Shown here piece after piece: positions 1 to 64,000 of a stretch of 64,000 nt of DNA (within the stretch, counting starts at the first letter, position 1; every line of letters starts with the position of its first letter). The stretch spans positions 284-64,283 of the forward strand of contig JALLOH010000005.1 of assembly GCA_027717655.1 (NCBI GenBank). Reading direction: 5' to 3'. The notes beneath the pieces are model-generated. The model searched no databases. It saw nothing but the letters and a program-made list of their open reading frames with translations, and was not told the origin of the DNA. Position numbers and translations under genes: made by a program. The stretch is from Acidobacteriia bacterium AH_259_A11_L15. GTDB taxonomy: Bacteria; Acidobacteriota; Terriglobia; Acidiferrales; 2-02-FULL-67-57.

Positions 1-395
1 CGGCGAAACAGCTCCTCCACCTCCGCATCGGGCAGCCTCACCGGCAGGATGCTGTTCTTGAAGCAGTTGCTGTAGAAGATGTCAGCGAAGCTGGGGGCGA
101 TGACCGCCCGGAAGCCGTAGTCATGCACCGCCCAGGCGGCGTGCTCGCGGCTGGAGCCGCAGCCCAGGTTGGCCCGCGTCAGGAGAATCGAGGCTCCCCG
201 GTAGCGCGGCCGGTTGAGCACGAACTCCGGGTCGGGCACGTCGCCGTCCTGGTAGCGCCAATCGTAGAAAAGGAACTTGCCGTAGCCTTCGCGGGTCAGC
301 AGCTTGCAGAACTGCTTGGGGACCATCTGGTCGGTGTCCACGTTCACCCGGTCCAGCGGCGCCACCAGCCCCGTGTGTTTGACGAACGGCTTCAT
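1..395 (-). CDS. leuD: 3-isopropylmalate dehydratase small subunit (C-terminus cut by window edge)
   Basis: Own minus-strand translation from the ATG at 395-393: [48 protein letters not shown]...[21 protein letters not shown]. These are typical LeuD motifs. The gene lies directly downstream of leuC. It is absent from the ORF track because it runs off the window. Confidence 0.85.
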
Positions 396-427
396 CCCGG
401 CCTCTTCCTCTCCCCCAGCGGCAGGAG

Positions 428-447
428 CCCTTCGGCTTCGCTCAGGA
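428..447. repeat. REP-like unit (CCCTTCGG-N-GCTCAGG family) in the leuC-leuD spacer
   Basis: cccttcggcttcgctcagga. The same core, in either orientation, recurs near 5903, 26077, 37446, 37611 and 57523. Confidence 0.5.
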
Positions 448-481
448 CAAGCCGCGGGGTTGAACTGCGCTGCTCACCAGG

Positions 482-1909
482 TTATTCACTTCCATCGACA
501 TCCCACTCGCGGATGTCCACGAAGTGACCTTCCAGCGCCGCGGCGGCCGCCATCAGCGGGCTCACCAGGTGCGTGCGCCCCCCTTTGCCCTGGCGGCCTT
601 CGAAGTTGCGGTTCGAGGTGGAGGCGCAGCGCTCGCCGCTGGGCAGGATGTCGTCGTTCATCCCGATGCACATCGAGCAGCCCGCGTCCCGCCACTCGAA
701 CCCGGCCTCGAGGAAAATCTTCTCCAACCCTTCCTTCTCCGCCTGCGCTTTCACTTGCATCGAGCCGGGCACCACCAGCGCCTGCTTCAGCGATTTGGCT
801 ACCTTCTTGCCGGCCACGACCCGCGCCGCCGCCCGCAGGTCCTCAAGGCGCGAGTTGGTGCAGGAGCCGATGAAGACGCGGTCGAGCGGGAGGTCCATCA
901 GCCGCGTCCCCGGCGTCAGCCCCATGTAGTCGAGCGCCCGCTCCACCCCCCGGCGCTCGACCCCGTCAGCGAACTGGCTGGGGTCGGGAACTTTCCCGGT
1001 TACCTCGGTGACCATCCCGGGGTTCGTCCCCCAGGTGACCTGCGGGGCGATTGCCTCCGCCCGCAGCTCCACCACCCGGTCGTAGGTCGCTCCCGGGTCG
1101 CTCGCCCACGTCTTCCACCGCTCCACGGCTTCCTGGAAATCCTGGCCCCGGGGCACGAACGGCCGGCCTTCGAGATAGGCGAACGTCTTCTCATCCGGCG
1201 CCACCATCCCGGCGCGCGCGCCCCCCTCAATCGACATGTTGCAGACGGTCATCCGCCCTTCCATCGACAGGGCGCCGATGGTCTCTCCGGCGTATTCGAT
1301 CACGTGCCCGTTGCCCCCGGAGACGCCGATGGTCCCGATGATGGCCAGGATGACGTCCTTCGCGGTCGTGCCCTTGCCCCGTCTGCCGTTCACCCGAATC
1401 AACAGCGTCTTGGACTTGAACTGTTGCAGGCACTGGGTGGCCAGCACGTGCTCGACATCGCTGGTGCCGATGCCAAAGGCCAGGGTGCCGAAGGCCCCGT
1501 GCGTCGAGGTGTGGCTGTCGCCGCAGACGATGGTCTGCCCCGGCTGGGTGATGCCCAGCTCCGGCCCGATGATATGCACGATGCCCTGGTTGTGGCTGTG
1601 CAGGTCGAACAGCCGCACGCGGGTCTCCCGGCAATTCCGCGCCAGGGCCTCGAACTGCCCGGCGGCGTCCTGGTCGAGAATCGGGAGGTGCCGGTTCTTG
1701 GTCGGCACCGAGTGGTCCATCACCGCGAAGGTCAGGTCCGGCCGGCGCACCTTGCGGCCCGCCGCCTTCAGGCCGGCGAAGGCCTGTGGCGAGGTGCCTT
1801 CGTGGATGAGGTGGCGATCGATGTAGATCAGCGAGGGCCCGGGCTGCTCCTGGACGAGGTGCGCATCCCAGATTTTTTCATACATTGTCCGTGCTGGCAT
1901 CGCCCTCAT
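482..1909 (-). CDS. leuC: 3-isopropylmalate dehydratase large subunit
   Basis: 475-aa ORF containing [11 protein letters not shown]..., [21 protein letters not shown] and [11 protein letters not shown] (aconitase-family Fe-S ligand motifs). Three in-frame ATGs (1909, 1900, 1885); the true start is uncertain. Confidence 0.95.
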
Positions 1910-2047
1910 AGACCGCCCGCTGGAAGCATAAATACGGACGTGAATTTTTATTATACCGCGCCGGCGCGGGCGCGGCCAGCCTCAGGAAAGCCCTGTCATG
2001 CTAAACAGAGCGAAGCCTCGCAGCGGAGATTCTTGGCTCCGCCCGCC

Positions 2048-2860
2048 TCAGCCCAGGATTTCCAGCACCGCCTGGTTCCACCCCGCGGGGCCGGGTGCCG
2101 CGCGGCGCGCCTGGGGAAGGTTCTCCAGCAGCTCGGGGTGGTGGCGGCCGTTAGGTCTGGCCACCACCACGGGGACGTCCACCACTTTCAAAAAGTCCAC
2201 GTCATTGGGGCCGTCGCCCAACCCCACGCTGCGCACCTGGGTGTAGTGCTGGCGGTAAAGATCCAGCAGGCGGGCCACCGCCGCGCCCTTGTCGTTCGTC
2301 CCCATCAAATGGAAAAAGCGCCCGCCCTGCCGCCAGCTCAGGCCGCGCTCGCGCAGCCAGGTGAAGAACCTCTCCTTCTGCTGCGGCGTGCCTTTCTCCA
2401 CCAGGAAAGGCTCGTCGAACTCGCGGTGCCGGGCGAGCTTCGCCGCCGCCAAGGAGAGCCCACAGAGCTTGGCCACTTCTCTATCCTTCATCTGGTTGAA
2501 GCCGCGCACGCTGGCGCCGCTGGTCTTGGCGGCTTCGTCGAGCGCCCGCACCAGCTTCCGGTAATCGAGGCCCAGCTCCAGCACGTGGAACTCCGCCTCC
2601 GTCCGCGCGTTGGACAGCGGAAAGGGGAAGTAGTTGCGAGGGACGTAGACGGCGCCGCCGTTCTCCGCCACGAAGGGATGAACGTTGCCCAACTCCTCTC
2701 GCAGCGGCAGGATTTCCGCCCGGGTCTTGCTGGTGCAGAACACCAGCGGAATCCTGCGCCGCCGCAACTCCTCCAGGGCCGGACGGGCCGGCCGGTAGGA
2801 ATAGGTCTTGTGATCGAGTAGGGTGGCGTCGAGGTCGGTGAAAACGATTAGGTGGCCCAT
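2048..2860 (-). CDS. HAD-IIB mannosyl/glucosyl-3-phosphoglycerate phosphatase (MpgP/YedP family)
   Basis: LIVFTDLDATLLD (DxDxT motif), CTSKT, GLGDGPNDVDFL. Overall resemblance to E. coli YedP/MpgP from memory. Adjacent to a GpgS-like glycosyltransferase. Confidence 0.75.
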   Translation of the reverse strand: MGHLIVFTDLDATLLDHKTYSYRPARPALEELRRRRIPLVFCTSKTRAEILPLREELGNVHPFVAENGGAVYVPRNYFPFPLSNARTEAEFHVLELGLDYRKLVRALDEAAKTSGASVRGFNQMKDREVAKLCGLSLAAAKLARHREFDEPFLVEKGTPQQKERFFTWLRERGLSWRQGGRFFHLMGTNDKGAAVARLLDLYRQHYTQVRSVGLGDGPNDVDFLKVVDVPVVVARPNGRHHPELLENLPQARRAAPGPAGWNQAVLEILG

Positions 2861-2911
2861 GGCTCCCTAGAGGTGCCGCACCCCGGTTTGGGTCTCGGGC
2901 ATGGCCGGGAC

Positions 2912-4120
2912 TCAGGCGTTGTCTTCCTCCACGGCGAGGGCCAACTGCGCAAGGAAATCCGGCACCGCGGCCACCACGCGGTTCCAGTTCGGAATCAGCG
3001 GCGCGCCCAGAGGGTCCTTCAAGAATTCCTCCGCCGCCAGGGCGATGGCCCGGGCGAAGGCCTGGACGGCCACCTCCTCCTCATGGCGGTCGAATTCCAG
3101 CCCGTTGATCATGGCATCGGCGTGGTAGCGCGTGATGGTGTCTTCGGCCGTGCGCACATACTTGGTCTGCACCGTCCGGAAGCTGCCTTCCGAGAGAACC
3201 GCCCCTTCGGCGGCCACCATGCGCAAGAGGGTCTTGGCGATGTCCACGGTCATCCGCATCAACCCTTTCTGGGCGTCGCCGGCGGAAAGCGCCTGGTGCT
3301 TGTGCTCGTAGTTCTCCGCCAGGTCCACCTGGCAGATGCGCTTCAAGGAGCAGTTGCGGTAGATCTCGGCCAGTACTCCCACCTCCAGGCCCCAGTCGGC
3401 GGGGATGCGGTTCACCCGCGCTAGCTCCGCCTCCATGGCGAACTCCCCCGCCAGCGGGTAGCGGAAGCTGTCCAGGTACACCAGGAAGGGGAGGTGGCCG
3501 TAAATCTCCTTCAAGGAGCGCACGAAGGGGGTGACGAACAGCCGGGTCACCCGACCGTGCAGCTTGGTGGTGTAGCGGGCGTAGAAGCCCTTGCAGAATT
3601 CGAAGTCCACGTTGGGGTTGGCGATGGGGTGGTAGAGCCGGGCCAGCAGCTCCCGGGTGTAGTTGACGATGTCGCAGTCGTGCAGCGCGATTTTCTTCGC
3701 CTGCCCGCTGGCCAGCACGTACCCGTAGGCGATCCAGCAGGCCCGGCCCTTCCCCGGCGGCCCCGGGGTCAGGTCGTTCTCCTCCAGCGTCTTGAACAGG
3801 CGCTGCACCCGCTCTCCGTCGTTCCAAATCACGCGCACGTTCCGGTGAATGCCGCTCAGGCGCTCCTTGACCTCCGCGCACTGTTTCTCGTCCGCACTCC
3901 CCAGCGTGAGGACGATTTGCTTCAGGTAGGGCACCTTGGAGAGTTCCCGCAAGATCACCGTCATGGCTTCCGTCTCAAACTCCGCGTAAAGCGCCGGCAA
4001 GACCAGGGCCATGGGCGCGGTGCGGGCAAAGCGGACCAACTCGCCCTCGATCTCCTCGATCCGCCGGCTGCCCAAGCGGTGCAGGGTGGCCACCATGCCG
4101 CTCTGGAAGAAATCGGACAT
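2912..4120 (-). CDS. Glucosyl-(or mannosyl-)3-phosphoglycerate synthase-like glycosyltransferase (GT81/GpgS-like)
   Basis: 402 aa. PGKGRACW...IALHDCDI...KGFYAR...HGRVTRLFVTPF...YPLAGEFA...DWGLEVG follows the GpgS (Rv1208-type) motif order as remembered. Sugar specificity cannot be determined from sequence. Confidence 0.65.
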   Translation of the reverse strand: MSDFFQSGMVATLHRLGSRRIEEIEGELVRFARTAPMALVLPALYAEFETEAMTVILRELSKVPYLKQIVLTLGSADEKQCAEVKERLSGIHRNVRVIWNDGERVQRLFKTLEENDLTPGPPGKGRACWIAYGYVLASGQAKKIALHDCDIVNYTRELLARLYHPIANPNVDFEFCKGFYARYTTKLHGRVTRLFVTPFVRSLKEIYGHLPFLVYLDSFRYPLAGEFAMEAELARVNRIPADWGLEVGVLAEIYRNCSLKRICQVDLAENYEHKHQALSAGDAQKGLMRMTVDIAKTLLRMVAAEGAVLSEGSFRTVQTKYVRTAEDTITRYHADAMINGLEFDRHEEEVAVQAFARAIALAAEEFLKDPLGAPLIPNWNRVVAAVPDFLAQLALAVEEDNA

Positions 4121-4263
4121 CTAAGCGTTCGCCCTCCGTGGCTCCGTTGCCACTACCCGCCGGGCGTTGAAGTTCACTCCAGGGAGGTAGCAGGTGGGCA
4201 ACTCAAGACCGAAGAGCGATTGTAGACGCGCCCGCGCGGACAAGTCAAACCTTTCCTCCGCCT

Positions 4264-4827
4264 TCATGCTTTGGGGGGAATGTCCGGCAGCACCTTGCCG
4301 GTGCGCCAGGCGTAGTGGATGCCGGAGGCTAGGGTGATCGCCACCGTCAGCCCGATCAGCACGTCCTTGGCCCAGACCACCGCCCCGTGCGGCCACACCC
4401 TGGCCAGGACCACCACACCCACGGTCAGCACCTGGGTCACCGTGCTGATCTTGCCGTAAACGCTGGACGCGAACGGCCGCCACCCGGCCCCGATGATGAT
4501 GGCCAAGGCCACGGCTAGGATGAGCACGTCCCGCCCCAGCACCAGGACGCTCACCGTCCAGGGAACGTCGCCCTGGACTGCCAGGATGACGAAGGCGGTC
4601 GAAAGCAGCAACTTGTCGGTGATGGGGTCGAGATAGGCGCCCAGGGGCGTGCGCTGCTTCAGCGCCCGCGCCAGCAGCCCGTCCAAGGCGTCGCTCAAGC
4701 CCGCGGCCAGCAGCACCGCCAATCCCCAGCCATAGCGCTGGTTAAGAACCGCAATGACGAAGAAAGGAATCAGCGCCAGCCGCACCAGCGTGAGCTGGTT
4801 GGCCAGGGTGAAGAACTGCCGGCTCAT
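4264..4827 (-). CDS. pgsA: CDP-alcohol phosphatidyltransferase (PgsA-like)
   Basis: 187-aa multi-TM protein. DALDGLLARALKQRTPLGAYLDPITDKLL matches D-x2-DG-x2-AR-x8-G-x3-D-x3-D. Confidence 0.8.
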   Translation of the reverse strand: MSRQFFTLANQLTLVRLALIPFFVIAVLNQRYGWGLAVLLAAGLSDALDGLLARALKQRTPLGAYLDPITDKLLLSTAFVILAVQGDVPWTVSVLVLGRDVLILAVALAIIIGAGWRPFASSVYGKISTVTQVLTVGVVVLARVWPHGAVVWAKDVLIGLTVAITLASGIHYAWRTGKVLPDIPPKA

Positions 4828-4855
4828 CGGAGGGGCGGCCCGCCGGGGCGGCGGC

Positions 4856-5176
4856 TTAGGGCTCGGCCTCGGTCATCGCGGCCAGGTACTCCAGCAGGCT
4901 GCGACCCACCTGGCGCTCGAAGGTTTGCGACAGCGAGGGGATCGACCCCTGGGGCTCGTCCAGGGCGATGCGCTCCAGCCGCTGCATGGGATAAAAAATC
5001 GTGGCCAGCCCCACCAGGTCTTCGGCGTCCCTCTTCACCTGGCGGACGAAGTCGTCGAAGGAGTTGAGGTCAATCCCGCGCACGGTCACCCCCGCCTGGG
5101 TCAGCGCCACCAACTGGCCCCACACCCGTTCCTTGGGCTCGTGCAAACTGACGACGACAATGGAATTCAACTCCAT
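4856..5176 (-). CDS. Hypothetical protein
   Basis: 106-aa ORF with normal-looking composition, packed between pgsA and scoB on the same strand. No recognisable motif. Confidence 0.5.
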   Translation of the reverse strand: MELNSIVVVSLHEPKERVWGQLVALTQAGVTVRGIDLNSFDDFVRQVKRDAEDLVGLATIFYPMQRLERIALDEPQGSIPSLSQTFERQVGRSLLEYLAAMTEAEP

Positions 5177-5197
5177 CGGCCTGCCTACATTTTCCCC

Positions 5198-5866
5198 CTA
5201 CACCTGCGTTTCCTTCAAGTCCTTTGCCACTTTCAACGTCGGCTCGGTCACTTCCTGGACTTTCTCCGGCGTGGCGCCCGGGGCCACTTCTTTCAGCAGC
5301 AGGCCCGCCCGGGTCACTTCGATCACCGCCAGCTCGGTCACGATCAGGTCCACCACCCCGACGCCGGTCAGGGGCAGCGTACACTGCTTGAGGATTTTGG
5401 GCTTGCCCTTGGCGGTGTGCTCCATGGCGATGATCACCCGCTTGGCCCCGGCCACCAGGTCCATCGCCCCGCCCATCCCCTTGACCATCTTGCCGGGGAT
5501 CATCCAGTTGGCCAGGTTCCCTTTCTCGTCCACCTGCAAGGCGCCCAGGATGGAGAGGTCAATGTGCCCGCCGCGGATCATCCCAAAGGAGTCGGCGCTG
5601 GAAAAGAACGCCGCCCCGGGAATCTCCGTCACTGTCTCTTTGCCGGCGTTGATCAGGTCGGCGTCCTCTTCACCCTGGTAGGGATACGGCCCGATGCCCA
5701 GCAGCCCGTTCTCGGATTGCAGGATTACGTCCATCCCTTTGGGGATGTAGTTCGCCACCAGGGTGGGCAGGCCGATGCCCAGGTTGACGTAGTAGCCGTC
5801 GCGCAGCTCCTGCGCCACCCGCTTGGCAATCCGCTCCCGAATCCCCTCGCCACTCTTCTGTGCCAT
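5198..5866 (-). CDS. scoB: 3-oxoacid CoA-transferase subunit B
   Basis: [17 protein letters not shown] (catalytic Glu motif), GGAMDLV. Confidence 0.9.
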
Positions 5867-6026
5867 CTTTCCCCTCTGTGTTGTCTCTGTGTCCTCTGCT
5901 TGCCCTCAGCGAAGTCGAAGGGCGCCTCTGCGGTGAAAATTCCTTTTCCTCTACTCCTTTGCCTCTTGTGCTTCCTTTGCCCCCTCTATTTCCTGCCTCC
6001 GTGCCTCTCTCCCTGGCTGCCTCCTG
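5867..6026. repeat. 160-bp CT-rich / REP-containing spacer inside the scoA-scoB operon
   Basis: Contains ccctcagcgaagtcgaaggg (5903-5922, REP core) followed by ctcctttgcctcttgtgcttcctttgcc, which closely resembles ctcctttgcttcctctgcttcctctgcc inside tyrA (about 7620-7650). Confidence 0.55.
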
Positions 6027-6728
6027 CTAGGCCGCGCGCTGGCGCGTGGTGCGCCGCTCGATGCGCTTCTCGTAGTCTTTCCCCTGAAAAATGGCATCCA
6101 CGAAGATGCCCGGGGTGTGGACGAAATCCGGGTCGAGCTCCCCCACGTCCACCAGCTCCTCGACTTCGGCGATCACAGTGTCGGCCGCGGTGGCCATCAC
6201 CGGATTAAAGTTCCGCGCCGTCTTTCGGTAGATAAGATTTCCCCACCGGTCCCCCTTCCAGGCCTTGATGAAAGCATACTGAGCCCGCAGCGGCTTCTCC
6301 AGCACGTACATCTTGCCGCCGATCTCCCGCGTCTCCTTGCCTTCGCCCACCGGGGTGCCGTAGCCGGTGGGGGTGAAGAACCCGCCGAGGCCCGCCCCGG
6401 CCGCCCGCATGCGCTCGGCCAGCGTGCCCTGGGGATTCAACTCCACTTCCAGCTCCCCGCTCAGCACCTGCTGCTCGAACAGCTTGTTCTCCCCCACGTA
6501 AGTGGCGATCATCTTTTTCACTTGCTTGGTCTGCAGCAGCAGCCCGATCCCGAAGTCATCCACCCCGGCGTTGTTCGATATGACCGTCAGGTTCTTGACG
6601 CCTTTCCGCCGCACCGCCGCGATCAGGTTCTCCGGGATGCCGCACAGCCCGAAGCCGCCCATCATGATGGTGGCCCCGTCCTGAATCGCCTTGATGGCTT
6701 CCTCCGCGTTCGCCACCCGCTTGTTCAT
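6027..6728 (-). CDS. scoA: 3-oxoacid CoA-transferase subunit A
   Basis: [44 protein letters not shown]. Confidence 0.9.
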
Positions 6729-6741
6729 CGCTCTACTCCAT

Positions 6742-7179
6742 TCAGCTCGCTAATCCCTTACCACCGAGCTCCACCAGCATGGCATTCATCGCCTGCAAAT
6801 ACTTCTCCACCAAATCCTTTTGCTCCTCAATCTTCATCGGACGTTCGAGAACCTTAAAGTCGCCCATCCCTTCAATGAGGTCTGTGATCTTTGCACGTGC
6901 TTCCTTCCGAAAGAGCGAAGCCACAAAGACGAGCTCAAGTCGAAGAGGCGCTGCACCTCTAGTATTTGGCGGCTCCGAGGTCACAGCATCCAACCACTCC
7001 AAGAAAAGACCCTGCAGTCTCTCATAGGCCTTCAGCTGTAGCTCGTACCTCTTACTCCTAAGTTGCCACCTTGCTGTCAACCAAGTGGCGAGAATGCCCC
7101 CGAGCACGGCAATCACTATGGGGCTATTCAGCACGTGCCATATCTGCGACCACAAGTTCGGCCAGTCAACGTTTTGCAT
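6742..7179 (-). CDS. Hypothetical membrane-anchored protein (lower-GC patch)
   Basis: 145 aa with one N-terminal TM segment ([14 protein letters not shown]). Overlaps the tyrA stop by 14 nt. Visibly AT-richer than its neighbours. Confidence 0.5.
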
Positions 7180-8092
7180 TTTCTCTCAGCTGGCGCGTTA
7201 ATTCTTGGCCTTTCTCAAACTCGTCTGCCAGCTCCTTCGAGCGCAGCCGGGTGCGCAGCCGCTGCAGGCGCGCCTCCAGCCGCTCCAGCGCCCGCTCCAG
7301 GTTTTCGCTGTTGGTCAAGCAGATGTCCCGCCAGAGGTCGTAAGGGCTCGCGGCCAGCCGGGTCATATCGCGGAAGCCGGTCCCGGCCAGGCTGAGCGGC
7401 AGGCCGTCCTCGTCGGTCTCGTCCCAGACCGCGCTGGCCAGCGCGGTCGAAAGCAACTGCGGCGCCTGCGACACCAAGGCCACCGCCCAGTCGTGCGTCT
7501 CCGCATCCAGCTCCACCGGCTCCGCCCCCAGCCGCCGCACCCAATCCAAGAACTCCTCCGCCGCCTCTGTCATCCCGAGTCCCGACCCCGAACCTTCGGG
7601 GCGGGACGAGGAATCTGCTTTCTCCTTTGCTTCCTCTGCTTCCTCTGCCTCCTTGACCACAACGTACTTGGAACCCATAAAAAGATCGGCGTCCGCATTC
7701 TCGATCCCCGACACTTCTTTCCCCGCCATCGGGTGGCCGCCCAAAAAGGTTAGCGTCTCCGGCAAAACCTGTTTCGCCATCCGGCAAACTCGCACCTTGG
7801 TGCTGCCCGCGTCGGTGACCAGCGCCCCGGCTTTGGCGTGCCGGCCCACTTGCGGCAGCAAGTCCAGGATGACTACCACCGGCGCGGCCAGATAAATCAG
7901 CTCGGCGCCCTCCACCGCCGTCGCACCATCCTCCGTTCCCCGGTCAATGGCTCCCCGCTCTTGCGCCTTTTGCAGGACATCCTCTTTGTCCCAACCGATG
8001 ATCTTACCGGCGTAGCCACGCTTCTTCAGCCCCAGCGCGAACGACCCCCCGATCAACCCACAACCCAAGACGGCAATTTTCTGGAAAGCCAT
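7166..8092 (-). CDS. tyrA: Prephenate dehydrogenase
   Basis: IAVLGCGLIGGSFALGL Rossmann motif, GGHPMAG, THDWAVALVSQAPQLL. Carries an acidic/Gly-Ser insertion at aa 147-173. Confidence 0.9.
   Translation of the reverse strand: MAFQKIAVLGCGLIGGSFALGLKKRGYAGKIIGWDKEDVLQKAQERGAIDRGTEDGATAVEGAELIYLAAPVVVILDLLPQVGRHAKAGALVTDAGSTKVRVCRMAKQVLPETLTFLGGHPMAGKEVSGIENADADLFMGSKYVVVKEAEEAEEAKEKADSSSRPEGSGSGLGMTEAAEEFLDWVRRLGAEPVELDAETHDWAVALVSQAPQLLSTALASAVWDETDEDGLPLSLAGTGFRDMTRLAASPYDLWRDICLTNSENLERALERLEARLQRLRTRLRSKELADEFEKGQELTRQLRENAKR
7574..7654 (-). repeat. In-frame repeat-derived insertion within tyrA
   Basis: Encodes KEAEEAEEAKEKADSSSRPEGSGSGLG. The DNA contains ccccgaaccttcgggg (7586-7601), identical to 9238-9253, followed by ggacgaggaatctg (compare gcgacgaagaatctc at about 9190) and the CT-rich motif shared with 5950-5990. 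Confidence 0.6.
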
Positions 8093-8095
8093 CAG

Positions 8096-9115
8096 CTAGC
8101 CAATGGTGCGTTCAACCGCCGGGGCGATGATGCGGAGCTGCTGCATCAGCCGGGCGAATTGCTCCGGGTAGAGCGACTGCGCCCCGTCGCTCAGCGCCTT
8201 CTCCGGCTCGTTGTGCACTTCAATCAGCAGGCCGTCGGCGCCCGCCGCCACCGCGGCCCGGGCCATGGGCGGCACTTTGTCCCGCCGCCCCGTCCCCTGC
8301 GAGGGGTCCACCACCACCGGCAGGTGGGAAAGTTTCTTCACCACCGGGATGGCCGCCAGGTCGAGCGTGTTGCGGGTGTAGGTCTCGAAGGTGCGGATGC
8401 CTCGTTCACAGAGAATCACGTTGTAGTTCCCGCCCTGCATCAGGTACTCGGCCGAGAGCAACCACTCCTCGATGGTGGCCGAAAGCCCGCGCTTGAGCAG
8501 GATCGGCTTTTTCGTCTTGCCCAGCTCCTTCAGCAGCACATAGTTCTGCATATTGCGGGCGCCCACCTGGAAGATGTCCACCAGCTCCTGCATCATCTGC
8601 ACCTGAGTATGGTCCACGATTTCGCTCACCACCAGCAGGCTGTTCGCCTCGGCCGCCTCCCGCATCATCTTCAGCCCGTCGGGGCCCAGCCCCTGGAAGC
8701 TGTACGGCGAGGTGCGCGGCTTGAAGGCGCCGCCCCGCAGCACCTTCGCCCCGTGCTCCCGAACCAGCTTGGCGATGGCCTGGATCTGCTCCGGATTTTC
8801 CACTGAGCACGGCCCGGCCATCATAATCACTTCCCGGCCGCCCACCTGCACGCCCCGGCCGACCTCCACCACCGTGCCTTCCGGTCGGAAGCTGCGGCTG
8901 GCCAGCTTGTAAGGGGCGCTGATGCGCACCACTTCGCGCACGCCCTCAAGCAGCTCGATGTCCCGGGTGTCGAAGTCCAGCCGCGCCCCCACCGCCCCCA
9001 GCACCGTGTGCCGGACGCCGGTGGAGCGGTGGACGCCGAACCCCATCCCCACCAGGCGCTCGATGACGTGCTGGATCTGCTCCTCAGTGGCTCCCTCGTG
9101 CATCACCACGACCAT
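8096..9115 (-). CDS. 3-deoxy-7-phosphoheptulonate (DAHP) synthase, type I-beta with an N-terminal ferredoxin-like regulatory domain
   Basis: 339 aa. N-terminal MVVVMHEGATEEQIQHVIERL (ACT/FL-like), then GPCSVEN, LRGGAFKPRTSPYSFQGLG, VDPSQG. Confidence 0.9.
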   Translation of the reverse strand: MVVVMHEGATEEQIQHVIERLVGMGFGVHRSTGVRHTVLGAVGARLDFDTRDIELLEGVREVVRISAPYKLASRSFRPEGTVVEVGRGVQVGGREVIMMAGPCSVENPEQIQAIAKLVREHGAKVLRGGAFKPRTSPYSFQGLGPDGLKMMREAAEANSLLVVSEIVDHTQVQMMQELVDIFQVGARNMQNYVLLKELGKTKKPILLKRGLSATIEEWLLSAEYLMQGGNYNVILCERGIRTFETYTRNTLDLAAIPVVKKLSHLPVVVDPSQGTGRRDKVPPMARAAVAAGADGLLIEVHNEPEKALSDGAQSLYPEQFARLMQQLRIIAPAVERTIG

Positions 9116-9147
9116 AGCCGACCGCCTCTCCTAGGTGCCCCGCCTTT

Positions 9148-9264
9148 GTCATTCTGAGGAGCCCTGCCTGCCGCAGGCAGGCCGAAGGGCGACGAAGAAT
9201 CTCAGCCGTGCCTCAAGCAATCGGTTGAGATTCTTCGCCCCGAACCTTCGGGGCTCAGAATGAC
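9148..9264. repeat. Nested palindromic REP/MITE-like element
   Basis: Outer arms gtcattctgag (9148-58) / ctcagaatgac (9254-64). Inner arms gaagaatctca / tgagattcttc. Internal hairpins tgcctgc-c-gcaggca and ccccgaa-cc-ttcgggg. Lies between DAHP synthase and chorismate mutase. Confidence 0.7.
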
Positions 9265-9290
9265 AAGCTAAAGCTCCTATTTTTCATCGC

Positions 9291-9566
9291 CTAAGATTTT
9301 TCCTTGTAGGTCTCCTGTTCCACCGCGCGCGCCTCGTCCAGGATGCGCTCGAACAGCCGCTTCAGGGCGTCGTTGCCCAACGGCCCGCCGTTCATCCGCT
9401 GCACCCGCTCCAGGATCTCTCGCTCGCGCTCGGGCTGATACACCGCTTGGCCGGCTTGCCGTTTCAGCTTGCCTGCCTCGGCGGCGCAGCGCGAGCGCTC
9501 GTTGAGCAGCTTCACCAACTGCTCGTCCAGCTCGTCAATCCGCTTCCGCCAATCCTTGATGTCCAT
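9291..9566 (-). CDS. Chorismate mutase (AroQ class)
   Basis: MDIKDWRKRIDELDEQLVKLLNERSRCAAEAGKLK...ILERV is the typical AroQ helix pattern. The ORF could extend to a TTG at 9605; the ATG at 9566 was chosen from N-terminal homology. Confidence 0.8.
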   Translation of the reverse strand: MDIKDWRKRIDELDEQLVKLLNERSRCAAEAGKLKRQAGQAVYQPEREREILERVQRMNGGPLGNDALKRLFERILDEARAVEQETYKEKS

Positions 9567-9617
9567 ACTGGATCGCCGGGCTCGCTCCTTACCCGATTCA
9601 ACCAATCAACGATTCAA

Positions 9618-10493
9618 CTATCCGACTGCTTTGAGTTCCCGCACCAACTGCGCCGCCGCTTCCAGCCCCGCCTCCCCGTGCCCGGCCTTCTCGCAACATT
9701 CTATCAAGGCGCTGCCCACCACCACCCCGTCGGCAATCCGTTCCAAGGCCGCCACCTGCTCGCGCCGGGCGATGCCAAAGCCCACCGCCACCGGCAGACG
9801 CGTCAGCCGCCGCAGCCGCTTGACCTGCGCCCGGATTTCTCCGCTCACCTCCGTCCGCGCTCCCGTGATGCCCCGCCGGGCGATTAGATAGATGAAGCCG
9901 CGCGAGAGCCGCGCGAGCGCCCGCAACCGCTGCTTGGTCGAAGTCGGCGCCGCCAGGAACACCGTGTCCAGCCCCTGCCGCCTGGCCGCGCCCACAAACG
10001 GCCGCGCTTCCTCCGGGGTCAAATCGGTGATCAACACCCCGTTGATGCCCGCGGCGGCAGCGCGCTCGGCGAAGCGCTCCGCCCCCATCTGCAGCACCGG
10101 GTTGTAGTAGCTGAAGAGCACCAGCGGGACGGGAGTCTTCCGCCGCAGCCGCCGCGCCAGCTTCAGCACCTCGGACAACGTTGTCCCGGCTTTCAGCGCC
10201 CGCTCGCTCGCCCGCTGGATGACCGGGCCGTCGGCGATGGGGTCGGAGAAGGGCACGCCCAGCTCGATCACGTCTGCCCCTGCTTCGGCCAGCCGCACCA
10301 CCAAGTGCTCGGTGAACTTCAGGTCGGGGTCGCCCGCCGTTACGTAGGCCACCAGCGGCAAGGGCTGGCGCCGCCGGCGGCGAAACGCCGCCCGCAGCCG
10401 CCCCCGGGTTGGGGCGCGCTCGTTTGTCCTCGCCGCCCGGCGAGCGCGGCTGGCGCGCTTCCCTCGCTTCCGGGGTTTCTTCTTTCGGGCCAT
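9618..10493 (-). CDS. trpA: Tryptophan synthase alpha chain (with a polybasic N-terminal extension)
   Basis: YVTAGDPD, ELGVPFSDPIADGPVIQ, GFGI. The first 30 or so aa are MARKKKPRKRGKRASRARRAAR. Confidence 0.9.
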   Translation of the reverse strand: MARKKKPRKRGKRASRARRAARTNERAPTRGRLRAAFRRRRRQPLPLVAYVTAGDPDLKFTEHLVVRLAEAGADVIELGVPFSDPIADGPVIQRASERALKAGTTLSEVLKLARRLRRKTPVPLVLFSYYNPVLQMGAERFAERAAAAGINGVLITDLTPEEARPFVGAARRQGLDTVFLAAPTSTKQRLRALARLSRGFIYLIARRGITGARTEVSGEIRAQVKRLRRLTRLPVAVGFGIARREQVAALERIADGVVVGSALIECCEKAGHGEAGLEAAAQLVRELKAVG

Positions 10494-10497
10494 AACC

Positions 10498-11781
10498 TCA
10501 CGCTTGCCCGGCTTGACCGCCGCGGCCCGGCGGAAGCGTCTTGGCCAGGATGTCCATATCCTTGTCGCCGCGGCCCGACAGGTTCACCACTACGATTTCC
10601 TTCGGGCGCATCTTCGGAGCCCGCTTGAGCAGCTCGGCCAGGGCGTGCGCCGGCTCGAGCGCCGGGATGATGCCTTCCTGCCGGGCCAGCACCCGCGCTG
10701 CTTCCAGGGCTTCTTCGTCGCTCACCGCGGTGTACTCGACCCGGCCCCGCTCGCGCAGGTAGGCATGCTCGGGACCCACGGCCGGGTAGTCCAGACCTGC
10801 GGAGACGGAATGGGTGGTCGAGATCTGCCCGTGCTTGTCCTGAAGGACGTAGGTATAGGTCCCGTGCAGCACGCCGGGCCGGGCCCGCCCGCCGGAGCCT
10901 TGGCGTAGGCGGGAACCGTCGCCCGATCCGGGTGAGCTCAACCGCGCCGCGTGCTGGCCCAGCTCGGGGCCGCGCCCGCCCGCTTCCACCGCGATCATCT
11001 TTACTCTGCGGTCGCGCAAGAAGTCGTAGAACAGCCCGATGGCATTCGAGCCCCCGCCCACGCAGGCGAAGAGAGAATCCGGCAGGCGCTTCTCGGCGCG
11101 CAGGATTTGCTGCCGCGTCTCCCAGCCGATGACCGACTGGAAGTTGCGCACCATCATCGGGTAGGGATGGGCCCCGCAGACCGAGCCCAGCAGGTAGTGG
11201 GTGCTCTCGACGTTCGTCACCCAGTCGCGCATGGCCTCGTTGATGGCGTCTTTCAACGTCCGGCTGCCGGAAGCCACCGGAACCACTTCGGCGCCCAGCA
11301 ACTGCATTCGAAAAACGTTCAGGCGCTGCCGGGCCATGTCTTTTTCCCCCATATACACCGTGCAGACCAAGCCGAGGTGCGCCGCCACCGTGGCGGTGGC
11401 CACGCCGTGCTGCCCCGCCCCGGTCTCGGCGATCAGCCGCCGCTTGCCCATCCGCACTGCCAGCAAACCCTGGCCCAGGCAGTTGTTGATCTTGTGCGCG
11501 CCGGTGTGCAGCAGGTCTTCGCGCTTCAAGTAGATGCGCGCTCCGCCCAGGTGGCGAGTCAACCCCTCGGCGAAGTAGAGCGGCGTGGGCCGCCCGGCAA
11601 AGTCCCGCAGCAACCCCACCAGCGCCCGGCGGAAGCCGCGGTCGCTGCGCGCCCGCCGGTAGGCGCGCTCCAGTTCCTCCAGCGGCGCCATCAGCGTCTC
11701 GGGCACGAACCGGCCCCCGTAGGCGCCGAAGTGCCCGCGGGCATCGGGGAGAGTGGCTCCGGCCAGCCGCGCCATCCTCAC
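10498..11781 (-). CDS. trpB: Tryptophan synthase beta chain
   Basis: [32 protein letters not shown]. Has a Gly/Ser/Arg-rich insertion of about 15 aa ([19 protein letters not shown]) and a short C-terminal tail. Confidence 0.95.
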
Positions 11782-12209
11782 TCGCTCCCCTCGGGCGCGC
11801 GCCCCAGCCAGCGCAGGTAGTTCACCACGTCCCAGCGCTGGTGCTCGCTCAATTGCTTCTCGAATGCGGGCATTTGCTCTCGACCTCTGCTGATCTTCCA
11901 GAAAATCTCTCCGTCGCTCATCCCGCGCATCTTCTCCGGGTCGGTCAGGTCGGAGGGCGTCTCGGGCAGTTGCTCCACCCAGGGGCCGTCGCCGTGGCCC
12001 TCCGGGCCGTGGCAGAGGTAGCAGTTGCCCCGGTAGAGCATCCGCCCGCGCTCGACCGAACTCTCGCTGGCCTCCACCGGGTTCTGGCGGCTCCTCGCCT
12101 CCGGCGGGGCTGACCAGGAATCTTTCGGCTCCTCCGTGGTTCCCTGCCCCGACATACAGGCGCTCGCCAGAAGAAAGACCGCCAGCACCGGCAGCGCCGC
12201 CCGCCTCAA
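11778..12209 (-). CDS. Class I c-type cytochrome (secreted or lipoprotein)
   Basis: 143 aa with a signal/lipobox-like N-terminus (LLASACMSG) and a single CYLCHG haem-binding motif with a downstream Met. 4-nt overlaps with both trpF and trpB. Confidence 0.75.
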
Positions 12210-12836
12210 GCCCGAACTCCTTTGGCCCGACGGATGAACGCCCGCAGGCGGTCGTGGTTCTTGACTCCCGGCTTCTCTTCCACCCCGGTGCAGACGTCCA
12301 CTCCGTAGGGGCGGCCCTGGCGAATGGCCTCGACCACGTTCTCCGCGGTCAGTCCGCCGGCCAGCAGGATGGGCGCGTAGCGCCCGGCCCGTTGCGCCAC
12401 TCGCCAGTCGAAACTCTGCCCCGTGCCGCCCTGCCGGCCTTTGACTGAGGCGTCGAGGAGGAACACCTGCGCTCCGGCATACTCACGGAGCAAGCGGGGC
12501 TGGAAGCCCCGCCCCACGCGAACCGCCTTGAGCACGGTAAAGCCCGCGGCGGCCAGCGCCGCCACCGCGTCCGGGGTTTCGTCGCCATGCAACTGCACCG
12601 CTCCCACGCCCCCCCCGGCGCGCCCGCCGCTCCACTCCGGGGGGCGCTTCGTTCACGAACACCCCTACCGGGGTGACGAAGGGCGGCAGGTGGGCGACAA
12701 TTTCGGCCGCCCGCTGCGGCTCGATGTAGCGGGAGCTGCCCGGCCAGAAGTTGAACCCCAGCGCGTCGGCCCCGGCCGTCACCGCCACCAGCGCATCTTC
12801 CAGGTTAGTGAGGCCGCAGACCTTGACGCGGACCAT
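12206..12836 (-). pseudogene. trpF: Phosphoribosylanthranilate isomerase, interrupted by a +1 frameshift in a G8 run
   Basis: N-terminal part [10 protein letters not shown]...VGVFVNE (ORF 12483-12836) and C-terminal part VQLHGDE...GGLTAENV...GVDVCTGVE (ORF 12206-12607) lie in different frames. They join at a C8 run on the plus strand (12609-12616). Removing one base restores ...[14 protein letters not shown]. Confidence 0.85.
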
Positions 12837-13646
12837 CTACGCCTCTCGCGCCAGCAGCCGCGCCAGCGCCTGGGCGGGCTCGGGTGACTCCATCAGGAAT
12901 TCGCCCACCAGGAAGGCATCAAACCCCGCCGCTCGCAGCCGCCGGAGCTCTTCCGCCGAGCGCAAGCCGCTCTCGCTGACCGCCACCCGGTCGTCGGGAA
13001 TGCGCTCGATCAACTCGAGCGAGGTCTCCAGGCGCACCTCAAATGTCTTCAGGTTGCGGTTGTTGACCCCGAAGAGCTCCGCTCCGGCCGCCAGCGCCCG
13101 CTCCAGCTCTTCGGCGGTGTGCACTTCCACCAGCGCCGCCATGCCCAGCTCTCGGCCGAACCGGACCAGCGCGCGCAGGTCCTCCCCGGAGAGGATGGCC
13201 GCGATGAGCAGAAAGGCATCGGCGCCGGCGGCGCGGGCTTCGAGCACTTGATAGCGGTCGAAGAGAAAATCCTTGCGCAACACGGGCAGGCCCGTGACCT
13301 GGCGCGCCACTTGCAGCTCCTCCAACCCCCCCTGGAAAAACTCCGGCTCGGTCAGCACCGAAAGCGCCGCCGCCCCGGCGGCTTCCAGCTCCGGGGCCAG
13401 CGCGGCCGGGTTGTAGGCCTGCCGCAAGAGGCCGCGGGACGGCGAGGCCTTTTTCAGCTCGGCGATGACGTTGATGGCGTCCCGCTCCAGCGCAGCGCGG
13501 AAGTCGCGCACGGGCGGCGCCGCCGCGGCGCGCTCTTCCAGCTGGCTGAGCGGCGTGGCCTGCCGGGCCTGCTCGAGCGACCGACGACGAGCGACCACGA
13601 TGCGCTCCAGAAGGTCGGCGGTCCTGGCTTGGGATGGAGTAGGCAC
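12837..13646 (-). CDS. trpC: Indole-3-glycerol-phosphate synthase
   Basis: IAELKKASPS, LSVLTEPEFFQG, LRKDF, GVNNRNL. The ORF extends to a TTG at 13706, but a GTG at 13646 with an upstream GGGGAAG fits TrpC N-termini better. Confidence 0.9.
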   Translation of the reverse strand: MPTPSQARTADLLERIVVARRRSLEQARQATPLSQLEERAAAAPPVRDFRAALERDAINVIAELKKASPSRGLLRQAYNPAALAPELEAAGAAALSVLTEPEFFQGGLEELQVARQVTGLPVLRKDFLFDRYQVLEARAAGADAFLLIAAILSGEDLRALVRFGRELGMAALVEVHTAEELERALAAGAELFGVNNRNLKTFEVRLETSLELIERIPDDRVAVSESGLRSAEELRRLRAAGFDAFLVGEFLMESPEPAQALARLLAREA

Positions 13647-13712
13647 AGTCGCTTCCCCGCTAAAAAGACAAACTCGTATGCTATCGGCAGCCTGCGGGCA
13701 AGTCAACGCAGC

Positions 13713-13742
13713 TTGACCCCCGGCGGCAAGCTACGCTATAAA
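13713..13742 (+). promoter_or_regulatory. Putative sigma70-type promoter for tRNA-Glu
   Basis: TTGACC (13713-18), 18-nt spacer, TATAAA (13737-42), about 45 nt upstream of the tRNA. Confidence 0.4.
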
Positions 13743-13788
13743 AGAAACGCCGTAACAGGGCAGCTCCCGGAAGCTGTCTTCTTTTTTA

Positions 13789-13863
13789 GGCGGTATCGTC
13801 TAGGGGTTAGGACGCCAGATTCTCAATCTGGAAACCCGGGTTCGATTCCCGGTACCGCTACCA
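13789..13863 (+). tRNA. tRNA-Glu (anticodon CUC)
   Basis: Hand-folded cloverleaf. Acceptor GGCGGTA/TACCGCT (G1-U72 wobble), D arm GTCT..GGAC, anticodon stem CCAGA/TCTGG with loop TTCTCAA, T arm CCGGG-TTCGATT-CCCGG, discriminator A and an encoded CCA. Confidence 0.9.
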
Positions 13864-13879
13864 CGACTTTCCCTTCGCG

Positions 13880-14259
13880 ATGAGGGACTCGGATTGGCGG
13901 CCGGAACGGCTCTATGAGGTCCGGTTTGGCCCGGCCGAACGCAAGCACAAGGAAGCCCTGTGGAAGGTTCTCTGCTCCCGCTTCCTCCAGGAATACGTCT
14001 CGCGGGAAACGATGGTGGCCACGCTACTGGCGAATACTGGGACTATTTCGACCACTACCTCGCCCTCAGCCACCGGAGCATGGAAGAAATCCTCCGCGCC
14101 ACAGGGTTCCGAATCCTCCGGCTGATCCCCCGCTTTCTCCCCTATTCGACCCGGAGTCGGCTGGCGAGCTACCCGTTTCTCTTGCACCTCTACCTATCGC
14201 TTCCCTTTCTTCGCTACCTCTTTGGCAAACAAATGTTCGTGCTGGCCGAGAAATTGTAG
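13880..14259 (+). pseudogene. Remnant of a class I SAM-dependent methyltransferase (internal deletion plus frame change)
   Basis: An N-terminal-like piece (ERKHKEALWKVLCSRFLQEYV) in one frame and a C-terminal-like piece (EYWDYFDHYLALSHRSMEEILRATGFRI...PRFLPYSTRS...GKQMFVLAEKL) in another frame lie only about 30 nt apart. The roughly 130-aa SAM-binding core is missing. Confidence 0.6.
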
Positions 14260-14265
14260 AACGGC

Positions 14266-15021
14266 TCATTCCCGTGCTCCGGCACGCCGCGGCCGCCGGC
14301 CGAACCAGCGATGCCACACGGCGTACAAATACCAGCGGAGGTAATGCGGAATCCAGCCCAGCAGGCGAAAGCGGGACCTCCCCGCCGTGCGCTCCCGCCA
14401 CACGCAGGGCACCTCGCTAATCCGATAGCCAGCCAGAAAAGCCTTCACGCAAAGCTCCAGGCTGATCTCAAATCCCGCCCGGCTCTCAATCGGAAGCGAA
14501 CGCAAAAGAGACGCGCGGTACATCTTGAAGGAATTGGTCGCATCCCGGGTGGGGAGGCCGCTCAAGTAATGAAGGCTGATCCCCGCCACCCGGGAAAGCC
14601 ACTTCTTCAGGACCGGGCCGCCGATCTGCTGGCCGCCGGGCGAGTAGCGAGAACCGCAGACCAGGTCGCTCCCGGCGCAGAAGTGTTCGTACATTCGCGG
14701 CAGCACGGAAAGGTCGTCGGAACCATCGCCCATCAACACCACCACCCCGTCCCCCCGGGCCTCGGCAAAACCCGTCCGCAGGGCGTTGAGCGCTCCAGAG
14801 CCGAATTGATTCTTGACCGCTCGCAGGCGGGAAAACTTCCCGGCAAGCTCTTGCACCACCGGGAGAGTATCGTCCTCCTCGAAGTCATAGACGACGAGCA
14901 CTTCGAAAGGAAACTTCGCGGCGGCCACTACCGCCTCCAGCAACCGCCGGAAACTCGCGCCTTCGTTGTAGACAGGGATGACCACAGACAGGGAGGGAAG
15001 CGGGGAGGCAGCTGCGTCCAC
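14266..15021 (-). CDS. Family 2 glycosyltransferase (polyprenol-phosphate sugar transferase-like)
   Basis: LSVVIPVYNEG, DDTLPV, MGDGSDD (DxD-type motif). Confidence 0.8.
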   Translation of the reverse strand: MDAAASPLPSLSVVIPVYNEGASFRRLLEAVVAAAKFPFEVLVVYDFEEDDTLPVVQELAGKFSRLRAVKNQFGSGALNALRTGFAEARGDGVVVLMGDGSDDLSVLPRMYEHFCAGSDLVCGSRYSPGGQQIGGPVLKKWLSRVAGISLHYLSGLPTRDATNSFKMYRASLLRSLPIESRAGFEISLELCVKAFLAGYRISEVPCVWRERTAGRSRFRLLGWIPHYLRWYLYAVWHRWFGRRPRRAGARE

Positions 15022-15287
15022 TGGGGGGCGTCCGCTATTCGGTTTCCTTCAGCACATAGATCAGCTTGCCGACGCCAAAAAGATTCCAGATGTCGCACAC
15101 GAAAGCATCCGCGGCGACCAACACAAGGCCGCTGGCGGTTAGGGTGCGCAGGTTCGAAGAGCGGAACACCGGCTTGGCGGAGTCGCAGCCTAGCAGAGCC
15201 GCCCGCCCCAATCAATAGGAGGCGCTTCCCGGCCGGCACCTTGGGCGGCCGCGCTCGGCTTCGCCGGGAGGGAGGCTCGGAAGCGAG

Positions 15288-15788
15288 TTACATCGTGCGC
15301 TTGGGGAGGGGGCCGCTGCCGCCGCCGCTCTTAGGCAGGGTCACCAGCTGGCTCACCCAGGAAGACATCTGCTGTTCGTTGCGCACCAGGTCCTTGAGGG
15401 TGATCTTGTCGAGCACCTGGTCGAGGGCGACCTGCATCACCCGCCAGACGGAGCGGATGGAGCAGTCGACCGAGTGGGTGCAGATGATCTCCTCGCCCGG
15501 GTAGCGGTCGCAGAAGTCCGACTCGTACAGGCGGCCGCCCAGCCAGGCGAGCACTGGCCCGAGCACGATCTCTTCCGGGGGCCGCGAGATCGTGTAGCCG
15601 CCCACCTTGCCCCGCAGACTCTGCACGAAGCCGCCGCGGCGCAGCAGGCGAAGGAGCTTGGCCGCGTAGGCCTCCGAGATGCGCTCCGCCTGGCTGATTT
15701 CGGGGATGGTTCGGCTGCCGGCCTCGCCCGCGCGAGCGATGCGTAACAGGCAACGCAACCCGTATTCTTCCTGGGCGCTAAGTTTCAT
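15288..15788 (-). CDS. Rrf2-family transcriptional regulator (IscR/SufR-like, Cys-containing)
   Basis: MKLSAQEEYGLRCLLRIA...ISQAERISEAYAAKLLRLLRRGGFVQSLRGKVGGY is the Rrf2 winged-HTH pattern. Cys cluster C-x9-C-x5-C (CDRYPGEEIICTHSVDC). Last gene of the suf operon. Confidence 0.85.
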   Translation of the reverse strand: MKLSAQEEYGLRCLLRIARAGEAGSRTIPEISQAERISEAYAAKLLRLLRRGGFVQSLRGKVGGYTISRPPEEIVLGPVLAWLGGRLYESDFCDRYPGEEIICTHSVDCSIRSVWRVMQVALDQVLDKITLKDLVRNEQQMSSWVSQLVTLPKSGGGSGPLPKRTM

Positions 15789-15837
15789 GGCTGTCCTCTC
15801 CGGCCCTTCTCCTTCCGCTTGGGGGGTGGGCTGCCGC

Positions 15838-16176
15838 CTACATCAACCCGAGCTGGAGCTTGGCCGCCTCCGACATTTTCTCCGGCCTCCAGGGCGGGTC
15901 CCAGACGACCTCTACCTTGGCGTTGGTCACCTCATTAATCATTCTCACACTGGACTCGACTTCTCCCGGTAAAGAACCGGCCGCCGGGCAATTCGGCGTG
16001 GTGAGTGTCATCTGGATGTTCACCTCGCCCGAAGGGTCGATCTTGATCTCATAGATCAAGCCGAGCTCATAAATGTTCACCGGGATCTCGGGGTCATAAC
16101 ACGCCTGCAGGGCCTCAATGACCTTCGCTTCCAGGGCCAGGCGCTCGACTTCGGTCATAGTTTTGTTTTCAGTCAT
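15838..16176 (-). CDS. SUF-associated DUF59/SufT-like Fe-S assembly protein
   Basis: 112 aa. CYDPEIPVNIYELGLIY...LTTPNCPAAG is the typical DUF59 (MIP18) pattern. Confidence 0.8.
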   Translation of the reverse strand: MTENKTMTEVERLALEAKVIEALQACYDPEIPVNIYELGLIYEIKIDPSGEVNIQMTLTTPNCPAAGSLPGEVESSVRMINEVTNAKVEVVWDPPWRPEKMSEAAKLQLGLM

Positions 16177-16230
16177 CGTCGTCTAAATGCAGCTTCCTCT
16201 CCCCTAGTCGCGGGATTGGAATGACAATCG

Positions 16231-16680
16231 CTACTCGGTGGAGACCACCTCCCGGTAGCCTTTCAGGGCGGCCTTCAGGGTATGCCAGGCCAGGGTGGCG
16301 CACTTGACGCGAATCGGGTAGTCGCGCACCCCGCCGAGGGCGGTCAGCTTGCCCAACTCGGGCGCGGCGGCATCTTCGTTCTCGCCGGTGACCAATCGGT
16401 GGAACTTCTCGAAGAGGGCTTGCGCTTGGGCCAGGGTCTTCCCTTTCAGGGTCTCGGTCATCAGGGAGGCGGAGGCGGTGGAGATGGCGCAGCCGGAGCC
16501 CTGGAAGCTGATGTCGCGCACGGTGTCGTCGTCGAGCTTCAGGTAGACGGTCACCTTGTCGCCGCAGAGCGGGTTGAAGCCCTGGGCGTCGTGGTCGGCG
16601 TCGGCCAAGGCGCGGAAGTTGCGCGGGCGCCGGCCGTGGTCGATGATCATCTCCTGGTAGAGCTCCCGCAAATCATTCAT
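16231..16680 (-). CDS. sufU: SufU/IscU-type sulfur-transfer scaffold protein
   Basis: MNDLRELYQEMIIDHGRRPRNF..NPLCGD..GSGCAIS..VKCATLAW. ATGA overlap with the sufS stop. This is only the last 149 aa of the 591-aa track ORF. Confidence 0.9.
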   Translation of the reverse strand: MNDLRELYQEMIIDHGRRPRNFRALADADHDAQGFNPLCGDKVTVYLKLDDDTVRDISFQGSGCAISTASASLMTETLKGKTLAQAQALFEKFHRLVTGENEDAAAPELGKLTALGGVRDYPIRVKCATLAWHTLKAALKGYREVVSTE

Positions 16681-17945
16681 CGGCCAAAAATCTCCGTGAC
16701 CTTGCGCAGACCGGCGGCCAGAGCGTCGAGCTCCTCGCGGGTGTTGTAGACGCCCAGCGAGGCGCGCGAGGTGGCCGGCACGCCGAAACGGTCCATCACC
16801 GGCTGGGCGCAATGGTGGCCGGTGCGCACGGCGATGCCTTCGCGGTCCAGGATGGTGCCCACGTCGTGCGGGTGGACGCCGGGCAGGTCGAAGGAAAGCA
16901 CCGCCGCCTTTTCCCTCGCCGTCCCGATCATCCGCAGACCGGGCACGCGGGAGAGCGCCCGGGTGCCGTAGTCCAGCAGTTCCTGCTCGTAGGCGGCGAT
17001 GTTCTCCCGCCCAAGCTCCTCCAGGTAATCCATCGCCGCCCCCAGGCCGATGGTGCCGGCGATGTTGGGGGTGCCGGCTTCGAACTTGAAGGGGAGCTCG
17101 TTGTAGAGGGTCTTCTCGAAAGTGACCGAGCGGATCATGTCGCCGCCCCCCTGGTAGGGCGGCATCTCCTCGAGCAGCTCGGCCTTGCCGTAGAGCACCC
17201 CGATGCCCGTGGGCGCGTACATCTTGTGTCCGGAGAGGGTAAAGAAGTCGCAGTCCAACTCCTGGACGTCGACCTTCAGGTGGGGGGCCGCCTGGGCGCC
17301 GTCGAGGACCACCGGGACGTTCCGGGCGTGGGCCATTCGGACCAGCTCCCGCACCGGATTGATGGTGCCCAGGGCGTTCGAGACGTAGGCCAGCGAGACC
17401 ACGCGGGTGCGAGGCCCCAGCAGCTTCTCGAACTCCTCCACGATCAATTCCCCGGCGTCGTTGATGGGCGCCACCCGCAGCCGGGCGCCGGTCTCCTGGC
17501 AAAGAATCTGCCAGGGGACAATGTTGGAGTGGTGCTCCATGTGGGTGATGAGCACTTCGTCGCCGGAGCGCAAGCGGGGGCGGGCGAAGCTGTGGGCCAC
17601 CAGGTTCAGGGCTTCGGTGGTGCCGCGTACGAAGAGTATCTCGCGGTTCTGGCGGGCGTTGAGGAAGCGGCGGGCTTTGCTGCGGGTGGCCTCGTAGTCC
17701 TCGGTGGCCTGCTGGCTCAGGTAATGGACGCCGCGGTGGATGTTGGAGCACTCCTCGAGGTAGAAGCGCTGCAGGGCGTCCATAACAGCCTGGGGCTTCT
17801 GGGTAGTGGCGGCGTTGTCGAGATAGATGAGCGGATGCCCGTGCACCTGCTGGCGGAGGGCCGGGAAGTCCCGGCGCACTCGTTCGACGTCGTAGGCCGC
17901 CGCGGTCGCCGGCGTGGTGGCGTTGCGCGCAATTCCCGTGCTCAT
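16677..17945 (-). CDS. sufS: Cysteine desulfurase, SufS subfamily
   Basis: IYLDNAATTQKP, HRGVH, SGHKMYAPTGIG (PLP Lys), RTGHHCAQP (catalytic Cys). Confidence 0.95.
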   Translation of the reverse strand: MSTGIARNATTPATAAAYDVERVRRDFPALRQQVHGHPLIYLDNAATTQKPQAVMDALQRFYLEECSNIHRGVHYLSQQATEDYEATRSKARRFLNARQNREILFVRGTTEALNLVAHSFARPRLRSGDEVLITHMEHHSNIVPWQILCQETGARLRVAPINDAGELIVEEFEKLLGPRTRVVSLAYVSNALGTINPVRELVRMAHARNVPVVLDGAQAAPHLKVDVQELDCDFFTLSGHKMYAPTGIGVLYGKAELLEEMPPYQGGGDMIRSVTFEKTLYNELPFKFEAGTPNIAGTIGLGAAMDYLEELGRENIAAYEQELLDYGTRALSRVPGLRMIGTAREKAAVLSFDLPGVHPHDVGTILDREGIAVRTGHHCAQPVMDRFGVPATSRASLGVYNTREELDALAAGLRKVTEIFGR

Positions 17946-19291
17946 CGGCCCTCCCCAAACCGCTGGCTGCCCGAGAGGCGGGCGAAGAGCAACTCTTCCA
18001 GCTCAACTCTCAGGGCTTCCACTTTCATTCGTTCGAGGATGGTCTGGGCGAAGCCGCGGATCAGCAGGTTGCGGGCGGCCGGGTAGGGCAGGCCGCGGCT
18101 GCGCAGGTAGAAGAGAGCGTCGGGGTCGAGCTGACCGACCGTGGCCCCGTGGGTGCACCGGACGTCGTCGGCGAAGATTTCCAGCTGGGGCTTGGTATTG
18201 ATGGTGGCGCCTTCGGAGAGCAGCAAGTTCTTGTTGTGCTGGATGGCGTCGGTCTTCTGGGCGTTGGCGCGGACGATGATGGCGCCGTTGAAGACCCCGG
18301 CGGCGCTGCCGTCCAGCACCCCCTGGTAGAGCTCGTGGCTGGTACAGTGGGGCTTGGCGTGGTCGGCCAGGGTGTGGTTGTCGACGTGCTGCCGCCCCCG
18401 GGCCACGAACAAGCCGTTCAGGGCGCTCTCGCTGCCTTCGCCATCGAGCACCACGTTCACGTCGTTGCGCACCAGGCGGCCCCCCAGCGAGACATTGTGG
18501 GAAGTGAAGCGGGCGTCGCGGGCCTGGCGGGCCTGAAGGGTGGCCACGTGGAAGGCGTCCTCGCTCTCCAGTTGGAACTTGTAATGGTCCACGATGGTGT
18601 TCTCGGCCGCCACGATTTCCGTCACCGCGTTGGTGAAGTAGGGGCCATCGCCCAGCCCCAGGTAGGTTTCGAGCAGAGCCACCTGGGCGCCGGCGCCGAC
18701 CAGGATTAGATTGCGCGGCTGGGAGAAGACGGGTTGGGCCTCGGACACGGAAACAAACACCAGGTGAATCGGCTTCTCCAGCAGGGCGCCCTGGGGGATT
18801 TCAAGGAAAGCCCCATCGTTCAGGAACGCCGTGTTCAGGGCCACGAAAGCTCGATCGGGCGGCTGGTAGGCCGCGTAGCGGCCCAGGTGCTCTTCCAACC
18901 GCGCGTTCCCCTCTTCCAGAGCGGCGGCCAGGCTGCCGACCCGGGCGCCCTTGGGCAGGCCCTCGAAGGAAGAGAGTTCGGCCGCGAAGCGGCCGTTGAC
19001 GAACACCAAGCGGGCCGCGTCCAATCGGCCTAGGGGCAACCGCCCCAGCTTCTCTCGGGTCAAGCCGTCGAGCTTCGGCGCGGCCGGCTGGAACGCGGTG
19101 CGGGTGAGGGGCAGCACGTTGGTGAACTTCCAGTTCTCCAGCCGCGTGGTGGGGAAGCCGGCCTCGGCGAAGCGCTCGATGGCTTCCTGGCGGAGGCGGT
19201 CGAGCCAGGCTTGGCCGCCGCCGGGGAACTGCGGGCGCTGCCGGGCGAAGTGGGAGAGGAAGAGGTCGTGCCGGGTGGCTGTGGTCGCCAT
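17942..19291 (-). CDS. sufD: Fe-S cluster assembly protein SufD
   Basis: NTKPQLEIFADDVRCTHGATVGQLD, FYLRSRGL. Start taken at the ATG at 19291 (MATTATRH), preceded by GAGGGAAGGGA. Confidence 0.9.
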   Translation of the reverse strand: MATTATRHDLFLSHFARQRPQFPGGGQAWLDRLRQEAIERFAEAGFPTTRLENWKFTNVLPLTRTAFQPAAPKLDGLTREKLGRLPLGRLDAARLVFVNGRFAAELSSFEGLPKGARVGSLAAALEEGNARLEEHLGRYAAYQPPDRAFVALNTAFLNDGAFLEIPQGALLEKPIHLVFVSVSEAQPVFSQPRNLILVGAGAQVALLETYLGLGDGPYFTNAVTEIVAAENTIVDHYKFQLESEDAFHVATLQARQARDARFTSHNVSLGGRLVRNDVNVVLDGEGSESALNGLFVARGRQHVDNHTLADHAKPHCTSHELYQGVLDGSAAGVFNGAIIVRANAQKTDAIQHNKNLLLSEGATINTKPQLEIFADDVRCTHGATVGQLDPDALFYLRSRGLPYPAARNLLIRGFAQTILERMKVEALRVELEELLFARLSGSQRFGEGR

Positions 19292-19307
19292 CACCGTTTC
19301 CCTTCCC

Positions 19308-20081
19308 TCAGGAGCCTGCCACTTGTGGGCGCTCGGGGGCCTGCCCCTCAACCCAAGCGTAACCCTGCTCTTCGAGATGCAGAGCCAGGTTCTTGTCGCC
19401 GGAGCGGGCGATGCGCCCGTTGTAGAGCACGTGGACGTAGTCAGGAGTGACGTAGTTCAGTACCCGCTGGTAGTGGGTGATGAGCAGGATGGCGCGGTCA
19501 GGGTGGCGCAGAGCGTTGACGCCATTGGCCACGATTTTCAGGGCGTCGATGTCCAGCCCGGAGTCGGTCTCGTCCAGGATGGCCAGCCGGGGCTCGAGCA
19601 CCGCCATTTGGTAGACCTCGTTGCGTTTCTTCTCGCCGCCGGAGAAGCCCTGGTTGACGGAGCGCTTCAGCAGGCTCTCATCCAGGCCGAACTCCCTGGC
19701 TTTCTGCTTGGCGATGTGCAGAAAGTCCATGGCGTCGAGCTCGGGCTGGCCGCGGGCCTTGCGGAGGGAGTTGAGGGCCGAGCGCAGGAAGTAAAGATTG
19801 CTGACGCCGGGAATCTCCACCGGGTATTGGAAGGCCATGAAGAGGCCGGCGTGGGCGCGCTCCTCGGGGGTCATCTCCAGCAGGTTGCGCCCATCGTAGA
19901 GCACTTCGCCCTGGCTCACCTCGTAGACGTCGCGCCCGGCGAGCACCTGGGCCAGGGTGCTCTTCCCGGAGCCGTTGGGGCCCATGAGGGCGTGGACTTC
20001 GCCCTTCCTGATTTCGAGGTCGACCCCTCGCAGGATGCCCTTGCCTTCGGCGCGGGCGTGCAGGTTCTTGATGGTCAGCAT
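19308..20081 (-). CDS. sufC: Fe-S cluster assembly ATPase SufC
   Basis: MLTIKNLHA...GPNGSGKSTL, NQGFSGGEKKRNE, LAILDETDSGLD. RBS AAGGAGACAGGAGAA upstream of 20081. Confidence 0.95.
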   Translation of the reverse strand: MLTIKNLHARAEGKGILRGVDLEIRKGEVHALMGPNGSGKSTLAQVLAGRDVYEVSQGEVLYDGRNLLEMTPEERAHAGLFMAFQYPVEIPGVSNLYFLRSALNSLRKARGQPELDAMDFLHIAKQKAREFGLDESLLKRSVNQGFSGGEKKRNEVYQMAVLEPRLAILDETDSGLDIDALKIVANGVNALRHPDRAILLITHYQRVLNYVTPDYVHVLYNGRIARSGDKNLALHLEEQGYAWVEGQAPERPQVAGS

Positions 20082-20115
20082 GCGTGTGTGCGTTCTCCTG
20101 TCTCCTTGTGGGTGA

Positions 20116-21564
<1,449 letters not shown>

Positions 21565-21602
21565 GCTGCCTCCAGGATGAGCGCCTGGCTCCCAAATCAA
21601 CC

Positions 21603-21623
21603 GCTTACCCTTAGAGGGTAAGC
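21603..21623. promoter_or_regulatory. Perfect 9-3-9 inverted repeat, candidate operator in the sufB leader
   Basis: GCTTACCCT-TAG-AGGGTAAGC, about 40 nt upstream of the sufB ATG. On the coding strand it lies immediately downstream of a TATAGA -10-like box (plus strand 21626-21631) in a low-GC spacer. Two ATCTTGAC direct repeats lie further upstream. Confidence 0.45.
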
Positions 21624-21735
21624 AATCTATACTCCTAAGTCAAGATAAGAGATACAAAAAGGTCAAGATTAGCATTGACTGGTTGTTTTCAGGTGGTTAG
21701 CGGGAATTCTCGGAGGTTGAACGGAAAGGGCGATC

Positions 21736-22062
21736 CTAGGCCGAAAACGAAGCCCCGCAACTGCAACTCTTTTTGGCGTTGGGGTTTTCGAAGACGAATT
21801 GCTGGTTGAAGACGTCGCCTTTGAAGTCGAAGACGGTGCCGTCCAAGTAGAGCAGGCTCTTGGGGTCGACGAAGACGCGGGCGCCCTCGACCTCCAGAAC
21901 CGCGTCTTTTTCTCTGGGCCGGGGGTCGAGGCGGATGACGTAGGACATTCCCGAGCAGCCGCCCCCCTGCACGCCCAGGCGCAGGCCGGCGCTGGGCGGC
22001 ATTTGCTCCTTGGCCAGGAGCTGTTTGATTCGTTGGGCCGCTCGTTCGGTAACCTGAATCAT
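21736..22062 (-). CDS. HesB/IscA-family Fe-S carrier (SufA/ErpA-like)
   Basis: MIQVTERAAQRIKQLL...GGGCSGMSY...CSCGASF is the A-type carrier Cys pattern. Confidence 0.9.
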   Translation of the reverse strand: MIQVTERAAQRIKQLLAKEQMPPSAGLRLGVQGGGCSGMSYVIRLDPRPREKDAVLEVEGARVFVDPKSLLYLDGTVFDFKGDVFNQQFVFENPNAKKSCSCGASFSA

Positions 22063-22080
22063 CCTCAACCTCCTGCCTGA

Positions 22081-22086
22081 ATTATA
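22081..22086 (-). promoter_or_regulatory. Perfect TATAAT -10 box upstream of the iscA-like gene
   Basis: The minus strand reads GGGTATAATtcaggcaGGAGGttgaggATG. There are 18 nt between the box and the ATG at 22062, including the SD. Confidence 0.35.
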
Positions 22087-22276
22087 CCCGCCGCCGGCCA
22101 GCGCGTCCACTGCTACTCCGCTTCCCGGCTGAGCGCAAGCGTCTTGGGCCGAACGGTGCCCGGCGGGGCCTGGCGGCGGATTTGGACGGCGTCAATGGCT
22201 TCCGGCGCCGAAAGGAGGTAGACCTTCTGGAACCCTTCCCGCTCCAGCGTAGGGCATCGGGCCTCCCGGGTGCGGC

Positions 22277-22531
22277 TTAGTGGACCTCGCGGCGGGTGTA
22301 GGTCTCCGGAGGGAGGACTTTGACGATGTTGGTGGACTGCACGATGTAGACGGGGTTGCCCTGGGGGTCGCGCTCGCCGGTCTTCAGGATGCTGGAGACC
22401 ACCAGCTTGATGCGGACGGTGAAGCCGTCTTCGACCTGATATTCGCTCCAGTCCTCTCGGACGGAGTTGAACTCCATGTCTTCGGCCTCGATGCTGCGTT
22501 CGCCGATGTTGATGCGGGTTTTGCGGGCCAC
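22277..22531 (-). CDS. Small hypothetical protein
   Basis: 84 aa from the GTG at 22531, preceded by AAGGAGG with 5-nt spacing. VARKTRINIGERSIEAEDMEF... has no recognised family. Confidence 0.55.
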   Translation of the reverse strand: MARKTRINIGERSIEAEDMEFNSVREDWSEYQVEDGFTVRIKLVVSSILKTGERDPQGNPVYIVQSTNIVKVLPPETYTRREVH

Positions 22532-22612
22532 AGAAACCTCCTTGGGGCCGCGGTGGGCCCGGGAATGGCACGCCTCGTGCTGAGCTAGTAGGCCGAGGCA
22601 GATTATAGGAGC

Positions 22613-23932
22613 TTGGGGGCGGTGCGCCAAGCCGGTGACCGGTGCGGGGGCAAGACCTTGGAGCCCGGGAGGCCCCTAGAAGTTCGTCGGGTCCCTCGCC
22701 GGGGCCGTTTCCTTCCCTATTTGGCACTGCTCCTGGCTCCCCTGTCCGTGGCCGCCCAATCGGCCCCCGCCCAGCGGGCGGAAGCGATGGAGCGGGCGCG
22801 AGCGCACGTGGAAGCGCAGGAATACGGGGCGGCGCTGCACATCTACCGCGAGTTGGCGGCGGAGAATCCGCGGGACTTCGAGGCGCGCATCTGGGTGGCG
22901 CGGCTGCAGAGCTGGCAGGGAAACTACCGGGAAGCGGAACAAGGCTACCGCCAGGTCTTGCGCGACGCCCCGGGGAACTTCGAAGCCGAGCTGGGTCTGG
23001 TGGACGTCCTGAGCTGGCAGGGCCGCTATGGGGAAGCCGAAGAGCGCTTGCTGGGACTGGAAGCCGAGTATCCGGAGGACACCGAAGTCCTTCTGCGCCG
23101 GGCCCGGCTGCATCGCTGGCGGGGCCGGCGGAAGCAAGCACTCGCCACTTACGAGCGGCTGTTGGCTCTGGAGCCCGGCAACCAGGAAGCGCAGGAAGCC
23201 CTCGCCGCCCTGCGCTCGGAGACCCGCTACCAACTGGCGGCGGGCTACTTCTTCGAGGAATTCGACTTCGCCGGGGAAACCAACGGGCAGTTCGTCGAAC
23301 TGCTCTACCACGACCTCGACCGCGTCTGGCTGCTGGGCCGCTTCCAGTTCCAGAACAAGTTCGACGAGAACAACACCCGCTACACCCTGGGGGGGTCCTA
23401 CCGCTTTTTTCGCCGCACCTGGGTGCGCGCCGAAGCCAGCCTGGCGCCGCCGAACGACCGGGTGATCGCCAACCAGGACTACACCCTCGAAATCACCCAG
23501 GGGCTGCACCCGCGGCTGGCCGCCGGGGGCAGCTATCGCTTCCTGAACTTCCGCGACGCCGACGTGCAGGTGGTGACCGCGCTGGTCAACTGGACGCTGC
23601 GGCGGGACCTGCGGCTGTACGTGCGCTACTCGCCGGCGCGTACTATGTTCGATTCCACCGGCCAGAGCGTCTGGAACCAGAACGGCTTCGCCCGCCTGGA
23701 GTGGGACGCCCACCGCAAGGTCAGTCCCTACGTCTTGTTCGCCGTCGGTTCGGAGAGCTTCGCCGGGCTGACGGCCGAGCAGTTGGGCCGCTTCGCCGCG
23801 CAAACCTGGGGCGTGGGCGCCGAAGTCCGGGTGACCAACTTGCAGGGCTTCCGCGTCGGCTACTATTTCCAGAGCCGCACCCGCAACAACCGCCAGCAGG
23901 GCTTCAGCGTCTCCTACTTCCTGCGGTTCTAA
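22613..23932 (+). CDS. TPR-repeat protein fused to a YaiO-like outer-membrane beta-barrel
   Basis: Signal peptide (LALLLAPLSVAAQ), at least 4 TPR-like repeats (ARLQSWQGNYREAEQGYRQVL...), then alternating beta-strand sequence ending in YFLRF (terminal Phe). Start uncertain (possible TTG at 22658). Confidence 0.7.
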   Translation: MGAVRQAGDRCGGKTLEPGRPLEVRRVPRRGRFLPYLALLLAPLSVAAQSAPAQRAEAMERARAHVEAQEYGAALHIYRELAAENPRDFEARIWVARLQSWQGNYREAEQGYRQVLRDAPGNFEAELGLVDVLSWQGRYGEAEERLLGLEAEYPEDTEVLLRRARLHRWRGRRKQALATYERLLALEPGNQEAQEALAALRSETRYQLAAGYFFEEFDFAGETNGQFVELLYHDLDRVWLLGRFQFQNKFDENNTRYTLGGSYRFFRRTWVRAEASLAPPNDRVIANQDYTLEITQGLHPRLAAGGSYRFLNFRDADVQVVTALVNWTLRRDLRLYVRYSPARTMFDSTGQSVWNQNGFARLEWDAHRKVSPYVLFAVGSESFAGLTAEQLGRFAAQTWGVGAEVRVTNLQGFRVGYYFQSRTRNNRQQGFSVSYFLRF

Positions 23933-24037
23933 CCGGCCGCGGTAGCCCCTTTCAGCGTTTCAAAAACAAATGGTTTTGATCCAACAACTAGCGTACGCGT
24001 ACGTTGATTAGAAAGCCGACCGACCTACGAAGGACGG

Positions 24038-24379
24038 CTACTTGTTCCTGCGAGGGGGCAACCGCAGGGGAACGTCCGGGTTGTTCTTGTTAAAAGCGGC
24101 CACGATTTTGGGGGGGGTGGTCTTCTTCGGATTGTAAGTCACCTTGATGCCGTGCGTCTCGGGGTCCACCCGAGCGTCCTCGACGCCCTCCACCCGCAGC
24201 AAGCCCTGCTCAATGATGCCGTGGCTCGCGGAGCACCCTTCCGGGAGTTCCCCTTTGGCCAATTGCACGATGAGGGTAGCGAAGGGTTCTTCGGACTCCT
24301 TGCTTTTCTCCTGGCCCAGCGCGGGGCTGGGCGAGCCGAGCAAGAGTGCGCTCAATGCTAGTAGACCTAGTTCCCTCAT
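24038..24379 (-). CDS. Secreted small protein with an HMA-like (ferredoxin-fold) domain lacking CxxC
   Basis: Signal peptide, then ATLIVQLAKGELPEGCSASHGIIEQGLLRVEGVEDARVDPETHGIKVTY resembles the heavy-metal-associated fold pattern but has a single Cys plus His. Confidence 0.5.
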   Translation of the reverse strand: MRELGLLALSALLLGSPSPALGQEKSKESEEPFATLIVQLAKGELPEGCSASHGIIEQGLLRVEGVEDARVDPETHGIKVTYNPKKTTPPKIVAAFNKNNPDVPLRLPPRRNK

Positions 24380-24414
24380 GGCCTGTCCTCCTCCGGCTGG
24401 TTCGCTGCCGGAAG

Positions 24415-25290
24415 CTAGAGGGGCATCTTTTCCCCTCGGCGGAGCCGGTCCAGGAACTCCTGCACTCCATACACCGGACGCCCTTTAAGTTCCGAGTGGT
24501 GTTCCAGCCATTTGTGCACTTCCTCTTCGGAACTGAAGAGGTTGTTGATTCCTCACCCGCCACCCAGGAAGACCTTGGTGGTGGCTGGGTCGAGTTCCTT
24601 CACCCGCCCGTTCTCGAACACCAGGTGTATGCGCTCGCCGCTGTACTGCGAGGCATCTTCAACGGTAACTTCCTTGTCATTCCATTTCGCGTTGACCAAC
24701 GCGATGAAGTCCATCGCTCAATAAGTGTCGAGTTTCTTCACCCCCTGCACATTCACCCGGTGGTACATGAAGGTGATTCGCATCCCGCCTTCCCAGTTCA
24801 CGTAGCGAGGCTTCGCCATCCGGTAGCCGACCCCGCCGGCGAGCCCGTCCGGGTGGATAATCCCGAAGCGCTCCAGGGTCGCCAGACCGGCGGTGATTGC
24901 CTCCGGGGACACCTGGACGGCTGGGGCCAGCTCGGCCAACGAAGGTGCCGGACGTTGCTCGCGCTCGGCCGAGCTCAGGTGGCGCGCAATCAGCTTCTCG
25001 GTGGGGGTCAGCGAAACTGTCTCCCAGCCAAAGATGCGAATCACGCGATGGACTTCGGGATGTTCGCGGATGTAGTCGCCCAGGGCGTAGCGGTCTTCCA
25101 AGGTGTAATCGCCGCCGAGGATCTCCATGGCCAGGTCGATGCCGGTCACGGCGGTGTCTTGGCCCCAGTTGGCCACCAAATAGTCGAGCACCTCTTGTTG
25201 CTTGGCGGTGAGCGAGCCGGCCCGGGTAGCCGCCACTACCGCCAGAGCCAACACCACCGTCGCCAGTGTGGCCAGGATTCGTCTGCGCAT
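24415..25290 (-). CDS. MerB-family (alkylmercury-lyase-like) secreted protein with two in-frame UGA codons; candidate selenoprotein
   Basis: ORF 24718-25290 ends in TGA (24720-24718). The same frame stays open through ...DTY-U-AMDFIALVNAKWNDKEVTVEDASQYSGERIHLVFENGRVKELDPATTKVFLGGG-U-GINNLFSSEEEVHKWLEHHSELKGRPVYGVQEFLDRLRRGEKMPL-TAG (stop at 24417-24415). The second TGA is at 24555-24553. U-A-M-D parallels MerB C96-A-L-D99, the second U parallels C159, and NLFSS..W parallels HFFAS..W. Both UGAs are followed by hairpins. Confidence 0.7.
24522..24541 (-). other. Hairpin 11 nt downstream of the second UGA (candidate bacterial SECIS)
   Basis: The RNA reads UGA-GGAAUCAACAA-CCUCUUC-AGUUCC-GAAGAGG: a 7-bp perfect stem with GU in the loop. 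Confidence 0.5.
24691..24717 (-). other. Hairpins immediately downstream of the first UGA (candidate bacterial SECIS)
   Basis: The RNA reads UGA-GCGAUG-GACUU-CAUCGC, overlapping CGCGUU-GGUC-AACGCG. The GGUC apical loop is like the one in the E. coli fdhF SECIS. The loop lies about 20 nt from the UGA. Confidence 0.5.
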
Positions 25291-25298
25291 GGTCCCTC

Positions 25299-25898
25299 CT
25301 ACTCCTTCTGCCAGAGTAGCTTCTCGATGTCCGCTTCGATCTCAGCCCGTCGCTTCGGGTATTGCCCAGTGTACTTCTGGTAGATTTTGCCGTCGCGGGT
25401 GACTAGGAAAGCGGTGGGGAAACCCTCGACCCCGAAGGCCTCTTCAATCTCTTCGTTGCCGACGACAACCGGGTACTCGATTTTGAAATCGTATTTCTCA
25501 ATCTCTTCTTGGATGTCGCTCACCCAGCCCGATTGCACCGTGATGCCGAGGACGGTGAACCCTTGCTGGTGGTAGCGCTGCTGCAACCTGTTCCAGTGAG
25601 GGATGTCTTCCACACAAGGTTTGCACCAGGTGGCCCAGAGGTCGATCAGCACCACCTTGCCGGCTAGCGACTGGGAGGAAAAGCCGCTGCCGTCCAGCAT
25701 CTTAAGCTCAAAGCTCGGCAGGGGCGGCAGCCGCGCCGGTTCGGCGGAGAATAGTCCCTCAGCCGATGCAGCCAGCCCCACAGCTACTAGCACTGAGAGG
25801 GCAGCGAAGAGCGGCTTCGACCGTGTGCAGCCTAGCATCATGCTCTTCATTAGACGTTTGCGTTGTCTATGCGTGAGCGGGGGCGCTTTGTCAAGCAC
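25299..25898 (-). CDS. TlpA/ResA-like periplasmic thiol:disulfide oxidoreductase
   Basis: LIDLWATWCKPCVEDIP (WCxxC thioredoxin motif) with an N-terminal anchor or signal sequence. The start may be the internal Met at 25850. Confidence 0.85.
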   Translation of the reverse strand: MLDKAPPLTHRQRKRLMKSMMLGCTRSKPLFAALSVLVAVGLAASAEGLFSAEPARLPPLPSFELKMLDGSGFSSQSLAGKVVLIDLWATWCKPCVEDIPHWNRLQQRYHQQGFTVLGITVQSGWVSDIQEEIEKYDFKIEYPVVVGNEEIEEAFGVEGFPTAFLVTRDGKIYQKYTGQYPKRRAEIEADIEKLLWQKE

Positions 25899-26057
25899 TT
25901 TTGCGGGTCAGCCGTGGAGTCGGGCCGTGCCGAAATCATCTGTTTTGTGGCTGGGAAAACAGGCAGCCGGCCCGGGTAGGGCAAGGCTTTACGCCTTGCC
26001 GTTGGTAGGGAAGCTTTCTTTGGGGGTGAAACGAAGCGGCAGGGGATGGTTCGACTT

Positions 26058-26096
26058 CGCTCCCTTCGGCTGCGCTCCCTTCGGCTGCGCTCAGGG
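26058..26096. repeat. REP-like tandem (15-nt unit x2 plus REP core)
   Basis: cgctcccttcggctg repeated at 26058-72 and 26073-87, ending in cccttcggctgcgctcaggg (26077-96). Confidence 0.6.
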
Positions 26097-26256
26097 TCTT
26101 CGCTGCGCTTCGACAGGGCAGGCACCACAAGTAAACCCCTCCCCTACAATCCTTCCAGAACCACACCCGCTCGAACCGCGAGCAGGGCTTCGGGATTTCT
26201 TACTTTTTCCGCTTCTAGTGGGGACGCCTACTCAGAAAGAGCGCCAGCTTCTTGCG

Positions 26257-28041
26257 CTATCTTTCCTGGTTCGGGGAGGGCAAAGAGAGAAAGAGGCGGT
26301 CGCCCTCCAGGCGCGTTCTGACCGAGAGGGGCACCCCCGCAGCATCCAAAACCAGTGGTGACGGACTGTTGGGCAAGTGTTCCAGCACAAGAGTTTGTCC
26401 GGGAGGAATTTCTTGCCGCTCCAAGTTCAACACGATGGTCGTGCCCTCGCCGCTCCCTGTCCGCAGCGTGGGTCTCAGCCGGGCACGGTGCCGCCAGAAA
26501 CGGGCCAGACTGCCGACGTCTCCAATCCAGATGTCCTTTCCGCGATGGGCCATGATGAGTCGTCGTTCGGTCTCCAGCTTGTGGGTAACGTCCGTCGGAT
26601 GAATCAGCAAGCACGTTGAAGCACCATTCTCCGCATTGGCTTCTATGATCTCAGCCCAGGTGCGCAAGACTTGCTCTTCCCTCCCCGGGGTCAGAAAGTC
26701 GCGGGAGTCATCCAAGGTAACGGGAACGACCACGATGCGGCTTTGCTCGGCCCCCAATTTTCTTTCACGAAATCCAAAGTAGGGGAAATTCGTCAATACC
26801 CACTGCGCGGAGACGCTGGAATCGTAGGTGTAGCCGGTCTCTTCGAGCACGCGCAGGAGGGCACTCGGATAGCGCAGGTAGCCAGCTCGGAAGCCTGCGG
26901 TCTCTTGACCCAAGTCCCGGTCCAGCAGTTGTTTGCTCACTAGCACTTCGCCGAAGAGGGTGGGGGTGGCGGGCTCATAGCTCGAGGGATCGGCGGGTGC
27001 GGAGCCGACCGGGAATTCGTCGAAGGTCAGGGAGTGGCTGACGGAGTGGGATTCAACAGCAAAGCCCAACTCTTTCACTCGCCGCAGCCAGGCGATGCGT
27101 CCGGGCGTGTAGTAGCCAATGTCGGTTTCATCCCGGAAATACTTGGTGGTAACGAAAAAGGTACTGCGTACGCCGAGCGACGCCTCCATCTGGGCGAAGA
27201 GGAATGAATTGCGAAAGGACTCCCGGGCGTCCACGTCGTGAGAAAGCACCAGAGCCGTCCGGTGCCCTTCGGGAACTGTGTGCACCAGCAGGAAAGGATG
27301 CACGTTGTCTTCATAGAGCCCGCGCAGAATCAAACGGAAGACGTCCCCGGAGGGCTCAAAGGAGTTGATCCAGCGACGGGCGGCCTGGAAGCTGCGCGCC
27401 AGCTGAGGCAGCAGAGTTGTTTCTTTGAATCCTATGCCCAGGGCATAGGCGAGTCCGCGGCCATAGGGATGGACCGTGAAGGCGACGGCGCCGTTCTCAT
27501 ATCGGGCGAGCACTTTCGTGCGCCGGCCAGGAACGTATTCGGTGGACCAGACAGTCTCCGAATACAACGCCGGGTCGCCCAGCGAGACCGTGCGTTCCTG
27601 GGGGCGGTTGAGATAGCGCAAAGCCGGGTCCGCAGCCGGGGCGAAGCGGACGCGGAAGTTCGTGCGGCTGGTCGTGGCCCCCTCCAGCCCGAATAGCGGA
27701 AAGAAGTTGCTCCCTTGCACCTGGGTGGCAAGCAACACGCCGCCCCGCTCCACGTAGGCATAGAGCGCCTCTTGCTCGGCCGGGGTCACTTCGGTGTTGA
27801 ACAGGATTCCGCCAACCAGCACGAGCGGATAGCGCGTGGCTACTTCCACTTCGGCAGTGGTCCGAAACGGGATTCCCAGCAGCTCCAGACAGTTGCGAAC
27901 TGCCAATTGTTCTTGAAGGGCGTCGCGGCTGGAGCCGATCTCCAGGACCGCCACGCCCCAGTCGAAATCTGCGGGAGCGGCATGGAGACCGGAGACCCCC
28001 AGAAACAGCCAGACGAAAATAGCCGCGAGCTTGCGTGTCAT
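26257..28041 (-). CDS. Secreted polysaccharide deacetylase (CE4/NodB-like) with an N-terminal accessory domain
   Basis: Start at MTRKLAAIFVWLF (signal peptide) with an ATGA overlap on the upstream gene. LSHDVDA...ESHSVSH...LIHP follows the NodB motif order. Confidence 0.7.
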   Translation of the reverse strand: MTRKLAAIFVWLFLGVSGLHAAPADFDWGVAVLEIGSSRDALQEQLAVRNCLELLGIPFRTTAEVEVATRYPLVLVGGILFNTEVTPAEQEALYAYVERGGVLLATQVQGSNFFPLFGLEGATTSRTNFRVRFAPAADPALRYLNRPQERTVSLGDPALYSETVWSTEYVPGRRTKVLARYENGAVAFTVHPYGRGLAYALGIGFKETTLLPQLARSFQAARRWINSFEPSGDVFRLILRGLYEDNVHPFLLVHTVPEGHRTALVLSHDVDARESFRNSFLFAQMEASLGVRSTFFVTTKYFRDETDIGYYTPGRIAWLRRVKELGFAVESHSVSHSLTFDEFPVGSAPADPSSYEPATPTLFGEVLVSKQLLDRDLGQETAGFRAGYLRYPSALLRVLEETGYTYDSSVSAQWVLTNFPYFGFRERKLGAEQSRIVVVPVTLDDSRDFLTPGREEQVLRTWAEIIEANAENGASTCLLIHPTDVTHKLETERRLIMAHRGKDIWIGDVGSLARFWRHRARLRPTLRTGSGEGTTIVLNLERQEIPPGQTLVLEHLPNSPSPLVLDAAGVPLSVRTRLEGDRLFLSLPSPNQER

Positions 28042-29384
28042 CGCCAAAATTGCTCTGCCAGCGGGTTGCCCTTCCACGCCTCCGTCACCAAGACGAACCA
28101 GGCGGAAGCGGCCACGCTGGGCACATCCGCCATCTCGTACGGGACGGCCCGCGACGCGTACCGCAAGCCGCTGCCCTCTACCTGAAGCGGCTGCAGCCCG
28201 GCCAGCACTTCCCGCGCCCGCTCCCGGTCTCGCCCTCGCAGATAGACCAAGGCCACGCCCGCGGTTCCTTCCGACCAGACCAGCGGGAATTGGCGCCACT
28301 GCTTGCGGGAGTCCTCGGGGAAAAAGAAGCGGCCCACCGCCGGTTGCTTGTAGATGGGGTGGTCGAAGTAAGGCCGGTAGCCCACTGCCAAGCCGTCGTG
28401 TGCAGGGTAATAGCGCTCAAGGGCCCGCAGAGCCTGCTCCGCCTTTTCCCGTTCGCCGACGGCCAGCAGGAACAACACACCCCAGGAGGCGCAGTCGAGA
28501 GCCTTGACCGGATCCGGCGCGCCCCAGGGACGGAAGCCTCGATTGAACTGGCCCAGCTCTTCATTCCAGGCGCTTCGCAAGAGCCCCGCGCGAAGGCGGT
28601 CGGCCGCCTCACTCCAACGGGTGTCCTCCGTCAAGGCAGCCAGTTGGCGTAGAAAGAACCAAACGCTGATGTTGTTTTCCGTGCTAATCCCCAGGGCAGG
28701 CTTATCCTCGTATAGTTCGATCACGTCGTTGGTTTCAGGTTGATAGGCAAGTTCAATCTCGCCCCGGCCCAGCCGCACCAGTCCATCGCGCGGGTCGCCC
28801 GGGTCGTCGACTTGAAGGGAAAGAAGATAGTCACCCAAACGGGTAGCTGTCGCTCGAAAGAAAGCTTGCTCACGGGCGCAACCGCGGTCGTTGGCTGAAC
28901 ACGGCGGCGCGTGGGATAAGTAGAAGGTGAAAGCGTACCCGACCCACCCCAGGGCGCCCGCGCGAACCAGGGCACTTTCGTGATACTTCTCGTCGGGCCA
29001 GGTGTTGGCGGTGTTGTAGCTGAACCACAGGCTCCCATCGGCTCGTTGCAGCCGCGCCAGCGCGTGCAAAGTGAAGGCAGCGGCGTCGGTCTCTCCGGTG
29101 ATCACGAACACGAGCGCCGCGAGAGCATTGTCATAGGTGGCGGAGCGGTGATAGCCCTGGGGGAAAGCCTCAGGTGCGATGTCGTAGCTGACCACTAGGC
29201 GCCGGCGGGAAGGCGCCGGGGCCGGCACAATGGCATTGGGGGTCACCTGCCCGCGCAACCACTCCAAGTTGGTGGCGCCCCAGGGGCGGAACTCTTCCGG
29301 CGGGGAGGCTCCGGGGAAGCTTCCCGGCGGTTGGGCCAGCAGCAGGCCCACCGCCAGAACTCGGACGAGGATGCGCCGCGGCAC
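28038..29384 (-). CDS. Secreted hypothetical protein, possibly an (alpha/alpha)6-barrel glycoside-hydrolase-like protein
   Basis: 448 aa with a signal peptide, Trp/Tyr-rich helical repeats (YDNALAALVF, GALGWVGYAF, ENNISVWFF, CASWGVLFLL). The fold assignment is a guess. Confidence 0.4.
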   Translation of the reverse strand: MPRRILVRVLAVGLLLAQPPGSFPGASPPEEFRPWGATNLEWLRGQVTPNAIVPAPAPSRRRLVVSYDIAPEAFPQGYHRSATYDNALAALVFVITGETDAAAFTLHALARLQRADGSLWFSYNTANTWPDEKYHESALVRAGALGWVGYAFTFYLSHAPPCSANDRGCAREQAFFRATATRLGDYLLSLQVDDPGDPRDGLVRLGRGEIELAYQPETNDVIELYEDKPALGISTENNISVWFFLRQLAALTEDTRWSEAADRLRAGLLRSAWNEELGQFNRGFRPWGAPDPVKALDCASWGVLFLLAVGEREKAEQALRALERYYPAHDGLAVGYRPYFDHPIYKQPAVGRFFFPEDSRKQWRQFPLVWSEGTAGVALVYLRGRDRERAREVLAGLQPLQVEGSGLRYASRAVPYEMADVPSVAASAWFVLVTEAWKGNPLAEQFWR

Positions 29385-29445
29385 GTAAATATCCTTGATA
29401 GCTGGCCGGGCGGAAATTGCCCGCTTGCGGGTCTCGGCCTCCCAG

Positions 29446-30747
29446 CTACCGAGAGTGGGGCGGGCCTGCGGTGCGAGCCGTGATTATAGCCAGCAAGGCG
29501 ACGAAGAGCAAGGCGTTGGCGGGGATGCGCAGGGGGAAGTCCACCAGGCTGTGGAGCAGGACCAGCCCGCAACCGGTGAGCGCCGCCACCACGTAGCGGC
29601 GCTGGGGCCCGTGGGGTGAGAGCCGCAGCTGCTCGGCTGCCGTCCGCGCCAGCGTGACCAGGAACCACAGCGCCAGGGCCGCGCCCACCAGGCCGGTCTC
29701 GGCCAACCATTGCAGGTAGTCGTTGTGGGCCTGGTGCCACTCCAGGCGGGAGTAGAAGCTGCGGTAGGCGTCCGAGATTTCGCCGTAGGTCTCCAGCCCC
29801 GACCCCACCCAGAGGTGGTCGCGAATCATCGCCAGAGTGTCCTGCCAGATTTGCCAGCGGTACTCATCGACGGCCTGCGGCCGGCTGAACAACTCACCCA
29901 GGGTCTGCCAGCGGGAGAGCAGCGTGCCGGTATCGAGCGCCAGGGTGAGGCCGACCGCCACCACCACCACCGCCAAGCCCACCGCCAGCGACCAGCGCCG
30001 GGAACGGCGGCCGCTGCGGCTCAGCAACCAGTAGAGAGGAAAGGCCAGGACGAACAGGATCAAGCCCGCGCGGGAGAGCGACAGCAGCACGGAAACGCCC
30101 AGCGCCAGCACTGCCAGACCCCAAAAGACCTGCGGCTCGAGCCGCCGCCGCCACTGGGCGAACTTGACCCAGGCCAGGGGGAGCAGCATCAGCGCCCAGG
30201 CGGCGTAGTGGTTGCGGTTGATGAAGGGCCCGAAGGGCGAGCTGCCCTCGGGGGCCTGCCAGAACCAGTAGATTTTCCCCTCGAAGCGCAACCCTTGCAG
30301 AATGGCGAACACGGCCAGGGCGAAGGCGAAGACCAGCAACCCGGTGAGGAAGCGCTCCAAGCGGCCCGGGCGGGCCAACTGGTTGTAGAGAAGGAAGAAG
30401 AAGCCGCCCACGGCCAGCAGCTCCCAGACTTGCTCCCGGGTGGCGGGCGGATAGACCGAGAGGGAGGCGAAAGCCTGGAGGGCGACGAAGAGGAAGATGG
30501 CCAGCATGGGATAGAACAAGGCCGGCACGCGGAAGCTGAGCTGGCCGCGCCAGACCGCGGCCAGCCACCACACCCCCAGCAGGCCCAGCACGGCCAGCTC
30601 CATCCCGGCCCGAGCCCAAGCCGGCGTGGCCCCGAAGGTGAGGGCGGCGAAGGCGAGCACTAGGCCGGCGCCGGGCAATAGGAGCAGCTCCAGGCGCTGC
30701 GGGACCCCGGCCGGCAGCCGGGCGCTCCTTCGGGGAGCCGGGCTCAC
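29446..30747 (-). CDS. O-antigen ligase / Wzy-like polymerase family membrane protein
   Basis: About 11 TM segments. NRNHYAAWALMLLPLA...LSLSRAGLILFVL is the Wzy_C signature region. Confidence 0.75.
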   Translation of the reverse strand: MSPAPRRSARLPAGVPQRLELLLLPGAGLVLAFAALTFGATPAWARAGMELAVLGLLGVWWLAAVWRGQLSFRVPALFYPMLAIFLFVALQAFASLSVYPPATREQVWELLAVGGFFFLLYNQLARPGRLERFLTGLLVFAFALAVFAILQGLRFEGKIYWFWQAPEGSSPFGPFINRNHYAAWALMLLPLAWVKFAQWRRRLEPQVFWGLAVLALGVSVLLSLSRAGLILFVLAFPLYWLLSRSGRRSRRWSLAVGLAVVVVAVGLTLALDTGTLLSRWQTLGELFSRPQAVDEYRWQIWQDTLAMIRDHLWVGSGLETYGEISDAYRSFYSRLEWHQAHNDYLQWLAETGLVGAALALWFLVTLARTAAEQLRLSPHGPQRRYVVAALTGCGLVLLHSLVDFPLRIPANALLFVALLAIITARTAGPPHSR

Positions 30748-32030
30748 GAACCCCGCTCCAGCCGGCGGAGGCTGAACTCGCTGACTCGCACCGTGCCGCG
30801 AATCCGGTTGCTGACCCGGCGGCTGCGCAGGCGCACGATGCCCACCCGCAACAGGCGGGTCTGCGGCCCGGTGGTCAACTCCACCTGCTCCAAGAACCAG
30901 CCGTTGCTGCCCACCAGGCCGGGCGAGCGCTCCACGCCACCCCCCGGGCCCACCTCGGCCACCTCCAGCCGGGGGCCGCTCTCGGTGGTGATTTCCTCGG
31001 TGCTCATCCAGGCCTGGAAGCGGTAGCGCCGGTTGGGCTCCACCAGCACGTACTGGAAAAAGTGGCGGTACTCGAGGTTCTTCTCTCCCAGGAAGAGAAT
31101 CACCAGCGCCGGCGTCTGCGAGCCGGAGCGGGCCGGGCCCCGGTTGAGGTTCACGTTCGCCACCACCACCGCCCGCCAGCCGAACCCGCCGTTCACGATG
31201 GGCTGGCGCAAGTCGGGATTGTGCAGCAGCTCACCGTCCCCGGAGGACGAGTCGGCGTCCACCAAGCCTAAGCGCTTCAAGTCGTTCCAGACTTTTTCCG
31301 CTTGCGGAGCTTGCCGGTGGCGGATCAAGAAGTCCAGGTAGAGGAGCCCCTGGCGCAGTTGGAAAGACCCGCCCTGCTCCATCAACCGGTCCCACACCCG
31401 GGCGGCGGCCGCGTTGTCTTTGATGGTGAGCAGGTAGCGAAGGTAGACGAGGAAGAAGCGGGGCTGGGCGGGCAAGGCCTGGCGCAAAACGAGGTCGGGG
31501 TTGCCCAGCAGGCGATGGGAGACCTGTACCACCAGCGGGGCCAGGCTGGGCTGGGCCGCCAGGGCGCGGTGAAAGTAAGGGTAGGCGCGGGCGGGCTCGC
31601 CGGCGCGCAGCCAGAAGTTGCCCGCCCGCCACAGCGTCTCCGGGGTGCGGGGGTCGACCTGAAGCGCCTGGGCCACGGCGTCCGCGGCGCCCCCCCCGTC
31701 TCCCGCCAGCAGGAGAGCATCGGCCAGGTCCAACCAGTAGAGGCTTTCGTGGGGATTGAGTTGGGCGGCGCGGCGGTAGTGCAGGAGGGCGCGGTCGGAG
31801 CTCCCGCCTTGCAGGGAGAACTGCTCCCACTGGGCCAAGAGATGGTGGAGGGCGGCGTCATCGTCGGCCAGGCGCAGAGCGCGCTCCAGGAGGGCGCGGT
31901 CCTGGCTGGTGCGGGCGCGGGCCACGAGGGCCCCGCGCAGGCTGCCCCGCGCGGCCGCCGCCAGCAGCACCAGGCCCAGCAGCAGGGCTCCGGCGCGCCG
32001 CCAGCGGCTGCGAAACGACCAATCAGGCAC
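30744..32030 (-). CDS. Membrane-anchored TPR protein with a C-terminal beta-sandwich (CBM-like) domain
   Basis: N-terminal TM segment, TPR-like helices (YRRAAQLNPHESLYWLDLADALL...), and a beta-rich C-terminal 150 aa. 4-nt overlap with the Wzy-like gene. Confidence 0.6.
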   Translation of the reverse strand: MPDWSFRSRWRRAGALLLGLVLLAAAARGSLRGALVARARTSQDRALLERALRLADDDAALHHLLAQWEQFSLQGGSSDRALLHYRRAAQLNPHESLYWLDLADALLLAGDGGGAADAVAQALQVDPRTPETLWRAGNFWLRAGEPARAYPYFHRALAAQPSLAPLVVQVSHRLLGNPDLVLRQALPAQPRFFLVYLRYLLTIKDNAAAARVWDRLMEQGGSFQLRQGLLYLDFLIRHRQAPQAEKVWNDLKRLGLVDADSSSGDGELLHNPDLRQPIVNGGFGWRAVVVANVNLNRGPARSGSQTPALVILFLGEKNLEYRHFFQYVLVEPNRRYRFQAWMSTEEITTESGPRLEVAEVGPGGGVERSPGLVGSNGWFLEQVELTTGPQTRLLRVGIVRLRSRRVSNRIRGTVRVSEFSLRRLERGS

Positions 32031-32072
32031 GGGGAATTCCCCTCGTAGACGGGCAAACCACGGGGAGCGAGT

Positions 32073-34304
32073 TCAGCCGGAGTGGCCGGCGCGGTAACCG
32101 TAACCGTAGTACTTGTAGTAGTAATAGTTGTAGTCCACCGAGCGCATGTCCACCCCATTCAAGACCACGCCCAGCAGGCGAGCGTTGACGTTCAAGAACA
32201 ACTGCCGGGTGTGCCGCAGGGCTTCCCGAGTCGTCTTCCCGGAACGCACCACCAGGATCACCCCGTCCACCAGCACCGAGAGTACGGTGGCGTCGGTGAC
32301 CGAAAGCACGGGGGGCGAATCCAGGACTACGTGGTCGTACTCCCGCGCCAACTGCTCCAGCAGCTCCTTCATCCGGATGCTGGAGAGCAGTTCCGCCGGG
32401 TTGGGCGGGACCGGGCCGGCCGGCAGCAGGAACAAGTCCGGGACGGGTGTGGGCAGGACCAGGTTGTTGCTCGGCTGGGCGCCGGAGAGGTACAGGCTGA
32501 GGCCGCCGTGGCCGTTCGTCTCCAGGAACTTGTGGGCGGAGGGCTTGCGCAAGTCGGCGTCCACCAGCAGGATTTTCCCGCCCCGCTGCGCCAGAGCCAC
32601 CGCCAGGTTGATGGAGGTGGCGGTCTTGCCGTCCACCGGCTGGCCGCTGGTCACCAGCAGCAGTTGCGGCGGCCGGTCAGGAAACGACAGCAAGATGGAG
32701 GTGCGCAGGGCGCGGAAGGCCTCCGCCATGGTGGACTGGGGCCGGCGATAAGTGACCAGGGCGATCTGGGAGGACTCTTCTGCCGCTGAGGAAGCGTTGG
32801 CCACGGAGCGGTCCTCCAGGGTGCTGGCCAGCGGCACGGTGGCCAGGGTGGGCAGCGAGCTGTAGTGCTCCACCTCGTCCGGAGTCTTCACCGTGTTGTC
32901 CAAGTACTCCCGGAAGAACGCCAGGGCGATCCCCACCGGGATGCTCAGCAGGAAAGCCAGGAGCACATTCAGGATGACCTTGGGACTGCTGGGAGCGGCG
33001 GGGATGCGCGCCGGGTCCAACACGCGGATGTTGCTGGAGCGCAGGCCGGCGCTGATGCCGGCGGCTTCCAACCGCTGCAGGAGGCCGTCGTAGAGCTGCT
33101 TGTTGGTGGCGGCCTCTCGCTTGAGGATGTTGTAGCGGATCAGGCGCTGGTTCAGCCGGTTCACCTCCTGCTTCTGCCGGTTCACCAGCTCGCGCAGGAG
33201 CTGCTCGCGTCGCACCGCCGCTCCATAGTCGGCCTGGAGGCTGGCCAGGATAGCCTGGCGCTGGCCGGCGAGTTGCTGCTCGAGGTCGGCCATCTGCTCC
33301 TCCAGGCGTTGCATCCGGGGGTGCTGCGGCCCGAACTGCGGCCGGGCTTCGGCGTGCTGGGTGCGCAGGTCGGCCAGGCGCCCCTCTAGCTGGTTCACCA
33401 GGGGATCGCGCAGCTCGCTCAGGTCGCCGGATTCCGCCTGACGGAGTTGCGACTCCGTGGCCACCCGGGAGGCCTCCACCACCGAGAGCTCGTGGTTCAA
33501 GTCGGCCAGGCGTTGGGTGAGGATGTTCTGCCGGTCGTCGATGGAGACCAGGTTGTAGCGGCGCTCAAAAGCCAGCAGCTCCTCTTCCGCCTGCTCCACC
33601 CTGCCGCGCAGCTCCCGCAACTGGTCGCTCAGCCACTCCGAGGCCCGCATGGTCGCCTCATAGCGGGTGCGGAAGTTGTGCTCGATGAAGTTGTCGACGT
33701 GGGCGTTGGCCACCCGGGCGGCCAGCTCCGGGTCGGTGCTCCGGAAGCGGATATCGACCACCCAACTGTTGGCCACCGGCCTCACGTCGAGCCTCCCCAA
33801 GAACCGCCCAATCAAGCGCGACTCGCTGGCCGACTCCAGCGGCACTTCGGCCGGCAGCGGGCCGGCCCCTTCGGCGTCGGCAGGCGGGCCGGCAAAATCC
33901 GGCTCCTGGTCGAGGCGGAGCATACGGATAGTTTTGCCCGCCAGGGTCTCGCTCTCCAGCAGCCGGATTTGAGTCTGGAGGTACTCCTGGTAACTCCAGG
34001 GGTCGAGCGAGACGGTGTATTCCGCCTGCAGCTCGCTGGCGCTTTCCTTGTCGATGGCCAGCCGCACCACCGCTTCGTATTGCTTGGGCAGGCGCAGAGA
34101 GACCACCGCTACGGTGAGCACGGTGAAAAAAACGAACAAGAGAATGGTGAGCCGGTACTTGTGCAGCACGCGCAGGTAGTCGCGCACGTGCGTCTCTTGG
34201 CCGCCGGGCAAACCGGTGTAGGGACCCGGCGAGCCGGGGGTCAGCCGCCCCGGGGCCTGCAGCGGCTGCCCGGGCGAGCGTACTAGCTTGTCTTCCCGTT
34301 CCAT
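32073..34304 (-). CDS. Polysaccharide co-polymerase / BY-kinase (Wzc/GumC-type chain-length determinant plus tyrosine autokinase)
   Basis: Wzz-like N-terminus with a long coiled coil, Walker A (SGQPVDGKTAT), Walker B-like LVDAD, and a C-terminal Tyr cluster (DYNYYYYKYYGYGY). Confidence 0.9.
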   Translation of the reverse strand: MEREDKLVRSPGQPLQAPGRLTPGSPGPYTGLPGGQETHVRDYLRVLHKYRLTILLFVFFTVLTVAVVSLRLPKQYEAVVRLAIDKESASELQAEYTVSLDPWSYQEYLQTQIRLLESETLAGKTIRMLRLDQEPDFAGPPADAEGAGPLPAEVPLESASESRLIGRFLGRLDVRPVANSWVVDIRFRSTDPELAARVANAHVDNFIEHNFRTRYEATMRASEWLSDQLRELRGRVEQAEEELLAFERRYNLVSIDDRQNILTQRLADLNHELSVVEASRVATESQLRQAESGDLSELRDPLVNQLEGRLADLRTQHAEARPQFGPQHPRMQRLEEQMADLEQQLAGQRQAILASLQADYGAAVRREQLLRELVNRQKQEVNRLNQRLIRYNILKREAATNKQLYDGLLQRLEAAGISAGLRSSNIRVLDPARIPAAPSSPKVILNVLLAFLLSIPVGIALAFFREYLDNTVKTPDEVEHYSSLPTLATVPLASTLEDRSVANASSAAEESSQIALVTYRRPQSTMAEAFRALRTSILLSFPDRPPQLLLVTSGQPVDGKTATSINLAVALAQRGGKILLVDADLRKPSAHKFLETNGHGGLSLYLSGAQPSNNLVLPTPVPDLFLLPAGPVPPNPAELLSSIRMKELLEQLAREYDHVVLDSPPVLSVTDATVLSVLVDGVILVVRSGKTTREALRHTRQLFLNVNARLLGVVLNGVDMRSVDYNYYYYKYYGYGYRAGHSG

Positions 34305-35796
34305 CTAGACCACCTCTTTTCCGGAGGAAACCCAGGCGGCGGCCGGTGAGGCTGCCTCCGCGACCCCCGGGCGCAAAGATTCCCTTTTTTCCAGCCGCGC
34401 CAGCGCCTCGTCCAAACCGGCGCGCAACTCCTCCCCCACCAGCTCGAAGGGCAAGTCGACCCACCCGCTCCCCGGGCGGCGCGCCAGCACCAGCACCCCG
34501 CCCGAACCCAAAGGCAGGGTCAAGCGCCAGAGGTTGTCCTCCCCCACCGGCTCCTCGCCGAGAAGCCGCAGCCGCTGGCGCCGGGCCGGGTCCAGTCGGA
34601 GCGTCACCCGCTCCAGTTCCAATGAGTGGGCCGCCCCTTGCAGCCACTCCCGCAACTCCGGCCCGCTAGCCACGGCCCGCAGCCCTTCCAGCAACTCTTG
34701 CAGGCGCAGCCGGGCACGCACCCGCCGGCGGGAGAAGGCCCAGCCGAACTCGATGAATTCCGGATACGCCAGGCGACGCACTCCCACCCAGCAGGCGCCC
34801 ATGAACAGCAACAACACCATTCCGGTGATCAGCCGCGGGCCGCGGGCGACGAAGATGCTGGCCAGGGCAGCCAGGGCGGAAAAGCCGTAGAGCAGCAGCA
34901 CCACCTGGCGCGGTGTCAGCCCCAGGGCGACCAAGCGATGGTGGATGTGCTGGCGGTCGGAGGCGAACCAGTGTTGCCCCCGCAGGGTCCGCCGCACCAC
35001 CGCCAGCGTGGTATCGGCGACCGGCAGCGCGAAGGCCAGCAGGGGAGCAGCCACCGCCACCGCCGTGGTGGCCTTCTGATGCCAAACGACGGCGCTGGCC
35101 GCCAGGACAAACCCCACGAACATGCTGCCCGAATCCCCCAGGAAGATGCTGGCGGGGGCGAAGTTGTGCCGCAGGAAGCCGAGCAGGGCGCCGGCCAGGG
35201 CCAGGCTGACGACGACCACCATCTTCGCGTCCAGCATCATGGCGGTCACGGCGATGGCGCCGGCGGAGAGAAAGCCCACGCCCGCCGCCAGCCCGTCGAG
35301 GCCGTCAATCAAGTTGAAGGCGTTGGTCAGGGCCACGACCCAGAGCAGGGTGGCGCCGGCCGATAACCAACCCAGCTCCACCCGCCCCCCCCCAGGGTAG
35401 AGAAAGGTGCGTGATTTGGATACCCACGGAGACCAACCACAGCCCGGCGGCCACCTGGGCGGAGAACTTGACCCAAGCGTTCATCCCCCAAATGTCATCC
35501 GCTACTCCCAGCAGGAGAATGAAGGTGGCCGGGCCCCAGAGCAGCCAAAAGGTGGGCAACTCCTGGCGGAATTGCTCGGTGATCACATTGGAGGGAAAGA
35601 AGAGCGCCAGCAGGGCCCCGCCCAGCGCCAGGTAGATGATGACCCCGCCCAGCCGGGGTACGTGACGGCGTTGATGCGTCCCTGCGGTGATGGCCGAATC
35701 CAACAGACCCAAACGCGTACACACGCGCCGCAGAATGGGCGTGCCGATGAGAGTGGCCAGGAAGGCGAAGGCAAAGAGAACCGTATAGGTATTCAT
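34305..35796 (-). pseudogene. WecA/MraY-family polyprenol-phosphate sugar-1-phosphate transferase with a C-terminal cytoplasmic extension; +1 frameshift in a G9 run
   Basis: N-terminal part MNTYTVLFAF...VADDIWGM (ORF 35305-35901) and C-terminal part ...ALTNAFNLIDGLDGLAAG...FLGDSGSMF...HIHHRL (ORF 34305-35381) are joined by a C9 run on the plus strand (35385-35393). Deleting one base gives ...LPWGGRVELGWLS. Confidence 0.85.
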
Positions 35797-35946
35797 TCCC
35801 CCGCGGTCTGTCCTTTCCCGCCCCCTCCCAATAGGGTCAGGAAAAACCCCTAGAAAGAAACTGCGTGCTTGCAGTCTACGAGCGGCGGGGGGTGGTGTCA
35901 AGCCAAGAGGCAGAAGTTCGGCGGCGCGATGGCGGGAGGCGTGAGG

Positions 35947-35952
35947 TATAAT
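35947..35952 (+). promoter_or_regulatory. Perfect TATAAT box 5 nt upstream of a GTG start (possible leaderless transcript)
   Basis: gaggTATAATccggcGTG, with the GTG at 35958. Confidence 0.3.
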
Positions 35953-35957
35953 CCGGC

Positions 35958-36236
35958 GTGTTTGCGCGCCGGTTGAGGGTGGAGGTTGAGGTTGAAGGCC
36001 AGCGCCGCCCCTGTCCCCTGGAGTGGCTGGACAGCTTCTGCATGCGGCGTTTCACCGGCGAGGCGGCCTTCGACGACACCCTGCCCCGGGCCGAGGGGCT
36101 GCTGGAAGCGGGCTTCGGCGTGGATACCCAGCGCCTGAGCCGGGAAATGAGCGACTGGCTGAGCAAAAAGAAGGGCCAGGGCAAGCGCGTGGAAATCCGC
36201 ATCACAGAAAGCGATTCGCAGAAAGCGAGCCGATGA
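35958..36236 (+). CDS. Small hypothetical protein
   Basis: 92-aa ORF whose TGA overlaps the ATG of the downstream aminotransferase (ATGA). No family recognised, and coding status is uncertain in GC-rich DNA. Confidence 0.4.
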   Translation: MFARRLRVEVEVEGQRRPCPLEWLDSFCMRRFTGEAAFDDTLPRAEGLLEAGFGVDTQRLSREMSDWLSKKKGQGKRVEIRITESDSQKASR

Positions 36237-37402
36237 AGTCGCCTGTGGGCGAAGTGAATCCCCCGCCCCGCATCCTGCTGGGCCCAGGGCCGAGTTGCGT
36301 GGACGCGCGCGTCTACCGCGCCCTGCTGGCGCCCATGCTCGGCCACCTCGACCCTGACTTCCTCCGCATCATGGAGGAGACCCAAGTGCTGCTGCGGCGG
36401 CTCTTCGGCACTGAGAACCGGCTCACCTTCCCCGTCTCCGGCACCGGCAGCGCCGGGATGGAGACGGCCATGATGAACTGCCTGGAGGCGGGCGAGACCG
36501 CGGTGATCACGGTGGCGGGGTTTTTCGGAACCCGGCTGGCCGACATGGCCCGGCGGGTGGGCGCCGAGGTAATCGAGCTGAAGGCGCCGGCGGGGTTGCC
36601 GGTTGACCCGCAGCAGGCCCGGGAAGCCGCGCGCGGGAAAAAAATCAAAGTGCTCGGGGTCACGCACGGCGAGACCTCGACCGGCGCCCTGCATGACCTG
36701 GACGCCTTTCGCCAGGTGGCCGACGAATGCGGCGCCCTGCTGGTGGTGGATGCGGTGGCGACGGCGGGCGGGATTCCGCTGCGAGTGGACGCGCAGCGGC
36801 TCGATGTCTGCTTCACCGGCTCGCAGAAGTGCCTGAGCGCCCCGCCGGGCCTGGCGCCCTTCACCGCCAACCCGCGGGTGGAGGAAGCCATCCGCCAGCG
36901 GAGGACCCGCCCGCCCAGCTGGTACTTCGACCTGACTCATATAATGAAGTACTGGGGCGGGGAGCGGACGTATCACCACACTGCGCCCATCTCCATGGTC
37001 TACGCCTTGCGGGAGGCGCTGCGGGTGGTGGACGAAGAAGGCTTGGAGGCGCGCTGGGAGCGCCACCGGCGGAACACCCAGGCGCTGGTGACCGGCCTGG
37101 AAGCGATGGGATTGGAAATGCTCACGCCCCCGCCGCAGCGGATGATTACCGTCACCGGGGTCAAGGCGCCGCCGGGAATTGACGCCGGGAAGATTCGCCG
37201 GCGGCTGCTGGAGGAGTTCAACATCGAGATTGCCGGGGGGCTGGGCGAGTTGAAAGGGAAAATCTGGCGCATCGGGTTGATGGGGGCCTCCTGCACGCAG
37301 AACAACGTTTTGCTGCTGCTGGCCGCGCTGGAGAAGTGTTTGGCCGAAGAAGGCTTCAAGCTCTCGCCCGGCGCCGGCGTCGCCGCTGTCGCCAGACCCT
37401 GA
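36233..37402 (+). CDS. Class V aminotransferase (alanine-glyoxylate / serine-pyruvate type)
   Basis: ILLGPGPSCVDARV...GHLDPDF, VTHGETSTG, FTGSQKCLSAPPG (PLP Lys). Confidence 0.85.
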   Translation: MKSPVGEVNPPPRILLGPGPSCVDARVYRALLAPMLGHLDPDFLRIMEETQVLLRRLFGTENRLTFPVSGTGSAGMETAMMNCLEAGETAVITVAGFFGTRLADMARRVGAEVIELKAPAGLPVDPQQAREAARGKKIKVLGVTHGETSTGALHDLDAFRQVADECGALLVVDAVATAGGIPLRVDAQRLDVCFTGSQKCLSAPPGLAPFTANPRVEEAIRQRRTRPPSWYFDLTHIMKYWGGERTYHHTAPISMVYALREALRVVDEEGLEARWERHRRNTQALVTGLEAMGLEMLTPPPQRMITVTGVKAPPGIDAGKIRRRLLEEFNIEIAGGLGELKGKIWRIGLMGASCTQNNVLLLLAALEKCLAEEGFKLSPGAGVAAVARP

Positions 37403-37635
37403 GCGGAGCGAAAGAGAGCCAGCCCTGTCGGAGCGAAGCGTAGACCCTGAGCCTGCCGAAGGGAGCGAAGCCGAAGGGCCACTCAGGCCTACCAGCACTC
37501 CCCCGCCGCGCCGTGAGCTCCCGGCGAGCGGGAACATTGCGGGGAGCCGCCCACTGCGGGTTCAGCTTGATTGGAATTAGTGGGTCGGTAGGACAGACAT
37601 TCCTGCTTGTCCTGAGCCTGCCGAAGGGTCTGTCC
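37397..37635. repeat. REP cluster (BIME-like) between the aminotransferase and the RAYT gene
   Basis: cctgagcctgccgaaggg occurs twice (37446-63, 37611-28), plus degenerate copies starting at the aminotransferase stop. Terminal hairpin GGACAGAC(37591-98)...GTCTGTCC(37628-35) lies 13 nt from the RAYT stop. Confidence 0.65.
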
Positions 37636-37647
37636 AATCCTCTGCTG

Positions 37648-38136
37648 CTACTTCCTCTTTATGAACCAGCCCGGGTATGAATCCGGATCGTCGGTGAGTC
37701 CCGCCTTCACCGGGTTCAGAAACATGTAGTTCAGCTTCTCTTCGAGCTCCGCTTGGTCGCGCACAATCCGGTCGAGAGACTCATCTTGCCATACCCTTCC
37801 GTGACTCCCCCGTCGTTGATTGAGGCGGCGGGCTGTTGCCCCTTTTATGCCTTTCATAGCTCGGCTCAGAGAAACACCTTGATTCGGTCGGAGCAGAAGA
37901 TGGACATGATCAGGAAGGACTACAGCCGCAAGCAGTTCATATAATTCGGGGTCGCCAGAGATGATTTGATCTCGTACCGACAGAATTTCCTCGGTTGTTA
38001 ACTGGCTTGTGGCTATGCGAAAAGTCACAAAATAAGTTGCCCCTTCCAAAGTCCAATGGGGTAAGCGCCGCCTTGTTATCTGGAGTTTCGGCTCATCCAC
38101 TGTCCTGATCGCCCTCATAATTAGTGGGGCAGGCAC
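37648..38136 (-). mobile_element. REP-associated tyrosine transposase (RAYT, IS200/IS605 Y1 HUH family)
   Basis: RRRLPHW...TYFVTFR, LPDHVHLLL (HUH), YMFLNPVKAGL (catalytic Tyr region). Low-GC gene flanked on both sides by CAGAC/GTCTG-stem hairpins. The start may be the ATG at 38118. Confidence 0.85.
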
Positions 38137-38168
38137 TCTTGCCTGCCCGCGCAGACAGGAGTGTCTGC
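38128..38168. repeat. Two REP-type hairpins on the 5' side of the RAYT gene
   Basis: GGCAGGCA-ctct-TGCCTGCC (38128-47) and GCAGACA-ggag-TGTCTGC (38151-68). Confidence 0.6.
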
Positions 38169-38343
38169 GCCACTAGTCTCCAGCCATCAGCCAAGTGCGA
38201 ACCCAACTCGCCACAAGCAAAAACACAACAAAACCAATGGCACTTACCTTCACTTTGAACGAGCGCTCGTTGTCGGGCAGACTCAGCCATTCGTAGGCGC
38301 CGAAGAAGGACCCGATTCCGAAAAGTATGGCGCCCTACACGGC

Positions 38344-38604
38344 CTAGGCCAGCCAAGTATCTGCCTCACCGACCACCGGTGAAAAAAACCAATCTAGTAG
38401 GGGGACCAAAAAAATAAACCCACCAAAGAAAACGCAAACAGCAATGATGCTGCTGAAAACAAAGGCCCTGGCGAGTTTGTCCTGAATTCTTGGATTCAAT
38501 CCCCGCCAGATGTCGCGAAAGAACGCCTGTATTGCTGCGAAGAGAAGCACCAACACCAGCAGAGCTACAAGCACAAAGCCGAAATCTGCGAAGGCTAACT
38601 GCAT
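38344..38604 (-). CDS. Small membrane protein (low-GC patch)
   Basis: 86 aa from the ATG at 38604 with two clear TM segments (FGFVLVALLVLVLLFAAI; SSIIAVCVFFGGFIFLVPLL). The same frame continues past two TAG codons into another TM-like segment (38173-38334). Confidence 0.5.
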   Translation of the reverse strand: MQLAFADFGFVLVALLVLVLLFAAIQAFFRDIWRGLNPRIQDKLARAFVFSSIIAVCVFFGGFIFLVPLLDWFFSPVVGEADTWLA

Positions 38605-38612
38605 TCTTAAGC

Positions 38613-39533
38613 CTAGCCGCCGAGGAGGAGGGACTTGACGACGAAGGCGAGGTTGGCAGGGCGCTCGGCGAGGCGACGCATGAAGTAGGGGAGCCACTCG
38701 CCGCCGAAGGGGATGTAGACCCGCATCTTGTAGCCTTCCTGCACCAGCGCCTCCTGGCGGTCGCGGCGGACGCCGAGGATCATCTGGAACTCCCAGCGGT
38801 CGGGGGCCACCTGCCGCTCGCGGACGATCCGCTTGGCCTCCTCGAGCATCTTCTCATCGTGGGTAGCCACGGCCACCCGGAAGCCGTTGGAGAAGAGGAA
38901 GTGCAGCAGGGCGCGGTAGTTTTCGTCCACTTGCTTCTTCTTGGGGAAGGCCACCGAGCGCGGCTCCCGATAGGCGCCCTTGACCAAGCGGATCTTGGGC
39001 TGCAGCGGCTGCAAGCGCTCCAGGTCGGTCCGGCTGCGATAGAGGTAGGCCTGGATGGCCAAGCCCACGTTGGAGTGCTGGCGGCGGACCGCCTCGAAGA
39101 GGGAAACCGTCGCTTCCGTGGTGGACGAATCTTCCATATCGATTTCCACGAAGTTGTTGAGGGCGGCGGCTTCTTCGACAATGCGCAGGGTGAGCTCCCG
39201 GCAGAGGTCGGGGGCGAAGGTGAGGCCGAGCTGGGTGGGCTTGATGGAGATGCCGCCGGTGATGTTTTTCTCCGCCAGCTCCCGAAGAATCCGCCGGTAG
39301 TTCTGGCAGGTGTCCTCGGCCTCGGAGCGGGCGGTGACGAACTCGCCCAGCTTGTTCATATTGGCCTGCAGGCCCCGGGCGTTCAGCTCCCGGGCCACCC
39401 GCAGCCCGTCCTCCAGGGTCTCGCCGGCGACGAAGCGCCGGGCGAACCCCAGGCGCATCCCCGTGCGCGCAATGGGGCGGGTGAAGGTTTTTTTCTTGGA
39501 GAGCCAGAAGACGAAGTCGCGCAGCAACGGCAT
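38613..39533 (-). CDS. Proline dehydrogenase (monofunctional PRODH)
   Basis: 306 aa. FVAGETLEDGL, ISIKPTQLG, IRLVKGAY, ATHD, PFG..WLPYFMRRLAERPAN. Confidence 0.85.
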   Translation of the reverse strand: MPLLRDFVFWLSKKKTFTRPIARTGMRLGFARRFVAGETLEDGLRVARELNARGLQANMNKLGEFVTARSEAEDTCQNYRRILRELAEKNITGGISIKPTQLGLTFAPDLCRELTLRIVEEAAALNNFVEIDMEDSSTTEATVSLFEAVRRQHSNVGLAIQAYLYRSRTDLERLQPLQPKIRLVKGAYREPRSVAFPKKKQVDENYRALLHFLFSNGFRVAVATHDEKMLEEAKRIVRERQVAPDRWEFQMILGVRRDRQEALVQEGYKMRVYIPFGGEWLPYFMRRLAERPANLAFVVKSLLLGG

Positions 39534-39582
39534 AGGTCAGGACGCTGAAGGGCCGCCGCCCACGGGTTTTCCTCGCCGGCGG

Positions 39583-39933
39583 CTAGCGGCCCGGGAAGCT
39601 TTTGACGGCGGCGGCTTCGTCGTCGAACACTTTGAGCACGTCGGTCAGGCGCGTCAACTCCAGCACTTCCCGCACCCGAGGTGACAGCCGCAGCAGCTTC
39701 AACTGGCCGCCCCGCTTCTCCAGCGAGGTGTAGCCGGAAACCAACGACTTGATCCCCTGGCTGTCGATGCTCGCCACCCGGGAGCAGTCCAGCAGCAGGG
39801 CGCGCTCGCCGCCCTCGATCAGCCGCCGCACGATGGCATCGAGCTTGTCCGAGCCTTCCCCCCAAGTCAGCCGGCCTTCCAACTCCAGCACCACCACGGG
39901 TCCGTTCCGCCGCTCTCTGACCGCGAATGCCAT
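39583..39933 (-). CDS. STAS-domain anti-sigma-factor antagonist
   Basis: VVVLELEGRLT...LLLDCSRVASIDSQGIKSLV...LKLLRLSPRVREVLELTRL is the SpoIIAA pattern with a phosphorylatable Ser. Confidence 0.8.
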   Translation of the reverse strand: MAFAVRERRNGPVVVLELEGRLTWGEGSDKLDAIVRRLIEGGERALLLDCSRVASIDSQGIKSLVSGYTSLEKRGGQLKLLRLSPRVREVLELTRLTDVLKVFDDEAAAVKSFPGR

Positions 39934-39949
39934 TCCCTCTCCCGGTACC

Positions 39950-40423
39950 CTACGCGCGACTTCCGCCCTCCAGAGGGAAACCCCCTGGCCAATCCCGCCT
40001 GATTATACCCCGACCCGGCGACGTTTCCGAGCGCCCGGGGAGCGGCGCCCGGTAGCGCGCCTCCACCGTGGTGCGCAACCCGCCGCGGGGGGCGAACTCG
40101 CCCCGCACCACCGCCCAGACCGGCCGGCAAGCGGCGACCACGTCGCGGAGAATCCGGTTCACCACATTCTCGTAAAAAATCCCCAGGTTGCGATACGCCA
40201 GGAGGTAGTTCTTCAGCGACTTCAGCTCCAGGCACTTCCGGCGGGGCTGGTAGCGGATGACGATGGTGCCGAAGTCCGGCAGCCCCGTCTTCGGGCAGAG
40301 CGAGGTGTATTCGGGGATGGCGGTCGTAATCTCGTAGCCGGGAAACTGGTTCTCCCAGGTCTCGATGGCCGGCAGCTTTGCGCTCACTCCGGCGCGCGCG
40401 TGCTTGCGGGTGTAGTCCGGCAT
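39950..40423 (-). CDS. queF: NADPH-dependent 7-cyano-7-deazaguanine reductase
   Basis: EYTSLCPKTGLPDFGTIVIRY (catalytic Cys), ELKSLKNYLLAYRN, FYENV. Start chosen at MPDYT (40423), downstream of a TG-n-TAAGAT extended -10 box. About 30 aa of C-terminal extension. Confidence 0.85.
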   Translation of the reverse strand: MPDYTRKHARAGVSAKLPAIETWENQFPGYEITTAIPEYTSLCPKTGLPDFGTIVIRYQPRRKCLELKSLKNYLLAYRNLGIFYENVVNRILRDVVAACRPVWAVVRGEFAPRGGLRTTVEARYRAPLPGRSETSPGRGIIRRDWPGGFPLEGGSRA

Positions 40424-40485
40424 ATTTTTTGGCCTCAGCGCGGCGGCCATCTTAGCACAGGCGCCCGGGAGGGTTTCTTGACAGC

Positions 40486-43155
40486 TTGGCCGACTCCCCA
40501 TTACTCTGGTGCGTTTGGAACCGGGCAGGACGACGCGCCGAACGAAGGTCCGCGGCATCCGGCGCTAGCAATCCGCCATCTAACAGGAGTGCACCCAAAG
40601 AACCGGCGCAGGAAACCTTGACCCCGCCCCGACCCCAACTCATTCTCTTCTGCCTGCTGGCGGCGCTGCTGCTGGCGCCGAGCTTGAGCGCCCAGCAGAG
40701 CGGCCAGGTCTACGGTCACGTGCGCACGCTGGACGCCGAGGGCCAACTGCTCCGTCTCCGCGGCGTCCAACTGGTCTTGACTTCCACGGCCGACCCCAGC
40801 CTCCGCTTCCAGACCCAGAGCGACGACACCGGCGCTTACAGCTTCACCGGCCTCCCGCCCGGCACCTATACGCTGAAGGCTACCCTGGAAGGCTACGACG
40901 AAAAGACGCAGGAAGTAGTGGTGGAAGCCGGAGCGCTGCTGGAAGTCACAATCGAACTGGTGCTGGAGGCCCTCCGGGAACGGGTAACCGTGGAGGCGGA
41001 ACCGGAAGGCATCCAGCCGGAGGAAACCACCACCCGGGAGCGGATTCAGAGCCAGACCCTGAGAAACGCCCCCTTGACCGCCGAGCGCTTCGTGGAAGCG
41101 CTGCCACTGGTGCCGGGGGTGGTGCGGGGGCCGGACGGGCTGATCAACATCAAGGGAGCCAGCTCGACCGAGACCGGCTGGCTGGTCAACAGCGCCAACG
41201 TGACCGACCCGGTCACCGGCGACAAAGCCATCGCTCTGCCCATTGAGGTCATCCAGACGGTGGAAGTCCTCCCGAATCCCTACGACGCCCAGTACGGGAA
41301 GTTCGCCGGGGCGGTCACCACCGTGGAAACCAAACCCTCGGCCGACAAGTTCACCTTCAAGATCGATAACTTCCTGCCCCGCCTGCGCCGCCGCAACGAC
41401 GCCATTCGCGGAATCGAGTCCGCCACTCCGCGGGTGACTTTCAGCGGGCCCATCGTCCAAGGCCGCTTCGCCTTCCTGCAATCCTTCGAGTACCGGCTGA
41501 ACCGGGCGCCCACCACCAGCCTCCCGGAGCTGGTGCAGGACACCACCATCGAGAGCTTCGACTCCTTCACCCAGTTCGACGTCACCTTCACTCCCACCCA
41601 CCGGCTCACCCCCGTGTTCAGCGTCTACCCGGAGAAACAACAATTCGCCACCCTGGACACTTTCAATCCCCAGCCAGCCACCGCCAACTATCGCCAGCGG
41701 GGCTGGATGGGCGGGGGGCGAGACCAGTACATCTTCTCCAACGGCTCGCTGCTCGAATCCCAGTTCAGCGTGAAGGAATTCGACGCCGACATCTTCCCGG
41801 CCGGGCTGGGAGAAGAGTTCCTGCGCCCGCCGGTCTGCGACATCGGCGCCTTTCCGGCCAACACCCTGCTGACCTTCGTCCTCCGCCCCGAGTGCAACCT
41901 GGGCAGCTTCTTCAACATCCAGAACCGCACCAGCCGCCGCTACGAATGGCTGGAACAATACAACTTCGCCCCTATGCAGGGCCGCGGCCAGCACCAGGTC
42001 AAGGTTGGCTTCGCCTTCTCGCGCGCCACCTTCCGCGGGTTCCACTTCGGCCAGCCGGTGGAAGTGCGCCGGAACGACGGCACGGTCTCGGAGCGCATCG
42101 AGTTCGTGGGCAATCCGGAAATCGACCGCGACATCACCGAGTACACCCTCTTCCTCCACGACAAGTGGAACGTGCACCCGCGGCTGACCCTCGACCTAGG
42201 CCTCCGCTACGACTACGACACCATCGCCAACGAGAGCAACCTCGCCCCGCGCCTGGCCTTCGCCTACGTGCTCACCTCCGATAACAAGACCCTGCTGCGC
42301 GCCGGCGTGGGGCTGTTCTACGACAAGGTGCCCCTGAACGTAGGCTACTTCCCCCAGTTGCAGCGGCGAGTGGTTACGCTGTTTGACCCGGCGGGCAACC
42401 CCCTGGGGCCGCCGCGACGCTTCGTGAACCGGCTGGAGGACCCGGAGAACCCGCGCAACCTCGCCTTCAGCCTGGAGCTCGACCGCGAACTCCGCCCGGG
42501 CCTGCTCCTGCGCCTCGCCTATATGCAGCGGGAGGGGCGGGACGAATACATCGTGGAGCCTTTCGACAACCTTTTCGGCGTCCCCACCCTGCAAGCCGCT
42601 TCCCGCGGCCGCAGCCGCTACCGCGAGTTCCAGGTGACCACCAACTGGCGCTTCCAGGAGGATAGCTTCCTGAACATCTCCTACGTGCACTCGGAATCGG
42701 CGGGCGACCTGAACACCTTCCCGCAGTTCTTCGGCAACTTCGAGAACCCCATCATCCGGCCCAACGAGCGCTCCCGGTCCAACGTGGACGTGCCCGACCG
42801 GCTGCTGGTCTGGGGGGAGATCGAGCTGCCCTACGGGGTGCGCTGGTCGCCGGTCCTCGACTGGCGCAGCGGCTTCCCCTTCTCCCTGCTGGACGAAACC
42901 CAAAACTTCGTCGGGGCCCGCAACCAGGGCGGGCGCTTCCCGCAGTTCGCCTCCTTCGACTTCCAGCTCTTCAAGGATTTCCGCGTGAAGGCCTACGGCA
43001 AGGTGCGCCGGATCCGTGTGGGCTTCAAGGTGTTCAACGTCTTCGACCACTTCAACCCCCGCGACATCCAGAACAACATCGATGCCTTCACCGGGCTGGG
43101 GTTGTTCAACTCCCGCGGGCGGATCTTCCGCGGCAAATTCGGCATCGAGTTCTAG
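40486..43155 (+). CDS. TonB-dependent receptor-like outer-membrane protein with an N-terminal CarboxypepD_reg domain (Oar-like)
   Basis: Signal peptide, YGHVRT...DTGAYSFTGLPPGTYTLKA, plug region (LPLVPGVV...NIKGAS...VEVLPNPYDAQYG), and a C-terminal ...FGIEF. A likely later start is the TTG at 40618 (TPPRPQLILFCLL). Confidence 0.85.
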   Translation: MADSPLLWCVWNRAGRRAERRSAASGASNPPSNRSAPKEPAQETLTPPRPQLILFCLLAALLLAPSLSAQQSGQVYGHVRTLDAEGQLLRLRGVQLVLTSTADPSLRFQTQSDDTGAYSFTGLPPGTYTLKATLEGYDEKTQEVVVEAGALLEVTIELVLEALRERVTVEAEPEGIQPEETTTRERIQSQTLRNAPLTAERFVEALPLVPGVVRGPDGLINIKGASSTETGWLVNSANVTDPVTGDKAIALPIEVIQTVEVLPNPYDAQYGKFAGAVTTVETKPSADKFTFKIDNFLPRLRRRNDAIRGIESATPRVTFSGPIVQGRFAFLQSFEYRLNRAPTTSLPELVQDTTIESFDSFTQFDVTFTPTHRLTPVFSVYPEKQQFATLDTFNPQPATANYRQRGWMGGGRDQYIFSNGSLLESQFSVKEFDADIFPAGLGEEFLRPPVCDIGAFPANTLLTFVLRPECNLGSFFNIQNRTSRRYEWLEQYNFAPMQGRGQHQVKVGFAFSRATFRGFHFGQPVEVRRNDGTVSERIEFVGNPEIDRDITEYTLFLHDKWNVHPRLTLDLGLRYDYDTIANESNLAPRLAFAYVLTSDNKTLLRAGVGLFYDKVPLNVGYFPQLQRRVVTLFDPAGNPLGPPRRFVNRLEDPENPRNLAFSLELDRELRPGLLLRLAYMQREGRDEYIVEPFDNLFGVPTLQAASRGRSRYREFQVTTNWRFQEDSFLNISYVHSESAGDLNTFPQFFGNFENPIIRPNERSRSNVDVPDRLLVWGEIELPYGVRWSPVLDWRSGFPFSLLDETQNFVGARNQGGRFPQFASFDFQLFKDFRVKAYGKVRRIRVGFKVFNVFDHFNPRDIQNNIDAFTGLGLFNSRGRIFRGKFGIEF

Positions 43156-43177
43156 CCCGGCCGTGTCCGTCGGCTTC

Positions 43178-43927
43178 ATGCGCCTTCGTCCTGCCCGGTT
43201 CCTGGCCAGCCTGGTGGTAACGGGACTGCTGCTGCCGGCCGCGGCCAGCCCGCCGCCGCCGCCCTTGTCGCAGTCCACCCCGGCCGAGAGCCTGAGGACC
43301 GAAGCCATCGTCGAGCGGCTGATGGCCGCCAACCGCCAGCGGGACGAACTCCTGGCCGGCTGGCAGGTGCGGCGCCGCTACCACCTCACCAACGAAATCT
43401 ACGAGAAAGAAGTCGAGCGCATCGTCGATGTTACCTTCCGCGCCCCCCATGAGCTGAGCTTCGAAATGGTTCGAGAGCAAGGCTCCGGCTTCGTGGCCAA
43501 GCGCGTCTTCGACCGCATGATGGAAGGCGAGCAAGAGGCCCTGGAGCCGGAGAACAAGCGCCGCAGCGCCATGACCCCGCAGAACTACGACTTCCGCCTG
43601 CTCGGCCAGGAGACGCTCGAGGGCCGCCCGGCCTACCAGTTGGAAGTGACCCCCCGGCGCGAAGACACCTTCCTCTTCCAGGGAACCATCTGGGTGGACA
43701 CGGAAGACTTCGCGGTGGTGCGCGCCCAAGGCAAGCCGGCCAAGCGCCCCTCCTTCTGGACCCGGGACATTGACTTCCTCCGCACCTTCAAGAAGGTGGG
43801 GCCGTTCTGGCTGCCCGCCCGCACCGAGAGCGTCACCGAGGTCCTCCTGTTCGGCACCACCTGGACCACCATCGAAAACGGCGACTACAAGGTTCGGCTG
43901 AACTCCTCGGCCGGCGGGCGGCCGTGA
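43178..43927 (+). CDS. LolA-like outer-membrane lipoprotein-sorting-fold protein
   Basis: Signal peptide MRLRPARFLASLVVTGLLLPAAA, then YQLEVTPRRED.FLFQGTIWVDTEDFAVVR. Family assigned from memory of LolA_like proteins. Confidence 0.55.
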   Translation: MRLRPARFLASLVVTGLLLPAAASPPPPPLSQSTPAESLRTEAIVERLMAANRQRDELLAGWQVRRRYHLTNEIYEKEVERIVDVTFRAPHELSFEMVREQGSGFVAKRVFDRMMEGEQEALEPENKRRSAMTPQNYDFRLLGQETLEGRPAYQLEVTPRREDTFLFQGTIWVDTEDFAVVRAQGKPAKRPSFWTRDIDFLRTFKKVGPFWLPARTESVTEVLLFGTTWTTIENGDYKVRLNSSAGGRP

Positions 43928-43955
43928 AAAAATTCTTCTTGCCCGTCCCGCGACG

Positions 43956-44786
43956 ATGCGACAGAATCCCCTGATGCCTGCTACGGCGATCATCCTGGCG
44001 GCGGGCCGTGGCCGCCGGTTGGGCGAGCTGACCGACCAGCGCCCCAAGTGCCTCCTCCGGGTGGGGCGCCTGAGCCTGATCGAGCATCAGTTGGAGGCCC
44101 TGCGCACCTGCGGGGTCGAGCGGGTGGCAGTGGTAGTGGGCTACCACGGCGAAGCGGTGGAAGCTTGCCTGCGGGGCCGGGCCTGCTTCCTCACCAATCC
44201 CCGCCCCCAGAGCACCAACAGCCTGTACTCGCTGTGGCTGGCCCGCGAGCACGCCCGGGAGGGGTTCCTGCTGCTGAACGCCGACGTGCTCTTCGACCCG
44301 GAAATCCTCCGCCGCGTCTCGGACTCCCCCTACCCGGCCGCGCTGGCGGTGGAGCGGCGGGAGCGCTTCGACGCGGAAGAGATGAAGGTGGAACTCGAGG
44401 GGGACCGCATCCGGGCGATGGGCAAGGCGCTGGAGCCGGGGTGCGCCCACGCGGAAAACGTGGGGGTGCTGAAGTTCTCGACCGAAGGCGCCCGGGTGCT
44501 CTTCGACCGTATGGAAGAGCTGCTGGCTGCCGGGGCGGAGAAGGAGTTCGTCCCCTACGCCTTCAACGCCCTCGCCGCTGACTACCCGCTGCACGCCGTC
44601 TGCATCGAAGGCCTGCCCTGGATCGAGATTGACTTTCCCGAGGACTTGCGGCGGGCCCGCGAGGAAGTCTGGCCCGCCATCCTGGCCCGCAGCCCAGCGC
44701 CCGCCGGCGTGGGCCCGCCTGCCGGTCGGGCAGGCCTGGCGTCCGCGGACCGGGCGGCAAACCCTTCCTCGGTTCCGGGCAACTAA
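43956..44786 (+). CDS. LicC/PntC-like nucleotidyl(cytidylyl)transferase
   Basis: AIILAAGRGRRLG...RPKCLL, LNADVLFD, WIEIDFPEDL. Low-complexity C-terminal tail. Confidence 0.75.
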   Translation: MRQNPLMPATAIILAAGRGRRLGELTDQRPKCLLRVGRLSLIEHQLEALRTCGVERVAVVVGYHGEAVEACLRGRACFLTNPRPQSTNSLYSLWLAREHAREGFLLLNADVLFDPEILRRVSDSPYPAALAVERRERFDAEEMKVELEGDRIRAMGKALEPGCAHAENVGVLKFSTEGARVLFDRMEELLAAGAEKEFVPYAFNALAADYPLHAVCIEGLPWIEIDFPEDLRRAREEVWPAILARSPAPAGVGPPAGRAGLASADRAANPSSVPGN

Positions 44787-44822
44787 AGGAGCAAGAGCAG
44801 GCGAACACGGGCAGCACAGGAG

Positions 44823-47168
44823 ATGCCAACCACGCAGGCGACCGGCAGCACGGCGCGGCGGCTGACGGCCCTCAGCCTGGGGGGTCTCCTTCTCTTCCCT
44901 CTCCCCGCCGCCGCCCAGCCTCCCCAGCACCAGCCCATACTCGGCCGGCTGCTTGAGCCGGGAACTACCCGGGTGGTGGTTCAGGCGGAGTTCTGCCGCT
45001 GCGGCCCGCCCGCCGCCTTCCAGGCCGCCCTGCCCGGAGGCGACGTTCTCCTGCTGACCATCGGCACCGAGAGCGGGAGCGAGGACCAGCTCCACTTCCA
45101 CCCCCTGGCCAGCCTCGCCTTTGACCGCACACTCAGCCAAGAAGGAACCGGCCAGTGGATGGCGCTGTGGGTCTACGGCCCCTCGCCCGCCGGTTGGCGA
45201 CGCACTCTGCGGGCTGTGCTCCCGCTGCCGGCCGGGGCCCCCCAAGCCTCCGAAAAGGATCTCGCGCGGCTGGACGACTGGCTTGGGGAGATTCGCCGCG
45301 CGCCCGAGGACGCTGCCTTGCCGGTGCCCGACCCGGTGGTGCAACTCATCAACCTGGGCCGCGCCTCCCGCAGCCAGGGCATCCTGGGGGGGCTGCGGCG
45401 AGGGCTGGTGTGGGCGAACCTGGTCAACCCGGCGCAGTACCTCTTCCGCACCTATCTCTCCCGGCGCAAGGACCGCCGGGAGCGCAACTTCCAGCGCGCT
45501 TACCTGGCCCTGCAATGGCTGCTCGATGTGGCCTACACGGGCGAGCAGGAGGCCGACTGGCTGGCGAGCGTGAACGAGCTCCGCTTCCACCTGCTGCGGA
45601 ACCGGTCGTTCTTCGGCCGCTGGGTGCTGCACGCCGACGCCCTGGAGTTGATCTACAACTATGAGAGCAGCATGCGGGTGAAGGTGGGCAAGGCCTCCTC
45701 TTGGTTGCAAAGCGCCGCCAACGAACACTCCCTCCGCTACCAGCCCTTCTACCGCTTCACCGAGAATGGGGCCGCCTTCCCCATCGGCGGCGTGCTCTAC
45801 TACGACCCCCGCCTGGGGGCGGCGCCCGACGCCGACTGGTGGGGGGTCGCCAACCCCTTCGACCTCCCCTACAACCCGCACACGCACCCCGAGGTGCAGC
45901 GGCTGGCGCGCGAGCATCCGGACGAGCTGATCCCGCTGAGCGTCTACACCTTCCAGACCGACTTGGCCCTGCGGCCCATCATCGCCATCGACTTTTTCGC
46001 CCCCGGCAACCCCGGCAGCCGCGAGAGCAGCCAGCAGATGATGGTGCTGGTCAAGAACTGGCTGGCCATCACCACGGGGTCGCTCTCGGTGGAGCGCATC
46101 CCCTACCGGCTCATCGCCTGGGCCGCCAACAAGAAAGGCTTCACCCGCCTGGTGGACAAAAGCTCCCGCCTGGGCATCGAAGAGCTGCGCCTGGCCCTGG
46201 AGGCCGAACTCTACTTCGACCCGCAGCTCCGCCCCCTGCTGCAGCAGCGCGCCGACCAGCGGGTGCTCAACCCCCTGATCAAGCCCGGCCCGGTAGAGGA
46301 GCGCCTGGCCCATATCCAGTACGAAAGCCTGCTGGCCCTCGATGGCCGCGCGCTCTGCCGCACCCTGGCCCGGGTGCGGGAAGAGATGAACCAGCGGCTG
46401 GAAGTTCCCGACGGGTTGCCTCCGGCCGAGCAACGCCGCGAGCTGGCCCGGCGGCTGGTGGCCTGGAACCAGCAGCTCCGCCTGGAGGATTTCCTGGCGC
46501 AGCCGATGGGAGACTTCGGCTCTCTCGCCGCCCTGAGAGACCCCCTGGAGTTCTTCCTGCAAGCCGACCCGCCGGACAGGGAAGAGCTGGAGGACGTGCT
46601 GGGCGAGCTGTACGCCAAGCTTTACATCCAGCAGCTCCGCCTGCCCTCCGGCCACAGCGTCCCCGAGCTGGAAGCCGCCCTGGAGTTGACCCGGCGCGTC
46701 TGGGAGCGAGTGGCGATCGAGCGAGACTTCGCCGCCCGCCAGGCCAAAGTGGAACAACACGCCCGGCGGCGCGAAGAAAAGGAGCAGCGCGAGCGCGAGA
46801 AACGACGACGCCGCGCCCTGCGCGAGTTCGTCGAGAGCTGCCACCAGCAACTCAAGCAAGCCCGCCGCGCCGGCTGCGGCGCTGCCACCGACGCCCCCGC
46901 CCAGCTCGACGCCCACCTGGTGCTGCTCTGGGAAGTGCTGCTGGCGGCCCAGGCCGACGAGAACCTGCGCGCCGAGTTCCAGCGCCACGCCCCCCGCCTG
47001 CGCCGCGACTTGATTCGCCTGGAAGACGCCCTGCGCGGCTGCCCGGCGGGGACCGACTCCTGGGTGGCCGACCGGACAAATTCTTATTTGCACCTGGTCC
47101 GCGCCCTGCAAGCCGAACTGGAGCGCGCCTCCAGCAACACCGGGGCGCAGGCCGCCGGAGGAGGCTAG
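44823..47168 (+). CDS. Large secreted hypothetical protein
   Basis: 781 aa with a signal peptide (LLLFPLPAAAQ) and a C-terminal coiled coil (EQHARRREEKEQREREKRRRR). No recognisable catalytic motif. Confidence 0.6.
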   Translation: MPTTQATGSTARRLTALSLGGLLLFPLPAAAQPPQHQPILGRLLEPGTTRVVVQAEFCRCGPPAAFQAALPGGDVLLLTIGTESGSEDQLHFHPLASLAFDRTLSQEGTGQWMALWVYGPSPAGWRRTLRAVLPLPAGAPQASEKDLARLDDWLGEIRRAPEDAALPVPDPVVQLINLGRASRSQGILGGLRRGLVWANLVNPAQYLFRTYLSRRKDRRERNFQRAYLALQWLLDVAYTGEQEADWLASVNELRFHLLRNRSFFGRWVLHADALELIYNYESSMRVKVGKASSWLQSAANEHSLRYQPFYRFTENGAAFPIGGVLYYDPRLGAAPDADWWGVANPFDLPYNPHTHPEVQRLAREHPDELIPLSVYTFQTDLALRPIIAIDFFAPGNPGSRESSQQMMVLVKNWLAITTGSLSVERIPYRLIAWAANKKGFTRLVDKSSRLGIEELRLALEAELYFDPQLRPLLQQRADQRVLNPLIKPGPVEERLAHIQYESLLALDGRALCRTLARVREEMNQRLEVPDGLPPAEQRRELARRLVAWNQQLRLEDFLAQPMGDFGSLAALRDPLEFFLQADPPDREELEDVLGELYAKLYIQQLRLPSGHSVPELEAALELTRRVWERVAIERDFAARQAKVEQHARRREEKEQREREKRRRRALREFVESCHQQLKQARRAGCGAATDAPAQLDAHLVLLWEVLLAAQADENLRAEFQRHAPRLRRDLIRLEDALRGCPAGTDSWVADRTNSYLHLVRALQAELERASSNTGAQAAGGG

Positions 47169-47173
47169 CCGGT

Positions 47174-49888
47174 ATGGGAGACCGCAGGCATTTTCGTGGC
47201 GGCGGGCGACTCCTGCTGGTCCTGGCCCTGCTGGCCGGCACGCTTCCCCTGCCCGCGCGCGCCCAGGAGGCGGGGGGCTTGGCCCAGCCGGGGAGCAAGC
47301 CCGGGGGGCGGCCGCGGCTGATCCAAATCAAGGTCGACGGCCTCAGCCCCTTCCTGCTCGAGGCCCTCATCGACCCGGAAAAGCTCGCCCGCTTGCCCGA
47401 CCCGGAGGGTTTCCGCCGCGCCATCACCCTCTTCCGCCAGCAGACCGGGCAGGAGGACTTGGTGCCGAACATCCGCCGCTACTTCTACCAGCAGGGGGTG
47501 CGGGCGGAGCGGATGCTTTCGGCCACGGTGACGCTGTCGGCTATCGCCTGGGGAGTGATCGACACCGGGCAGCCCAGCGTCGTCAAGCGCCACATGACCT
47601 TCAGCCGCCAGACCGGCTACCTGCGCTCCCACTTGGACGGCTTCCGCGACACCCTGGAGTTCGTGCTGCGCAAGGGCGGCAAGACCAACGCGCTGTGGCA
47701 GCTCGACCAGGCCGGGGTCAGCCTCTTCGCGGACGCCTTCAACCCCCTGCGCCGCTATGAAATCCCCCAAATCTACTATCGCGTCACCCCGCGCGACTAC
47801 CTGACCGGCCTGGCCACCAACTACCTCTTCGCCGGGCAAAGCCCGCGCCACCCCTTGAAGGTGCTGCAAGCCCACCTGGCGCGGCGGGCCGAGGGCATCG
47901 ATTACGTGGACTTCGGCATTGACTTTGCCACCGACCTGGTGGCGAAAAAGATTCTCGAGCCCGACTTGGTGGCAGGGGAGCGCTACGACTACTTGGGCAC
48001 GTTTTTCACCCTTGACCACCAGCAGCACGTCGACCCCAACCCGGAGAACCTAGTTCGGCGCATGGTGCAGTTGGACCGGCGCATCGGCCGCATCCTGCGG
48101 GCGGTCGAGCGCAGCCAGCGCCGCGACACCACCCTGGTGGTGCTGGTGAGCGATCACGGCTCCGAGTACCAGCCCGGGGCCATCAACCTGGCCTGGCCCA
48201 TCACCCGCGTGTTCCGCACCCGGCGCTTCGGCGGCCACACCGTCGCCACCGTGATGGCCGAGGATGCCGGCCGGGCCCTCACCAACCCCTTTCCCGGCGT
48301 CGACTTCCCCCGCGTGTACGAAAACCCCTACTCGCCCTACGGGGCGGCCGCCGAGGCCGAGGGGCATAGCAACTACGTCACCGCGGTGATCGACAACTTC
48401 GGCAACGCCCGCGCCGAACTCCACCTGCGCAACAACGACCTCAACCGGTTGCACCTGCTCTTGCAGGCGCGCCCCCGCGAATTGGACGAAGAGGGCCGCG
48501 CCCGCCTGCGGCAACTCCTTCGCGAGACCCTGGCGTCAGTCCGCGAGTGGCTGGAGCCGGAGCTGGCCGATTATCTCGCCTACTACCGGGGGGTGCGCGG
48601 CTGGCTGCCGGAGCTGGAACACCGCAGCGACCCCTACTGGCGGGACGCCGCCATCCGCCTGCGGGAGGAGAACCAGCGCGACGCCGCCCAGCTCCGCCTC
48701 TTGCAGCGCCTGGCCGAGCTTTGCCAGGCCGACCACCCCTTGCTGTGGCTGGAAGAGCACCAGCCCAAGATCCCCCAACTCATCCCCAAGAAGTACTTCG
48801 GCCCGCGCAACTCCCTCTACCAGCTCACCCACTACACCGTGGGCCTGGACGAAAATTTGAACTGGGTCGAAACCAGCCTGGACCGCCAGGGGCGCCCCCG
48901 GCCGATGAACTACCTGGAGATTCTCTCCACCTACGAAGCGCCCAACCCGCCCCTAAGCCGCGAGCCCAACCCCACCGACCTGATCGTGCGCTCGCTCGGG
49001 GTCGAACCGCTGCGGGCGGCGCTGGTGGAGCGCGGGTGGCTGGAGCCCACCGTCCGCCTGCGGCGGGTGGTGTGGGTGGTCTCGACCGCGCGGCACAACC
49101 TGCGCCGGGGCGACCAGGCGCTGGTGCTGGAAGCCACCGATGGCCGCGTGCGCTACCTCCCCCTCCGCAACCTAGAAGAGGACGCGGACGGCCGCTTCAC
49201 TTTCCAGGCGCACAATGAGCTCGACCCCCTCGGCCTCTTCTACGACCCCAAGTTCAACTCCCCCACCGGCGAGCCCGCTTTCCTCTGGCTGGAGCGGTTC
49301 CACACCCGCCAGGAGTGGCTCCAGGCCGCCTACGACACCCGCTACACCATCGCCCCGCTGGTGTTCTTCGACATCGCCGGCGTGCATACCGACCGCTTCC
49401 TGAACAACCCGGGATTCCTGCGCGCGCTGGCCGGGTTCCCCTCCGAGGAGGCCAAGCAGAGTTACCTGCGCGGCTTGCACTGGAAGTACGGGGCCCAGCA
49501 GCCTGACCTGCTGCTGTGGTCGAACTACCTCTGGAACTACTCTTCGAAGAGCCACACTTCCGGGGGCAGCCACGGCGGGCTTTCGCCGCTGGTGGCCCGC
49601 ACGGTGTTTCTGCTCTGGGGCGGGCGCGCCTTCGAGCTGCCCGGCGGCAGCGTGATGGCCGAGGCGGCCACCACCATGGATATCGTCCCCACCGTCGCCC
49701 ACCTGCTGGGCATGCTCGACCCCGAAGGGCAAGTCATCCGGCAGGCCGGCGCCGTCCGCGAGCGCCCCTTCCTGCCCCTCCCCGGCCGGGTGCTGCTACC
49801 GGCGGAGCCGCTGGAATGGGCCGGCCCCCGCGGGCGCCACTGGCCCCCGGGGCGGCCCTCGCCCCCGCTGGCCAACCCCACCGATTGA
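47174..49888 (+). CDS. Large secreted alkaline-phosphatase-superfamily protein (nucleotide pyrophosphatase/phosphodiesterase-like)
   Basis: Start at MGDRRHF with a signal peptide. IKVDGLSP (metal Asp), VLVSDHGSEY, GGSHGGLSP are motifs of the NPP/PglZ-type AP superfamily. 904 aa. Confidence 0.65.
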   Translation: MGDRRHFRGGGRLLLVLALLAGTLPLPARAQEAGGLAQPGSKPGGRPRLIQIKVDGLSPFLLEALIDPEKLARLPDPEGFRRAITLFRQQTGQEDLVPNIRRYFYQQGVRAERMLSATVTLSAIAWGVIDTGQPSVVKRHMTFSRQTGYLRSHLDGFRDTLEFVLRKGGKTNALWQLDQAGVSLFADAFNPLRRYEIPQIYYRVTPRDYLTGLATNYLFAGQSPRHPLKVLQAHLARRAEGIDYVDFGIDFATDLVAKKILEPDLVAGERYDYLGTFFTLDHQQHVDPNPENLVRRMVQLDRRIGRILRAVERSQRRDTTLVVLVSDHGSEYQPGAINLAWPITRVFRTRRFGGHTVATVMAEDAGRALTNPFPGVDFPRVYENPYSPYGAAAEAEGHSNYVTAVIDNFGNARAELHLRNNDLNRLHLLLQARPRELDEEGRARLRQLLRETLASVREWLEPELADYLAYYRGVRGWLPELEHRSDPYWRDAAIRLREENQRDAAQLRLLQRLAELCQADHPLLWLEEHQPKIPQLIPKKYFGPRNSLYQLTHYTVGLDENLNWVETSLDRQGRPRPMNYLEILSTYEAPNPPLSREPNPTDLIVRSLGVEPLRAALVERGWLEPTVRLRRVVWVVSTARHNLRRGDQALVLEATDGRVRYLPLRNLEEDADGRFTFQAHNELDPLGLFYDPKFNSPTGEPAFLWLERFHTRQEWLQAAYDTRYTIAPLVFFDIAGVHTDRFLNNPGFLRALAGFPSEEAKQSYLRGLHWKYGAQQPDLLLWSNYLWNYSSKSHTSGGSHGGLSPLVARTVFLLWGGRAFELPGGSVMAEAATTMDIVPTVAHLLGMLDPEGQVIRQAGAVRERPFLPLPGRVLLPAEPLEWAGPRGRHWPPGRPSPPLANPTD

Positions 49889-50051
49889 GGCCCGCTTTCC
49901 GTTTGCCGGCCCGGAAAACTGGGGTAGGCTGGTGCCGTTCCAACTTTGAGAGCAGTGGTAGTTTTCCGGAGGGCTCGCGGTTTCGCGCAACTTGAACGGT
50001 ACGAGCGCGTGTGCGCGCCCGCGGAAGACAACCCGCTGGTCCCCGCTCCCT

Positions 50052-51026
50052 ATGCGAAAGCTCGAGTGGATATTCCTGGTGCTCGGCCTGGCTCTCTTCA
50101 TCGTCCTGCTCGACCGGGTGGGCTGGGAGGAGATTCTTCGCCGCCTGCTGACTCTCGGCTGGGCCTTCCTCTTGGTCCTGGGCGTCTCCGGCTGCCGCTA
50201 CCTCTGCCGGGCCGCCGCCTGGCGATGCGCGTTCGCCGGCCGCCAGGACACGCCCTCTTTCCGCGACATGTTCCAAATGCGCTTGGCGGGGGAGGCCATC
50301 GCCTACCTGACCGTGGCCGGCCCCCTATTGGGGGAGCCCGCCAAGGCTACCCTGCTCCGCCGACGAATGCCGATGCTGGTCGGCCTGGGGGTCACCCTGA
50401 TCGAAGCCGGCATCTACGGCCTCACCTCCATCTTGGTGATTCTCGTCGGCCTGGTCCTCGGCCTGCTCCGGGTGACGATGGACGAGAAGATGCAGCGTGC
50501 CGGCTGGGTCGGGGCGCTGCTGCTGGCGCTGTTCCTGCTGGCGGTCGCCTGGCTGCTGCGGCGGCGGGTACGCTTCCTCTCGGCCGCGGTGAACTGGCTG
50601 GCTCGCGGGCGCATGGGCCGCTGGCTGGCCCCTCACCGTCCCCGACTGACCGAGCTGGAAGACCACCTGCTGCGCTTCTACGGCGAGCACGCCCGCGACT
50701 TCCGCGCCCTCTTCCTCTGGAACTGCCTAGCGCAGGCCTTCGCCATGTTCGAAATCTATATCATCCTCGGGGCGCTGGGGCTGCGGGCCACCTGGGAAGA
50801 CCTGCTCATCCTGGAAGGAATGAGCAAGGTGTTTAAGACGCTCTTCTTCTTCATTCCCGCCCGCGTCGGCACCGACGAAGCCGGCATGGCCGCGGTCTTC
50901 CAGGTACTGGGCCTGGGCTTCAGCCAGGGCGTCAGCCTGGCCCTGGTCCGCCGCCTGCGGGCGCTGGTCTGGTCAGGCGCCGGCCTGGTCTTTCTCTCCC
51001 GGTACGCCCTGCGGAGAAACCAGTAG
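50052..51026 (+). CDS. LPG_synthase_TM / UPF0104 flippase-like membrane protein
   Basis: About 8 TM segments. MRKLEWIFLVLGLALFIVLL... and a C-terminal ...ARVGTDEAG...ALVRRL typical of the lysyl-PG-synthase TM (flippase-like) family. Confidence 0.6.
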   Translation: MRKLEWIFLVLGLALFIVLLDRVGWEEILRRLLTLGWAFLLVLGVSGCRYLCRAAAWRCAFAGRQDTPSFRDMFQMRLAGEAIAYLTVAGPLLGEPAKATLLRRRMPMLVGLGVTLIEAGIYGLTSILVILVGLVLGLLRVTMDEKMQRAGWVGALLLALFLLAVAWLLRRRVRFLSAAVNWLARGRMGRWLAPHRPRLTELEDHLLRFYGEHARDFRALFLWNCLAQAFAMFEIYIILGALGLRATWEDLLILEGMSKVFKTLFFFIPARVGTDEAGMAAVFQVLGLGFSQGVSLALVRRLRALVWSGAGLVFLSRYALRRNQ

Positions 51027-51132
51027 CTTGGGATTGCTCTCTCACAGGCGCTGTGAGAAACTCGCAGCTACGGCAAGCAGTTGTCCGACAGGTCGGCTGG
51101 TCGCCGGGCAATCCGCTTGAGGGTCAGTTCCT

Positions 51133-52956
51133 ATGTGTGGCATCTGCGGCTTCGCGGGCCTCCGGGATCAAGCGCTGCTCGAGCGTATGACCGCCATCCT
51201 GGCCCACCGCGGGCCCGACAGCGTGGGCTTCTTCTCCTCGCCGCAAGCCAGCCTGGGCTTCCGCCGCCTCAGCCTCATCGACCTCACAACCGGCGACCAG
51301 CCCTTGGCCAATGAGGACGGCTCCGTCCGCCTGGTCCTGAACGGCGAGATCTATAACTACCGCGAACTCCGCGCCGAGCTAGCGCGCCGCCACCGCTTTG
51401 CCACTCACAGCGACGCCGAGGTGGTGGTCCACCTCTATGAGGAAGCGGGCGAAGCCCTGCTGGAACGGCTCCAGGGGATGTTCGCCTTCGCCCTCTGGGA
51501 TGCCAGCCGGAACCGCCTGCTGCTGGCCCGCGACCGCCTGGGCATCAAGCCCCTCTACTACGCCCCCCACCAAGGCGCCCTCTACTTTGCCTCGGAGGCC
51601 AAAGCCATCCTGGCCAATCCCGAGCTCCCTCGCCGCCTCAACCCCCGGGCGGTCACCCGGCTGCTCACCTACCTCTATCTCCCCGGCCCCGAAACGCTGG
51701 TCGAAGGGGTCCACCGTCTCCCGCCCGGCTGCTGGCTGAGCTGGCAGGATGGTCAGACCTGCCTGGGGCGCTACTGGAGCCTCCGGGCCCACGCTCCCCG
51801 GCGCATCTCGGAGGAAGAAGCCATCGCCGAGTTCCGCCGCCTCTTTGAAGACGCGGTGGCCAGCCACCTGGTCAGCGATGTTCCCGTGGGGGCCCTTCTC
51901 TCCGGAGGGCTGGATTCGGCCGGCGTGGTGGCCCTGATGGCCCGGCTGCTCGACCATCCCCCCAAGACCTTCACCGTGGGCTTCGCCGGCACCGCCGACG
52001 AGCGCCCTCTGGCTCGTTCCTTGGCCGAGGAGCTGGGCACCGAACACCATGAGTTCGAGCTCCAGCCGGACCACTTCCTGCGCGACCTCCCCCGCATGGT
52101 CTGGCATTTGGAGGAACCCACCCCGATTTCCTTCCTTCCCCTCTTCTACTTGTCCGAGTTCGCCCGGCACCAGGTCAAGGCCGTGCTGCTGGGCGAAGGA
52201 GCCGACGAGCTCTTTGCTGGCTACCGCCGCCTGTTGCCCTTTTCCCCTACGCTGCGCTTCCTCCCCTCCGGGCTCCAGCGGCGTCTCTATTTGATGAGCC
52301 TCCACTCGTTGGGCGACCGCCACCGGATGAGCGCCAACGGCCAGGCCAGCGACTCCGGGGACCCGCTACATTCGGTTTTCCAGCAGGGCGGCCGCACCGG
52401 CCTGGGCGCTATCCTCAACTTCGAGCAGTCCTACCCGCTGCCGGACTACCAACTCCACCGGGTCGACCGCATGACCATGGCCTGGGGGCTGGAAGCCCGC
52501 GTCCCCTACCTGGACCATCGCCTGGTCGAGTTCGTGAACTCGCTGCCCGACGCCCTCAAGCTCCGCAGCTTCCGGCCAAAGCACCTGCTGCGGCAGGCCC
52601 TGAAAGGTCTGGTGCCCGACGACATCCTGGAGGGGCGGAAACGCGGATTCGGCGCCCCCTTCCGCCTCTGGTACTCGGCCGACTTCCTGGACGCGGCCCG
52701 CACTTACGTGAACGAAGATTCCATGCGCCAGCGGGGATGGATTCGCCCCGGCTTCCTCCGCGAGCTCTACCGCCCCCATACCTGGGGCTGGTTGCAGGGT
52801 CGCCGTGGAAGCCAGCTCTTCTTGCTCCTGGCCCTGGAGCTCTACTGCCGCCTCTTCCTCGACCCGGCAGCCCCCGAATTCCCTACCCTGCCCCCGGGCG
52901 TTCCCGAGTCTCCGGCGCTGGTCGAGCCCCGCCTCCCGGTCAGTTCCCTCGCCTGA
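51133..52956 (+). CDS. Asparagine synthetase B-type glutamine amidotransferase
   Basis: MCGICGF (Ntn Cys2), LNGEIYNY, LSGGLDS (PP-loop). Confidence 0.85.
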   Translation: MCGICGFAGLRDQALLERMTAILAHRGPDSVGFFSSPQASLGFRRLSLIDLTTGDQPLANEDGSVRLVLNGEIYNYRELRAELARRHRFATHSDAEVVVHLYEEAGEALLERLQGMFAFALWDASRNRLLLARDRLGIKPLYYAPHQGALYFASEAKAILANPELPRRLNPRAVTRLLTYLYLPGPETLVEGVHRLPPGCWLSWQDGQTCLGRYWSLRAHAPRRISEEEAIAEFRRLFEDAVASHLVSDVPVGALLSGGLDSAGVVALMARLLDHPPKTFTVGFAGTADERPLARSLAEELGTEHHEFELQPDHFLRDLPRMVWHLEEPTPISFLPLFYLSEFARHQVKAVLLGEGADELFAGYRRLLPFSPTLRFLPSGLQRRLYLMSLHSLGDRHRMSANGQASDSGDPLHSVFQQGGRTGLGAILNFEQSYPLPDYQLHRVDRMTMAWGLEARVPYLDHRLVEFVNSLPDALKLRSFRPKHLLRQALKGLVPDDILEGRKRGFGAPFRLWYSADFLDAARTYVNEDSMRQRGWIRPGFLRELYRPHTWGWLQGRRGSQLFLLLALELYCRLFLDPAAPEFPTLPPGVPESPALVEPRLPVSSLA

Positions 52957-52991
52957 AAGCAGCTTCCTGCTCGCCCCGCGGCCTGACGGTG

Positions 52992-52997
52992 TATAAT
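52992..52997 (+). promoter_or_regulatory. TATAAT box 12 nt upstream of the TagF-like gene start
   Basis: ggtgTATAATcttcgtctagagATG. Possible internal promoter with a very short leader. Confidence 0.25.
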
Positions 52998-53009
52998 CTT
53001 CGTCTAGAG

Positions 53010-54095
53010 ATGCCGGCCAACGGAGACAAGCGAATCATCTTCCACGCGGCCCTGCCGCACCACTTCGTCTTCTTCCAGTCCGTCTACGACCGCCTGGCCG
53101 CCGACGCGCGCCTGCACTGGTTCTGGTCGTCAAACTTCCTCGGCTGGCAGTTGAAGAAGCACCTCTTCGATCTCTTTCCCGTCCAGGGAAAAAAGATCAG
53201 CTCCCTGGCCGCCCCGGTGCGCCGCTACGACCTGCTGCTCTCGCCCGTCTACCTGAAGTTCGACGTGGCCCCGCGCGCCCGCCAGCGCGTGCAGATCTTC
53301 CACGGCGTGGCCATCACCAACTGCTTCCTCAAACCGCAAATCCACGACTACACCCGCTTCTTCATGATCGGCCCCTATATGGTGAAGCGGTTCGTGCAGA
53401 AGGGCCTGCTGCGCCAGGACGACCCCCGCATTGAGATGATCGGCATGCCCAAGCTCGACCCGCTGATGAACGGCCGGATTGATACCGAGAAAATCAAGCG
53501 GGAGCTGGAGCTTGACCCCTCCCTCCCCATCGTCCTCTACGCCCCCAGCGGCTCCTACTCGTCCATCGAGGGCGAAGGCCTGGAGGTCATCGAGCGCCTG
53601 CGCGCGATGCCCATCAACCTCCTGGTCAAGCTCCACGACAAGAGCCGCGACTTCCGGCGCACCCCCGACTGGCTGCGCAAGGTGAAGAACCTCGAGGGGG
53701 GGCGGCGGCGCGTCCACCTCATCGAGGGCTTCGACATCGTGCCCTACCTGGCCCTCGCCGATGTTCTCATTTCCGATTTCAGCTCCGCCGCCAACGAGTT
53801 CCTGCTGCGCGACCGCCCCATCCTTTTCCTGGATACCCCTGAAAAATATGAGATCAACAAGGAGCGCTGGGACACCGAGGTCTGGGGCCAGCGGATCGGC
53901 GTCACGGTGAAAACGGCTGACGAACTGGTGCGCGCCCTGGAAGACGCCCTGGCCGACCCCGGCCAGCTCAGCGACCTCCGCCGGCAGGCCGCCGCCGACA
54001 TCTTCTACCGGCCCGGCACCGCCACCGACCGGGCCGTGGCCAAGATTTATGAGCTGCTGGAGCTGGCGCCCGCGACCTCCGCCGCCGCCGACTGA
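53010..54095 (+). CDS. CDP-glycerol glycerophosphotransferase (TagB/TagF) family protein
   Basis: 361 aa. IFHG..., VLYAPS, LVKLHD, ADVLISDFSSAANEFLLRDRPILF follows the TagF-family C-terminal motif order. Confidence 0.65.
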   Translation: MPANGDKRIIFHAALPHHFVFFQSVYDRLAADARLHWFWSSNFLGWQLKKHLFDLFPVQGKKISSLAAPVRRYDLLLSPVYLKFDVAPRARQRVQIFHGVAITNCFLKPQIHDYTRFFMIGPYMVKRFVQKGLLRQDDPRIEMIGMPKLDPLMNGRIDTEKIKRELELDPSLPIVLYAPSGSYSSIEGEGLEVIERLRAMPINLLVKLHDKSRDFRRTPDWLRKVKNLEGGRRRVHLIEGFDIVPYLALADVLISDFSSAANEFLLRDRPILFLDTPEKYEINKERWDTEVWGQRIGVTVKTADELVRALEDALADPGQLSDLRRQAAADIFYRPGTATDRAVAKIYELLELAPATSAAAD

Positions 54096-54120
54096 ATCCT
54101 TGGACGCATGAAAATCATCT

Positions 54121-55509
54121 TTGACTGAAGGGATTCCTCCGTTGCCCGTAAGCAAAGGCATACTGCTGAACCTGAAAGACGCGGCCGCGCCGCGGGCGCC
54201 GCGGCTGGCCGGCCTCCCGCTGTTGCTGCGCGCCGTGCTCACCGCCCAGCGCGCGGGCCTTGAGGAGCTGTTCATCGTCGGCGGCCACCACCCCGGGGGC
54301 TTGCTCACCCGCGACCCCCGGGGCAAGCTCCAGTGGCACTGGTTCCCGGTGGAGGAAGAGCCCGACGAGCTGGCCGCCTTGCGCGCCGTCGGCCACCGCT
54401 TGAACGAGCCTTTCGTCTTGCTGTTCGCCGACTCCATCATCGGCCCCGGGGCCCTCGAGGCCCTCCTGCACGCCGAACTCAACGCCAAGCTCGCCCGCAT
54501 CGCCATCCACGCCGGCACCGCCGAGCAACTGGACGGAGCCAGCCCCGCCAGCGGCGGGGTCAGCCTCTACCTCTGCAGCGCGCAGCTATTGAAGCTGGCG
54601 GAAGAAGCGCCGAAAGAATTGAAGCGGGTGGATGAATTCATCCAATGGCTGGAGGGAGGAAAAGCAGATCCCTCGCTGACGCCCGGGATGACAACGGGAG
54701 GCACGGCGCGGGTGGACAGGGTGGAAGTCGAAGGCAAGCTCTGGCCGCGCACCTCCGACAAGCAGGCGCTGCGGCGGATCGAGCGCGAGTTCGCCCACTT
54801 CAACCTCAAGCCCTCCGACGGCATCTTCGCCCGGTTCAATAAGCTGGTGGTGGCCGAATCGCTCATCCGCCTGGCAGTGCGCACCCCGGCCACGCCCAAC
54901 TTCATCACCGCTCTGGGGTTGTTGTTCGCGCTCTTCTCCGGCTGGGCCTTCGCCGAGGGCAGCTACGCTTGGAGCCTCGCCGGCGCCTTCCTGGCCTACG
55001 TTTCCGCCATCATGGACCACATCGACGGCATGGTGGCCCGGCTGAAGTTCCTGGAGTCGGAGTTCGGGGTGTGGTTCGAGTCGGCGGTCGACTACTTGAG
55101 CTACTTCTGCATCTTCGTGGGCATGGCCATCGGGCTCTACCGGGAGACCGGCTTCGCCCCTCATCTGGTGGTGGGGGGCCTGTTTTTGTTCGGGTGGGTG
55201 CTGAGCTTCGTCCTCCAGAGCCGCCAGCGTATGCTCATCAGCGGCGACAACCCCACCGACTATCCCAACCGCATCCACACCGCTCTAGAGAAGCACAACC
55301 AGAACCTCTTGCACTGGTTCACCCGCCGGGTCTACTTCCTGGTTCGCCGCGCCGTGCTCCCCTACTTCATTCTATTGTTCTGCCTGCTCGACCTGCGCGT
55401 GCTCCTGCTCGGCTTTGTGACCCTGGGCGCCAACATGGTCTGGTTGATGATCTTCTACAACAACCGCCTCTTCCGCCAGCGCGAGCACCGCCCCGCCGAA
55501 GCCGACTAG
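54121..55509 (+). CDS. Fusion: degenerate nucleotidyltransferase-like N-domain plus CDP-alcohol phosphatidyltransferase membrane domain (IPCT/DIPPS-like architecture)
   Basis: The C-terminal half has MDHIDGMVARLKFLESEFGVWFESAVD (D-x2-DG-x2-AR-x8-G-x3-E-x3-D) and about 6 TM segments. The N-terminal roughly 200 aa is NTP_transferase-like (LFADSII...) but lacks the GxGxR loop (GILLNLKD). Confidence 0.65.
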   Translation: MTEGIPPLPVSKGILLNLKDAAAPRAPRLAGLPLLLRAVLTAQRAGLEELFIVGGHHPGGLLTRDPRGKLQWHWFPVEEEPDELAALRAVGHRLNEPFVLLFADSIIGPGALEALLHAELNAKLARIAIHAGTAEQLDGASPASGGVSLYLCSAQLLKLAEEAPKELKRVDEFIQWLEGGKADPSLTPGMTTGGTARVDRVEVEGKLWPRTSDKQALRRIEREFAHFNLKPSDGIFARFNKLVVAESLIRLAVRTPATPNFITALGLLFALFSGWAFAEGSYAWSLAGAFLAYVSAIMDHIDGMVARLKFLESEFGVWFESAVDYLSYFCIFVGMAIGLYRETGFAPHLVVGGLFLFGWVLSFVLQSRQRMLISGDNPTDYPNRIHTALEKHNQNLLHWFTRRVYFLVRRAVLPYFILLFCLLDLRVLLLGFVTLGANMVWLMIFYNNRLFRQREHRPAEAD

Positions 55510-55625
55510 TGTCGCAAGTCGTTAGGTTGCGTTCTCTGGGTTAGTTTGGTAAGAATTGCGCTAAGTTTTCGGGAGCTTGAGGCTCAAAATTGCCAGACCC
55601 GTCAGAGGTCAAAGGAGGTGGCCAA

Positions 55626-57023
55626 TTGGCCAAACCTCGATTCGAATTTCGTTGGCAGAACTTCCGTAGCTTTTACGACACCGGCTGGATTGGCGTAAAG
55701 CCAATAACTGTCTTGCTAGGGGCTAATAATACAGGTAAGACCAGTCTCATGCTTCCGCTTCTAGTCCTTAGACAAACATTAGACTCTGCAGACCCGAACG
55801 TAGCACTCAAGACTACGGGTCCTATGGTGTCAATCGGCACATATCGCGACATGGTTTACCGCCACCGGGTGAATGAGCCGGTTTCATTTCATTTGCGGTT
55901 TGCCTATCCGCGCAAAGAACAAGACAAGGGAAAGAAGAGGCTGAAAAGAGTGGGTCCATATCCACCGGGCATACTGACACTGCAATTCGTTGCTGGTGAG
56001 ACAGAAAGCGAAGTCAAGTTGGGGCGGTATCAAATTCGTGACGTTTACAACAGGCCCTATGTAACCCGTAAACTTCGCCCTAACAACAAATATTCGCTGG
56101 AATTCCCTCAACAACTTCCTCAAAGGTTTCTTGAATCTGTAAACAGAGGTAAACCTGAACATTTTTTCTTCTCTGCTTCAAGCGTTATTAACGAATTCCT
56201 CAGGAAACAAATCGGGAAAACGGGGATCAAAGAACGGAAGAAGAAGCGCGGCGTGATATTGCAAAAACTAAACATTGCGGGACCAATTACACACTATTGG
56301 ATGGTTTCCGCTTCTGCGGAAGGCGATGTATCGCGCCTAATTTCGCATTTGAGCTACGTTGGCCCCTTGCGGGAACGGCCTAAGCGTTCATACGAGAGCT
56401 CTGAAGAAACTCCAGAGTCGGTGGGGGTGCGTGGAGAAAATGCTCCACTAATTCTTTTCCACAGAAAAGAATCGGATTTTCAAAAACGAATTAGAGATTG
56501 GTTACGAGAATTTGAACTAGCTGACAAAGTCGAATGTAATGAGCTGGGTCGCGGCATCTTCACCGTAGAAATACTAGGCAGAAAAAAAGGGTGGCGAGTC
56601 GATTTCGTAGATACTGGCTTCGGCCTTTCACAACTCTTACCACTTATCGTTGAAGGATTCCATTCCAAGGCAGGAGACATGATATTCGTTGAACAACCGG
56701 AAATCCATCTAAATCCAAGGCTACAATGCAAGCTCGCCAATTTATTTGCGACGCTCGCGAGGGAAGAGCGGTCGATAATCGTGGAAACACACAGTGAGCA
56801 TTTCATTTTGAGATTGCGAAGCCTTATCGCGGAAAAGAAGATTCGAGCCGACGACGTAGCTTTGTATTTTGTTGAGAAGAGGAGGGGAGAGTCTTCTGTT
56901 CGCGCCATACGAATACAAGAGGACGGCCATATTGAGCCAGATGAGTGGCCCCAAGGGTTCTTTGAAGATTCTATCGGTGAGGCACTTCGGCTTGCGAGGG
57001 CGCTCGATCAATCTGCAAGTTAG
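55626..57023 (+). CDS. ABC/AAA_21-type ATPase (DUF3696-like C-terminus), low-GC island
   Basis: Walker A LLGANNTGKTS, signature-like GFGLSQLLP, Walker B DMIFVEQPEIHLNP, H-loop ETHSEH, C-terminal DEWPQGFFEDS. TTG at 55626 is preceded by AAAGGAGGTG (the ORF also opens at a TTG at 55590). Confidence 0.8.
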   Translation: MAKPRFEFRWQNFRSFYDTGWIGVKPITVLLGANNTGKTSLMLPLLVLRQTLDSADPNVALKTTGPMVSIGTYRDMVYRHRVNEPVSFHLRFAYPRKEQDKGKKRLKRVGPYPPGILTLQFVAGETESEVKLGRYQIRDVYNRPYVTRKLRPNNKYSLEFPQQLPQRFLESVNRGKPEHFFFSASSVINEFLRKQIGKTGIKERKKKRGVILQKLNIAGPITHYWMVSASAEGDVSRLISHLSYVGPLRERPKRSYESSEETPESVGVRGENAPLILFHRKESDFQKRIRDWLREFELADKVECNELGRGIFTVEILGRKKGWRVDFVDTGFGLSQLLPLIVEGFHSKAGDMIFVEQPEIHLNPRLQCKLANLFATLAREERSIIVETHSEHFILRLRSLIAEKKIRADDVALYFVEKRRGESSVRAIRIQEDGHIEPDEWPQGFFEDSIGEALRLARALDQSAS

Positions 57024-57026
57024 GTC

Positions 57027-57506
57027 GTGGTCTTAATGCTTTTGGATATTGTTATCGATACTAATGTCTTCCAGCATTCCTACGACCCTCGCCAACAATC
57101 TCGTTTTTCCGCGAGGCAATTTCTAGAGCGATTACTTCGAAGTCAGACAGAGCTGTGTGTAGACGAAGGTTTTACTCTAGATCGCGCTACAAATCGTAGC
57201 ATCATAGGACACGAATATTTTGAAAACATCCGCTTTGTGAATCCAGCGTTCCAGATAATTGTTGCTCTTGGGCGAAGAGGTCGCATTCGGCAGTTCAGCA
57301 GAAAAGTCGATAGAGGGTTCGGCCGAAGGGTGGATCGGTGGGTGGCAAAGACTGATAGAGTGTTTATCAAGGTTACATACAAATCCCGGTCCCGAACATT
57401 CGTTTCGCACGATTTCGTGGATTTCCCGGATAGGAAACGAGAACAATTTCGAGCCGACTTTGGAATTTCAATTGTTGTTTCTGACTGGGCTGAACGTGCG
57501 CTCTAA
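57027..57506 (+). CDS. PIN-like nuclease domain protein (partner of the ATPase)
   Basis: Starts 3 nt after the ATPase stop. LLDIVIDTNVFQHS (PIN first acidic motif), CVDEG, SHDFVDF (distal acidic motif). 159 aa, low GC. Confidence 0.6.
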   Translation: MVLMLLDIVIDTNVFQHSYDPRQQSRFSARQFLERLLRSQTELCVDEGFTLDRATNRSIIGHEYFENIRFVNPAFQIIVALGRRGRIRQFSRKVDRGFGRRVDRWVAKTDRVFIKVTYKSRSRTFVSHDFVDFPDRKREQFRADFGISIVVSDWAERAL

Positions 57507-57522
57507 GCTCTTGCATTAGGCA

Positions 57523-57624
57523 CCCTTCGAGTTCGCTCAGGGTGGACAAACCCTTGCCCTACCCAGCCTTCGGCTGGAGTGGCTCTCCCATGCGTTCGAA
57601 TGCATTCAGAACGCAGAACGCATG
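57523..57624. repeat. REP copy plus palindromes on the right flank of the low-GC island
   Basis: cccttcgagttcgctcaggg (57523-42). Inverted repeat CATGCGTTC (57589-97) / GAACGCATG (57616-24). A further GGCGGC-tttag-GCCGCC lies near 57672. Confidence 0.55.
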
Positions 57625-57766
57625 CGGGGTGGAGGGGGAGTAGCGGGGCGCCCCTGCCGTGATTGTAGAGGCGGCTTTAGGCCGCCAACCTGGCGGGGTG
57701 AACCCGCCGCTACACGAAAGAATGCGCTATACTGCGGGGTTGCCGAGAGAGCAGGGCGCCGAGTGA

Positions 57767-59443
57767 ATGAGCAAGGCCGCGAAACTCCGGGAATTGTTGG
57801 GGAGGACGCAGCCCACGCTGCTGGTGGGGGCGCACAACGGGCTGACGGCGAAGCTGGCCGAAGAGGCCGGCTTTGACGGGGTCTGGGCCAGCGGCTTCGA
57901 GATCAACGCCGCCCGCGCCCTGCCCGACGCCTCCATCCTCTCCATGTCCGAGCACCTGGCGGTCTGCGGCGAAATCAACGACGCCACCGCGCTGCCCGTG
58001 GTGGCCGACTGCGACAACGGCTTCGGCAACGCCATCAACGTCATGCGCCTGGTGCGCGAGTGCGAGAAGGCCGGCCTGGCCGGCATCTCCATCGAGGACA
58101 ACGTCTTCCCCAAGCGCTGCTCGTTCTACGCCTCGGTGAAGCGCGAGCTGGAATCCATCGAAGAGTTCAGCGGCAAGATTCGCGCCGCCAAGAACACCCA
58201 ACGCTCGCCGGACTTCGTGGTCATCGCCCGCACCGAGGCCTTCATTGCCGGCTGGGGGCTGGAAGAAGCGCTCAAGCGCGCCCGCGCCTACGCCGACGCC
58301 GGCGCCGACCTCCTTCTGGTCCACTCAAAGAAAAACACCCCGGAGGAAATCCAGGCCTTCGCCCGGCGCTGGGACCGCCCTGTGCCCCTGGCCGCCGTCC
58401 CCACCATCTACAAGCAGACCACCGCGCAGGAACTCTACGAGCTGGGCTGCCGGCTGGTCATCTTCGCCAACCAGGGCATCCGCGCCTCGGTGAAAGCGGT
58501 CCGCGAAGCCCTGACCGAGCTCCGGGAAAAGCAGTTCGCCGCCGCCGTCGACCCCCGCATCGCCCCGCTGGAGGAAATCTACCGGCTCGTGGGCGTCTCT
58601 GAACTCCGTGACCAGGAAGCCCAGTTCCTCCCCGCGCCGGAGAAGACCACCGCCGTCATCGTCGCTGCCGGGGTGGGCTTCGAGCGCGAGCTGATGCCGC
58701 TCATCAAGGACCGTCCCAAGGCAATGTGGGAGGTGGGCGGCAAGACGATTCTCGAGCGGCAGGTCGAGCGCCTCCGCGCCCACGCCATCAAGGAGATCGT
58801 CGTCGTCCGCGGCTACAAGAAGGAAGCCTTCCCGGCGCTCGACACCGTCCGCTACGTCGACAACGACCGCTACGCCCAGACCCACAACCTGGCTTCGCTG
58901 TTCTGCGCCGAGCCGGCGCTGGAGGGCCGCGTGCTCGTCCTCTACGGCGACATCCTCTTCGACTCCAGCATCCTCGACCGCCTGCTGCGCGCCCAAGCCG
59001 ACGTCGCCCTGGTGGTCGACCACGCCTGGCAGGAGAGCTACCAGCGCGGCCAGCTCCACCCGGTCAGCCACCCCGAGCTGGTGCAAACGCAGAACTCGCC
59101 CCTCTACAAGAACCGCTTCCTCCCCGCCGCCGACGGCAACCGCGTCACCCGCATCGGGCGGACCATCGAACCCGCCCAGGCCCAGGCGGAGTTCATCGGC
59201 ATGGCGCTGTTTTCCCCGCGCGGCACGAAAATCCTTCGCGACACCTACCACCGCCTGACCAAGGTCGCCGACCAGCTCCCCTTCCACGAAGCCGCCGGCT
59301 TCCAAAAGGCCAGCCTCTCGGACATCCTCCAAGAGCTGCTCGACCAGGGCCTGCCCGTCGCCGCGGTCGATATCTACAAGGGCTGGATGGAAGTCGACAC
59401 CTTCGAAGACTACGTCAAGGTATGCGAGCAGATACAGCTCTGA
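57767..59443 (+). CDS. PEP-mutase-family protein (non-canonical signature) fused to a C-terminal nucleotidyltransferase domain
   Basis: The N-terminal roughly 290 aa is collinear with PepM (GAHNGL, DCDNGFGN, ARTEAFIAGWGLEEALKRARAYADAGADLLLVHSKK), but the signature reads IEDNVFPKRCSF (58094-58126) instead of EDK-x5-NS. The C-terminal half is NTP_transferase-like: VIVAAGVGFE...RPKAM...YGDILFD...WMEVDTFEDY. Confidence 0.8.
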   Translation: MSKAAKLRELLGRTQPTLLVGAHNGLTAKLAEEAGFDGVWASGFEINAARALPDASILSMSEHLAVCGEINDATALPVVADCDNGFGNAINVMRLVRECEKAGLAGISIEDNVFPKRCSFYASVKRELESIEEFSGKIRAAKNTQRSPDFVVIARTEAFIAGWGLEEALKRARAYADAGADLLLVHSKKNTPEEIQAFARRWDRPVPLAAVPTIYKQTTAQELYELGCRLVIFANQGIRASVKAVREALTELREKQFAAAVDPRIAPLEEIYRLVGVSELRDQEAQFLPAPEKTTAVIVAAGVGFERELMPLIKDRPKAMWEVGGKTILERQVERLRAHAIKEIVVVRGYKKEAFPALDTVRYVDNDRYAQTHNLASLFCAEPALEGRVLVLYGDILFDSSILDRLLRAQADVALVVDHAWQESYQRGQLHPVSHPELVQTQNSPLYKNRFLPAADGNRVTRIGRTIEPAQAQAEFIGMALFSPRGTKILRDTYHRLTKVADQLPFHEAAGFQKASLSDILQELLDQGLPVAAVDIYKGWMEVDTFEDYVKVCEQIQL

Positions 59444-59844
59444 CCTCCAGCGTCGGGCTCTACCATCAATTTCGGGAACAGGGCTACGACTTCTTCGTCG
59501 GCGTCCCCTGCTCGGGGCTGTCCGCCTTCATCAACGACCTGCAGGCGGACAAACGGTCGCCCTTCATCCCCGCGCCCCGCGAAGACGTAGCCCTGGCGAT
59601 GGCCGCCGGCGCCGCCATGGGCGGCAAGAAGCCCCTAGTCTATCTGCAAAGCTCCGGCCTCGGTCACCTGGTCAATCCCATCGCCTCCCTGCTCAAGCCC
59701 TACGGCCTTTCCGTGCATTTACTCATCAGCCTGCGGAGGAAACCGTTCGAGCATTTCTTCATGCACAAAATCACCGTGCCGCTGCTCGACCTGCTCGAAT
59801 ACGACGACTACACCATCGTCGAGGAGCCCAAGTGCGACGCCTAG
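59422..59844 (+). CDS. ThDP-dependent (phosphono/sulfo)pyruvate decarboxylase, alpha (PYR-domain) subunit
   Basis: MRADTAL...GYDFFVGVPCSGL...REDVALAMAAGAAMGGKKPLVYLQSSGLG is the Ppd/ComD N-terminal pattern. ATG at 59422 overlaps the upstream gene by 22 nt. Short (140 aa). Confidence 0.65.
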   Translation: MRADTALTSSVGLYHQFREQGYDFFVGVPCSGLSAFINDLQADKRSPFIPAPREDVALAMAAGAAMGGKKPLVYLQSSGLGHLVNPIASLLKPYGLSVHLLISLRRKPFEHFFMHKITVPLLDLLEYDDYTIVEEPKCDA

Positions 59845-60311
59845 AAGCCATCCGGCAACTGGCGGCCGAGTGGACCGACGAGCTCATCGTCGCCACCACC
59901 GGCATGATCAGCCGCGAGCTCTACGTCGTCCGCGACCGCGCGGAGAACTTCTATATGTGCGGCTCTATGGGCTGCGCCCTCCCCATCGGCCTCGGCCTGT
60001 CCCTGGCCCACCCCGAACGCAAAGTGGTGGTGCTCGACGGCGACGGCGCCGCCCTGATGAGCCTGGGCTCACTGGCCCTGGCCCGCCACTTGCGCCTCCC
60101 CAACCTGGTGCACATCATCCTCGACAACGCTACCTATGCCTCCACGGGGGACCAACCCACCTGCTCCGCCGCGCTCAACTTCGAAGAGGTCGGCTTCCAG
60201 GTGCGCCACCTCCGCGTCGAGCCCGGTAACCAGCCCGACACCCCCCGCATCCCCTACGACCCCCTCGAGATGCGCCGGCGCTTCGAGCGCGCCGTCCGCC
60301 GCTCTGCCTGA
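59832..60311 (+). CDS. ThDP-dependent (phosphono/sulfo)pyruvate decarboxylase, beta (PP-domain) subunit
   Basis: GSMGCALPIGLGL, VLDGDGAALMSLGSL...ILDNATYASTG (GDG-x26-N ThDP motif). Confidence 0.75.
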   Translation: MRRLEAIRQLAAEWTDELIVATTGMISRELYVVRDRAENFYMCGSMGCALPIGLGLSLAHPERKVVVLDGDGAALMSLGSLALARHLRLPNLVHIILDNATYASTGDQPTCSAALNFEEVGFQVRHLRVEPGNQPDTPRIPYDPLEMRRRFERAVRRSA

Positions 60312-61078
60312 TGCCCGCCGACACCCTGGCTGTTCTGCTCGCCGCCGGACCCGGCACCCGCTTGCGGCCGCTCACCCAGGACCGACCCAAGTGCCTGCTG
60401 GAGCTCGCCGGGCGTACGCTGCTCGACTACCAGCTCGCCGCCCTGGCCGCCCACGGCATTGAAGACGTCCTGGTGGTGACTGGTCACTGCGCCGACCAGA
60501 TCGTCTCCCGCTACCCCCGCCGCATCCGCACCCTCCACGACCCCGACTACGCTGCCACCAACAATCTGCACTCGCTTTGGACCGCGCGCCACGAGCTGGC
60601 CGGGCGCGACACCCTTTGTCTGCACACCGATCTGCTCTTCCACCCGGCCATCCTCCGCCCCTGCCTGGAGCACCCGGCGGACGTCTGCGTAGCCCTCGAC
60701 ACTGAGCTGGTCGAAGAAACCATGAAAGCCCGGGTGGAGAACCACCGCGTCGTCGAAATCAGCAAGAACATTCCCCCCGACAAAATGTTCGCCACCTTCC
60801 CCGGCATCGCCCGCTTCTCCCCCCGCGCCTCCGCGTTGCTGCCAGCGGTTCTGGACTCGCTGCTGAAAGAGGAAGTAAATCGCCACGCCTATTTCACCGC
60901 CTGCCTGCCGCCCCTCACCGCCCGCGGCTGCCAAGTGGGCTATTCCTTGACCCGGGCACTCCCTTGGATTGAAATCGATTCCCCGGCCGACTTGGAGCGA
61001 GCCCAAAAGGAAACCCTACCCTCCCTCCTCCCCGTTTTCGCAAAACTCCCCAGCCTCCATTTCGGGGAAAACCGTTAG
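60311..61078 (+). CDS. LicC/PntC-like nucleotidyl(cytidylyl)transferase (second stand-alone copy)
   Basis: AVLLAAGPGTRLRPLTQDRPKCLL, HTDLLF, WIEIDSPADL. TGATG overlap with the decarboxylase beta gene. Confidence 0.75.
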   Translation: MPADTLAVLLAAGPGTRLRPLTQDRPKCLLELAGRTLLDYQLAALAAHGIEDVLVVTGHCADQIVSRYPRRIRTLHDPDYAATNNLHSLWTARHELAGRDTLCLHTDLLFHPAILRPCLEHPADVCVALDTELVEETMKARVENHRVVEISKNIPPDKMFATFPGIARFSPRASALLPAVLDSLLKEEVNRHAYFTACLPPLTARGCQVGYSLTRALPWIEIDSPADLERAQKETLPSLLPVFAKLPSLHFGENR

Positions 61079-61317
61079 TCCTTTTTTATTCAATAACTTA
61101 CGTTCGCCACCGGGCACTTCAACCGAGGTGGGAGGGGGGTCCTAGACTCCGACTTTCGGCTCTTCCATCTTAGTCCCCCTATGTCATTGACCCTTCTTCA
61201 CCCTTCGATAGAGAATGGGCCGGGTTCGGGGGATTCGCGCGGTGGAATTCTGCTGGTCGCCAGGGCGCGACTCCCCTACCCAAACTGCGACTCCGAAGCG
61301 AAGAGAGGTAGAAGCCA

Positions 61318-61683
61318 ATGCTAGCAGGCGAAAACCGCAGAAAGGCACAGCGCTTCCCGTTGCCCCTGCCCCTGGAAATCAAGTTCCAGGAGAGCAGCGG
61401 CGAGGTGCAGCAACCAGCCACAATCCGGGACATCAGCGCCACGGGAATCTATTTCCTCTTCGACCGCGACCTGCCGCCCGACAGCAAGGTTGAGTTCTAC
61501 GTGCGGCTGGAGGTGGAAGGGGCTCCCGGCGGCAGCGTGCTGCTCCACTGCGTGGGCAGCATCGTGCGCATCGAGCACCCCGACGCGGAAGGCCGCGTCG
61601 GCGTGGGAGCGCGCATTGACCGCTATCGCTTCCTCCGGCCCGGCGAAGGGCCCGAAGCCGATCGCGGGGAAACCAAGCACTAG
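61318..61683 (+). CDS. PilZ-domain protein
   Basis: NRRKAQR (RxxxR) and IRDISATGIYF (DxSxxG), the c-di-GMP-binding motifs. Confidence 0.8.
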   Translation: MLAGENRRKAQRFPLPLPLEIKFQESSGEVQQPATIRDISATGIYFLFDRDLPPDSKVEFYVRLEVEGAPGGSVLLHCVGSIVRIEHPDAEGRVGVGARIDRYRFLRPGEGPEADRGETKH

Positions 61684-61715
61684 TCCGGCGTTTCCTCCGG
61701 AGGCCAACAAACGCC

Positions 61716-64000
61716 ATGCGCCGCGGAAGAAAAATACGGCCCCGGCCAGCGCCGGGCGCCCAGCGCCGGTCGACGCTGGCGGCTCTCTGCCTCTGCGCCC
61801 TGGCGGCCCTGGCGGTGGTTACCTCCCTCACCGCCCAGAACCCCGCCCCCGCCGCCGGCAAAATCAGCGCCCTCATCCCCACCGACTTCATCCTGCGCGG
61901 CCAAGACACGTTCGAAGCCACCAAGGGCGCCGCCGTCTTCTGGAAAGACACCATCCGCACCGAGCGCGGCGGCCGCGTCCGGGTGGCCCTGACCGACGGC
62001 TCCATCCTCAACATCGGCTCCCAGACCGAGCTGCGCATTGTCCGGCAGGACGCCGCCTCTGAGCAGACGGAACTGGAGCTGATCTACGGCCGCGTGCGCG
62101 CCGACGTGGTCAAGCGCACCCGGCCCGGCGGTCAGTTCAACGTCCGCACTCAGCAGGCGGTCGCCGGTGTCATCGGCACGGGAGAGTACATCGGCGCTAC
62201 CCCCACCAACACCACCGTCCTGGCCCTGAATGGCCTGGTGATCGTCAGCTCCGCCGACCCCAACATCCCGGGGTCGGTCACCCTGCAGGCGGGCCAGTTG
62301 ACCATCGTCCGCACCGGCGAACCTCCCGACCCGCCCCGCAGCGCCACTGCCCAAGAGACTAAGATTGCTCACCAAGAAACCTCCAGCGTCCCCCAAGTGA
62401 GCATCGAGCCCGGCACCACGGCGCCGGGCACCGTCCTCGACGCCGTCCTCAGCGGCACCGACTTGACCGGGGCCACCGCGGTCAACTTCGTTCACCCAGG
62501 CATCACCACCGCCCTGGCCCAGAACACAGGCGACACCCTGACGGTTACCTTGACCGTGCAGGCCGATGTCCCGCCCGGGACCTACCCCTTCTCCGTCCTC
62601 CTGCCGGACGACAACCTGGCCGAAGGACAATTGGTCGTCGAAGCAGAACTGGCGGTGGTGGGCGGCGGCGGTCCCGCCACCACAGGCGAATGGTATTACG
62701 ACTCCCAGCAGCCCCCTGAACTGGTTACCGGCTTCCAAGTGGCCGTAGCGCAGGGCTCGTACGTTCGCCTGTTCGGGGCTGATTTCGTTGTTGCTGGGGG
62801 CCATCCAATTAGCCGCTATGAATGGAGGGTCGCCAACACCCAACTGCGCAGCGACGCCGCCACCTTTGAGATCGACACTTGGCTACTCGAGCCCGGGACC
62901 TACACTGTCACTCTAAGCGTCTACGATGCCGATGGCCACAGTGCCCAGGCCCAGTACGAGCTGACCGTTCAGGAGTTGCCCAACTCAGACGACGTCATCC
63001 CCAATTGCCTGGTGGCCGGCTACGAGGCCCTCAATGTCAACCTCTTTATGAGCTGTTTCAGCCCGGAGCAATTCCGCGGCTACTCCGTGCTGGAGGAAAC
63101 CATCCGCAATTTCTTGCAGGGGGCCAGCGAAGTCCGCGTCTACCACCGCATTGATAACAAGCAGGAACAGCGGGGCGAGGTTACCTACCAGGTGACTTTC
63201 GAGATCACCTTCACGCCCCAGGACAACCCCAATGCCGTCCAGCAGCAAACCGAATCCATCACCCTGCGCATGCAGCTTTTCCGCTACCGTGACTTCGAAG
63301 AATGGCTCATCATCGACTTCTCCAGCCGCGTGGCCCGCACCGGCGCATCCAGTGAAGGCCTCGTAAGCCCCGAATTCGGCCTTGCGCTGGACCCGGATAC
63401 CCTCAGCTTGACCGCCGGCGGCGACTCGGCCCAGACCACGGTCACGGTCGAGGCCTTTAGCGGCTTCAGCGACACCGTGCAGCTCAGCACTACTGGGCTG
63501 CCCGCTGGGGTGACCGCCAGCTTCGCCAGTACCAACGTCGCCGGCGGCAGTTCCACTACCCTGACCCTCTCCGCCTCGCCCAGTGCCGCGCTGGGAACCT
63601 TCACGGGCGATTCGGCCCTCAACGTTGTCGGCCGCAGCGGCACCCTGGAACATTCCCAGACACTCGCGCTCCAGATTCAGGCCGGAGGCGCCCCGGCTAT
63701 CAGCGTCAGCCCGACTTCCATCGACTTCGAAGAAGTCCTGGTCGGGACCTCGAGCGCCGCTCAGCCGGTCACCATCACCAACACCGGCACCGCTGCCCTC
63801 ACCGTCAGCAACATCGCCCTCTCCGGCAGCAGCGACTTCGCCCTCTCCGGGGCGCCTGCTTTGCCCGTCGTCCTCGCCCCGGGGGCCACCGCCAGCTTCG
63901 ACGCCAGCTTCTCGCCCAGCGCCACCGGCCTGGCCAGCGCCACCGTAACGGTGACGAGCGATGCCGGCTCGCCTACCGTCGCGCTCTCGGGCACCGGCGT
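61716..64000 (+). CDS. Large secreted FecR-domain / PKD / NTF2-like / choice-of-anchor-D (Ig-like) repeat protein (3' end outside the window)
   Basis: Own translation: open frame from the ATG at 61716 to the window end. Signal peptide; FecR-like VFWKDTIRTERGGRVRVALTDGSILNIGSQTEL; PKD-like YEWRV...PGTYTVTLSVYDADGHS; C-terminal ISVSPTSIDFEEVLVGTSSAAQPVTITNTGTAALTVSNIALSG. Not in the ORF track because no stop lies within the window. Confidence 0.75.
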   Translation, partial: MRRGRKIRPRPAPGAQRRSTLAALCLCALAALAVVTSLTAQNPAPAAGKISALIPTDFILRGQDTFEATKGAAVFWKDTIRTERGGRVRVALTDGSILNIGSQTELRIVRQDAASEQTELELIYGRVRADVVKRTRPGGQFNVRTQQAVAGVIGTGEYIGATPTNTTVLALNGLVIVSSADPNIPGSVTLQAGQLTIVRTGEPPDPPRSATAQETKIAHQETSSVPQVSIEPGTTAPGTVLDAVLSGTDLTGATAVNFVHPGITTALAQNTGDTLTVTLTVQADVPPGTYPFSVLLPDDNLAEGQLVVEAELAVVGGGGPATTGEWYYDSQQPPELVTGFQVAVAQGSYVRLFGADFVVAGGHPISRYEWRVANTQLRSDAATFEIDTWLLEPGTYTVTLSVYDADGHSAQAQYELTVQELPNSDDVIPNCLVAGYEALNVNLFMSCFSPEQFRGYSVLEETIRNFLQGASEVRVYHRIDNKQEQRGEVTYQVTFEITFTPQDNPNAVQQQTESITLRMQLFRYRDFEEWLIIDFSSRVARTGASSEGLVSPEFGLALDPDTLSLTAGGDSAQTTVTVEAFSGFSDTVQLSTTGLPAGVTASFASTNVAGGSSTTLTLSASPSAALGTFTGDSALNVVGRSGTLEHSQTLALQIQAGGAPAISVSPTSIDFEEVLVGTSSAAQPVTITNTGTAALTVSNIALSGSSDFALSGAPALPVVLAPGATASFDASFSPSATGLASATVTVTSDAGSPTVALSGTG

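What the first reader, a model, noticed from the sequence alone, without database searches (positions are those of the whole stretch)
24038..25898. Three-gene exported thiol/selenol-metal module: TlpA-like thioredoxin, Sec-MerB-like protein, HMA-like protein
The three minus-strand genes are separated by only 8 nt and 35 nt, and each product has a signal or anchor sequence. They are a WCKPC thioredoxin-fold oxidoreductase, the UGA-containing MerB homologue, and a ferredoxin-fold HMA-like protein carrying GCSASHG instead of CxxC. A periplasmic reductant, a lyase-like enzyme and a metal-chaperone-like protein together suggest an extracytoplasmic organometal(loid) or C-S/C-Se bond-processing system. 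This differs from the classical cytoplasmic mer operon: no merA, merR, merT or merP is present in the window.
Basis: inference. Interest (0 to 1): 0.6.

Follow-up and report, generated by a model that had tools for sequence, protein, structure and literature searches.

The report
Exported two-selenocysteine MerB-like enzyme with thioredoxin partner
A soil-type acidobacterium encodes a secreted relative of the methylmercury-cleaving enzyme MerB in which both catalytic cysteines are selenocysteines, always next to a secreted thioredoxin, and this family appears in no selenoprotein list I could check.

Summary
Three minus-strand genes lie 8 nt and 35 nt apart, and each product has a signal-peptide-like N-terminus.

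**Middle gene.** It has two in-frame TGAs, not one. They fall exactly on MerB's catalytic Cys96 and Cys159, and the proton-donor Asp is kept. Evidence that it is a real selenoprotein:
- Each TGA is followed by a conserved SECIS-like hairpin with compensatory changes.
- dN/dS downstream of the TGAs is 0.05-0.26 against most relatives.
- Both TGAs persist in relatives down to 28% identity.
- Cys/Cys and Cys/Sec homologues exist.
- selA, selB and selD are in the genome; tRNA-Sec was not found in this 76%-complete MAG.

**Conservation.**
- The conserved core is the pair TlpA-like thioredoxin + Sec/Sec MerB-like protein. It is adjacent in every Sec/Sec locus where the upstream side is visible, and fused in frame in one genome.
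- The HMA-like third gene (GCSA[ST]HG) belongs to a tiny family seen only behind this pair in the closest clade.

**Function.**
- Mercury-type genes (MerB, MerTP-like, MerR-like, CsoR-like) lie within 6 kb in three of four clades. One locus has an ArsM-like gene instead.
- Best reading: an extracytoplasmic, selenium-based organomercurial-lyase-type enzyme served by the thioredoxin.
- Function and metal are inferred.

**Novelty.** SaoL, the only MerB-like selenoprotein in print, differs in motif, location and context. The scan had flagged this same stretch once before; I found no note of it on other DNA.

The parts
25299..25898 (-). TlpA/ResA-like exported thioredoxin-fold oxidoreductase. The ORF runs from GTG 25898; the likely start is ATG 25850 (183 aa). 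The signal or anchor is about residues 1-30. The WCKPC motif is at 25614-25628.
   Evidence: Pfam Redoxin 63.9 bits and AhpC-TSA 57.5 bits. The best NCBIfam hits are ResA, TlpA and DsbE, all below their cut-offs. The N-terminal hydrophobic segment has 3 K/R before it. A homologue sits directly upstream of the MerB-like gene in every Sec/Sec locus where that side is visible, and also upstream of a Cys/Cys relative.
24415..25290 (-). Exported MerB-fold selenoprotein, 291 aa, with Sec191 and Sec246. Layout: signal peptide (about residues 1-24), an extra helical N-terminal domain (about 25-95), a winged-helix domain (about 96-160) and the MerB catalytic domain (about 176-271).
   Evidence: Translation with TGA=U. 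Pfam MerB 43.8 bits against a gathering score of 27. The alignment to MerB2 (5c17) puts both U on the catalytic Cys positions. AF2 model pLDDT 80, and the top 11 Foldseek PDB hits are all MerB or MerB2. dN/dS is 0.05-0.26 after each TGA against most relatives; one segment gave 0.565 and two were saturated.
24718..24720 (-). UGA codon 191 (Sec), at the position of MerB Cys96. Asp194 (24709-24711) corresponds to MerB Asp99.
   Evidence: TGA is kept in all ten family members aligned. All 58 database homologues are truncated here.
24687..24704 (-). SECIS-like hairpin 1. It starts 13 nt after UGA191 and has a 7-bp stem and a GGUC loop.
   Evidence: RNAalifold over 8 sequences gives 7 pairs, 3 of them with compensatory double changes, and an invariant GGUC loop.
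24553..24555 (-). UGA codon 246 (Sec), at the position of MerB Cys159.
   Evidence: TGA is kept in all ten members. Cys/Sec relatives are truncated exactly here in the databases.
24522..24541 (-). SECIS-like hairpin 2. It starts 11 nt after UGA246 and has a 7-bp stem. The loop is AGUUCC here and GGUC in relatives.
   Evidence: RNAalifold gives 7 pairs, one with a compensatory change; six never vary.
24038..24379 (-). Exported HMA-fold protein, 113 aa. The signal peptide is about residues 1-22. The conserved motif G-C-S-A-[ST]-H-G (24218-24238) stands where HMA domains carry M-x-C-x-x-C.
   Evidence: Pfam HMA 30.1 bits against 24.8. The AF2 model shows a beta-alpha-beta-beta-alpha-beta fold. 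Foldseek top hits include ATP7B metal-binding domains, MerP 1osd and CopZ. The family has 6 clusters in 5.8 billion proteins. Cys49 and His53 are invariant. Every context seen (L040, L042-L045) is directly downstream of the Trx and Sec-MerB pair.

Best explanation
**Shown.**
- The locus encodes an extracytoplasmic selenoenzyme module.
- The core is a secreted protein with the MerB (organomercurial lyase) fold.
- Both metal-binding catalytic cysteines (MerB Cys96 and Cys159) are replaced by selenocysteine. Each Sec is encoded by UGA and followed by its own SECIS-like hairpin.
- The catalytic proton-donor Asp (MerB Asp99) is retained.
- This protein is always encoded directly behind, and once fused to, a secreted TlpA-like CxxC thioredoxin.

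**Inferred mechanism, by analogy with MerB.**
1. An organomercurial such as CH3Hg+ is bound by the two selenolates outside the cytoplasm.
2. The Asp protonates the carbon, releasing the hydrocarbon.
3. Hg(II) is left as a bis-selenolate.
4. The TlpA-like partner keeps the two selenols reduced in the oxidising envelope, or strips the Hg(II) with its CxxC pair as NmerA or MerP cysteine pairs do, or both.
5. In the window's clade, the single-Cys/His HMA-like protein would act as a periplasmic carrier for the metal species. One thiolate is enough to hold monovalent CH3Hg+.

**Confidence split.**
- About 0.95 that this is a genuine, translated di-Sec MerB-fold protein with a functionally coupled TlpA partner.
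- About 0.5 that it is a lyase-type enzyme on carbon-metal(loid) bonds.
- About 0.4 that mercury is the physiological metal.
For: **Selenoprotein status.**
- Two in-frame TGAs align to the catalytic Cys positions of MerB2, and Asp sits at +3.
- Both TGAs and the Asp are invariant in 10 members down to 28-35% identity.
- SECIS-like hairpins follow both TGAs, with compensatory changes and a conserved GGUC loop.
- dN/dS after each TGA is 0.05-0.26 against most relatives.
- Cys/Cys and Cys/Sec homologues exist.
- selA, selB and selD are present, and selD itself carries a TGA.

**Fold.** Pfam MerB scores above its gathering threshold. The AF2 model's top 11 PDB hits are MerB or MerB2, E 5e-10 to 7e-7.

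**Coupling to the thioredoxin.**
- The TlpA-like gene is directly upstream in all Sec/Sec loci where that side is visible.
- It is also upstream of a Cys/Cys relative.
- G117 carries an in-frame fusion of signal peptide, TlpA and the Sec/Sec MerB-like domain (P0076).

**Export.** N-terminal signal-like segments are found in 55 of 58 homologues.

**Mercury-type company.**
- L041: CsoR-like, MerB (190 bits against a cut-off of 193), MerTP-like and a Sec-glutaredoxin on the same strand.
- L023: MerR-like and MerTP-like genes 1 kb away.
- L042/L043: a MerT-like gene and a Sec-glutaredoxin immediately upstream.
- L049-L051, a distant clade: MerB-like, MerR-like, MerT-like and CopZ-N genes within 0.1-5 kb.

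**Chemistry.** Selone MerB mimics cleave Hg-C bonds faster than their sulfur analogues (PMC11639659, read).
Against: - No activity data exist.
- The protein scores far below NCBIfam's MerB equivalog cut-offs: 29 against 200 bits.
- The mer-type neighbours are themselves below their curated cut-offs: MerR 124.5 against 150.85, MerTP 120.6 against 180. Their metal specificity is therefore unresolved.
- About half of the loci, the window included, have no metal gene nearby.
- One close relative (L039) sits behind an ArsM-like methyltransferase, a radical-SAM gene and a PHO4-family transporter.
- Some wider-family members fused to thioredoxin have lost both Cys/Sec positions (P0077 and P0133). The domain can therefore have a non-catalytic role.
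- Hg(II) bound by two selenolates may be very hard to release, and no MerA was found.
- No DsbD/CcdA electron source for the TlpA-like protein was found in the 76%-complete genome.
- tRNA-Sec was not found either.
- The signal peptides rest on a heuristic only.
Confidence: 0.5

Rival explanations
1. The protein is a soft-metal(loid) trap or chaperone rather than a lyase. The bis-selenolate site binds Hg(II), Cu(I), As(III) or similar ions in the envelope for sequestration or hand-over. The TlpA-like protein keeps the site reduced, and no carbon-metal bond is cleaved.
For: - Neighbours are transporters and chaperones (MerTP-like, CopZ-N, YHS, HMA-like) more often than enzymes.
- Degenerate family members without the Cys/Sec pair still exist fused to thioredoxin.
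- Release of Hg from two selenolates would be difficult. This point is inference.
- No MerA was found.
Against: - The proton-donor Asp at +3 is invariant in all ten Sec/Sec members. In MerB this residue is needed for catalysis, not for binding alone.
- Using two Sec residues is costly for a stoichiometric binder.
- The whole MerB catalytic domain is conserved.
Confidence: 0.2
2. The enzyme works as proposed, but the physiological substrate is an organoarsenical or another organometal(loid) such as tin, lead or antimony, not mercury.
For: - L039 (72% identical) lies directly behind an ArsM-like methyltransferase (355 bits to the arsinothricin-type ArsM model, below the 500 cut-off), a radical-SAM gene and a PHO4-family transporter.
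- Earlier scan notes, unchecked AI leads, describe exported thioredoxin and MerB-like proteins inside ars islands of other phyla.
- Haft and Gwadz make the same caveat for SaoL.
Against: - Ars-type company was seen in only one locus. Mer-type company was seen in three of four clades.
- No arsR, arsC, acr3 or arsP was noticed in any annotated locus.
- No MerB-fold C-As lyase is known; this is my own knowledge. ArsI, the known C-As lyase, is a dioxygenase.
Confidence: 0.15
3. The protein is a periplasmic selenol/diselenide redox enzyme with a non-metal substrate, for example a reductase or isomerase for an envelope substrate. It uses electrons passed on by the TlpA-like protein, and the MerB fold is only a scaffold.
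For: - Most prokaryotic selenoproteins are redox enzymes (PMC13188914).
- The protein is strictly paired with a thiol-disulfide oxidoreductase.
- In the f24 clade an ECF sigma and anti-sigma pair heads the operon.
- Many loci have no metal genes nearby.
Against: - The conserved residues are precisely MerB's metal and proton triad.
- Recurring metal-handling neighbours in several clades are not expected under this reading.
- The clade-specific third gene is a metal-chaperone fold.
Confidence: 0.1
4. The middle gene is a pseudogene or three separate small ORFs, and the TGAs are genuine stops.
For: Gene callers split or truncate it everywhere. tRNA-Sec was not found in this incomplete genome.
Against: - Both TGAs are conserved at identical columns down to 28% identity.
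- Purifying selection acts downstream of each TGA.
- SECIS-like hairpins show covariation.
- Cys stands at the same columns in homologues.
- selA, selB and selD are present.
Confidence: 0.02

Closest known systems
MerB / MerB2 organomercurial lyase (Pfam PF03243; PDB 3f0o, 3f2f, 5c17; EC 4.99.1.2)
   Same: - The catalytic-domain fold and the preceding winged-helix domain match.
- The three catalytic positions are occupied by chemically equivalent residues: Sec, Asp, Sec for Cys96, Asp99, Cys159.
- Genuine MerB, MerT-like and MerR-like genes recur nearby in relatives.
   Different: - Both cysteines are selenocysteines.
- The protein has a signal peptide and an extra N-terminal domain of about 70 aa.
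- It is paired with a TlpA-like thioredoxin instead of MerA.
- It scores far below the equivalog cut-offs.
- Sequence identity is only 17-19%.
SaoL, the MerB-like selenoprotein of the SAO locus (NCBIfam NF040728; Haft & Gwadz 2022, bioRxiv 10.1101/2022.07.06.499078)
   Same: It is a MerB-fold selenoprotein with Sec at the second metal-binding position. It is truncated at the TGA in databases, and its authors propose selenium-assisted organometallic chemistry.
   Different: - SaoL is cytosolic and about 213 aa.
- It has one Sec in a C-U dipeptide and keeps Cys at the first site.
- It sits in a nine-gene ABC-transporter locus of strict anaerobes.
- The protein here scores 18 bits against SaoL's cut-off of 140.
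- It has Sec at both sites (DTYUAMDF and GGGUG), is exported, and has a different partner.
Exported TlpA/ResA/CcmG-type thiol-disulfide oxidoreductases that serve one dedicated envelope client
   Same: The first gene has the thioredoxin fold, a WCxPC motif and an N-terminal signal or anchor. It is encoded next to, and once fused to, its presumed client.
   Different: - The client is a selenoprotein with a MerB fold, not a cytochrome or a copper chaperone.
- The protein is below all equivalog cut-offs.
- No DsbD/CcdA partner was found in this incomplete genome.
MerP / CopZ / NmerA HMA-domain metal carriers
   Same: The third protein has the beta-alpha-beta-beta-alpha-beta HMA fold. MerP 1osd matches at TM 0.78 (target-normalised) and rmsd 2.6 A. 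It is exported like MerP.
   Different: - The GMxCxxC pair is replaced by an invariant G-C-S-A-[ST]-H-G, with one Cys and one His.
- It scores 20.5 bits against MerP's cut-off of 92.55.
- The family is tiny and seen only behind the Trx and Sec-MerB pair.
Exported thioredoxin plus MerB-like (NosL/MerB-like) proteins of arsenic islands, from earlier notes of this scan (unpublished AI notes)
   Same: The theme is the same: an extracytoplasmic MerB-like domain kept company by a thioredoxin.
   Different: - Those proteins are described as Cys-rich, lacking the catalytic Asp, not selenoproteins, and ArsR-controlled in Planctomycetota and Verrucomicrobiota.
- Here the Asp is invariant, both sites are Sec, and the company is mostly mer-type.
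- I did not test whether the two groups are related.

Membership tests
MerB (organomercurial lyase, PF03243) | Sequence match to the MerB catalytic domain above Pfam's gathering score | tested here: met
   43.8 bits against 27, over residues 176-271 and spanning both TGAs. A six-frame search of the genome gave 29.8 bits.
MerB (organomercurial lyase, PF03243) | MerB three-dimensional fold | tested here: met
   AF2 model pLDDT 80, pTM 0.79. The Foldseek PDB top 11 hits are all MerB or MerB2, E 5e-10 to 7e-7 over 200-226 columns. Global TM is only 0.42-0.48 and rmsd is 13-15 A, which may reflect a different domain orientation. This is a predicted model only.
MerB (organomercurial lyase, PF03243) | Catalytic triad Cys96, Asp99, Cys159 | tested here: not met
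   The Asp is present and invariant. Both Cys positions are UGA (Sec191 and Sec246) in all ten members aligned. The residues are chemically analogous but not the defining ones.
MerB (organomercurial lyase, PF03243) | NCBIfam equivalog score (NF033555, NF009710) | tested here: not met
   29.2 against 200 bits and 24.6 against 193 bits.
MerB (organomercurial lyase, PF03243) | Cytoplasmic enzyme working with MerA in a mer operon | tested here: not met
   The N-terminus is signal-peptide-like. No mer genes are in the window. No MerA above cut-off is in the genome, which is 75.6% complete.
MerB (organomercurial lyase, PF03243) | Protonolysis of Hg-C bonds | not testable with these tools
   This needs an enzyme assay.
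SaoL (NF040728) | HMM score above the cut-off | tested here: not met
   18 bits against 140.
SaoL (NF040728) | A single Sec in a C-U dipeptide at the second site, with Cys at the first site | tested here: not met
   The motifs here are LDTY-U-AMDF and GGG-U-GINN. The SaoL description was read.
SaoL (NF040728) | Cytosolic protein inside the nine-gene SAO locus | tested here: not met
   A signal peptide is present. The window neighbours are suf genes, a TPR/beta-barrel protein and polysaccharide genes. The partner thioredoxin gave no SaoT hit.
Bacterial selenoprotein gene (general criteria) | In-frame UGA conserved in orthologues, with coding conservation downstream | tested here: met
   dN/dS is 0.05-0.26 after each UGA against most relatives.
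Bacterial selenoprotein gene (general criteria) | SECIS-like stem-loop immediately 3' of the UGA | tested here: met
   There are hairpins 13 nt and 11 nt after the UGAs. They show 3 and 1 compensatory pairs and a GGUC loop. No Rfam model matched.
Bacterial selenoprotein gene (general criteria) | Homologues with Cys at the UGA position | tested here: met
   P0067, P0079, P0100 and P0142 are Cys/Cys forms. P0060, P0078 and P0089 are Cys/Sec forms.
Bacterial selenoprotein gene (general criteria) | Sec machinery in the genome (selA, selB, selC, selD) | tested here: inconclusive
   selA (544.6 bits), selB (349.1 bits) and selD (373 bits, itself with a TGA) are above cut-off. tRNA-Sec was not found: the best Rfam hits are tRNA-Ser and tRNA-Leu. 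The genome is 75.6% complete in 939 contigs.
TlpA/ResA/DsbE thiol-disulfide oxidoreductases (gene 1) | Thioredoxin fold with WCxPC and an N-terminal signal or anchor | tested here: met
   Pfam Redoxin, AhpC-TSA and Thioredoxin all match. WCKPC was read in the sequence. The N-terminal heuristic passes.
TlpA/ResA/DsbE thiol-disulfide oxidoreductases (gene 1) | Equivalog score for TlpA, ResA or DsbE | tested here: not met
   ResA 84.2 against 170, TlpA 56.9 against 230, DsbE 39.9 against 123.
HMA domain / MerP / CopZ (gene 3) | HMA ferredoxin-like fold | tested here: met
   Pfam HMA 30.1 against 24.8. The AF2 model shows beta-alpha-beta-beta-alpha-beta. Foldseek hits include ATP7B metal-binding domains, MerP and CopZ.
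HMA domain / MerP / CopZ (gene 3) | GMxCxxC metal-binding motif | tested here: not met
   An invariant G-C-S-A-[ST]-H-G stands in all six family clusters. MerP scores 20.5 against 92.55.

The most novel reading that the evidence does not exclude
The TlpA-like and Sec/Sec MerB-like pair, with the HMA-like carrier in some lineages, is a selenium-dependent, MerA-independent system. It would demethylate methylmercury in the cell envelope of soil and sediment bacteria. It would be an unrecognised enzymatic route for the 'mer-independent' methylmercury degradation seen in the environment, with the mercury ending as a selenolate or selenide-type species or being passed to MerT-like importers.
Probability: 0.3. 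Interest if true: 0.85.

Novelty: new variant of a known kind. Interest (0 to 1): 0.68.

Why it matters
**Significance if the function is confirmed.**
- This would be the first extracytoplasmic MerB-type enzyme.
- It would be the first MerB-type enzyme whose entire metal-binding pair is selenium.

**Why surveys miss it.**
- Gene callers cut every member at the first TGA.
- Surveys of mer genes require Cys96, Asp99 and Cys159. One such survey reports no MerB in Acidobacteria (PMC8261052). Such surveys cannot see this family.

**What it makes testable.**
- It offers a candidate for methylmercury degradation by organisms that lack a classical mer operon.
- It gives a natural test case for selenolate versus thiolate chemistry at an Hg-C bond.
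- It corrects the annotation of a family with roughly 90 clusters at 50% identity. Many of these are Sec/Sec or Cys/Sec forms.

**Coverage in existing resources.**
- No dedicated NCBIfam model matched it.
- The 2026 inventory of prokaryotic selenoprotein families lists only SaoL as a MerB-like selenoprotein (PMC13188914).

Tried and rejected
- **tRNA-Sec.** ARAGORN on the whole genome and Rfam RF01852 found none. The top hits proved to be tRNA-Ser and tRNA-Leu. I treat this as missing from an incomplete MAG, not as absence.
- **Rfam scan of 23900-26300.** Only chance-level matches, and no bacterial SECIS model.
- **DsbD/CcdA (PF02683).** None in the genome, so the electron source is unidentified.
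- **The search for related loci on genome contigs.** Its narrow patterns returned only two Bryobacterales loci. The genome search over the phylum was more useful.
- **HMA-like protein in distant loci.** tblastn found nothing, so I rejected the idea that the trio is the conserved unit.
- **Promoter and terminator scan.** No sigma-70-like promoter. The 'terminator' reported at 24522-24541 is SECIS hairpin 2 read on the opposite strand.
- **Base composition.** No island signature.
- **Tat export.** Rejected, because the RR pair is not conserved among homologues (sequences).
- **Alternative genetic code (TGA = Trp or Gly).** Rejected, because neighbouring genes end in TGA, Cys aligns at the sites, and SECIS hairpins and selABD are present.
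- **Model coordinates.** They were not available to scripts, so the Sec-Sec-Asp distances in the model were not measured.


Full report
**Observation**

Between window positions 24038 and 25898 lie three minus-strand genes.

- *Gene 1.* The ORF is 25299-25898. Its likely start is the ATG at 25850, giving 183 aa that begin MKSMMLGCTRSKPLFAALSVLVAVGLAASA. It carries WATWCKPC. It matches Pfam Redoxin (63.9 bits), AhpC-TSA and Thioredoxin. Its best NCBIfam hits are ResA, TlpA and DsbE, all below their equivalog cut-offs.
- *Gene 2.* It starts 8 nt after the stop of gene 1. Read with TGA=U, it runs from 25290 to the TAG at 24415-24417, giving 291 aa with U191 and U246.
- *Gene 3.* It starts 35 nt further on (24038-24379, 113 aa). 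It matches Pfam HMA above the gathering score, 30.1 against 24.8 bits. It has GCSASHG where HMA domains have GMxCxxC.

**The middle gene is a real two-selenocysteine gene**

1. *Homology.* Pfam MerB matches residues 176-271, across both TGAs, at 43.8 bits against a gathering score of 27. A phmmer alignment to MerB2 (PDB 5c17) places U191 and U246 on the two metal-binding catalytic cysteines. The motifs DTY-U-AMDF and GGG-U-GINNLFSSEE align with FAW-C-AIS and GGT-C-KQIHYFSS. An Asp stands three residues after U191, as Asp99 does after Cys96 in MerB.
2. *Conservation of the TGAs.* All 58 database homologues are about 190 aa and cover only 55-65% of the query, because gene callers stopped at the first TGA. 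In the underlying DNA the frame continues:
   - Bryobacterales loci at 56-58% identity;
   - closer relatives at 68-76%;
   - a distant clade at 28-35%.

   All keep TGA at both columns. In the ten-sequence alignment both U positions, Asp194 and the motifs around them are invariant.
3. *SECIS.*
   - Hairpin 1 (24687-24704) starts 13 nt after UGA191: a 7-bp stem with a GGUC loop.
   - Hairpin 2 (24522-24541) starts 11 nt after UGA246: a 7-bp stem.
   - Across eight sequences, hairpin 1 keeps all seven pairs, three through double compensatory changes (C-G to G-C, G-C to C-G, C-G to U-A). The amino acids change from IA..A to LL..S, and the GGUC loop never varies.
   - Hairpin 2 has one compensatory pair and the same GGUC loop in seven of eight sequences.
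   - From my own memory, GGUC is also the apical loop of the E. coli fdhF SECIS. I did not check this here.
4. *Selection.* Against most relatives, dN/dS is 0.05-0.26 in the stretch between the TGAs and in the stretch after the second, similar to or lower than upstream. One comparison gave 0.565 (L042, residues 192-245, possibly an alignment offset). Two L023 segments were saturated at synonymous sites.
5. *Cys homologues.* An exhaustive profile-free search of 1.8 billion representatives found 92 related clusters. I classified them by where the database protein ends and checked about 50 sequences directly:
   - some span both sites with Cys/Cys (P0067, P0079, P0100, P0142);
   - about fourteen stop exactly at the second site (Cys/Sec; P0060 reads on through UGA to a 307-aa protein);
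   - about fourteen stop at the first site.
6. *Machinery.* selA (544.6 bits), selB (349.1 bits) and selD (373 bits, itself containing a TGA) are in the genome above their cut-offs.

The one gap is tRNA-Sec. ARAGORN and Rfam found none, and the best candidates are tRNA-Ser and tRNA-Leu. The genome is a 2.6-Mb MAG in 939 contigs, 75.6% complete. I read this as an assembly gap.

**Structure**

An AlphaFold2 model built on the ten-sequence alignment has mean pLDDT 80 and pTM 0.79. Its eleven best PDB matches are all MerB or MerB2, with E 5e-10 to 7e-7 over 200-226 aligned columns at 17-19% identity. Global TM-scores are modest (0.42-0.48, target-normalised) and rmsd is large. One possible cause is a different orientation of the winged-helix and catalytic domains. 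Ahead of the MerB-like part, the model shows a signal helix and an extra helical domain of about 70 residues that MerB lacks.

**What is conserved around it**

- *The pair.* A TlpA-like gene lies directly upstream of the MerB-like gene, with gaps of a few to about 40 nt, in every Sec/Sec locus where the upstream side is visible. These are the window, L023-L028, L031-L034, L039-L044 and the degraded copies L035 and L036. The same holds for a Cys/Cys relative.
- *The fusion.* In genome G117 the two are one reading frame: signal peptide, TlpA domain (WAVWCPPC), then a MerB-like domain with both TGAs. The database holds its TGA-truncated product as P0076. This Rosetta-stone fusion supports functional coupling. 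It also supports a shared extracytoplasmic location, because the MerB-like part there has no signal peptide of its own.
- *An exception.* One exported Cys/Sec relative (P0060) has a rhodanese and an outer-membrane-like protein upstream instead of a thioredoxin.
- *The third gene.* The HMA-like gene is not found near the more distant members. Its family has only six clusters among 5.8 billion proteins. Every context that can be seen (L040, L042-L045) is directly downstream of the Trx and Sec-MerB pair. Cys49 and His53 are invariant. The model shows the HMA beta-alpha-beta-beta-alpha-beta fold, and its best matches include ATP7B metal-binding domains, MerP (1osd) and CopZ.

The trio is thus real but clade-specific, and the pair is the core.

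**Export**

No dedicated predictor was available. A simple test looked for a hydrophobic 10-mer within the first 45 residues, basic residues before it, and small residues at -3 and -1.

- All three window proteins pass it.
- 55 of 58 homologue N-termini pass it. The three failures look like truncated or borderline starts.
- The HMA-like clusters pass it where the N-terminus is intact; P0153, which lacks its N-terminus, has no basic residue.
- A cytoplasmic MerB used as a control fails it.

Most Cys/Sec relatives lack such N-termini and are probably cytoplasmic. The RR pair in the window protein is not conserved, so Sec rather than Tat export is more likely.

**Clues to function**

*The window.* It gives no clue. 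The neighbours are a suf operon, a TPR/YaiO-like barrel, a polysaccharide deacetylase and a Wzy-like gene.

*Relatives with mercury-type company.*

- L041 (72% identical) continues on the same strand with a CsoR-family repressor, a cytoplasmic MerB, a MerT-MerP fusion and a UxxC selenocysteine glutaredoxin. That MerB has FTWCAVDTL and SFCKNVLFF and scores 190.2 bits against NCBIfam's MerB cut-off of 193.
- L042 and L043 have a small MerT-like membrane protein and the same Sec-glutaredoxin immediately upstream.
- Bryobacterales locus L023 has a divergent MerR-family regulator, a MerTP-like fusion and a DF-family thioredoxin-like gene 1 kb away.
- In the distant f24 clade the pair is headed by an ECF sigma and anti-sigma pair. 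Within 0.1-5 kb lie a second, cytoplasmic MerB-family gene, a MerR-family regulator, a weak MerT-like gene and a CopZ-N-terminal Fe-S protein.

*Cautions.*

- The MerR-like and MerTP-like proteins are best hits to the mercury models but fall below their curated cut-offs (124.5 against 150.85; 120.6 against 180). ZntR and CueR score nearly as well.
- About half of the loci show no metal gene nearby.
- L039 (72% identical) sits behind an ArsM-like methyltransferase (355 bits, cut-off 500), a radical-SAM gene and a PHO4-family transporter.
- Earlier notes of this scan describe exported thioredoxin and MerB-like proteins in arsenic islands of other phyla. I did not test their relation to this family.

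*The window's own genome.*

- It holds no other MerB-family gene and no MerA above cut-off.
- It has one MerTP-like gene. That gene lies in a metal and selenoprotein cluster on contig C939, a few kb from selD.

**Mechanism (inferred)**

In MerB, Cys96 and Cys159 bind the mercury of R-Hg+, Asp99 protonates the leaving carbon, and Hg(II) stays on the two thiolates until MerA's cysteine pairs or excess thiol take it. This is established knowledge of MerB, summarised in PMC8261052.

Here the same three positions are Sec, Asp and Sec, and they are invariant. Selenolates are deprotonated at neutral pH and bind mercury more tightly than thiolates. Small-molecule selone mimics of MerB cleave Hg-C bonds faster than their sulfur analogues (PMC11639659).

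I therefore propose an envelope-located lyase-type enzyme. Its dedicated TlpA-like partner would keep the easily oxidised Sec pair reduced, or remove the bound metal by ligand exchange with its CxxC, or both. The single-thiol HMA-like protein would carry a monovalent species such as CH3Hg+ in the clade that has it.

Weak points:
- product release from a bis-selenolate may be difficult;
- the electron source is unidentified, since no DsbD/CcdA was found;
- degenerate family members fused to thioredoxin lack both Cys/Sec positions (P0077 and P0133);
- the metal is unresolved.

**Comparison with what is known**

- The held literature contains one MerB-like selenoprotein, SaoL. It is cytosolic, about 213 aa, with a C-U dipeptide at the second site, Cys at the first, and a nine-gene ABC-transporter locus in anaerobes.
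- The 2026 inventory of prokaryotic selenoprotein families lists only SaoL under MerB.
- The protein here scores 18 bits against SaoL's cut-off of 140. No NCBIfam model (release 20.0) claims it.
- A survey of mer genes that relies on the Cys/Asp/Cys triad lists no MerB in Acidobacteria.

I therefore class it as a new variant of a known kind. The fold and the idea of a Sec-bearing MerB relative are known. The double Sec, the export, the extra domain and the obligate TlpA partner are not.

**Limits**

- Signal peptides rest on a heuristic only.
- The loci come mostly from Acidobacteriota MAGs and metagenome contigs and are not independent samples. Within the phylum the gene is patchy, with 9 of 401 genomes matching (G000 included), and a complete genome of the same family lacks it.

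Noticed in passing
L046 (own genome, contig C939) 2990-6160; selD at 9005-9961: This is a metal and selenoprotein cluster a few kb from selD. It holds a MerT-MerP-like fusion, a CopZ-N-terminal Fe-S metallochaperone (NF047645, 135.7 bits, above cut-off) and a glutaredoxin-like selenoprotein with PG-U-MFC (4101-4334). It also holds a YHS-domain protein, a CsoR-like repressor, a membrane protein of about 187 aa with two in-frame TGAs (PG-U-E at 5610, HG-U at 5676), and a shorter paralogue.
   Followed up: partly
L023 6893-7417, L024/L025 6895-7422: In Bryobacterales the gene directly after the Sec-MerB gene is a 175-aa multi-pass membrane protein with no Pfam or NCBIfam match. It has conserved PGCE and HHCPG motifs. 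Its homologue in the window's genome (C939) has TGA at both of those Cys positions. It may be a further undescribed membrane selenoprotein family.
   Followed up: partly
L042 about 2874-3152 (TGA-TGA at 2925), also L043: A small MerT-like membrane protein (weak hit to merT_RC607, E 6.5e-6) has two adjacent in-frame TGAs (PW-UU-LLP) where MerT has its CC pair. It lies just upstream of the Sec-glutaredoxin, Trx, Sec-MerB and HMA-like genes. Whether a tandem Sec-Sec is really made was not tested.
   Followed up: partly
L030 982-2535 (= L047, genome G117): This is a natural in-frame fusion: signal peptide, TlpA domain and the Sec/Sec MerB-like domain, plus a C-terminal extension of about 80 aa with no assigned family.
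   Followed up: partly
L049 6028-7556 and the equivalent positions in L048, L050 and L051: In the distant f24 clade an ECF sigma factor and a zf-HC2 anti-sigma factor directly precede the Trx and Sec-MerB pair. This suggests control by an envelope signal.
   Followed up: partly
L039 858-4333: A PHO4-family transporter, an ArsM-like methyltransferase (NF040538, 355 bits, below the 500 cut-off) and a radical-SAM protein lie directly upstream of the pair on the same strand. This resembles organoarsenical biosynthesis clusters.
   Followed up: partly
window about 26037-26147 (intergenic, upstream of the Trx gene): A dispersed repeat of 60-110 nt gives 94 blastn hits across the genome's contigs. 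It is a REP- or MITE-like element, and another copy lies in the window near 37700.
   Followed up: partly
P0077, P0133 (database proteins): These are thioredoxin fusions, or fragments of them, with a MerB-like domain that has lost both Cys/Sec positions (AVGSLPRYL and LLGGGGYDALF). They show that the domain also exists in a non-catalytic form.
   Followed up: no
window 22613-23932 (+): This is a convergent gene for a TPR protein with a C-terminal YaiO-like outer-membrane barrel that ends in F. No link to the module was found.
   Followed up: no

Follow-up and report, generated by a model that had tools for sequence, protein, structure and literature searches.

The gene at positions 24415-25290 of the minus strand of the window, by which we mean the whole 64-kb stretch of DNA that was analysed, very probably encodes a genuine MerB-like selenoprotein with two selenocysteines (Sec); the Sec machinery is untested and the incorporation of selenium is inferred. 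As the overall best explanation, we consider it likely that this member of the MerB superfamily is exported and acts together with the partner proteins of its gene cassette. The reading frame has 291 codons before its TAG, and codons 191 and 246 specify Sec. It begins with an ATG (25290-25288, minus strand) that has a GGAGGG Shine-Dalgarno sequence closely 5' of it, and it contains two in-frame TGA codons, UGA-1 at codon 191 (24720-24718) and UGA-2 at codon 246 (24555-24553). The read-through translation reads ...DTY-U-AMDFIALVNA...FLGGG-U-GINNLFSSEEEVHKWLEHH..., and the true stop codon is the TAG at 24415-24417 (minus strand), as the conservation of all relatives ends there. None of this is reflected in current annotations. 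GenBank contains MYX77_01755 alone, a 190-aa fragment with a 100% match to a database entry, and 58 of 58 database homologues have been called as fragments of about 190 aa that share the same end point. MYX77_01755 and 57 database relatives thus need to be extended through two UGAs, with further cases among 120 representative relatives. A contig search with the window's own 190-aa product returned no contigs.

Such a frame could in principle be a decaying pseudogene or the result of a sequencing error, in which case only the 190-aa product would be made. GenBank and all gene callers indeed give only this fragment, and in one related locus (L041) there is a frameshift after site 1. Comparative data argue against this possibility. 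Our comparison set consisted of the window and 45 related loci, which together represent 33 distinct sequences from Acidobacteriota and one Nitrospirales bin. Both sites are TGA in 33 of 33 distinct sequences, and neither TGC nor TGT occurs anywhere within this U,U clade. The identical double TGA recurs at 45 loci that are independent of each other and belong to several orders in two phyla. Moreover, purifying selection continues downstream (dN/dS 0.13-0.16): the values are 0.154 for the annotated N-terminal part, 0.134 between the two UGAs and 0.159 after UGA-2, by which estimate purifying selection is equally strong in the annotated part and downstream of each TGA. In addition, the hairpins that follow the TGAs have been conserved, the corresponding columns contain Cys in relatives, and the C-terminus at which the frame closes is conserved. 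We therefore give the pseudogene or error interpretation practically no credence; as far as can be judged from sequences, it is effectively refuted by the comparative data, and the gene with its two in-frame TGAs is a real and functional one. This agrees with the original prediction, whose open reading frame, TGA coordinates and read-through translation were reproduced by re-translation, as was its count of 55 for the U-U spacing (63 in MerB), and which had named dN/dS downstream of the TGAs as a check. Its view that decay alone is very unlikely is upheld by the conservation of the double TGA, the persisting selection and the retained hairpins.

How could the ribosome pass these codons? Each TGA is followed by a conserved hairpin at a fixed distance. 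The first putative selenocysteine insertion element, SECIS-1 (24687-24704, minus strand), has a 6-7 bp stem, (U)CGCGUU/AACGCG(A), and a GGUC loop that starts 20 nt past UGA-1. All cells of the alignment (100%) are paired in 19-20 distinct sequences, 4 of the 6 pairs of the core hairpin CGCGUU-GGUC-AACGCG (24703-24688, minus strand) co-vary, and four different versions of the stem occur with an invariant GGUC loop. SECIS-2 (24522-24541, minus strand) has a 7-bp stem, CCUCUUC/GAAGAGG, and an AGUUCC loop that starts 18 nt past UGA-2. Its cells are paired to 99.4%, and there is no covariation in the family alignment; synonymous sites are frozen at CTC (33/33), AGT (31/31), GAA (27/27) and GAG (33/33), with a relative codon entropy of 0.24 as compared to about 0.65 elsewhere. 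The loop of SECIS-2 is AGUUCN in the U,U clade and GGUC in distant relatives, and the same SECIS elements are present in distant branches. The folding energies of both hairpin regions, calculated for the single sequence, are unexceptional (z = -1.4 and -0.7; range -1.4 to 0.0), and the relevance of the hairpins therefore rests on the comparative evidence. No SECIS family of Rfam matched either hairpin at gathering or permissive threshold; the sole weak Rfam match was a chance hit to Prion_pknot on the opposite strand.

Of the hairpins that had been pointed out beforehand, the GGUC hairpin after UGA-1 and the one after UGA-2 have thus turned out to be conserved. A further proximal hairpin directly after UGA-1, GCGAUG/CAUCGC, is present in the window but not conserved, as it is paired to only 58.8%, which equals shuffled sequences, and it competes with the conserved hairpin. 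The alignments demonstrate, at the level of predicted RNA structure and without SelB-binding data, that each UGA has a separate in-frame hairpin of the bacterial SECIS type by which it is recoded. In E. coli, the apical loop of the fdhF SECIS is GGUC. The elements described here resemble this type in being hairpins of the coding sequence that lie just 3' of the UGA and whose apical GGUC loop is some 18-20 nt away from that codon. They differ from it in that two elements reside in one short gene, in that the second has an AGUUCN loop in the U,U clade, and in that there is no match to Rfam.

A recoding by such hairpins must be site-specific and the genetic code must be standard, because TGA is the commonest ordinary stop codon here, terminating 16 of the window's 27 long open reading frames and, among the family genes, 28 of 46. 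This also bears on the question whether the UGAs are recoded as something other than Sec, either as Cys by a selC*-type tRNA(Cys) that is delivered by SelB, or by near-cognate read-through. Such tRNAs and allo-tRNAs have been reported for some bacteria, including Acidobacteria (PMC7609411). An insertion of Cys would predict that TGC and TGT interchange with TGA within the clade, which is not what the invariant TGA at both sites indicates. The SECIS loop is furthermore the classic SelB-binding GGUC, and the status of TGA as the commonest normal stop codon also speaks against such a recoding. We thus regard a non-Sec recoding as highly improbable. No tRNA-Sec was found in the 64-kb window or in 30 related loci, which is uninformative, as these samples are small; the use of Sec is documented for Acidobacteriota at the phylum level (PMC1794560). 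A scan of the window for further TGA-split reading frames with high GC3 gave only what is to be expected of adjacent genes in the same frame, and no second selenoprotein was identified.

The assignment to the MerB superfamily is supported by several comparisons. With U replaced by C, aa 176-271 of the protein match Pfam PF03243 with 43.8 bits (cutoff 27), and this predicted MerB catalytic domain (24478-24765, minus strand) matches the MerB2 entry 5c17 of the PDB with E = 1.3e-07 when the family profile is used. In comparison to 5c17, the single sequence as well as the family profile place the UGAs on the cysteines of WCAIS and GGTC, and hhalign aligns U191, D194 and U246 with Cys96, Asp99 and Cys159 of R831b MerB, at a probability of 49%. 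UGA-1 (24718-24720, minus strand) would accordingly encode a Sec191 that is equivalent to MerB Cys96, and UGA-2 (24553-24555, minus strand) a Sec246 that is equivalent to Cys159. The GAC codon between them (24709-24711, minus strand) encodes Asp194, which is invariant in the family alignment and aligns with Asp99, the proton donor of MerB. Cys96 and Cys159 are essential and strictly conserved in canonical MerB (PMC8261052).

Preceding the catalytic domain, aa 95-146 (24853-25008, minus strand) form a predicted winged helix-turn-helix (HTH) domain (24.8 bits with Pfam LexA_DNA_bind). As hhalign aligns the protein from aa 77 onward with MerB residues 38 onward, this domain is, by alignment, the counterpart of MerB's own N-terminal HTH domain, and no DNA binding is to be expected because the protein is exported. 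The region from aa 27 to 95 (25006-25212, minus strand) constitutes a helical N-terminal domain that is absent from canonical MerB and, according to the family alignment, specific for this family. It has no match in Pfam, and its invariant residues include W42, D66, R67, H81, R85, F87, G88 and W89.

Distant relatives contain Cys exactly at both U columns (C,C) or at the first one only (C,U), with 11 C,C and about 15 C,U forms among the representatives. In those C,U relatives that were checked in DNA, the UGA-2 position is TGA. The C,C relative P0098 (27% identity, E = 2e-34) can be aligned with the window protein over the full length and has Cys opposite both U residues. Its AF2 model (pLDDT 90.1) has helices at 38-102, and a Foldseek search with this model gave the 11 MerB entries of the PDB as the top 11 matches (E 2.6e-08 to 8e-06), followed by matches to the HTH domain only. 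TM scores of 0.42-0.50, an rmsd of about 14 Å, and NCBIfam MerB scores of the window protein that are far below their cutoffs (NF033555, 29.2 bits versus 200; NF009710, 24.6 bits versus 193) indicate, for the sequence and for the modelled fold, that the homology to canonical MerB is remote. The expectations that the protein belongs to the MerB family and would match PF03243, that both UGAs coincide with catalytic Cys columns in profile, profile-profile and PDB comparisons, that the Asp at +3 is retained, that the FxS..W motif persists in the C-terminal tail, and that Cys-containing orthologues exist were all met, and the same applies to the predicted signal peptide.

This signal peptide (aa 1 to about 25: MRRRILATLATVVLALAVVAATRAG; 25216-25290, minus strand) was read from the sequence without the use of a dedicated predictor, and the hydrophobic, signal-like N-terminal segment is conserved across the family alignments. 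Signal peptides are also found on both partner proteins described below. The window protein starts with MRRRIL, but as the twin arginine is not conserved in relatives such as L001 (MRNLCAL), export by the Tat pathway is not inferred.

The gene directly 5' of the MerB-like gene (25299-25898, minus strand) encodes an exported thioredoxin-fold thiol:disulfide oxidoreductase of the TlpA/ResA-like type with the motif WATWCKPC. Its likely start is an ATG at 25850 (MKSMM...), after which comes a hydrophobic segment that is a signal or an anchor, and the protein scores 63.9 bits with Pfam Redoxin, 57.5 bits with AhpC-TSA, and 84 and 57 bits with the ResA subfamily and TlpA models of NCBIfam. Such a gene lies directly upstream in essentially all loci that extend far enough. 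The motif WATWCxPC is invariant, some clades have a lipobox, the Redoxin partner is retained even beside the C,C form, and in P0070 a thioredoxin-fold domain is naturally fused to the MerB-like protein. Directly 3' of the MerB-like gene, most clades contain a gene for a secreted, MerP-like protein of the HMA fold, which in the window is located at 24038-24379 (minus strand; Pfam HMA 30.1 bits). Here, one conserved Cys (GCSxT) replaces GMTCxxC, and there are weak NCBIfam matches to MerP and to the UxxU metal-binding (seleno)protein. The three genes therefore constitute a conserved cassette. The long open reading frames on both strands of the segment that separates the HMA gene from sufB (22113-23979) do not belong to it, having neither Pfam matches nor counterparts in any related locus.

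The wider neighbourhood of the cassette varies. No mer genes lie beside it in the window or in 3 of 4 annotated long contigs. In L011, genes for a CsoR-type repressor, a canonical MerB and MerTP follow directly downstream; L009 contains CsoR, MerTP and a flavoprotein disulfide reductase, L016 a CopZ-type chaperone and a MerR-family regulator, and L062 MerR and MerT-HMA, and in L070 a MerB-family gene adjoins. The hosts of the U,U family are soil Acidobacteriota of several orders and the Nitrospirales bin, i.e. two phyla, and the family is common in soil metagenomes, with 55 loci from a single scan.

What might such a cassette do? Outside the cytoplasm, the Sec,Sec protein may bind organic mercury or cleave it. 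That it is a lyase which acts on organomercurials is inferred without any activity data, and we give this an even chance at best. In such a mechanism, an organomercurial, or a soft organometal cation like it, would be bound in the periplasm by the two selenolates and the Asp, the carbon ligand would be protonated as in MerB, and Hg(II) would be left between the two selenium atoms. The TlpA-like partner would keep the Sec pair reduced, or return it to the reduced state, in the oxidising periplasm, and the HMA protein would accept the metal and pass it on to MerT or MerTP and a cytoplasmic reductase, where these are present. Turnover is a chemical problem for this model, because the Hg(Sec)2 product would be extremely tightly bound. 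The more specific idea that this is the first extracytoplasmic organomercurial lyase system, composed of a diselenolate with Asp, a TlpA-like reductase and a single-Cys HMA acceptor, and widespread in soil Acidobacteriota, can only be put forward tentatively.

The same tightness would suit sequestration. The exported two-Sec protein could be no lyase at all and instead serve in the periplasm to chaperone, or to bind with high affinity, Hg(II), methylmercury or another soft metal (Cu, Ag, Cd); by analogy with the handling of copper by TlpA, ScoI and CoxB, its partners in this might be the TlpA-like reductase and the HMA protein. A periplasmic reductase and a protein with metallochaperone fold would be fitting partners, a CopZ-type chaperone is encoded near the cassette of L016, and the separate MerB-family proteins in L011 and L070 could supply the lyase activity. 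A MerB with Ser at the position of Asp99 (MerB2, D99S; PDB 5c17, 5c0t) is known as a metal binder. It is exactly this comparison that also argues against a mere binder, since the +3 Asp, which is the proton donor in MerB and whose loss converts MerB into a Cu binder, is invariant in the clade, and the upkeep of two costly Sec residues together with this Asp points to catalysis. We consider the binder or chaperone function possible but unlikely. Still less probable, in our view, is a catalytic MerB-like lyase or oxidoreductase with a substrate other than organomercurials, such as an organotin, organolead, organoarsenic, selenium or tellurium compound, or a diselenide-based redox enzyme. Most cassettes, including that of the window, have no adjacent mer genes, the HMA partner lacks the canonical Hg/Cu-binding CxxC, the host soils are not known to be rich in mercury, and the same caveat has been made for the selenoprotein SaoL (Haft and Gwadz 2022, bioRxiv 10.1101/2022.07.06.499078). 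On the other hand, adjacent metal genes are of the mercury type where they are present (MerTP, MerB, MerR), and the protonolysis of Hg-C bonds is the sole characterised chemistry of the MerB fold.

If the protein indeed is a periplasmic lyase, it could account for a part of the methylmercury demethylation in soils that canonical merB does not explain, and it would be a natural example of selenium-accelerated Hg-C cleavage. Surveys of methylmercury degradation that rely on merB as marker would miss the family, because databases hold only the 190-aa N-terminal fragment; a large census of mer genes lists MerA but no MerB for Acidobacteriota (PMC8261052). As the same scaffold occurs with U,U, with C,U and with C,C, it provides a natural series by which the contribution of selenium to Hg-C cleavage and metal hand-off can be tested.

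Canonical MerB (EC 4.99.1.2; R831b, PDB 3F0O/3F0P and 1S6L) and MerB2 (5C17) share with the Sec,Sec family the two-domain core of HTH and catalytic domain, as far as it can be predicted from profile matches and from the model of the C,C relative, the alignment of Cys96, Asp99 and Cys159 with U191, D194 and U246, and the FxS..W tail motif. The family differs from canonical MerB by Sec at both Cys positions, which is not Cys although it is chemically analogous as a ligand, by its export, as MerB is cytoplasmic, by the additional helical domain of about 70 aa, by a U-U spacing of 55-58 instead of 63, by the loss of the Cys117 position (SQYS), and by the usual absence of a merA partner. The cassette partners belong to the same classes as selenoproteins covered by the NCBIfam models NF041115 (UxxU), NF045683 (MerT/CopZ fusion-like) and NF041054 (ResA-like, WAxxUGC), which have Sec in HMA-fold, MerT-type and TlpA/ResA-type proteins. 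The partners match these models only weakly, and they are Cys forms (WCxPC; single-Cys HMA), the Sec being instead in the MerB-like component.

In Bradyrhizobium, TlpA, ScoI and CoxB function in the maturation of periplasmic copper sites. The cassette resembles that system in the combination of an exported TlpA-type reductase with a periplasmic metal-binding protein that needs a reduced ligand pair; here, the client would be a MerB-fold diselenol protein and not the thiol pair of Sco or CuA, and the comparison is an analogy only.

The closest known case is SaoL, a MerB-like organometallic lyase selenoprotein (NF040728; Haft and Gwadz 2022, bioRxiv 10.1101/2022.07.06.499078; listed in PMC9312934 and PMC13188914), and the remark in the original prediction that MerB is not known among the established bacterial selenoprotein families therefore does not hold. 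Like the protein described here, SaoL belongs to PF03243, has Sec at the metal-binding position equivalent to Cys159, retains the Asp, is routinely mis-annotated with a reading frame that is cut at the TGA, and has organometallic compounds as its proposed substrates. The single Sec of SaoL is part of a CU dipeptide, and the Cys96 position is occupied by Cys; SaoL is a cytosolic protein of about 213 aa and occurs only in strict anaerobes (Clostridioides, Brachyspira, Syntrophobacter) within the nine-gene SAO locus (SaoB/P/X/T/C/E and others). In contrast, the Sec,Sec family has two Sec residues (Y-U-A..D and GGG-U-G) and no CU, a signal peptide and the extra N-terminal domain, lives in soil Acidobacteriota and Nitrospirales, and is accompanied by TlpA-like and HMA partners without ABC transporter genes. 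The window protein scores 18 bits with NF040728 (cutoff 140), and the family fails all SaoL criteria that were tested, i.e. the score, the CU motif with a single Sec, and the SAO neighbourhood. In the literature, we found no report of a MerB relative that has Sec in the place of Cys96, that contains two Sec residues or that carries an export signal; SaoL, with its single Sec in the CU motif, is the only MerB-type selenoprotein listed (PMC13188914). Sec at both catalytic ligand positions is rare among selenoproteins, and while a MerB-like selenoprotein as such was already known, the exported family with two Sec residues is new.

As far as can be judged from sequence, the MerB-like gene of the window encodes a signal-peptide-bearing protein of the MerB superfamily that has two selenocysteine (Sec) positions and two SECIS elements of its own, the actual incorporation of selenium being inferred. 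The gene lies on the minus strand, begins with an ATG at 25290 that is preceded by GGAGGG, and runs to a TAG at 24417-24415 through two in-frame TGA codons, codon 191 at 24720-24718 (UGA-1, site 1) and codon 246 at 24555-24553 (UGA-2, site 2); this frame and its read-through translation, as put forward in the original prediction, were fully reproduced. The database product (P0001, MYX77_01755, Acidobacteriia bacterium AH_259_A11_L15) comprises only the first 190 residues, and in the first database search 58/58 homologues were 172-203 residues long and matched no more of the query than its N-terminal 55-65%, with identities down to 47%, all of them having been ended by the gene callers at the same place. 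The analysis covered the DNA of related loci (L-numbers), six from genomes (two Bryobacterales, Terriglobales, Ca. Angelobacter, Ca. Sulfotelmatobacter and a Nitrospirales MAG) and 55 from metagenomes, mostly of soil. Both sites are TGA in the window and in each of the 45 loci whose sequence extends to the true stop, and the frame closes 43-49 codons past UGA-2; counted over distinct sequences, TGA occupies site 1 in 33/33 and site 2 in 33/33. Selection on the downstream segments could be confirmed, with a median pairwise dN/dS (Nei-Gojobori) of 0.134 between the UGAs and 0.159 past UGA-2, versus 0.154 in the annotated part. The surroundings of both sites are near-invariant, [YF]-U-A-[ILM]-D-[FY] at site 1 and G-G-G-U-G-[IV]-N-N-L-F-S-S at site 2. 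Ordinary stops, too, are most often TGA (16/27 long high-GC3 ORFs of the window, 28/46 family genes), so that the genetic code is not reassigned and the recoding is local. Selenoproteins are known from Acidobacteria, the evidence being at the phylum level only (PMC1794560). In one metagenomic copy (L041, ~560-900), there is a frameshift after site 1, and conservation is gone about 50 codons further downstream, which can be either a sequencing error or a genuine pseudogene. On the opposite strand, a 345-residue ORF (24346-25383, plus strand) covers the selenoprotein gene from end to end, most likely as an antisense shadow of the kind expected at 65% GC and not as a gene in its own right.

Both UGAs are followed by recoding hairpins that were delimited comparatively. 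SECIS-1 (24704-24687, minus strand) is separated from UGA-1 by a 14-nt spacer and consists of a 6-7 bp stem with a GGUC loop. In 19-20 distinct sequences, 100% of the cells are paired and 4/6 pairs are changed on both sides; the covariation score of 0.69-0.72 compares with 0.30 in shuffles and is reached by 0/500 of them, and control registers shifted by 1-3 nt pair only to 14-67%. The stem exists in four versions (CGCGUU/AACGCG, GCUGCU/AGCRGC, GCUGUU/AACAGC and GUUGCU/AGCAAC), which go along with amino acid changes from ALVNA to LLVSG/S; the GGUC loop never varies, and the Val codon is GUC in 33/33. The SECIS of E. coli fdhF has GGUC as its apical loop, too. Two overlapping hairpins had originally been proposed at this position, of which CGCGUU-GGUC-AACGCG is the one that stands; the other, directly 3' of UGA-1, is not conserved and was rejected as part of the element. 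SECIS-2 (24541-24522, minus strand; CCUCUUC-AGUUCN-GAAGAGG) has the predicted 11-nt spacer and 7-bp stem and does not covary despite 99.4% paired cells. Its synonymous sites are frozen (Leu CTC 33/33, Ser AGT 31/31, Glu GAA 27/27, Glu GAG 33/33), only the last loop position is free to vary, and the relative codon entropy is 0.24 versus 0.59-0.66 in the remaining gene. In distant relatives, this loop likewise is GGUC. Folding energy by itself is not significant in the hairpin regions, and no Rfam model matches the hairpins.

The assignment to MerB is borne out by Pfam PF03243, which matches residues 176-271 of the read-through protein (U written as C) with 43.8 bits at a gathering cutoff of 27, and a LexA_DNA_bind winged-helix match (Pfam, 24.8 bits) covers residues 95-146. 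The NCBIfam models for MerB equivalogs (29 vs 200 bits, 25 vs 193 bits) and for the known MerB-like selenoprotein SaoL (18 vs 140 bits) remain far below their cutoffs. In a sequence comparison with the PDB, the sole real match is MerB2 (5c17; E = 2.8e-4 with the single sequence, 1.3e-07 with a profile of ten family members), and in both cases the U columns are opposite the Cys of WCAIS and the Cys of GGTC. A profile comparison with R831b MerB (E = 1.8e-4, probability 49%) equates U191 with Cys96, D194 with Asp99 and U246 with Cys159, and places the winged-helix region opposite the N-terminal domain of MerB. The cysteines of the R831b sequence used count out to the published 96/117/159/160. The UGAs thus fall on the catalytic Cys columns and the Asp at +3 is retained, both as predicted. 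Cys96, Asp99 and Cys159 are essential and strictly conserved in MerB (PMC8261052). Some distant relatives (P0098, P0103, P0120, P0142, P0157, L067, L070; P-numbers are database proteins) contain a C-x-H-C motif, e.g. DSCAHC, at the place of DASQYS in the window clade; as the region is opposite MerB Cys117, these cysteines have been lost in the window clade.

When 1.84 billion representatives were searched exhaustively (HMMER) with an N-terminal profile, 120 relatives were obtained. Eleven of them extend over the full length and carry Cys in the two columns (C,C), e.g. P0098 with WCVADF ... GGGCAADNFF, and are the Cys-containing forms that the original prediction asked for; in about 15, site 1 is Cys and the sequence terminates at ...GGG, i.e. 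at site 2, about 25-30 terminate at site 1, and a few divergent members have S/G, or E replacing D. P0098 aligns end-to-end with the window protein (27% identity, E = 2e-34), its Cys facing both U. At the DNA level, two members with Cys at site 1 (C,U; L066, L068) have TGA at site 2, and TGA occupies both sites in three distant members of the U,U form (L067, L070, L071), each with the same hairpins after it. An AlphaFold2 model of P0098 based on a 23-sequence family alignment (mean pLDDT 90.1, pTM 0.83) has only MerB entries as its best 11 PDB matches (E 2.6e-08 to 8e-06), lower-ranked matches covering the winged-helix domain only. The TM scores of 0.42-0.50 on target length are modest and the rmsd is large, which indicates a domain arrangement unlike that of MerB.

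The gene sits in a cassette with a CxxC reductase and a secreted HMA-fold protein, their export being predicted from sequence. The TlpA-like thioredoxin-fold gene (25898-25299, minus strand; Redoxin 63.9 bits, ResA subfamily 84 bits) ends 8 nt upstream and encodes a WATWCKPC motif and a signal or anchor segment; the gene of the 113-residue HMA-fold protein (24379-24038, minus strand; assigned by family matches) starts 35 nt downstream. The former is immediately upstream in essentially all loci with enough sequence, with an invariant WATWCxPC and in some clades a lipobox, and a Redoxin gene also precedes the C,C form P0098. In the natural fusion P0070 (337 residues), a TlpA-like thioredoxin-fold domain (FWAVWCPPC) is linked to a MerB-like protein ending at site 1 (...FDVW), which gives Rosetta-stone support for a functional link of the two. 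The HMA gene is immediately downstream in most clades, and its product keeps a single Cys (GCSxT) instead of GMTCxxC. In a Nitrospirales-type clade (L019:5852-6586, L002 identical), a second HMA domain with GMTCGGC follows the single-Cys domain. The position of the HMA gene is taken in Bryobacterales by the gene of a conserved 175-residue hydrophobic protein (L062:10893-11420, L063:10895-11422), which has the Cys-rich motifs LLCCYG, PGCEMR and HHCPG, matches nothing in Pfam or NCBIfam, and may be a membrane metal-handling partner.

In MerB, Hg is bound by a pair of chalcogenolates, and the departing carbanion receives its proton from Asp99. By inference from this chemistry, Sec191, Sec246 and Asp194 could bind and cleave organomercurials, presumably in the periplasm; the TlpA-like protein would keep the selenols reduced, in analogy to TlpA and ScoI, and the HMA protein would accept the metal for MerT/MerTP, where present. 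Mercury-type genes recur beside the cassette, the wider context being otherwise variable. Directly downstream of the U,U gene, L011 encodes a canonical cytoplasmic Cys/Cys MerB (4876-5574; PF03243 112 bits, NF009710 190 bits), a CsoR-family repressor (4504-4863) and a MerTP fusion (5529-6197), and this coexistence of an ordinary MerB and an exported double-Sec relative in one organism suggests non-redundant roles. In L009, a CsoR-family repressor is accompanied by MerTP and by a flavoprotein disulfide reductase that runs off the contig; in L016, the genes are those of a MerR-family regulator and a CopZ-type metallochaperone; L062 has MerR and MerT-HMA, and L070 a further MerB-family gene. Near the C,U member of L068, a stand-alone 96-residue protein (5461-5751, minus strand) matches PF12324, the alkylmercury lyase HTH domain, and an ArsR-type regulator and a two-component system (1-2275) lie upstream of the HMA and Redoxin genes. 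Most cassettes, however, have no adjacent mer genes, and a lyase would have to release its product from a Se-Hg-Se site. Serious alternatives to the organomercurial lyase are therefore a non-catalytic binder or chaperone and an enzyme that acts on another organometal. In the window, the cassette is not flanked by mer, sel or metal-resistance genes, the surroundings being ordinary housekeeping or envelope genes: SufB/D (20116-21600, minus strand), a polysaccharide deacetylase-domain protein (26257-28299, minus strand), an O-antigen ligase-like protein (29446-30747, minus strand) and tRNA-Glu(CUC) (13789-13863, plus strand). Between the HMA gene and sufB (22113-23979), long overlapping ORFs of 342, 375 and 445 residues on both strands match no Pfam family and recur in none of the related loci.

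What is the relation to known systems? The original prediction did not count MerB among the established bacterial selenoprotein families, which has to be corrected, as SaoL (NCBIfam NF040728), a MerB-like selenoprotein, was described in 2022 (Haft and Gwadz 2022, bioRxiv 10.1101/2022.07.06.499078). The selenoproteome reviews of 2022 and 2026 list no other MerB-type protein and give SaoL a single Sec, which is part of a CU motif (PMC9312934, PMC13188914). A double-Sec or exported MerB relative is not described in the literature that we found, and the June 2026 release of NCBIfam has no model covering the window family; we rate the double-Sec, signal-peptide-bearing form as undescribed to that extent. 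SaoL is cytosolic, combines a Cys at the position of Cys96 with a CU at that of Cys159, occurs in strict anaerobes and marks the nine-gene SAO locus; the window family, with Sec at both positions and a signal peptide, fulfils none of these criteria.

Follow-up and report, generated by a model that had tools for sequence, protein, structure and literature searches.

What does a phosphonate-type gene cluster make when its central enzyme departs from the PEP mutase signature and no enzyme for the step after phosphonoacetaldehyde is encoded beside it? This question is raised by a locus of Acidobacteriia bacterium AH_259_A11_L15 (contig JALLOH010000005.1), located in the 64,000-nucleotide stretch of DNA analysed here (the window). 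Sequence comparison suggests that the locus is probably a Group 1 phosphonolipid-type phosphonyl-tailoring cluster built around a non-canonical clade of PEP mutases. Every gene listed in an earlier sequence-only reading was found, all on the plus strand. The genes placed in the cluster by that reading stood, but its left edge did not: the conserved unit begins upstream, at 40486, with a barrel gene and a LolA-like gene. The features are as follows.

40486..43155, plus strand: outer-membrane beta-barrel protein, TonB-dependent-receptor-like, with a CarboxypepD_reg domain; start codon uncertain
43016..43927, plus strand: LolA-like/MucB_RseB-like periplasmic protein; real start probably 3' of 43155
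43956..44786, plus strand: NTase1, LicC/IPCT-like cytidylyltransferase (PF12804, 71.7 bits)
44823..47168, plus strand: 781-aa exported protein with a signal-peptide-like N-terminus; no family match
47174..49888, plus strand: 904-aa exported NPP-type (alkaline-phosphatase superfamily) phosphodiesterase-like protein with large insertions (PF01663/PF00884)
50052..51026, plus strand: LPG_synthase_TM/HpnL-like polytopic membrane protein, putative flippase (PF03706, 82.5 bits)
51133..52956, plus strand: AsnB-type glutamine-dependent amidotransferase, accessory (TIGR01536, 471 bits)
53010..54095, plus strand: TagF-family CDP-alditol phosphotransferase-like enzyme (PF04464, 48.2 bits)
54121..55509, plus strand: membrane CDP-alcohol phosphotransferase with a degenerate NTase-like N-terminal domain (PF01066, 39.9 bits)
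55590..57506, plus strand: low-GC two-gene insertion, AAA ATPase and 159-aa ORF (GC 0.46-0.56)
57767..59443, plus strand: PepM-like/NTase fusion, 558 aa (PEP_mutase 197 bits, NTP_transf_3 52 bits)
59422..59844, plus strand: ThDP decarboxylase alpha subunit, PYR domain (PF02776)
59832..60311, plus strand: ThDP decarboxylase beta subunit, PP domain (PF02775)
60311..61078, plus strand: NTase3, LicC/PntC-like cytidylyltransferase (PF12804, 58.3 bits)
61318..61683, plus strand: PilZ-domain protein, clade-conserved downstream neighbour (PF07238, 40.1 bits)

The last genes of the cluster overlap (fusion/alpha by 22 nt, alpha/beta by 13 nt, and beta/NTase3 by 1 nt, the NTase3 start lying in the beta stop codon). 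A scan for promoters and terminators across 43000-62000 gave nothing exceeding the shuffled background. The same gene order recurs in three related loci (L005, L089 and L090), with proteins 63-94% identical, and is therefore non-random. The core itself was found again in Chloracidobacterium, Binatia, Nitrospinota and further Acidobacteria; the co-conservation on which the sequence-only reading depended was thus borne out, across phyla and as synteny in relatives. The PilZ-domain gene is also present in L005, L006, L009 and L011. The insertion stands out from its surroundings (GC of approximately 0.67) and matched models in PADLOC (HEC-03B 200 bits, PDC-M55A 196 and NsnB 194). It is absent from L005, L006 and L089, where other genes occupy the slot, and it lies outside the pathway.

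On sequence grounds the PepM-like domain belongs to the PepM/phosphonopyruvate-hydrolase branch, apart from the lyases. It scored 197 bits on PF13714 and is approximately 50% identical to genuine PepMs; against solved structures it scored 289 bits with PepM 5unc, 250 with phosphonopyruvate hydrolase and 247 with Mytilus PepM. Grouping with lyases, an outcome foreseen in the earlier reading, was checked and not seen (at most 118 bits against the methylisocitrate lyases in the PDB). The name 'PepM' was right as to this branch, but not as to the motif and the family cut-off. The signature EDKX5NS is replaced by EDNVFPKRCS (K116N, N122C), and the TIGR02320 score (285.7) lies under the equivalog cut-off (319.55), as does the score on TIGR02321 under its own. 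Because signature and TIGR02320 cut-off both failed, family membership is not claimed, and we infer from the sequence that the domain makes phosphonopyruvate from PEP.

In pairwise alignments to 1m1b and 5unc, D58, D85, D87, E114, K120, S123, R159 and H190 (Mytilus numbering) are unchanged. The whole lid has altered in a concerted way (L48F, K116N, N122C, Tyr at position 125, Q130R). The variant is not an isolated one: ED(N/S)xFPK(R/K/Q)CS was carried by all 120 of the 120 best homologues, which NCBI names 'isocitrate lyase/phosphoenolpyruvate mutase family protein'. Position 122 is, for most authors, the switch residue between mutase and hydrolase (PMC7916636). In a neighbour-joining tree, PPH-like clusters (EDK..DTS) fell outside the EDN..CS clade; the tree was built without bootstrap support, so that the monophyly of the fused clade is indicative only.

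Across 185,579 species-representative genomes, 349 stretches matched the EDN..CS variant. Their carriers belong to Acidobacteriota, Binatia, Polyangiaceae, Nitrospirales, Planctomycetota and further groups, and cultured Sorangium and Minicystis are among them. Eighty species-representative loci were kept for comparison. The split decarboxylase adjoins the fusion in 38 of them, all 38 having the extra LicC-like NTase and 23 a CDP-alcohol transferase; the other 42 are without an adjacent decarboxylase, and in 22 of these an SHC-like ORF pairs with the fusion. Open-access papers and bioRxiv yielded no characterised EDN..CS PepM, no biochemically characterised member of the clade or Group 1-type phosphonolipid, and no report of phosphonates or phosphonolipids in Sorangium or Acidobacteria. 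In Sorangium So ce836, a core gene of a 'phosphonate' BGC, possibly the EDN..CS cluster, is transcribed (PMC10128143).

A candidate phosphonopyruvate-consuming partner is present at the locus, in that the split ThDP decarboxylase gene overlaps the PepM-like fusion gene. RED and GDG...DN motifs were seen in the subunits and match the activating Glu and the GDG-X-(N/D)N of ThDP PYR and PP domains. The alpha subunit scored 87.3 bits on TIGR03297 (Ppd) versus 74.7 on TIGR03845 (ComD), and the beta subunit 151.0 on TIGR03297 versus 151.3 on TIGR03846 (ComE). The nearest solved structure to both is 9iz3, a split putative Ppd (alpha: 9iz3_A, 'putative phosphonopyruvate decarboxylase alpha'; beta: 9iz3_B, 114.6 bits). 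The nearest structure points to phosphonopyruvate decarboxylase, but the model scores speak about equally for sulfopyruvate decarboxylase. The split state was considered as a sign of sulfopyruvate decarboxylase; the solved split putative Ppd weakens that argument.

The ambiguous beta subunit bears on whether the EDN..CS domain is a mutase at all. With Cys at the switch position, it might instead have a hydrolase- or lyase-like chemistry involving proton transfer, or act on another enol or 2-oxo acid; the decarboxylase would then take a different beta-anionic 2-oxo acid, for example sulfopyruvate, and the head group would not be a phosphonate. The lid reads K-R-C, and superfamily lyases carry a K(K/R)CGH motif; the replaced N122, the concerted lid changes, the scores under both equivalog cut-offs and the 42 loci without an adjacent decarboxylase, 22 of them with an SHC-like ORF instead, point the same way. 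We nevertheless consider a non-mutase unlikely. NTases and CDP-alcohol transferases require a phosphate or phosphonate nucleophile, and a sulfonate is not CMP-activated in any known way; aminotransferases linked to the clade come near the AEP-aminotransferase equivalog (TIGR03301, 333 bits versus a cut-off of 360.8 for the PhnW-like enzyme of L003); all other catalytic residues are kept at about half identity to genuine PepMs; and the architecture is that of canonical Ppm phosphonolipid clusters. About as unlikely is that the EDN-X5-CS clade is an enzyme of its own, its chemistry changed by the lid Cys that stands in place of Asn122, through a P-substituted substrate (e.g. nucleotide-activated PEP) or a covalent or proton-transfer intermediate. 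The branch-less clusters and the decarboxylase-less, SHC-paired ones would then lead to undescribed head groups.

If the domain is a mutase, the fate of phosphonoacetaldehyde is the next point. The aminotransferase, ALDH and ADH routes are its three known fates (PMC8942020). The enzyme expected here had been noted as missing, and it is so both at the locus and in close relatives: Pfam and NCBIfam scans found no aminotransferase or dehydrogenase within 43956-61078, and neither an AEP aminotransferase nor a 2-oxoglutarate/Fe(II) oxygenase within 40486-61683. Among the 38 decarboxylase-bearing loci, ten have a PhnW-like aminotransferase, six an ALDH and four Zn-ADHs; 18 have no branch enzyme, including those of the window's clade and of Polyangiaceae. 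In the Pfam scan of the Sorangium So0157-2 neighbours, no branch enzyme was found, only a flavin halogenase-like gene. The absence is not unprecedented, since approximately 13% of canonical Ppm neighbourhoods are likewise without a known branch enzyme (PMC8942020).

Two explanations for the gap were tried and rejected. Displacement of a branch enzyme by the insertion fails because L005 and L089, free of the insertion, have no branch enzyme either. The Aminotran_5 gene at 36023-37402 scored 175.7 bits on TIGR03301 (PhnW-AepZ) versus 209 on BhcA and was not found at the equivalent place in L089; Pro_dh, STAS and another ORF on the minus strand lie between it and the cluster. The other Aminotran_5 gene, at 16677-17945, is most likely a SufS cysteine desulfurase, given its 495 bits on that family and its position beside SufB/D and ABC-ATPase genes.

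For activation, NTase1 and NTase3 both have the PF12804 domain, the Gly-rich (L)AAGxGxR loop and the PK motif of LicC/PntC-type cytidylyltransferases. In NTase1 the loop is intact (LAAGRGRRL...RPK), the top PDB matches are LicC 1jyk, IPCT 2xme/4mnd and PntC 6pd1, and the gene is conserved in L089 and L090. In NTase3 the loop is canonical (LAAGPGTRLRPLT...RPK), with matches to LicC 1jyk (60.8 bits) and PntC 6pd1 (57.4 bits). Their description as LicC/PntC-like was thus supported by the PDB matches. The NTase domain of the fusion has a variant loop (AAGVGFEREL..RPK), and variant loops are also found in canonical Ppm fusions. Three of the four NTase-like domains originally counted have family support. 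The exception is the one at the N-terminus of the CDP-alcohol transferase: it has no Pfam match and no GxGTR loop, and is NTase-like only through residues 196-225, which align to the end of the 4mnd IPCT domain. The transferase matched AF2299 (4o6m) and IPCT-DIPPS (4mnd) in the PDB. The CDP-alcohol signature D-x2-DG-x2-AR-x8-G-x3-D-x3-D is recognisable (DHIDGMVARLKFLESEFGVWFESAVD) and intact in the form D-x2-DG-x2-AR-x8-G-x3-E-x3-D; Glu replaces the third Asp in 8 of 35 motif-bearing ORFs, including those of the window and its clade.

The head group and the acceptor had both been left open in the earlier reading; the acceptor is less so. In known clusters of the Group 1 phosphonolipid type, hpnL and genes for a CDP-alcohol transferase and an NTP transferase occur together with pepM, ppd and AEPT (PMC5987646, PMC8942020). 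The five-gene Group 1 composition is complete at the locus, with the split decarboxylase as the putative Ppd, and as the core has this layout, a lipid is by analogy the likeliest acceptor for the phosphonate. The HpnL-like protein scored 102 bits on TIGR03476 HpnL (cut-off 195.65), and its gene is part of the conserved core of L001, L003, L004, L007 and L008.

Alternatively, the phosphonate might be placed mainly on a glycan or EPS by the TagF-like transferase, the CDP-alcohol transferase providing only a carrier or intermediate. The TagF-family match is clear (gathering score 22.1; residues 135-346), and the gene, with the extra NTase, is kept in the clade (orthologues in L005 and L009 are 72-73% identical). 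AsnB-type amidotransferases are known from EPS loci, and that of the window scored 448 bits on TIGR03108. An EPS locus (Wzy_C, Wzz/GNVR kinase, GT4) lies 8.6 kb upstream, a proximity already pointed out in the earlier reading. However, this locus is not syntenic in L089, where TatA, a response regulator and a histidine kinase lie upstream; AsnB is present in L005 and L090 but missing from L089 and L009; and the TagF-like gene is confined to the window's clade, the partners of the fusion across phyla being the CDP-alcohol transferase and the HpnL-like protein. A glycan as the main acceptor is accordingly improbable, and we keep to the lipid.

Several further genes suggest envelope functions. 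Pfam matches in the 904-aa protein are confined to residues 267-336 (PF01663, 31.6 bits; PF00884, 24.7 bits). Its AlphaFold2 model (pLDDT 86.3) found NPP/ENPP structures as the best Foldseek matches, including autotaxin, ENPP7 and ENPP6 (probability 1.00, target-normalised TM of approximately 0.4). D55, T118, D281, H285, D327, H328 and H800, invariant among 32 homologues, are presumably, by similarity to the NPP motif, the nucleophile and metal ligands. The model predicts an NPP-type phosphodiesterase-like protein. The 781-aa protein has no Pfam or NCBIfam match and only 53 homologues, all annotated 'hypothetical'; the named ones are acidobacterial (Terriglobia, Acidiferrales), except one 'Xenobia' MAG. 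Its AlphaFold2 model (pLDDT 80.9) has a beta-sandwich at the N-terminus and a long helical region after it, and a structure search with it gave no PDB match at E≤0.001. The barrel gene matched OMP_b-brl_4 (105 bits), CarboxypepD_reg (48.6) and TonB_dep_Rec_b-barrel (37.3) in Pfam, and the LolA-like gene weakly matched LolA_like (24.6) and MucB_RseB (20.1). In L008, L012, L089 and L090, too, the pair sits immediately upstream of the cluster. That envelope, TagF/AsnB and phosphonate genes are independent modules lying side by side, with no single product, is the least probable reading: one locus (L091) has LPG_TM, unk806, AP883, Exo_endo_phos and barrel genes and no PepM within 10 kb, and the slot between the CDP-alcohol transferase and fusion genes takes unrelated insertions, but the 904-aa-like gene (in some of these loci with the 781-aa-like gene) flanks the core in acidobacterial lineages of differing branch type (L005, L007, L014, L015, L017 and L089), and the barrel/LolA-like pair abuts the fusion gene itself in L008 and L012.

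For the phosphonolipid cluster we propose a pathway drawn throughout from homology and synteny. The PepM-like domain would convert PEP to phosphonopyruvate, and the translationally coupled split decarboxylase would pull this unfavourable equilibrium towards phosphonoacetaldehyde. This would be turned into the final C2 phosphonate, in relatives into AEP by the PhnW-like enzyme, phosphonoacetate by the aldehyde dehydrogenase or hydroxyethylphosphonate by the Zn-ADHs; as no gene for this step is linked in the window's clade, either an unlinked enzyme or a new head group would be involved. NTase3 and the fused NTase domain would make the CMP-phosphonate, the membrane CDP-alcohol phosphotransferase would put the phosphonyl group on a membrane alcohol, e.g. 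diacylglycerol, and the HpnL/LPG_synthase_TM-like protein would flip the product to the outer leaflet. In acidobacteria specifically, the NPP-like enzyme, the 781-aa protein and the LolA-like/barrel pair may process the lipid or take it to the outer membrane. In this clade only, NTase1 and the TagF-like enzyme may add or transfer a second CDP-activated unit.

The EDN..CS clade is large and conserved, and lies in otherwise textbook phosphonate/phosphonolipid clusters. Phosphonate censuses to December 2025 accept PepM only with a perfect EDKX5NS (PMC6697681, PMC8942020, PMC12723261), and such motif filters therefore discard the clade. If its enzymes prove to be active mutases, estimates of how common and how widely distributed C-P biosynthesis is are too low, especially for soil phyla, and the view that Asn122 and Lys116 are essential must be revised; if they are not, there is a new activity in the PepM/PPH branch. 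Resolving their activity would aid identification of the phosphonolipids predicted for Group 1-type clusters.

Compared with characterised enzymes, the PepM-like domain shares with PEP mutase (Mytilus 1m1b, Streptomyces 5unc; TIGR02320) the fold and branch, the metal ligands, R159/H190 and the coupling to a decarboxylase, but differs from it by K116N and N122C in the gating loop, L48F, Q130R and Tyr 125. Phosphonopyruvate hydrolase (PalA; 2dua/2hjp; TIGR02321) also departs from PepM at position 122, with Thr for Asn; however, it keeps EDK and is stand-alone and catabolic, whereas the window domain lies in a biosynthetic NTase/decarboxylase context. The Pnt pathway (PMC6697681) has the same PF12804 NTases fused to and beside Ppm and the same CMP-activation logic, while the transferase proposed for the window, unlike that of the Pnt pathway, is a CDP-alcohol phosphotransferase; the EDKXXXXXNS filter of Rice et al. 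2019 removed 22 fused proteins without the motif (PMC6697681). IPCT-DIPPS and AF2299 (4mnd, 4o6m) resemble the window transferase in layout, with an NTase-like domain in the cytoplasm ahead of a membrane domain of the CDP-alcohol phosphotransferase type; the window protein differs in having no nucleotide-binding Gly-rich loop, and its substrates are presumably CMP-phosphonate and a lipid alcohol. The closest known system, so far as the sources describe it, is the Group 1 phosphonolipid or 'Burkholderiales_CDP-OH' family (Yu et al. 2013, via PMC8942020; Nostoc and Burkholderia in PMC5987646). Both have the Ppm-NTase fusion, phosphonopyruvate decarboxylase (a putative one in the window), second PntC-like NTase, CDP-alcohol phosphatidyltransferase and hpnL-like gene, and in both the product is a predicted one, never yet isolated. 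Unlike Group 1, the window has no AEP aminotransferase or 2-oxoglutarate/Fe(II) oxygenase, EDN-X5-CS replaces EDK-X5-NS and the decarboxylase is split; and it adds to the Group 1 set the TagF-like enzyme, a third NTase, the NPP-like exported enzyme, the 781-aa protein and the barrel/LolA-like pair.

The PepM-like domain of the 558-aa PepM-like/nucleotidyltransferase (NTase) fusion (57767-59443, plus strand) scored 289 bits against PepM 5unc, 250 against phosphonopyruvate hydrolase (PPH), 247 against Mytilus PepM and at most 118 against lyases. On these scores it is assigned to the PepM/PPH branch. D58, D85, D87, E114, K120, S123, R159 and H190 were kept. The gating loop departs from the motif EDKX5NS, reading EDNVFPKRCS in the window (K116 to Asn, N122 to Cys), and the TIGR02320 score (285.7) fell under the cut-off of 319.55; judged by its sequence, the domain does not count as a canonical PepM. 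Within the lid, several positions have changed together (L48F, K116N, N122C, 125 to Tyr and Q130R). Most authors hold position 122 responsible for the difference between mutase and hydrolase (PMC7916636).

The variant, EDN..CS, was not confined to the window. ED(N/S)xFPK(R/K/Q)CS(F/L)Y was present in the best 120 homologues, all of them fusions of about 558 aa (identity down to 52%), and the scan of species-representative genomes gave 349 stretches encoding a relative, with Sorangium cellulosum So0157-2, So ceGT47, other Sorangium isolates and Minicystis rosea DSM 24000 as cultured carriers. In a neighbour-joining tree of 50%-identity cluster representatives, built without bootstrap support, the fused EDN..CS proteins formed one group, nested in a wider non-EDK set and distinct from both the canonical EDK..NS clusters and the PPH-like ones. 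Published censuses demanded a perfect EDKX5NS match (PMC6697681, PMC8942020, PMC12723261), and in Rice et al. (PMC6697681) 22 fused proteins were expressly excluded because they did not have it. No description of the variant was found in open-access papers and bioRxiv. This PepM-like clade, which the sequence-only reading had missed, is widespread, conserved, motif-negative and embedded in phosphonate-type clusters. Further PepM-branch protein clusters (P0127, P0132, P0165, P0196, P0268 and others) also failed EDKX5NS while keeping Asn122-Ser123 (variants EDN..RNS, EDA/EDG..RNS and EDN..NHS). The EDKX5NS filter probably loses several clades, EDN..CS among them.

In the window, the genes around the fusion are co-directional over 43956-61078, as the sequence-only reading had claimed, and Pfam and NCBIfam upheld their families:

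43956-61078, plus strand, cluster, encoding in order:
NTase1, LicC/PntC-like (PF12804, 71.7 bits)
781-aa protein, no Pfam/NCBIfam family match
AP904, 904-aa exported protein, alkaline-phosphatase (AP) superfamily
membrane protein, LPG_synthase_TM/HpnL-like
AsnB (TIGR01536, 471 bits)
TagF-family protein (PF04464, 48.2 bits)
CDP-alcohol phosphotransferase, family match in Pfam/NCBIfam
55590-57506, low-GC insertion (GC 0.46-0.56), two genes: AAA ATPase and 159-aa ORF
57767-59443, plus strand, fusion: PEP_mutase domain (197 bits) and C-terminal NTase half (PF12804, 52.4 bits)
alpha and beta, ThDP decarboxylase in two genes, N-terminal and C-terminal domains separately encoded
NTase3, LicC/PntC-like (PF12804, 58.3 bits)

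Four NTase-like domains had been proposed; three carry PF12804, and the fourth, at the N-terminus of the CDP-alcohol transferase, had neither a family match nor a Gly-rich loop, its sole resemblance to an NTase being a short stretch that aligns with the end of the 4mnd IPCT domain. The absence of an aminotransferase or dehydrogenase step was confirmed inside the cluster; outside it, the Pfam scan covered about 27 of the larger ORFs. The Aminotran_5 gene at 36023-37402 (459 aa as called, with an N-terminal extension of about 80 aa) was rejected as the missing step: it is AGXT/BhcA-like (209 bits for BhcA, an aspartate-glyoxylate aminotransferase and its closest family), and the related locus L089 lacks it at this position.

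The fusion, alpha and beta, a LicC-like NTase, an LPG_synthase_TM/HpnL-like protein and a CDP-alcohol phosphotransferase formed a core recurring across phyla. The split decarboxylase adjoined the fusion in 38 of 80 kept species-representative loci, all 38 with a further NTase. Ten of these encoded a PhnW-like aminotransferase (333 bits on TIGR03301 in the example L003; cut-off 360.8), six an aldehyde dehydrogenase (Blastocatellia/Chloracidobacterium) and four Zn-alcohol dehydrogenases, while no branch enzyme was present in 18 (the window's clade and Polyangiaceae). The three types correspond to the three established fates of phosphonoacetaldehyde, and this pattern is the strongest indirect evidence for phosphonopyruvate synthesis by the EDN..CS clade. 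A Pfam scan of neighbours found no branch enzyme in the minimal five-gene set of Sorangium. A known branch enzyme is likewise missing in about 13% of canonical Ppm neighbourhoods (PMC8942020).

The remaining 42 loci, among them L019, L031 and L045 (e.g. L045:9992-12697) and largely from Binatia and Nitrospirales, have no decarboxylase next to the fusion. In 22 of these the fusion is followed, 9 nt downstream, by an ORF (about 330 aa) with weak squalene-hopene-cyclase repeats, a pairing that keeps open a different function for EDN..CS enzymes. Separately, in a Nitrospinota MAG (L004/L024:15760-20562) a phosphonate-type core abuts squalene-hopene cyclase, PNP_UDP_1 and SQS_PSY genes of hopanoid type; as the membrane protein of the core resembles HpnL, a hopanoid polyol is a possible alternative acceptor.

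The layout of the window was common to L005 (fusion 76% identical), L089 (MAG GCA_035573715.1; AP904 homologue about 65%) and L090 (AP904 homologue 94%), although L005 and L090, cut by a contig end or by the limits of the fetched region, each show only part of it. Its genes run in the order outer-membrane barrel, LolA-like protein, NTase1, 781-aa protein, AP904, HpnL-like protein, AsnB (sometimes missing, as in L089), TagF-like protein, CDP-alcohol transferase, a variable slot, fusion, alpha, beta, NTase3 and PilZ. None of the three loci has a branch enzyme. The unit is taken to start at 40486 because QueF/STAS/Pro_dh genes on the opposite strand form its left border. The slot looks like an integration hot spot, since relatives hold unrelated genes there; among the loci compared, the defence-like insertion was present only in the window. 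Its AAA_15/AAA_21/DUF3696 ATPase matched the PADLOC candidate defence proteins HEC-03B (200 bits), PDC-M55A and NsnB, and the 159-aa ORF gave no matches. The EPS locus reported about 8 kb away was found at 28038-35381 (minus strand; EPS/O-antigen-type genes for Wzy_C, a TPR protein, a Wzz/GNVR tyrosine-kinase co-polymerase and a GT4 initiating transferase), but the association was not seen in L089, where the approximately 3.4 kb fetched upstream instead has TatA, a response regulator and a histidine kinase. Elsewhere in the window, at 2048-4827, a gene resembling glucosyl-3-phosphoglycerate synthase (363.6 bits, under its cut-off) is found beside those for a HAD phosphatase and a small PgsA-like CDP-alcohol phosphatidyltransferase, perhaps as a set for compatible-solute or glycolipid synthesis.

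AP904 models confidently as a putative NPP-type phosphodiesterase (pLDDT 86.3), with autotaxin, ENPP7 and ENPP6, which act on lipid head groups, among its structural neighbours. Seven residues, read by motif similarity as the putative nucleophile and metal ligands of an NPP, were invariant across the AP904 family. The 781-aa protein also gave a confident model, and a structure search found no match to it. In the acidobacterial locus L091 (6568-16273), an HpnL-like gene accompanies an 806-aa protein, an 883-aa AP-superfamily protein, Exo_endo_phos and a TonB-like barrel, and within 10 kb of these there is no PepM. The envelope part can thus stand apart from the phosphonate part, which suggests an independent envelope lipid-remodelling module.

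The most likely pathway, as predicted from gene content, would lead from PEP through phosphonopyruvate to phosphonoacetaldehyde and on to a C2 phosphonate, activated as CMP-phosphonate. The CDP-alcohol phosphotransferase, whose signature is intact, would move the phosphonate to a membrane alcohol. The HpnL-like protein would then flip the product, and the NPP-like enzyme with the LolA-like/barrel pair would handle it in the periplasm. Only in the window's clade, NTase1 and the TagF-like enzyme may add a second CDP-dependent transfer.

The sequence-only reading is confirmed as an observation, and its phosphonate interpretation is supported in part: the PepM-like domain is placed in the PepM branch and the clusters are of phosphonate type, but the domain lies outside the PepM motif and equivalog. 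For the Nostoc/Burkholderia cluster, a figure legend in PMC5987646 names hpnL, genes for a CDP-alcohol transferase and an NTP transferase, pepM, ppd and AEPT, and this cluster family has been equated with the 'Group 1 phosphonolipid' layout (PMC8942020). We do not file the window locus as a Group 1 member, because the AEP aminotransferase and the oxygenase, two features core to that family, are missing and its putative mutase passes neither the PepM motif nor the equivalog cut-off; the Group 1 cluster is nevertheless largely matched by it, including in its predicted mode of working.
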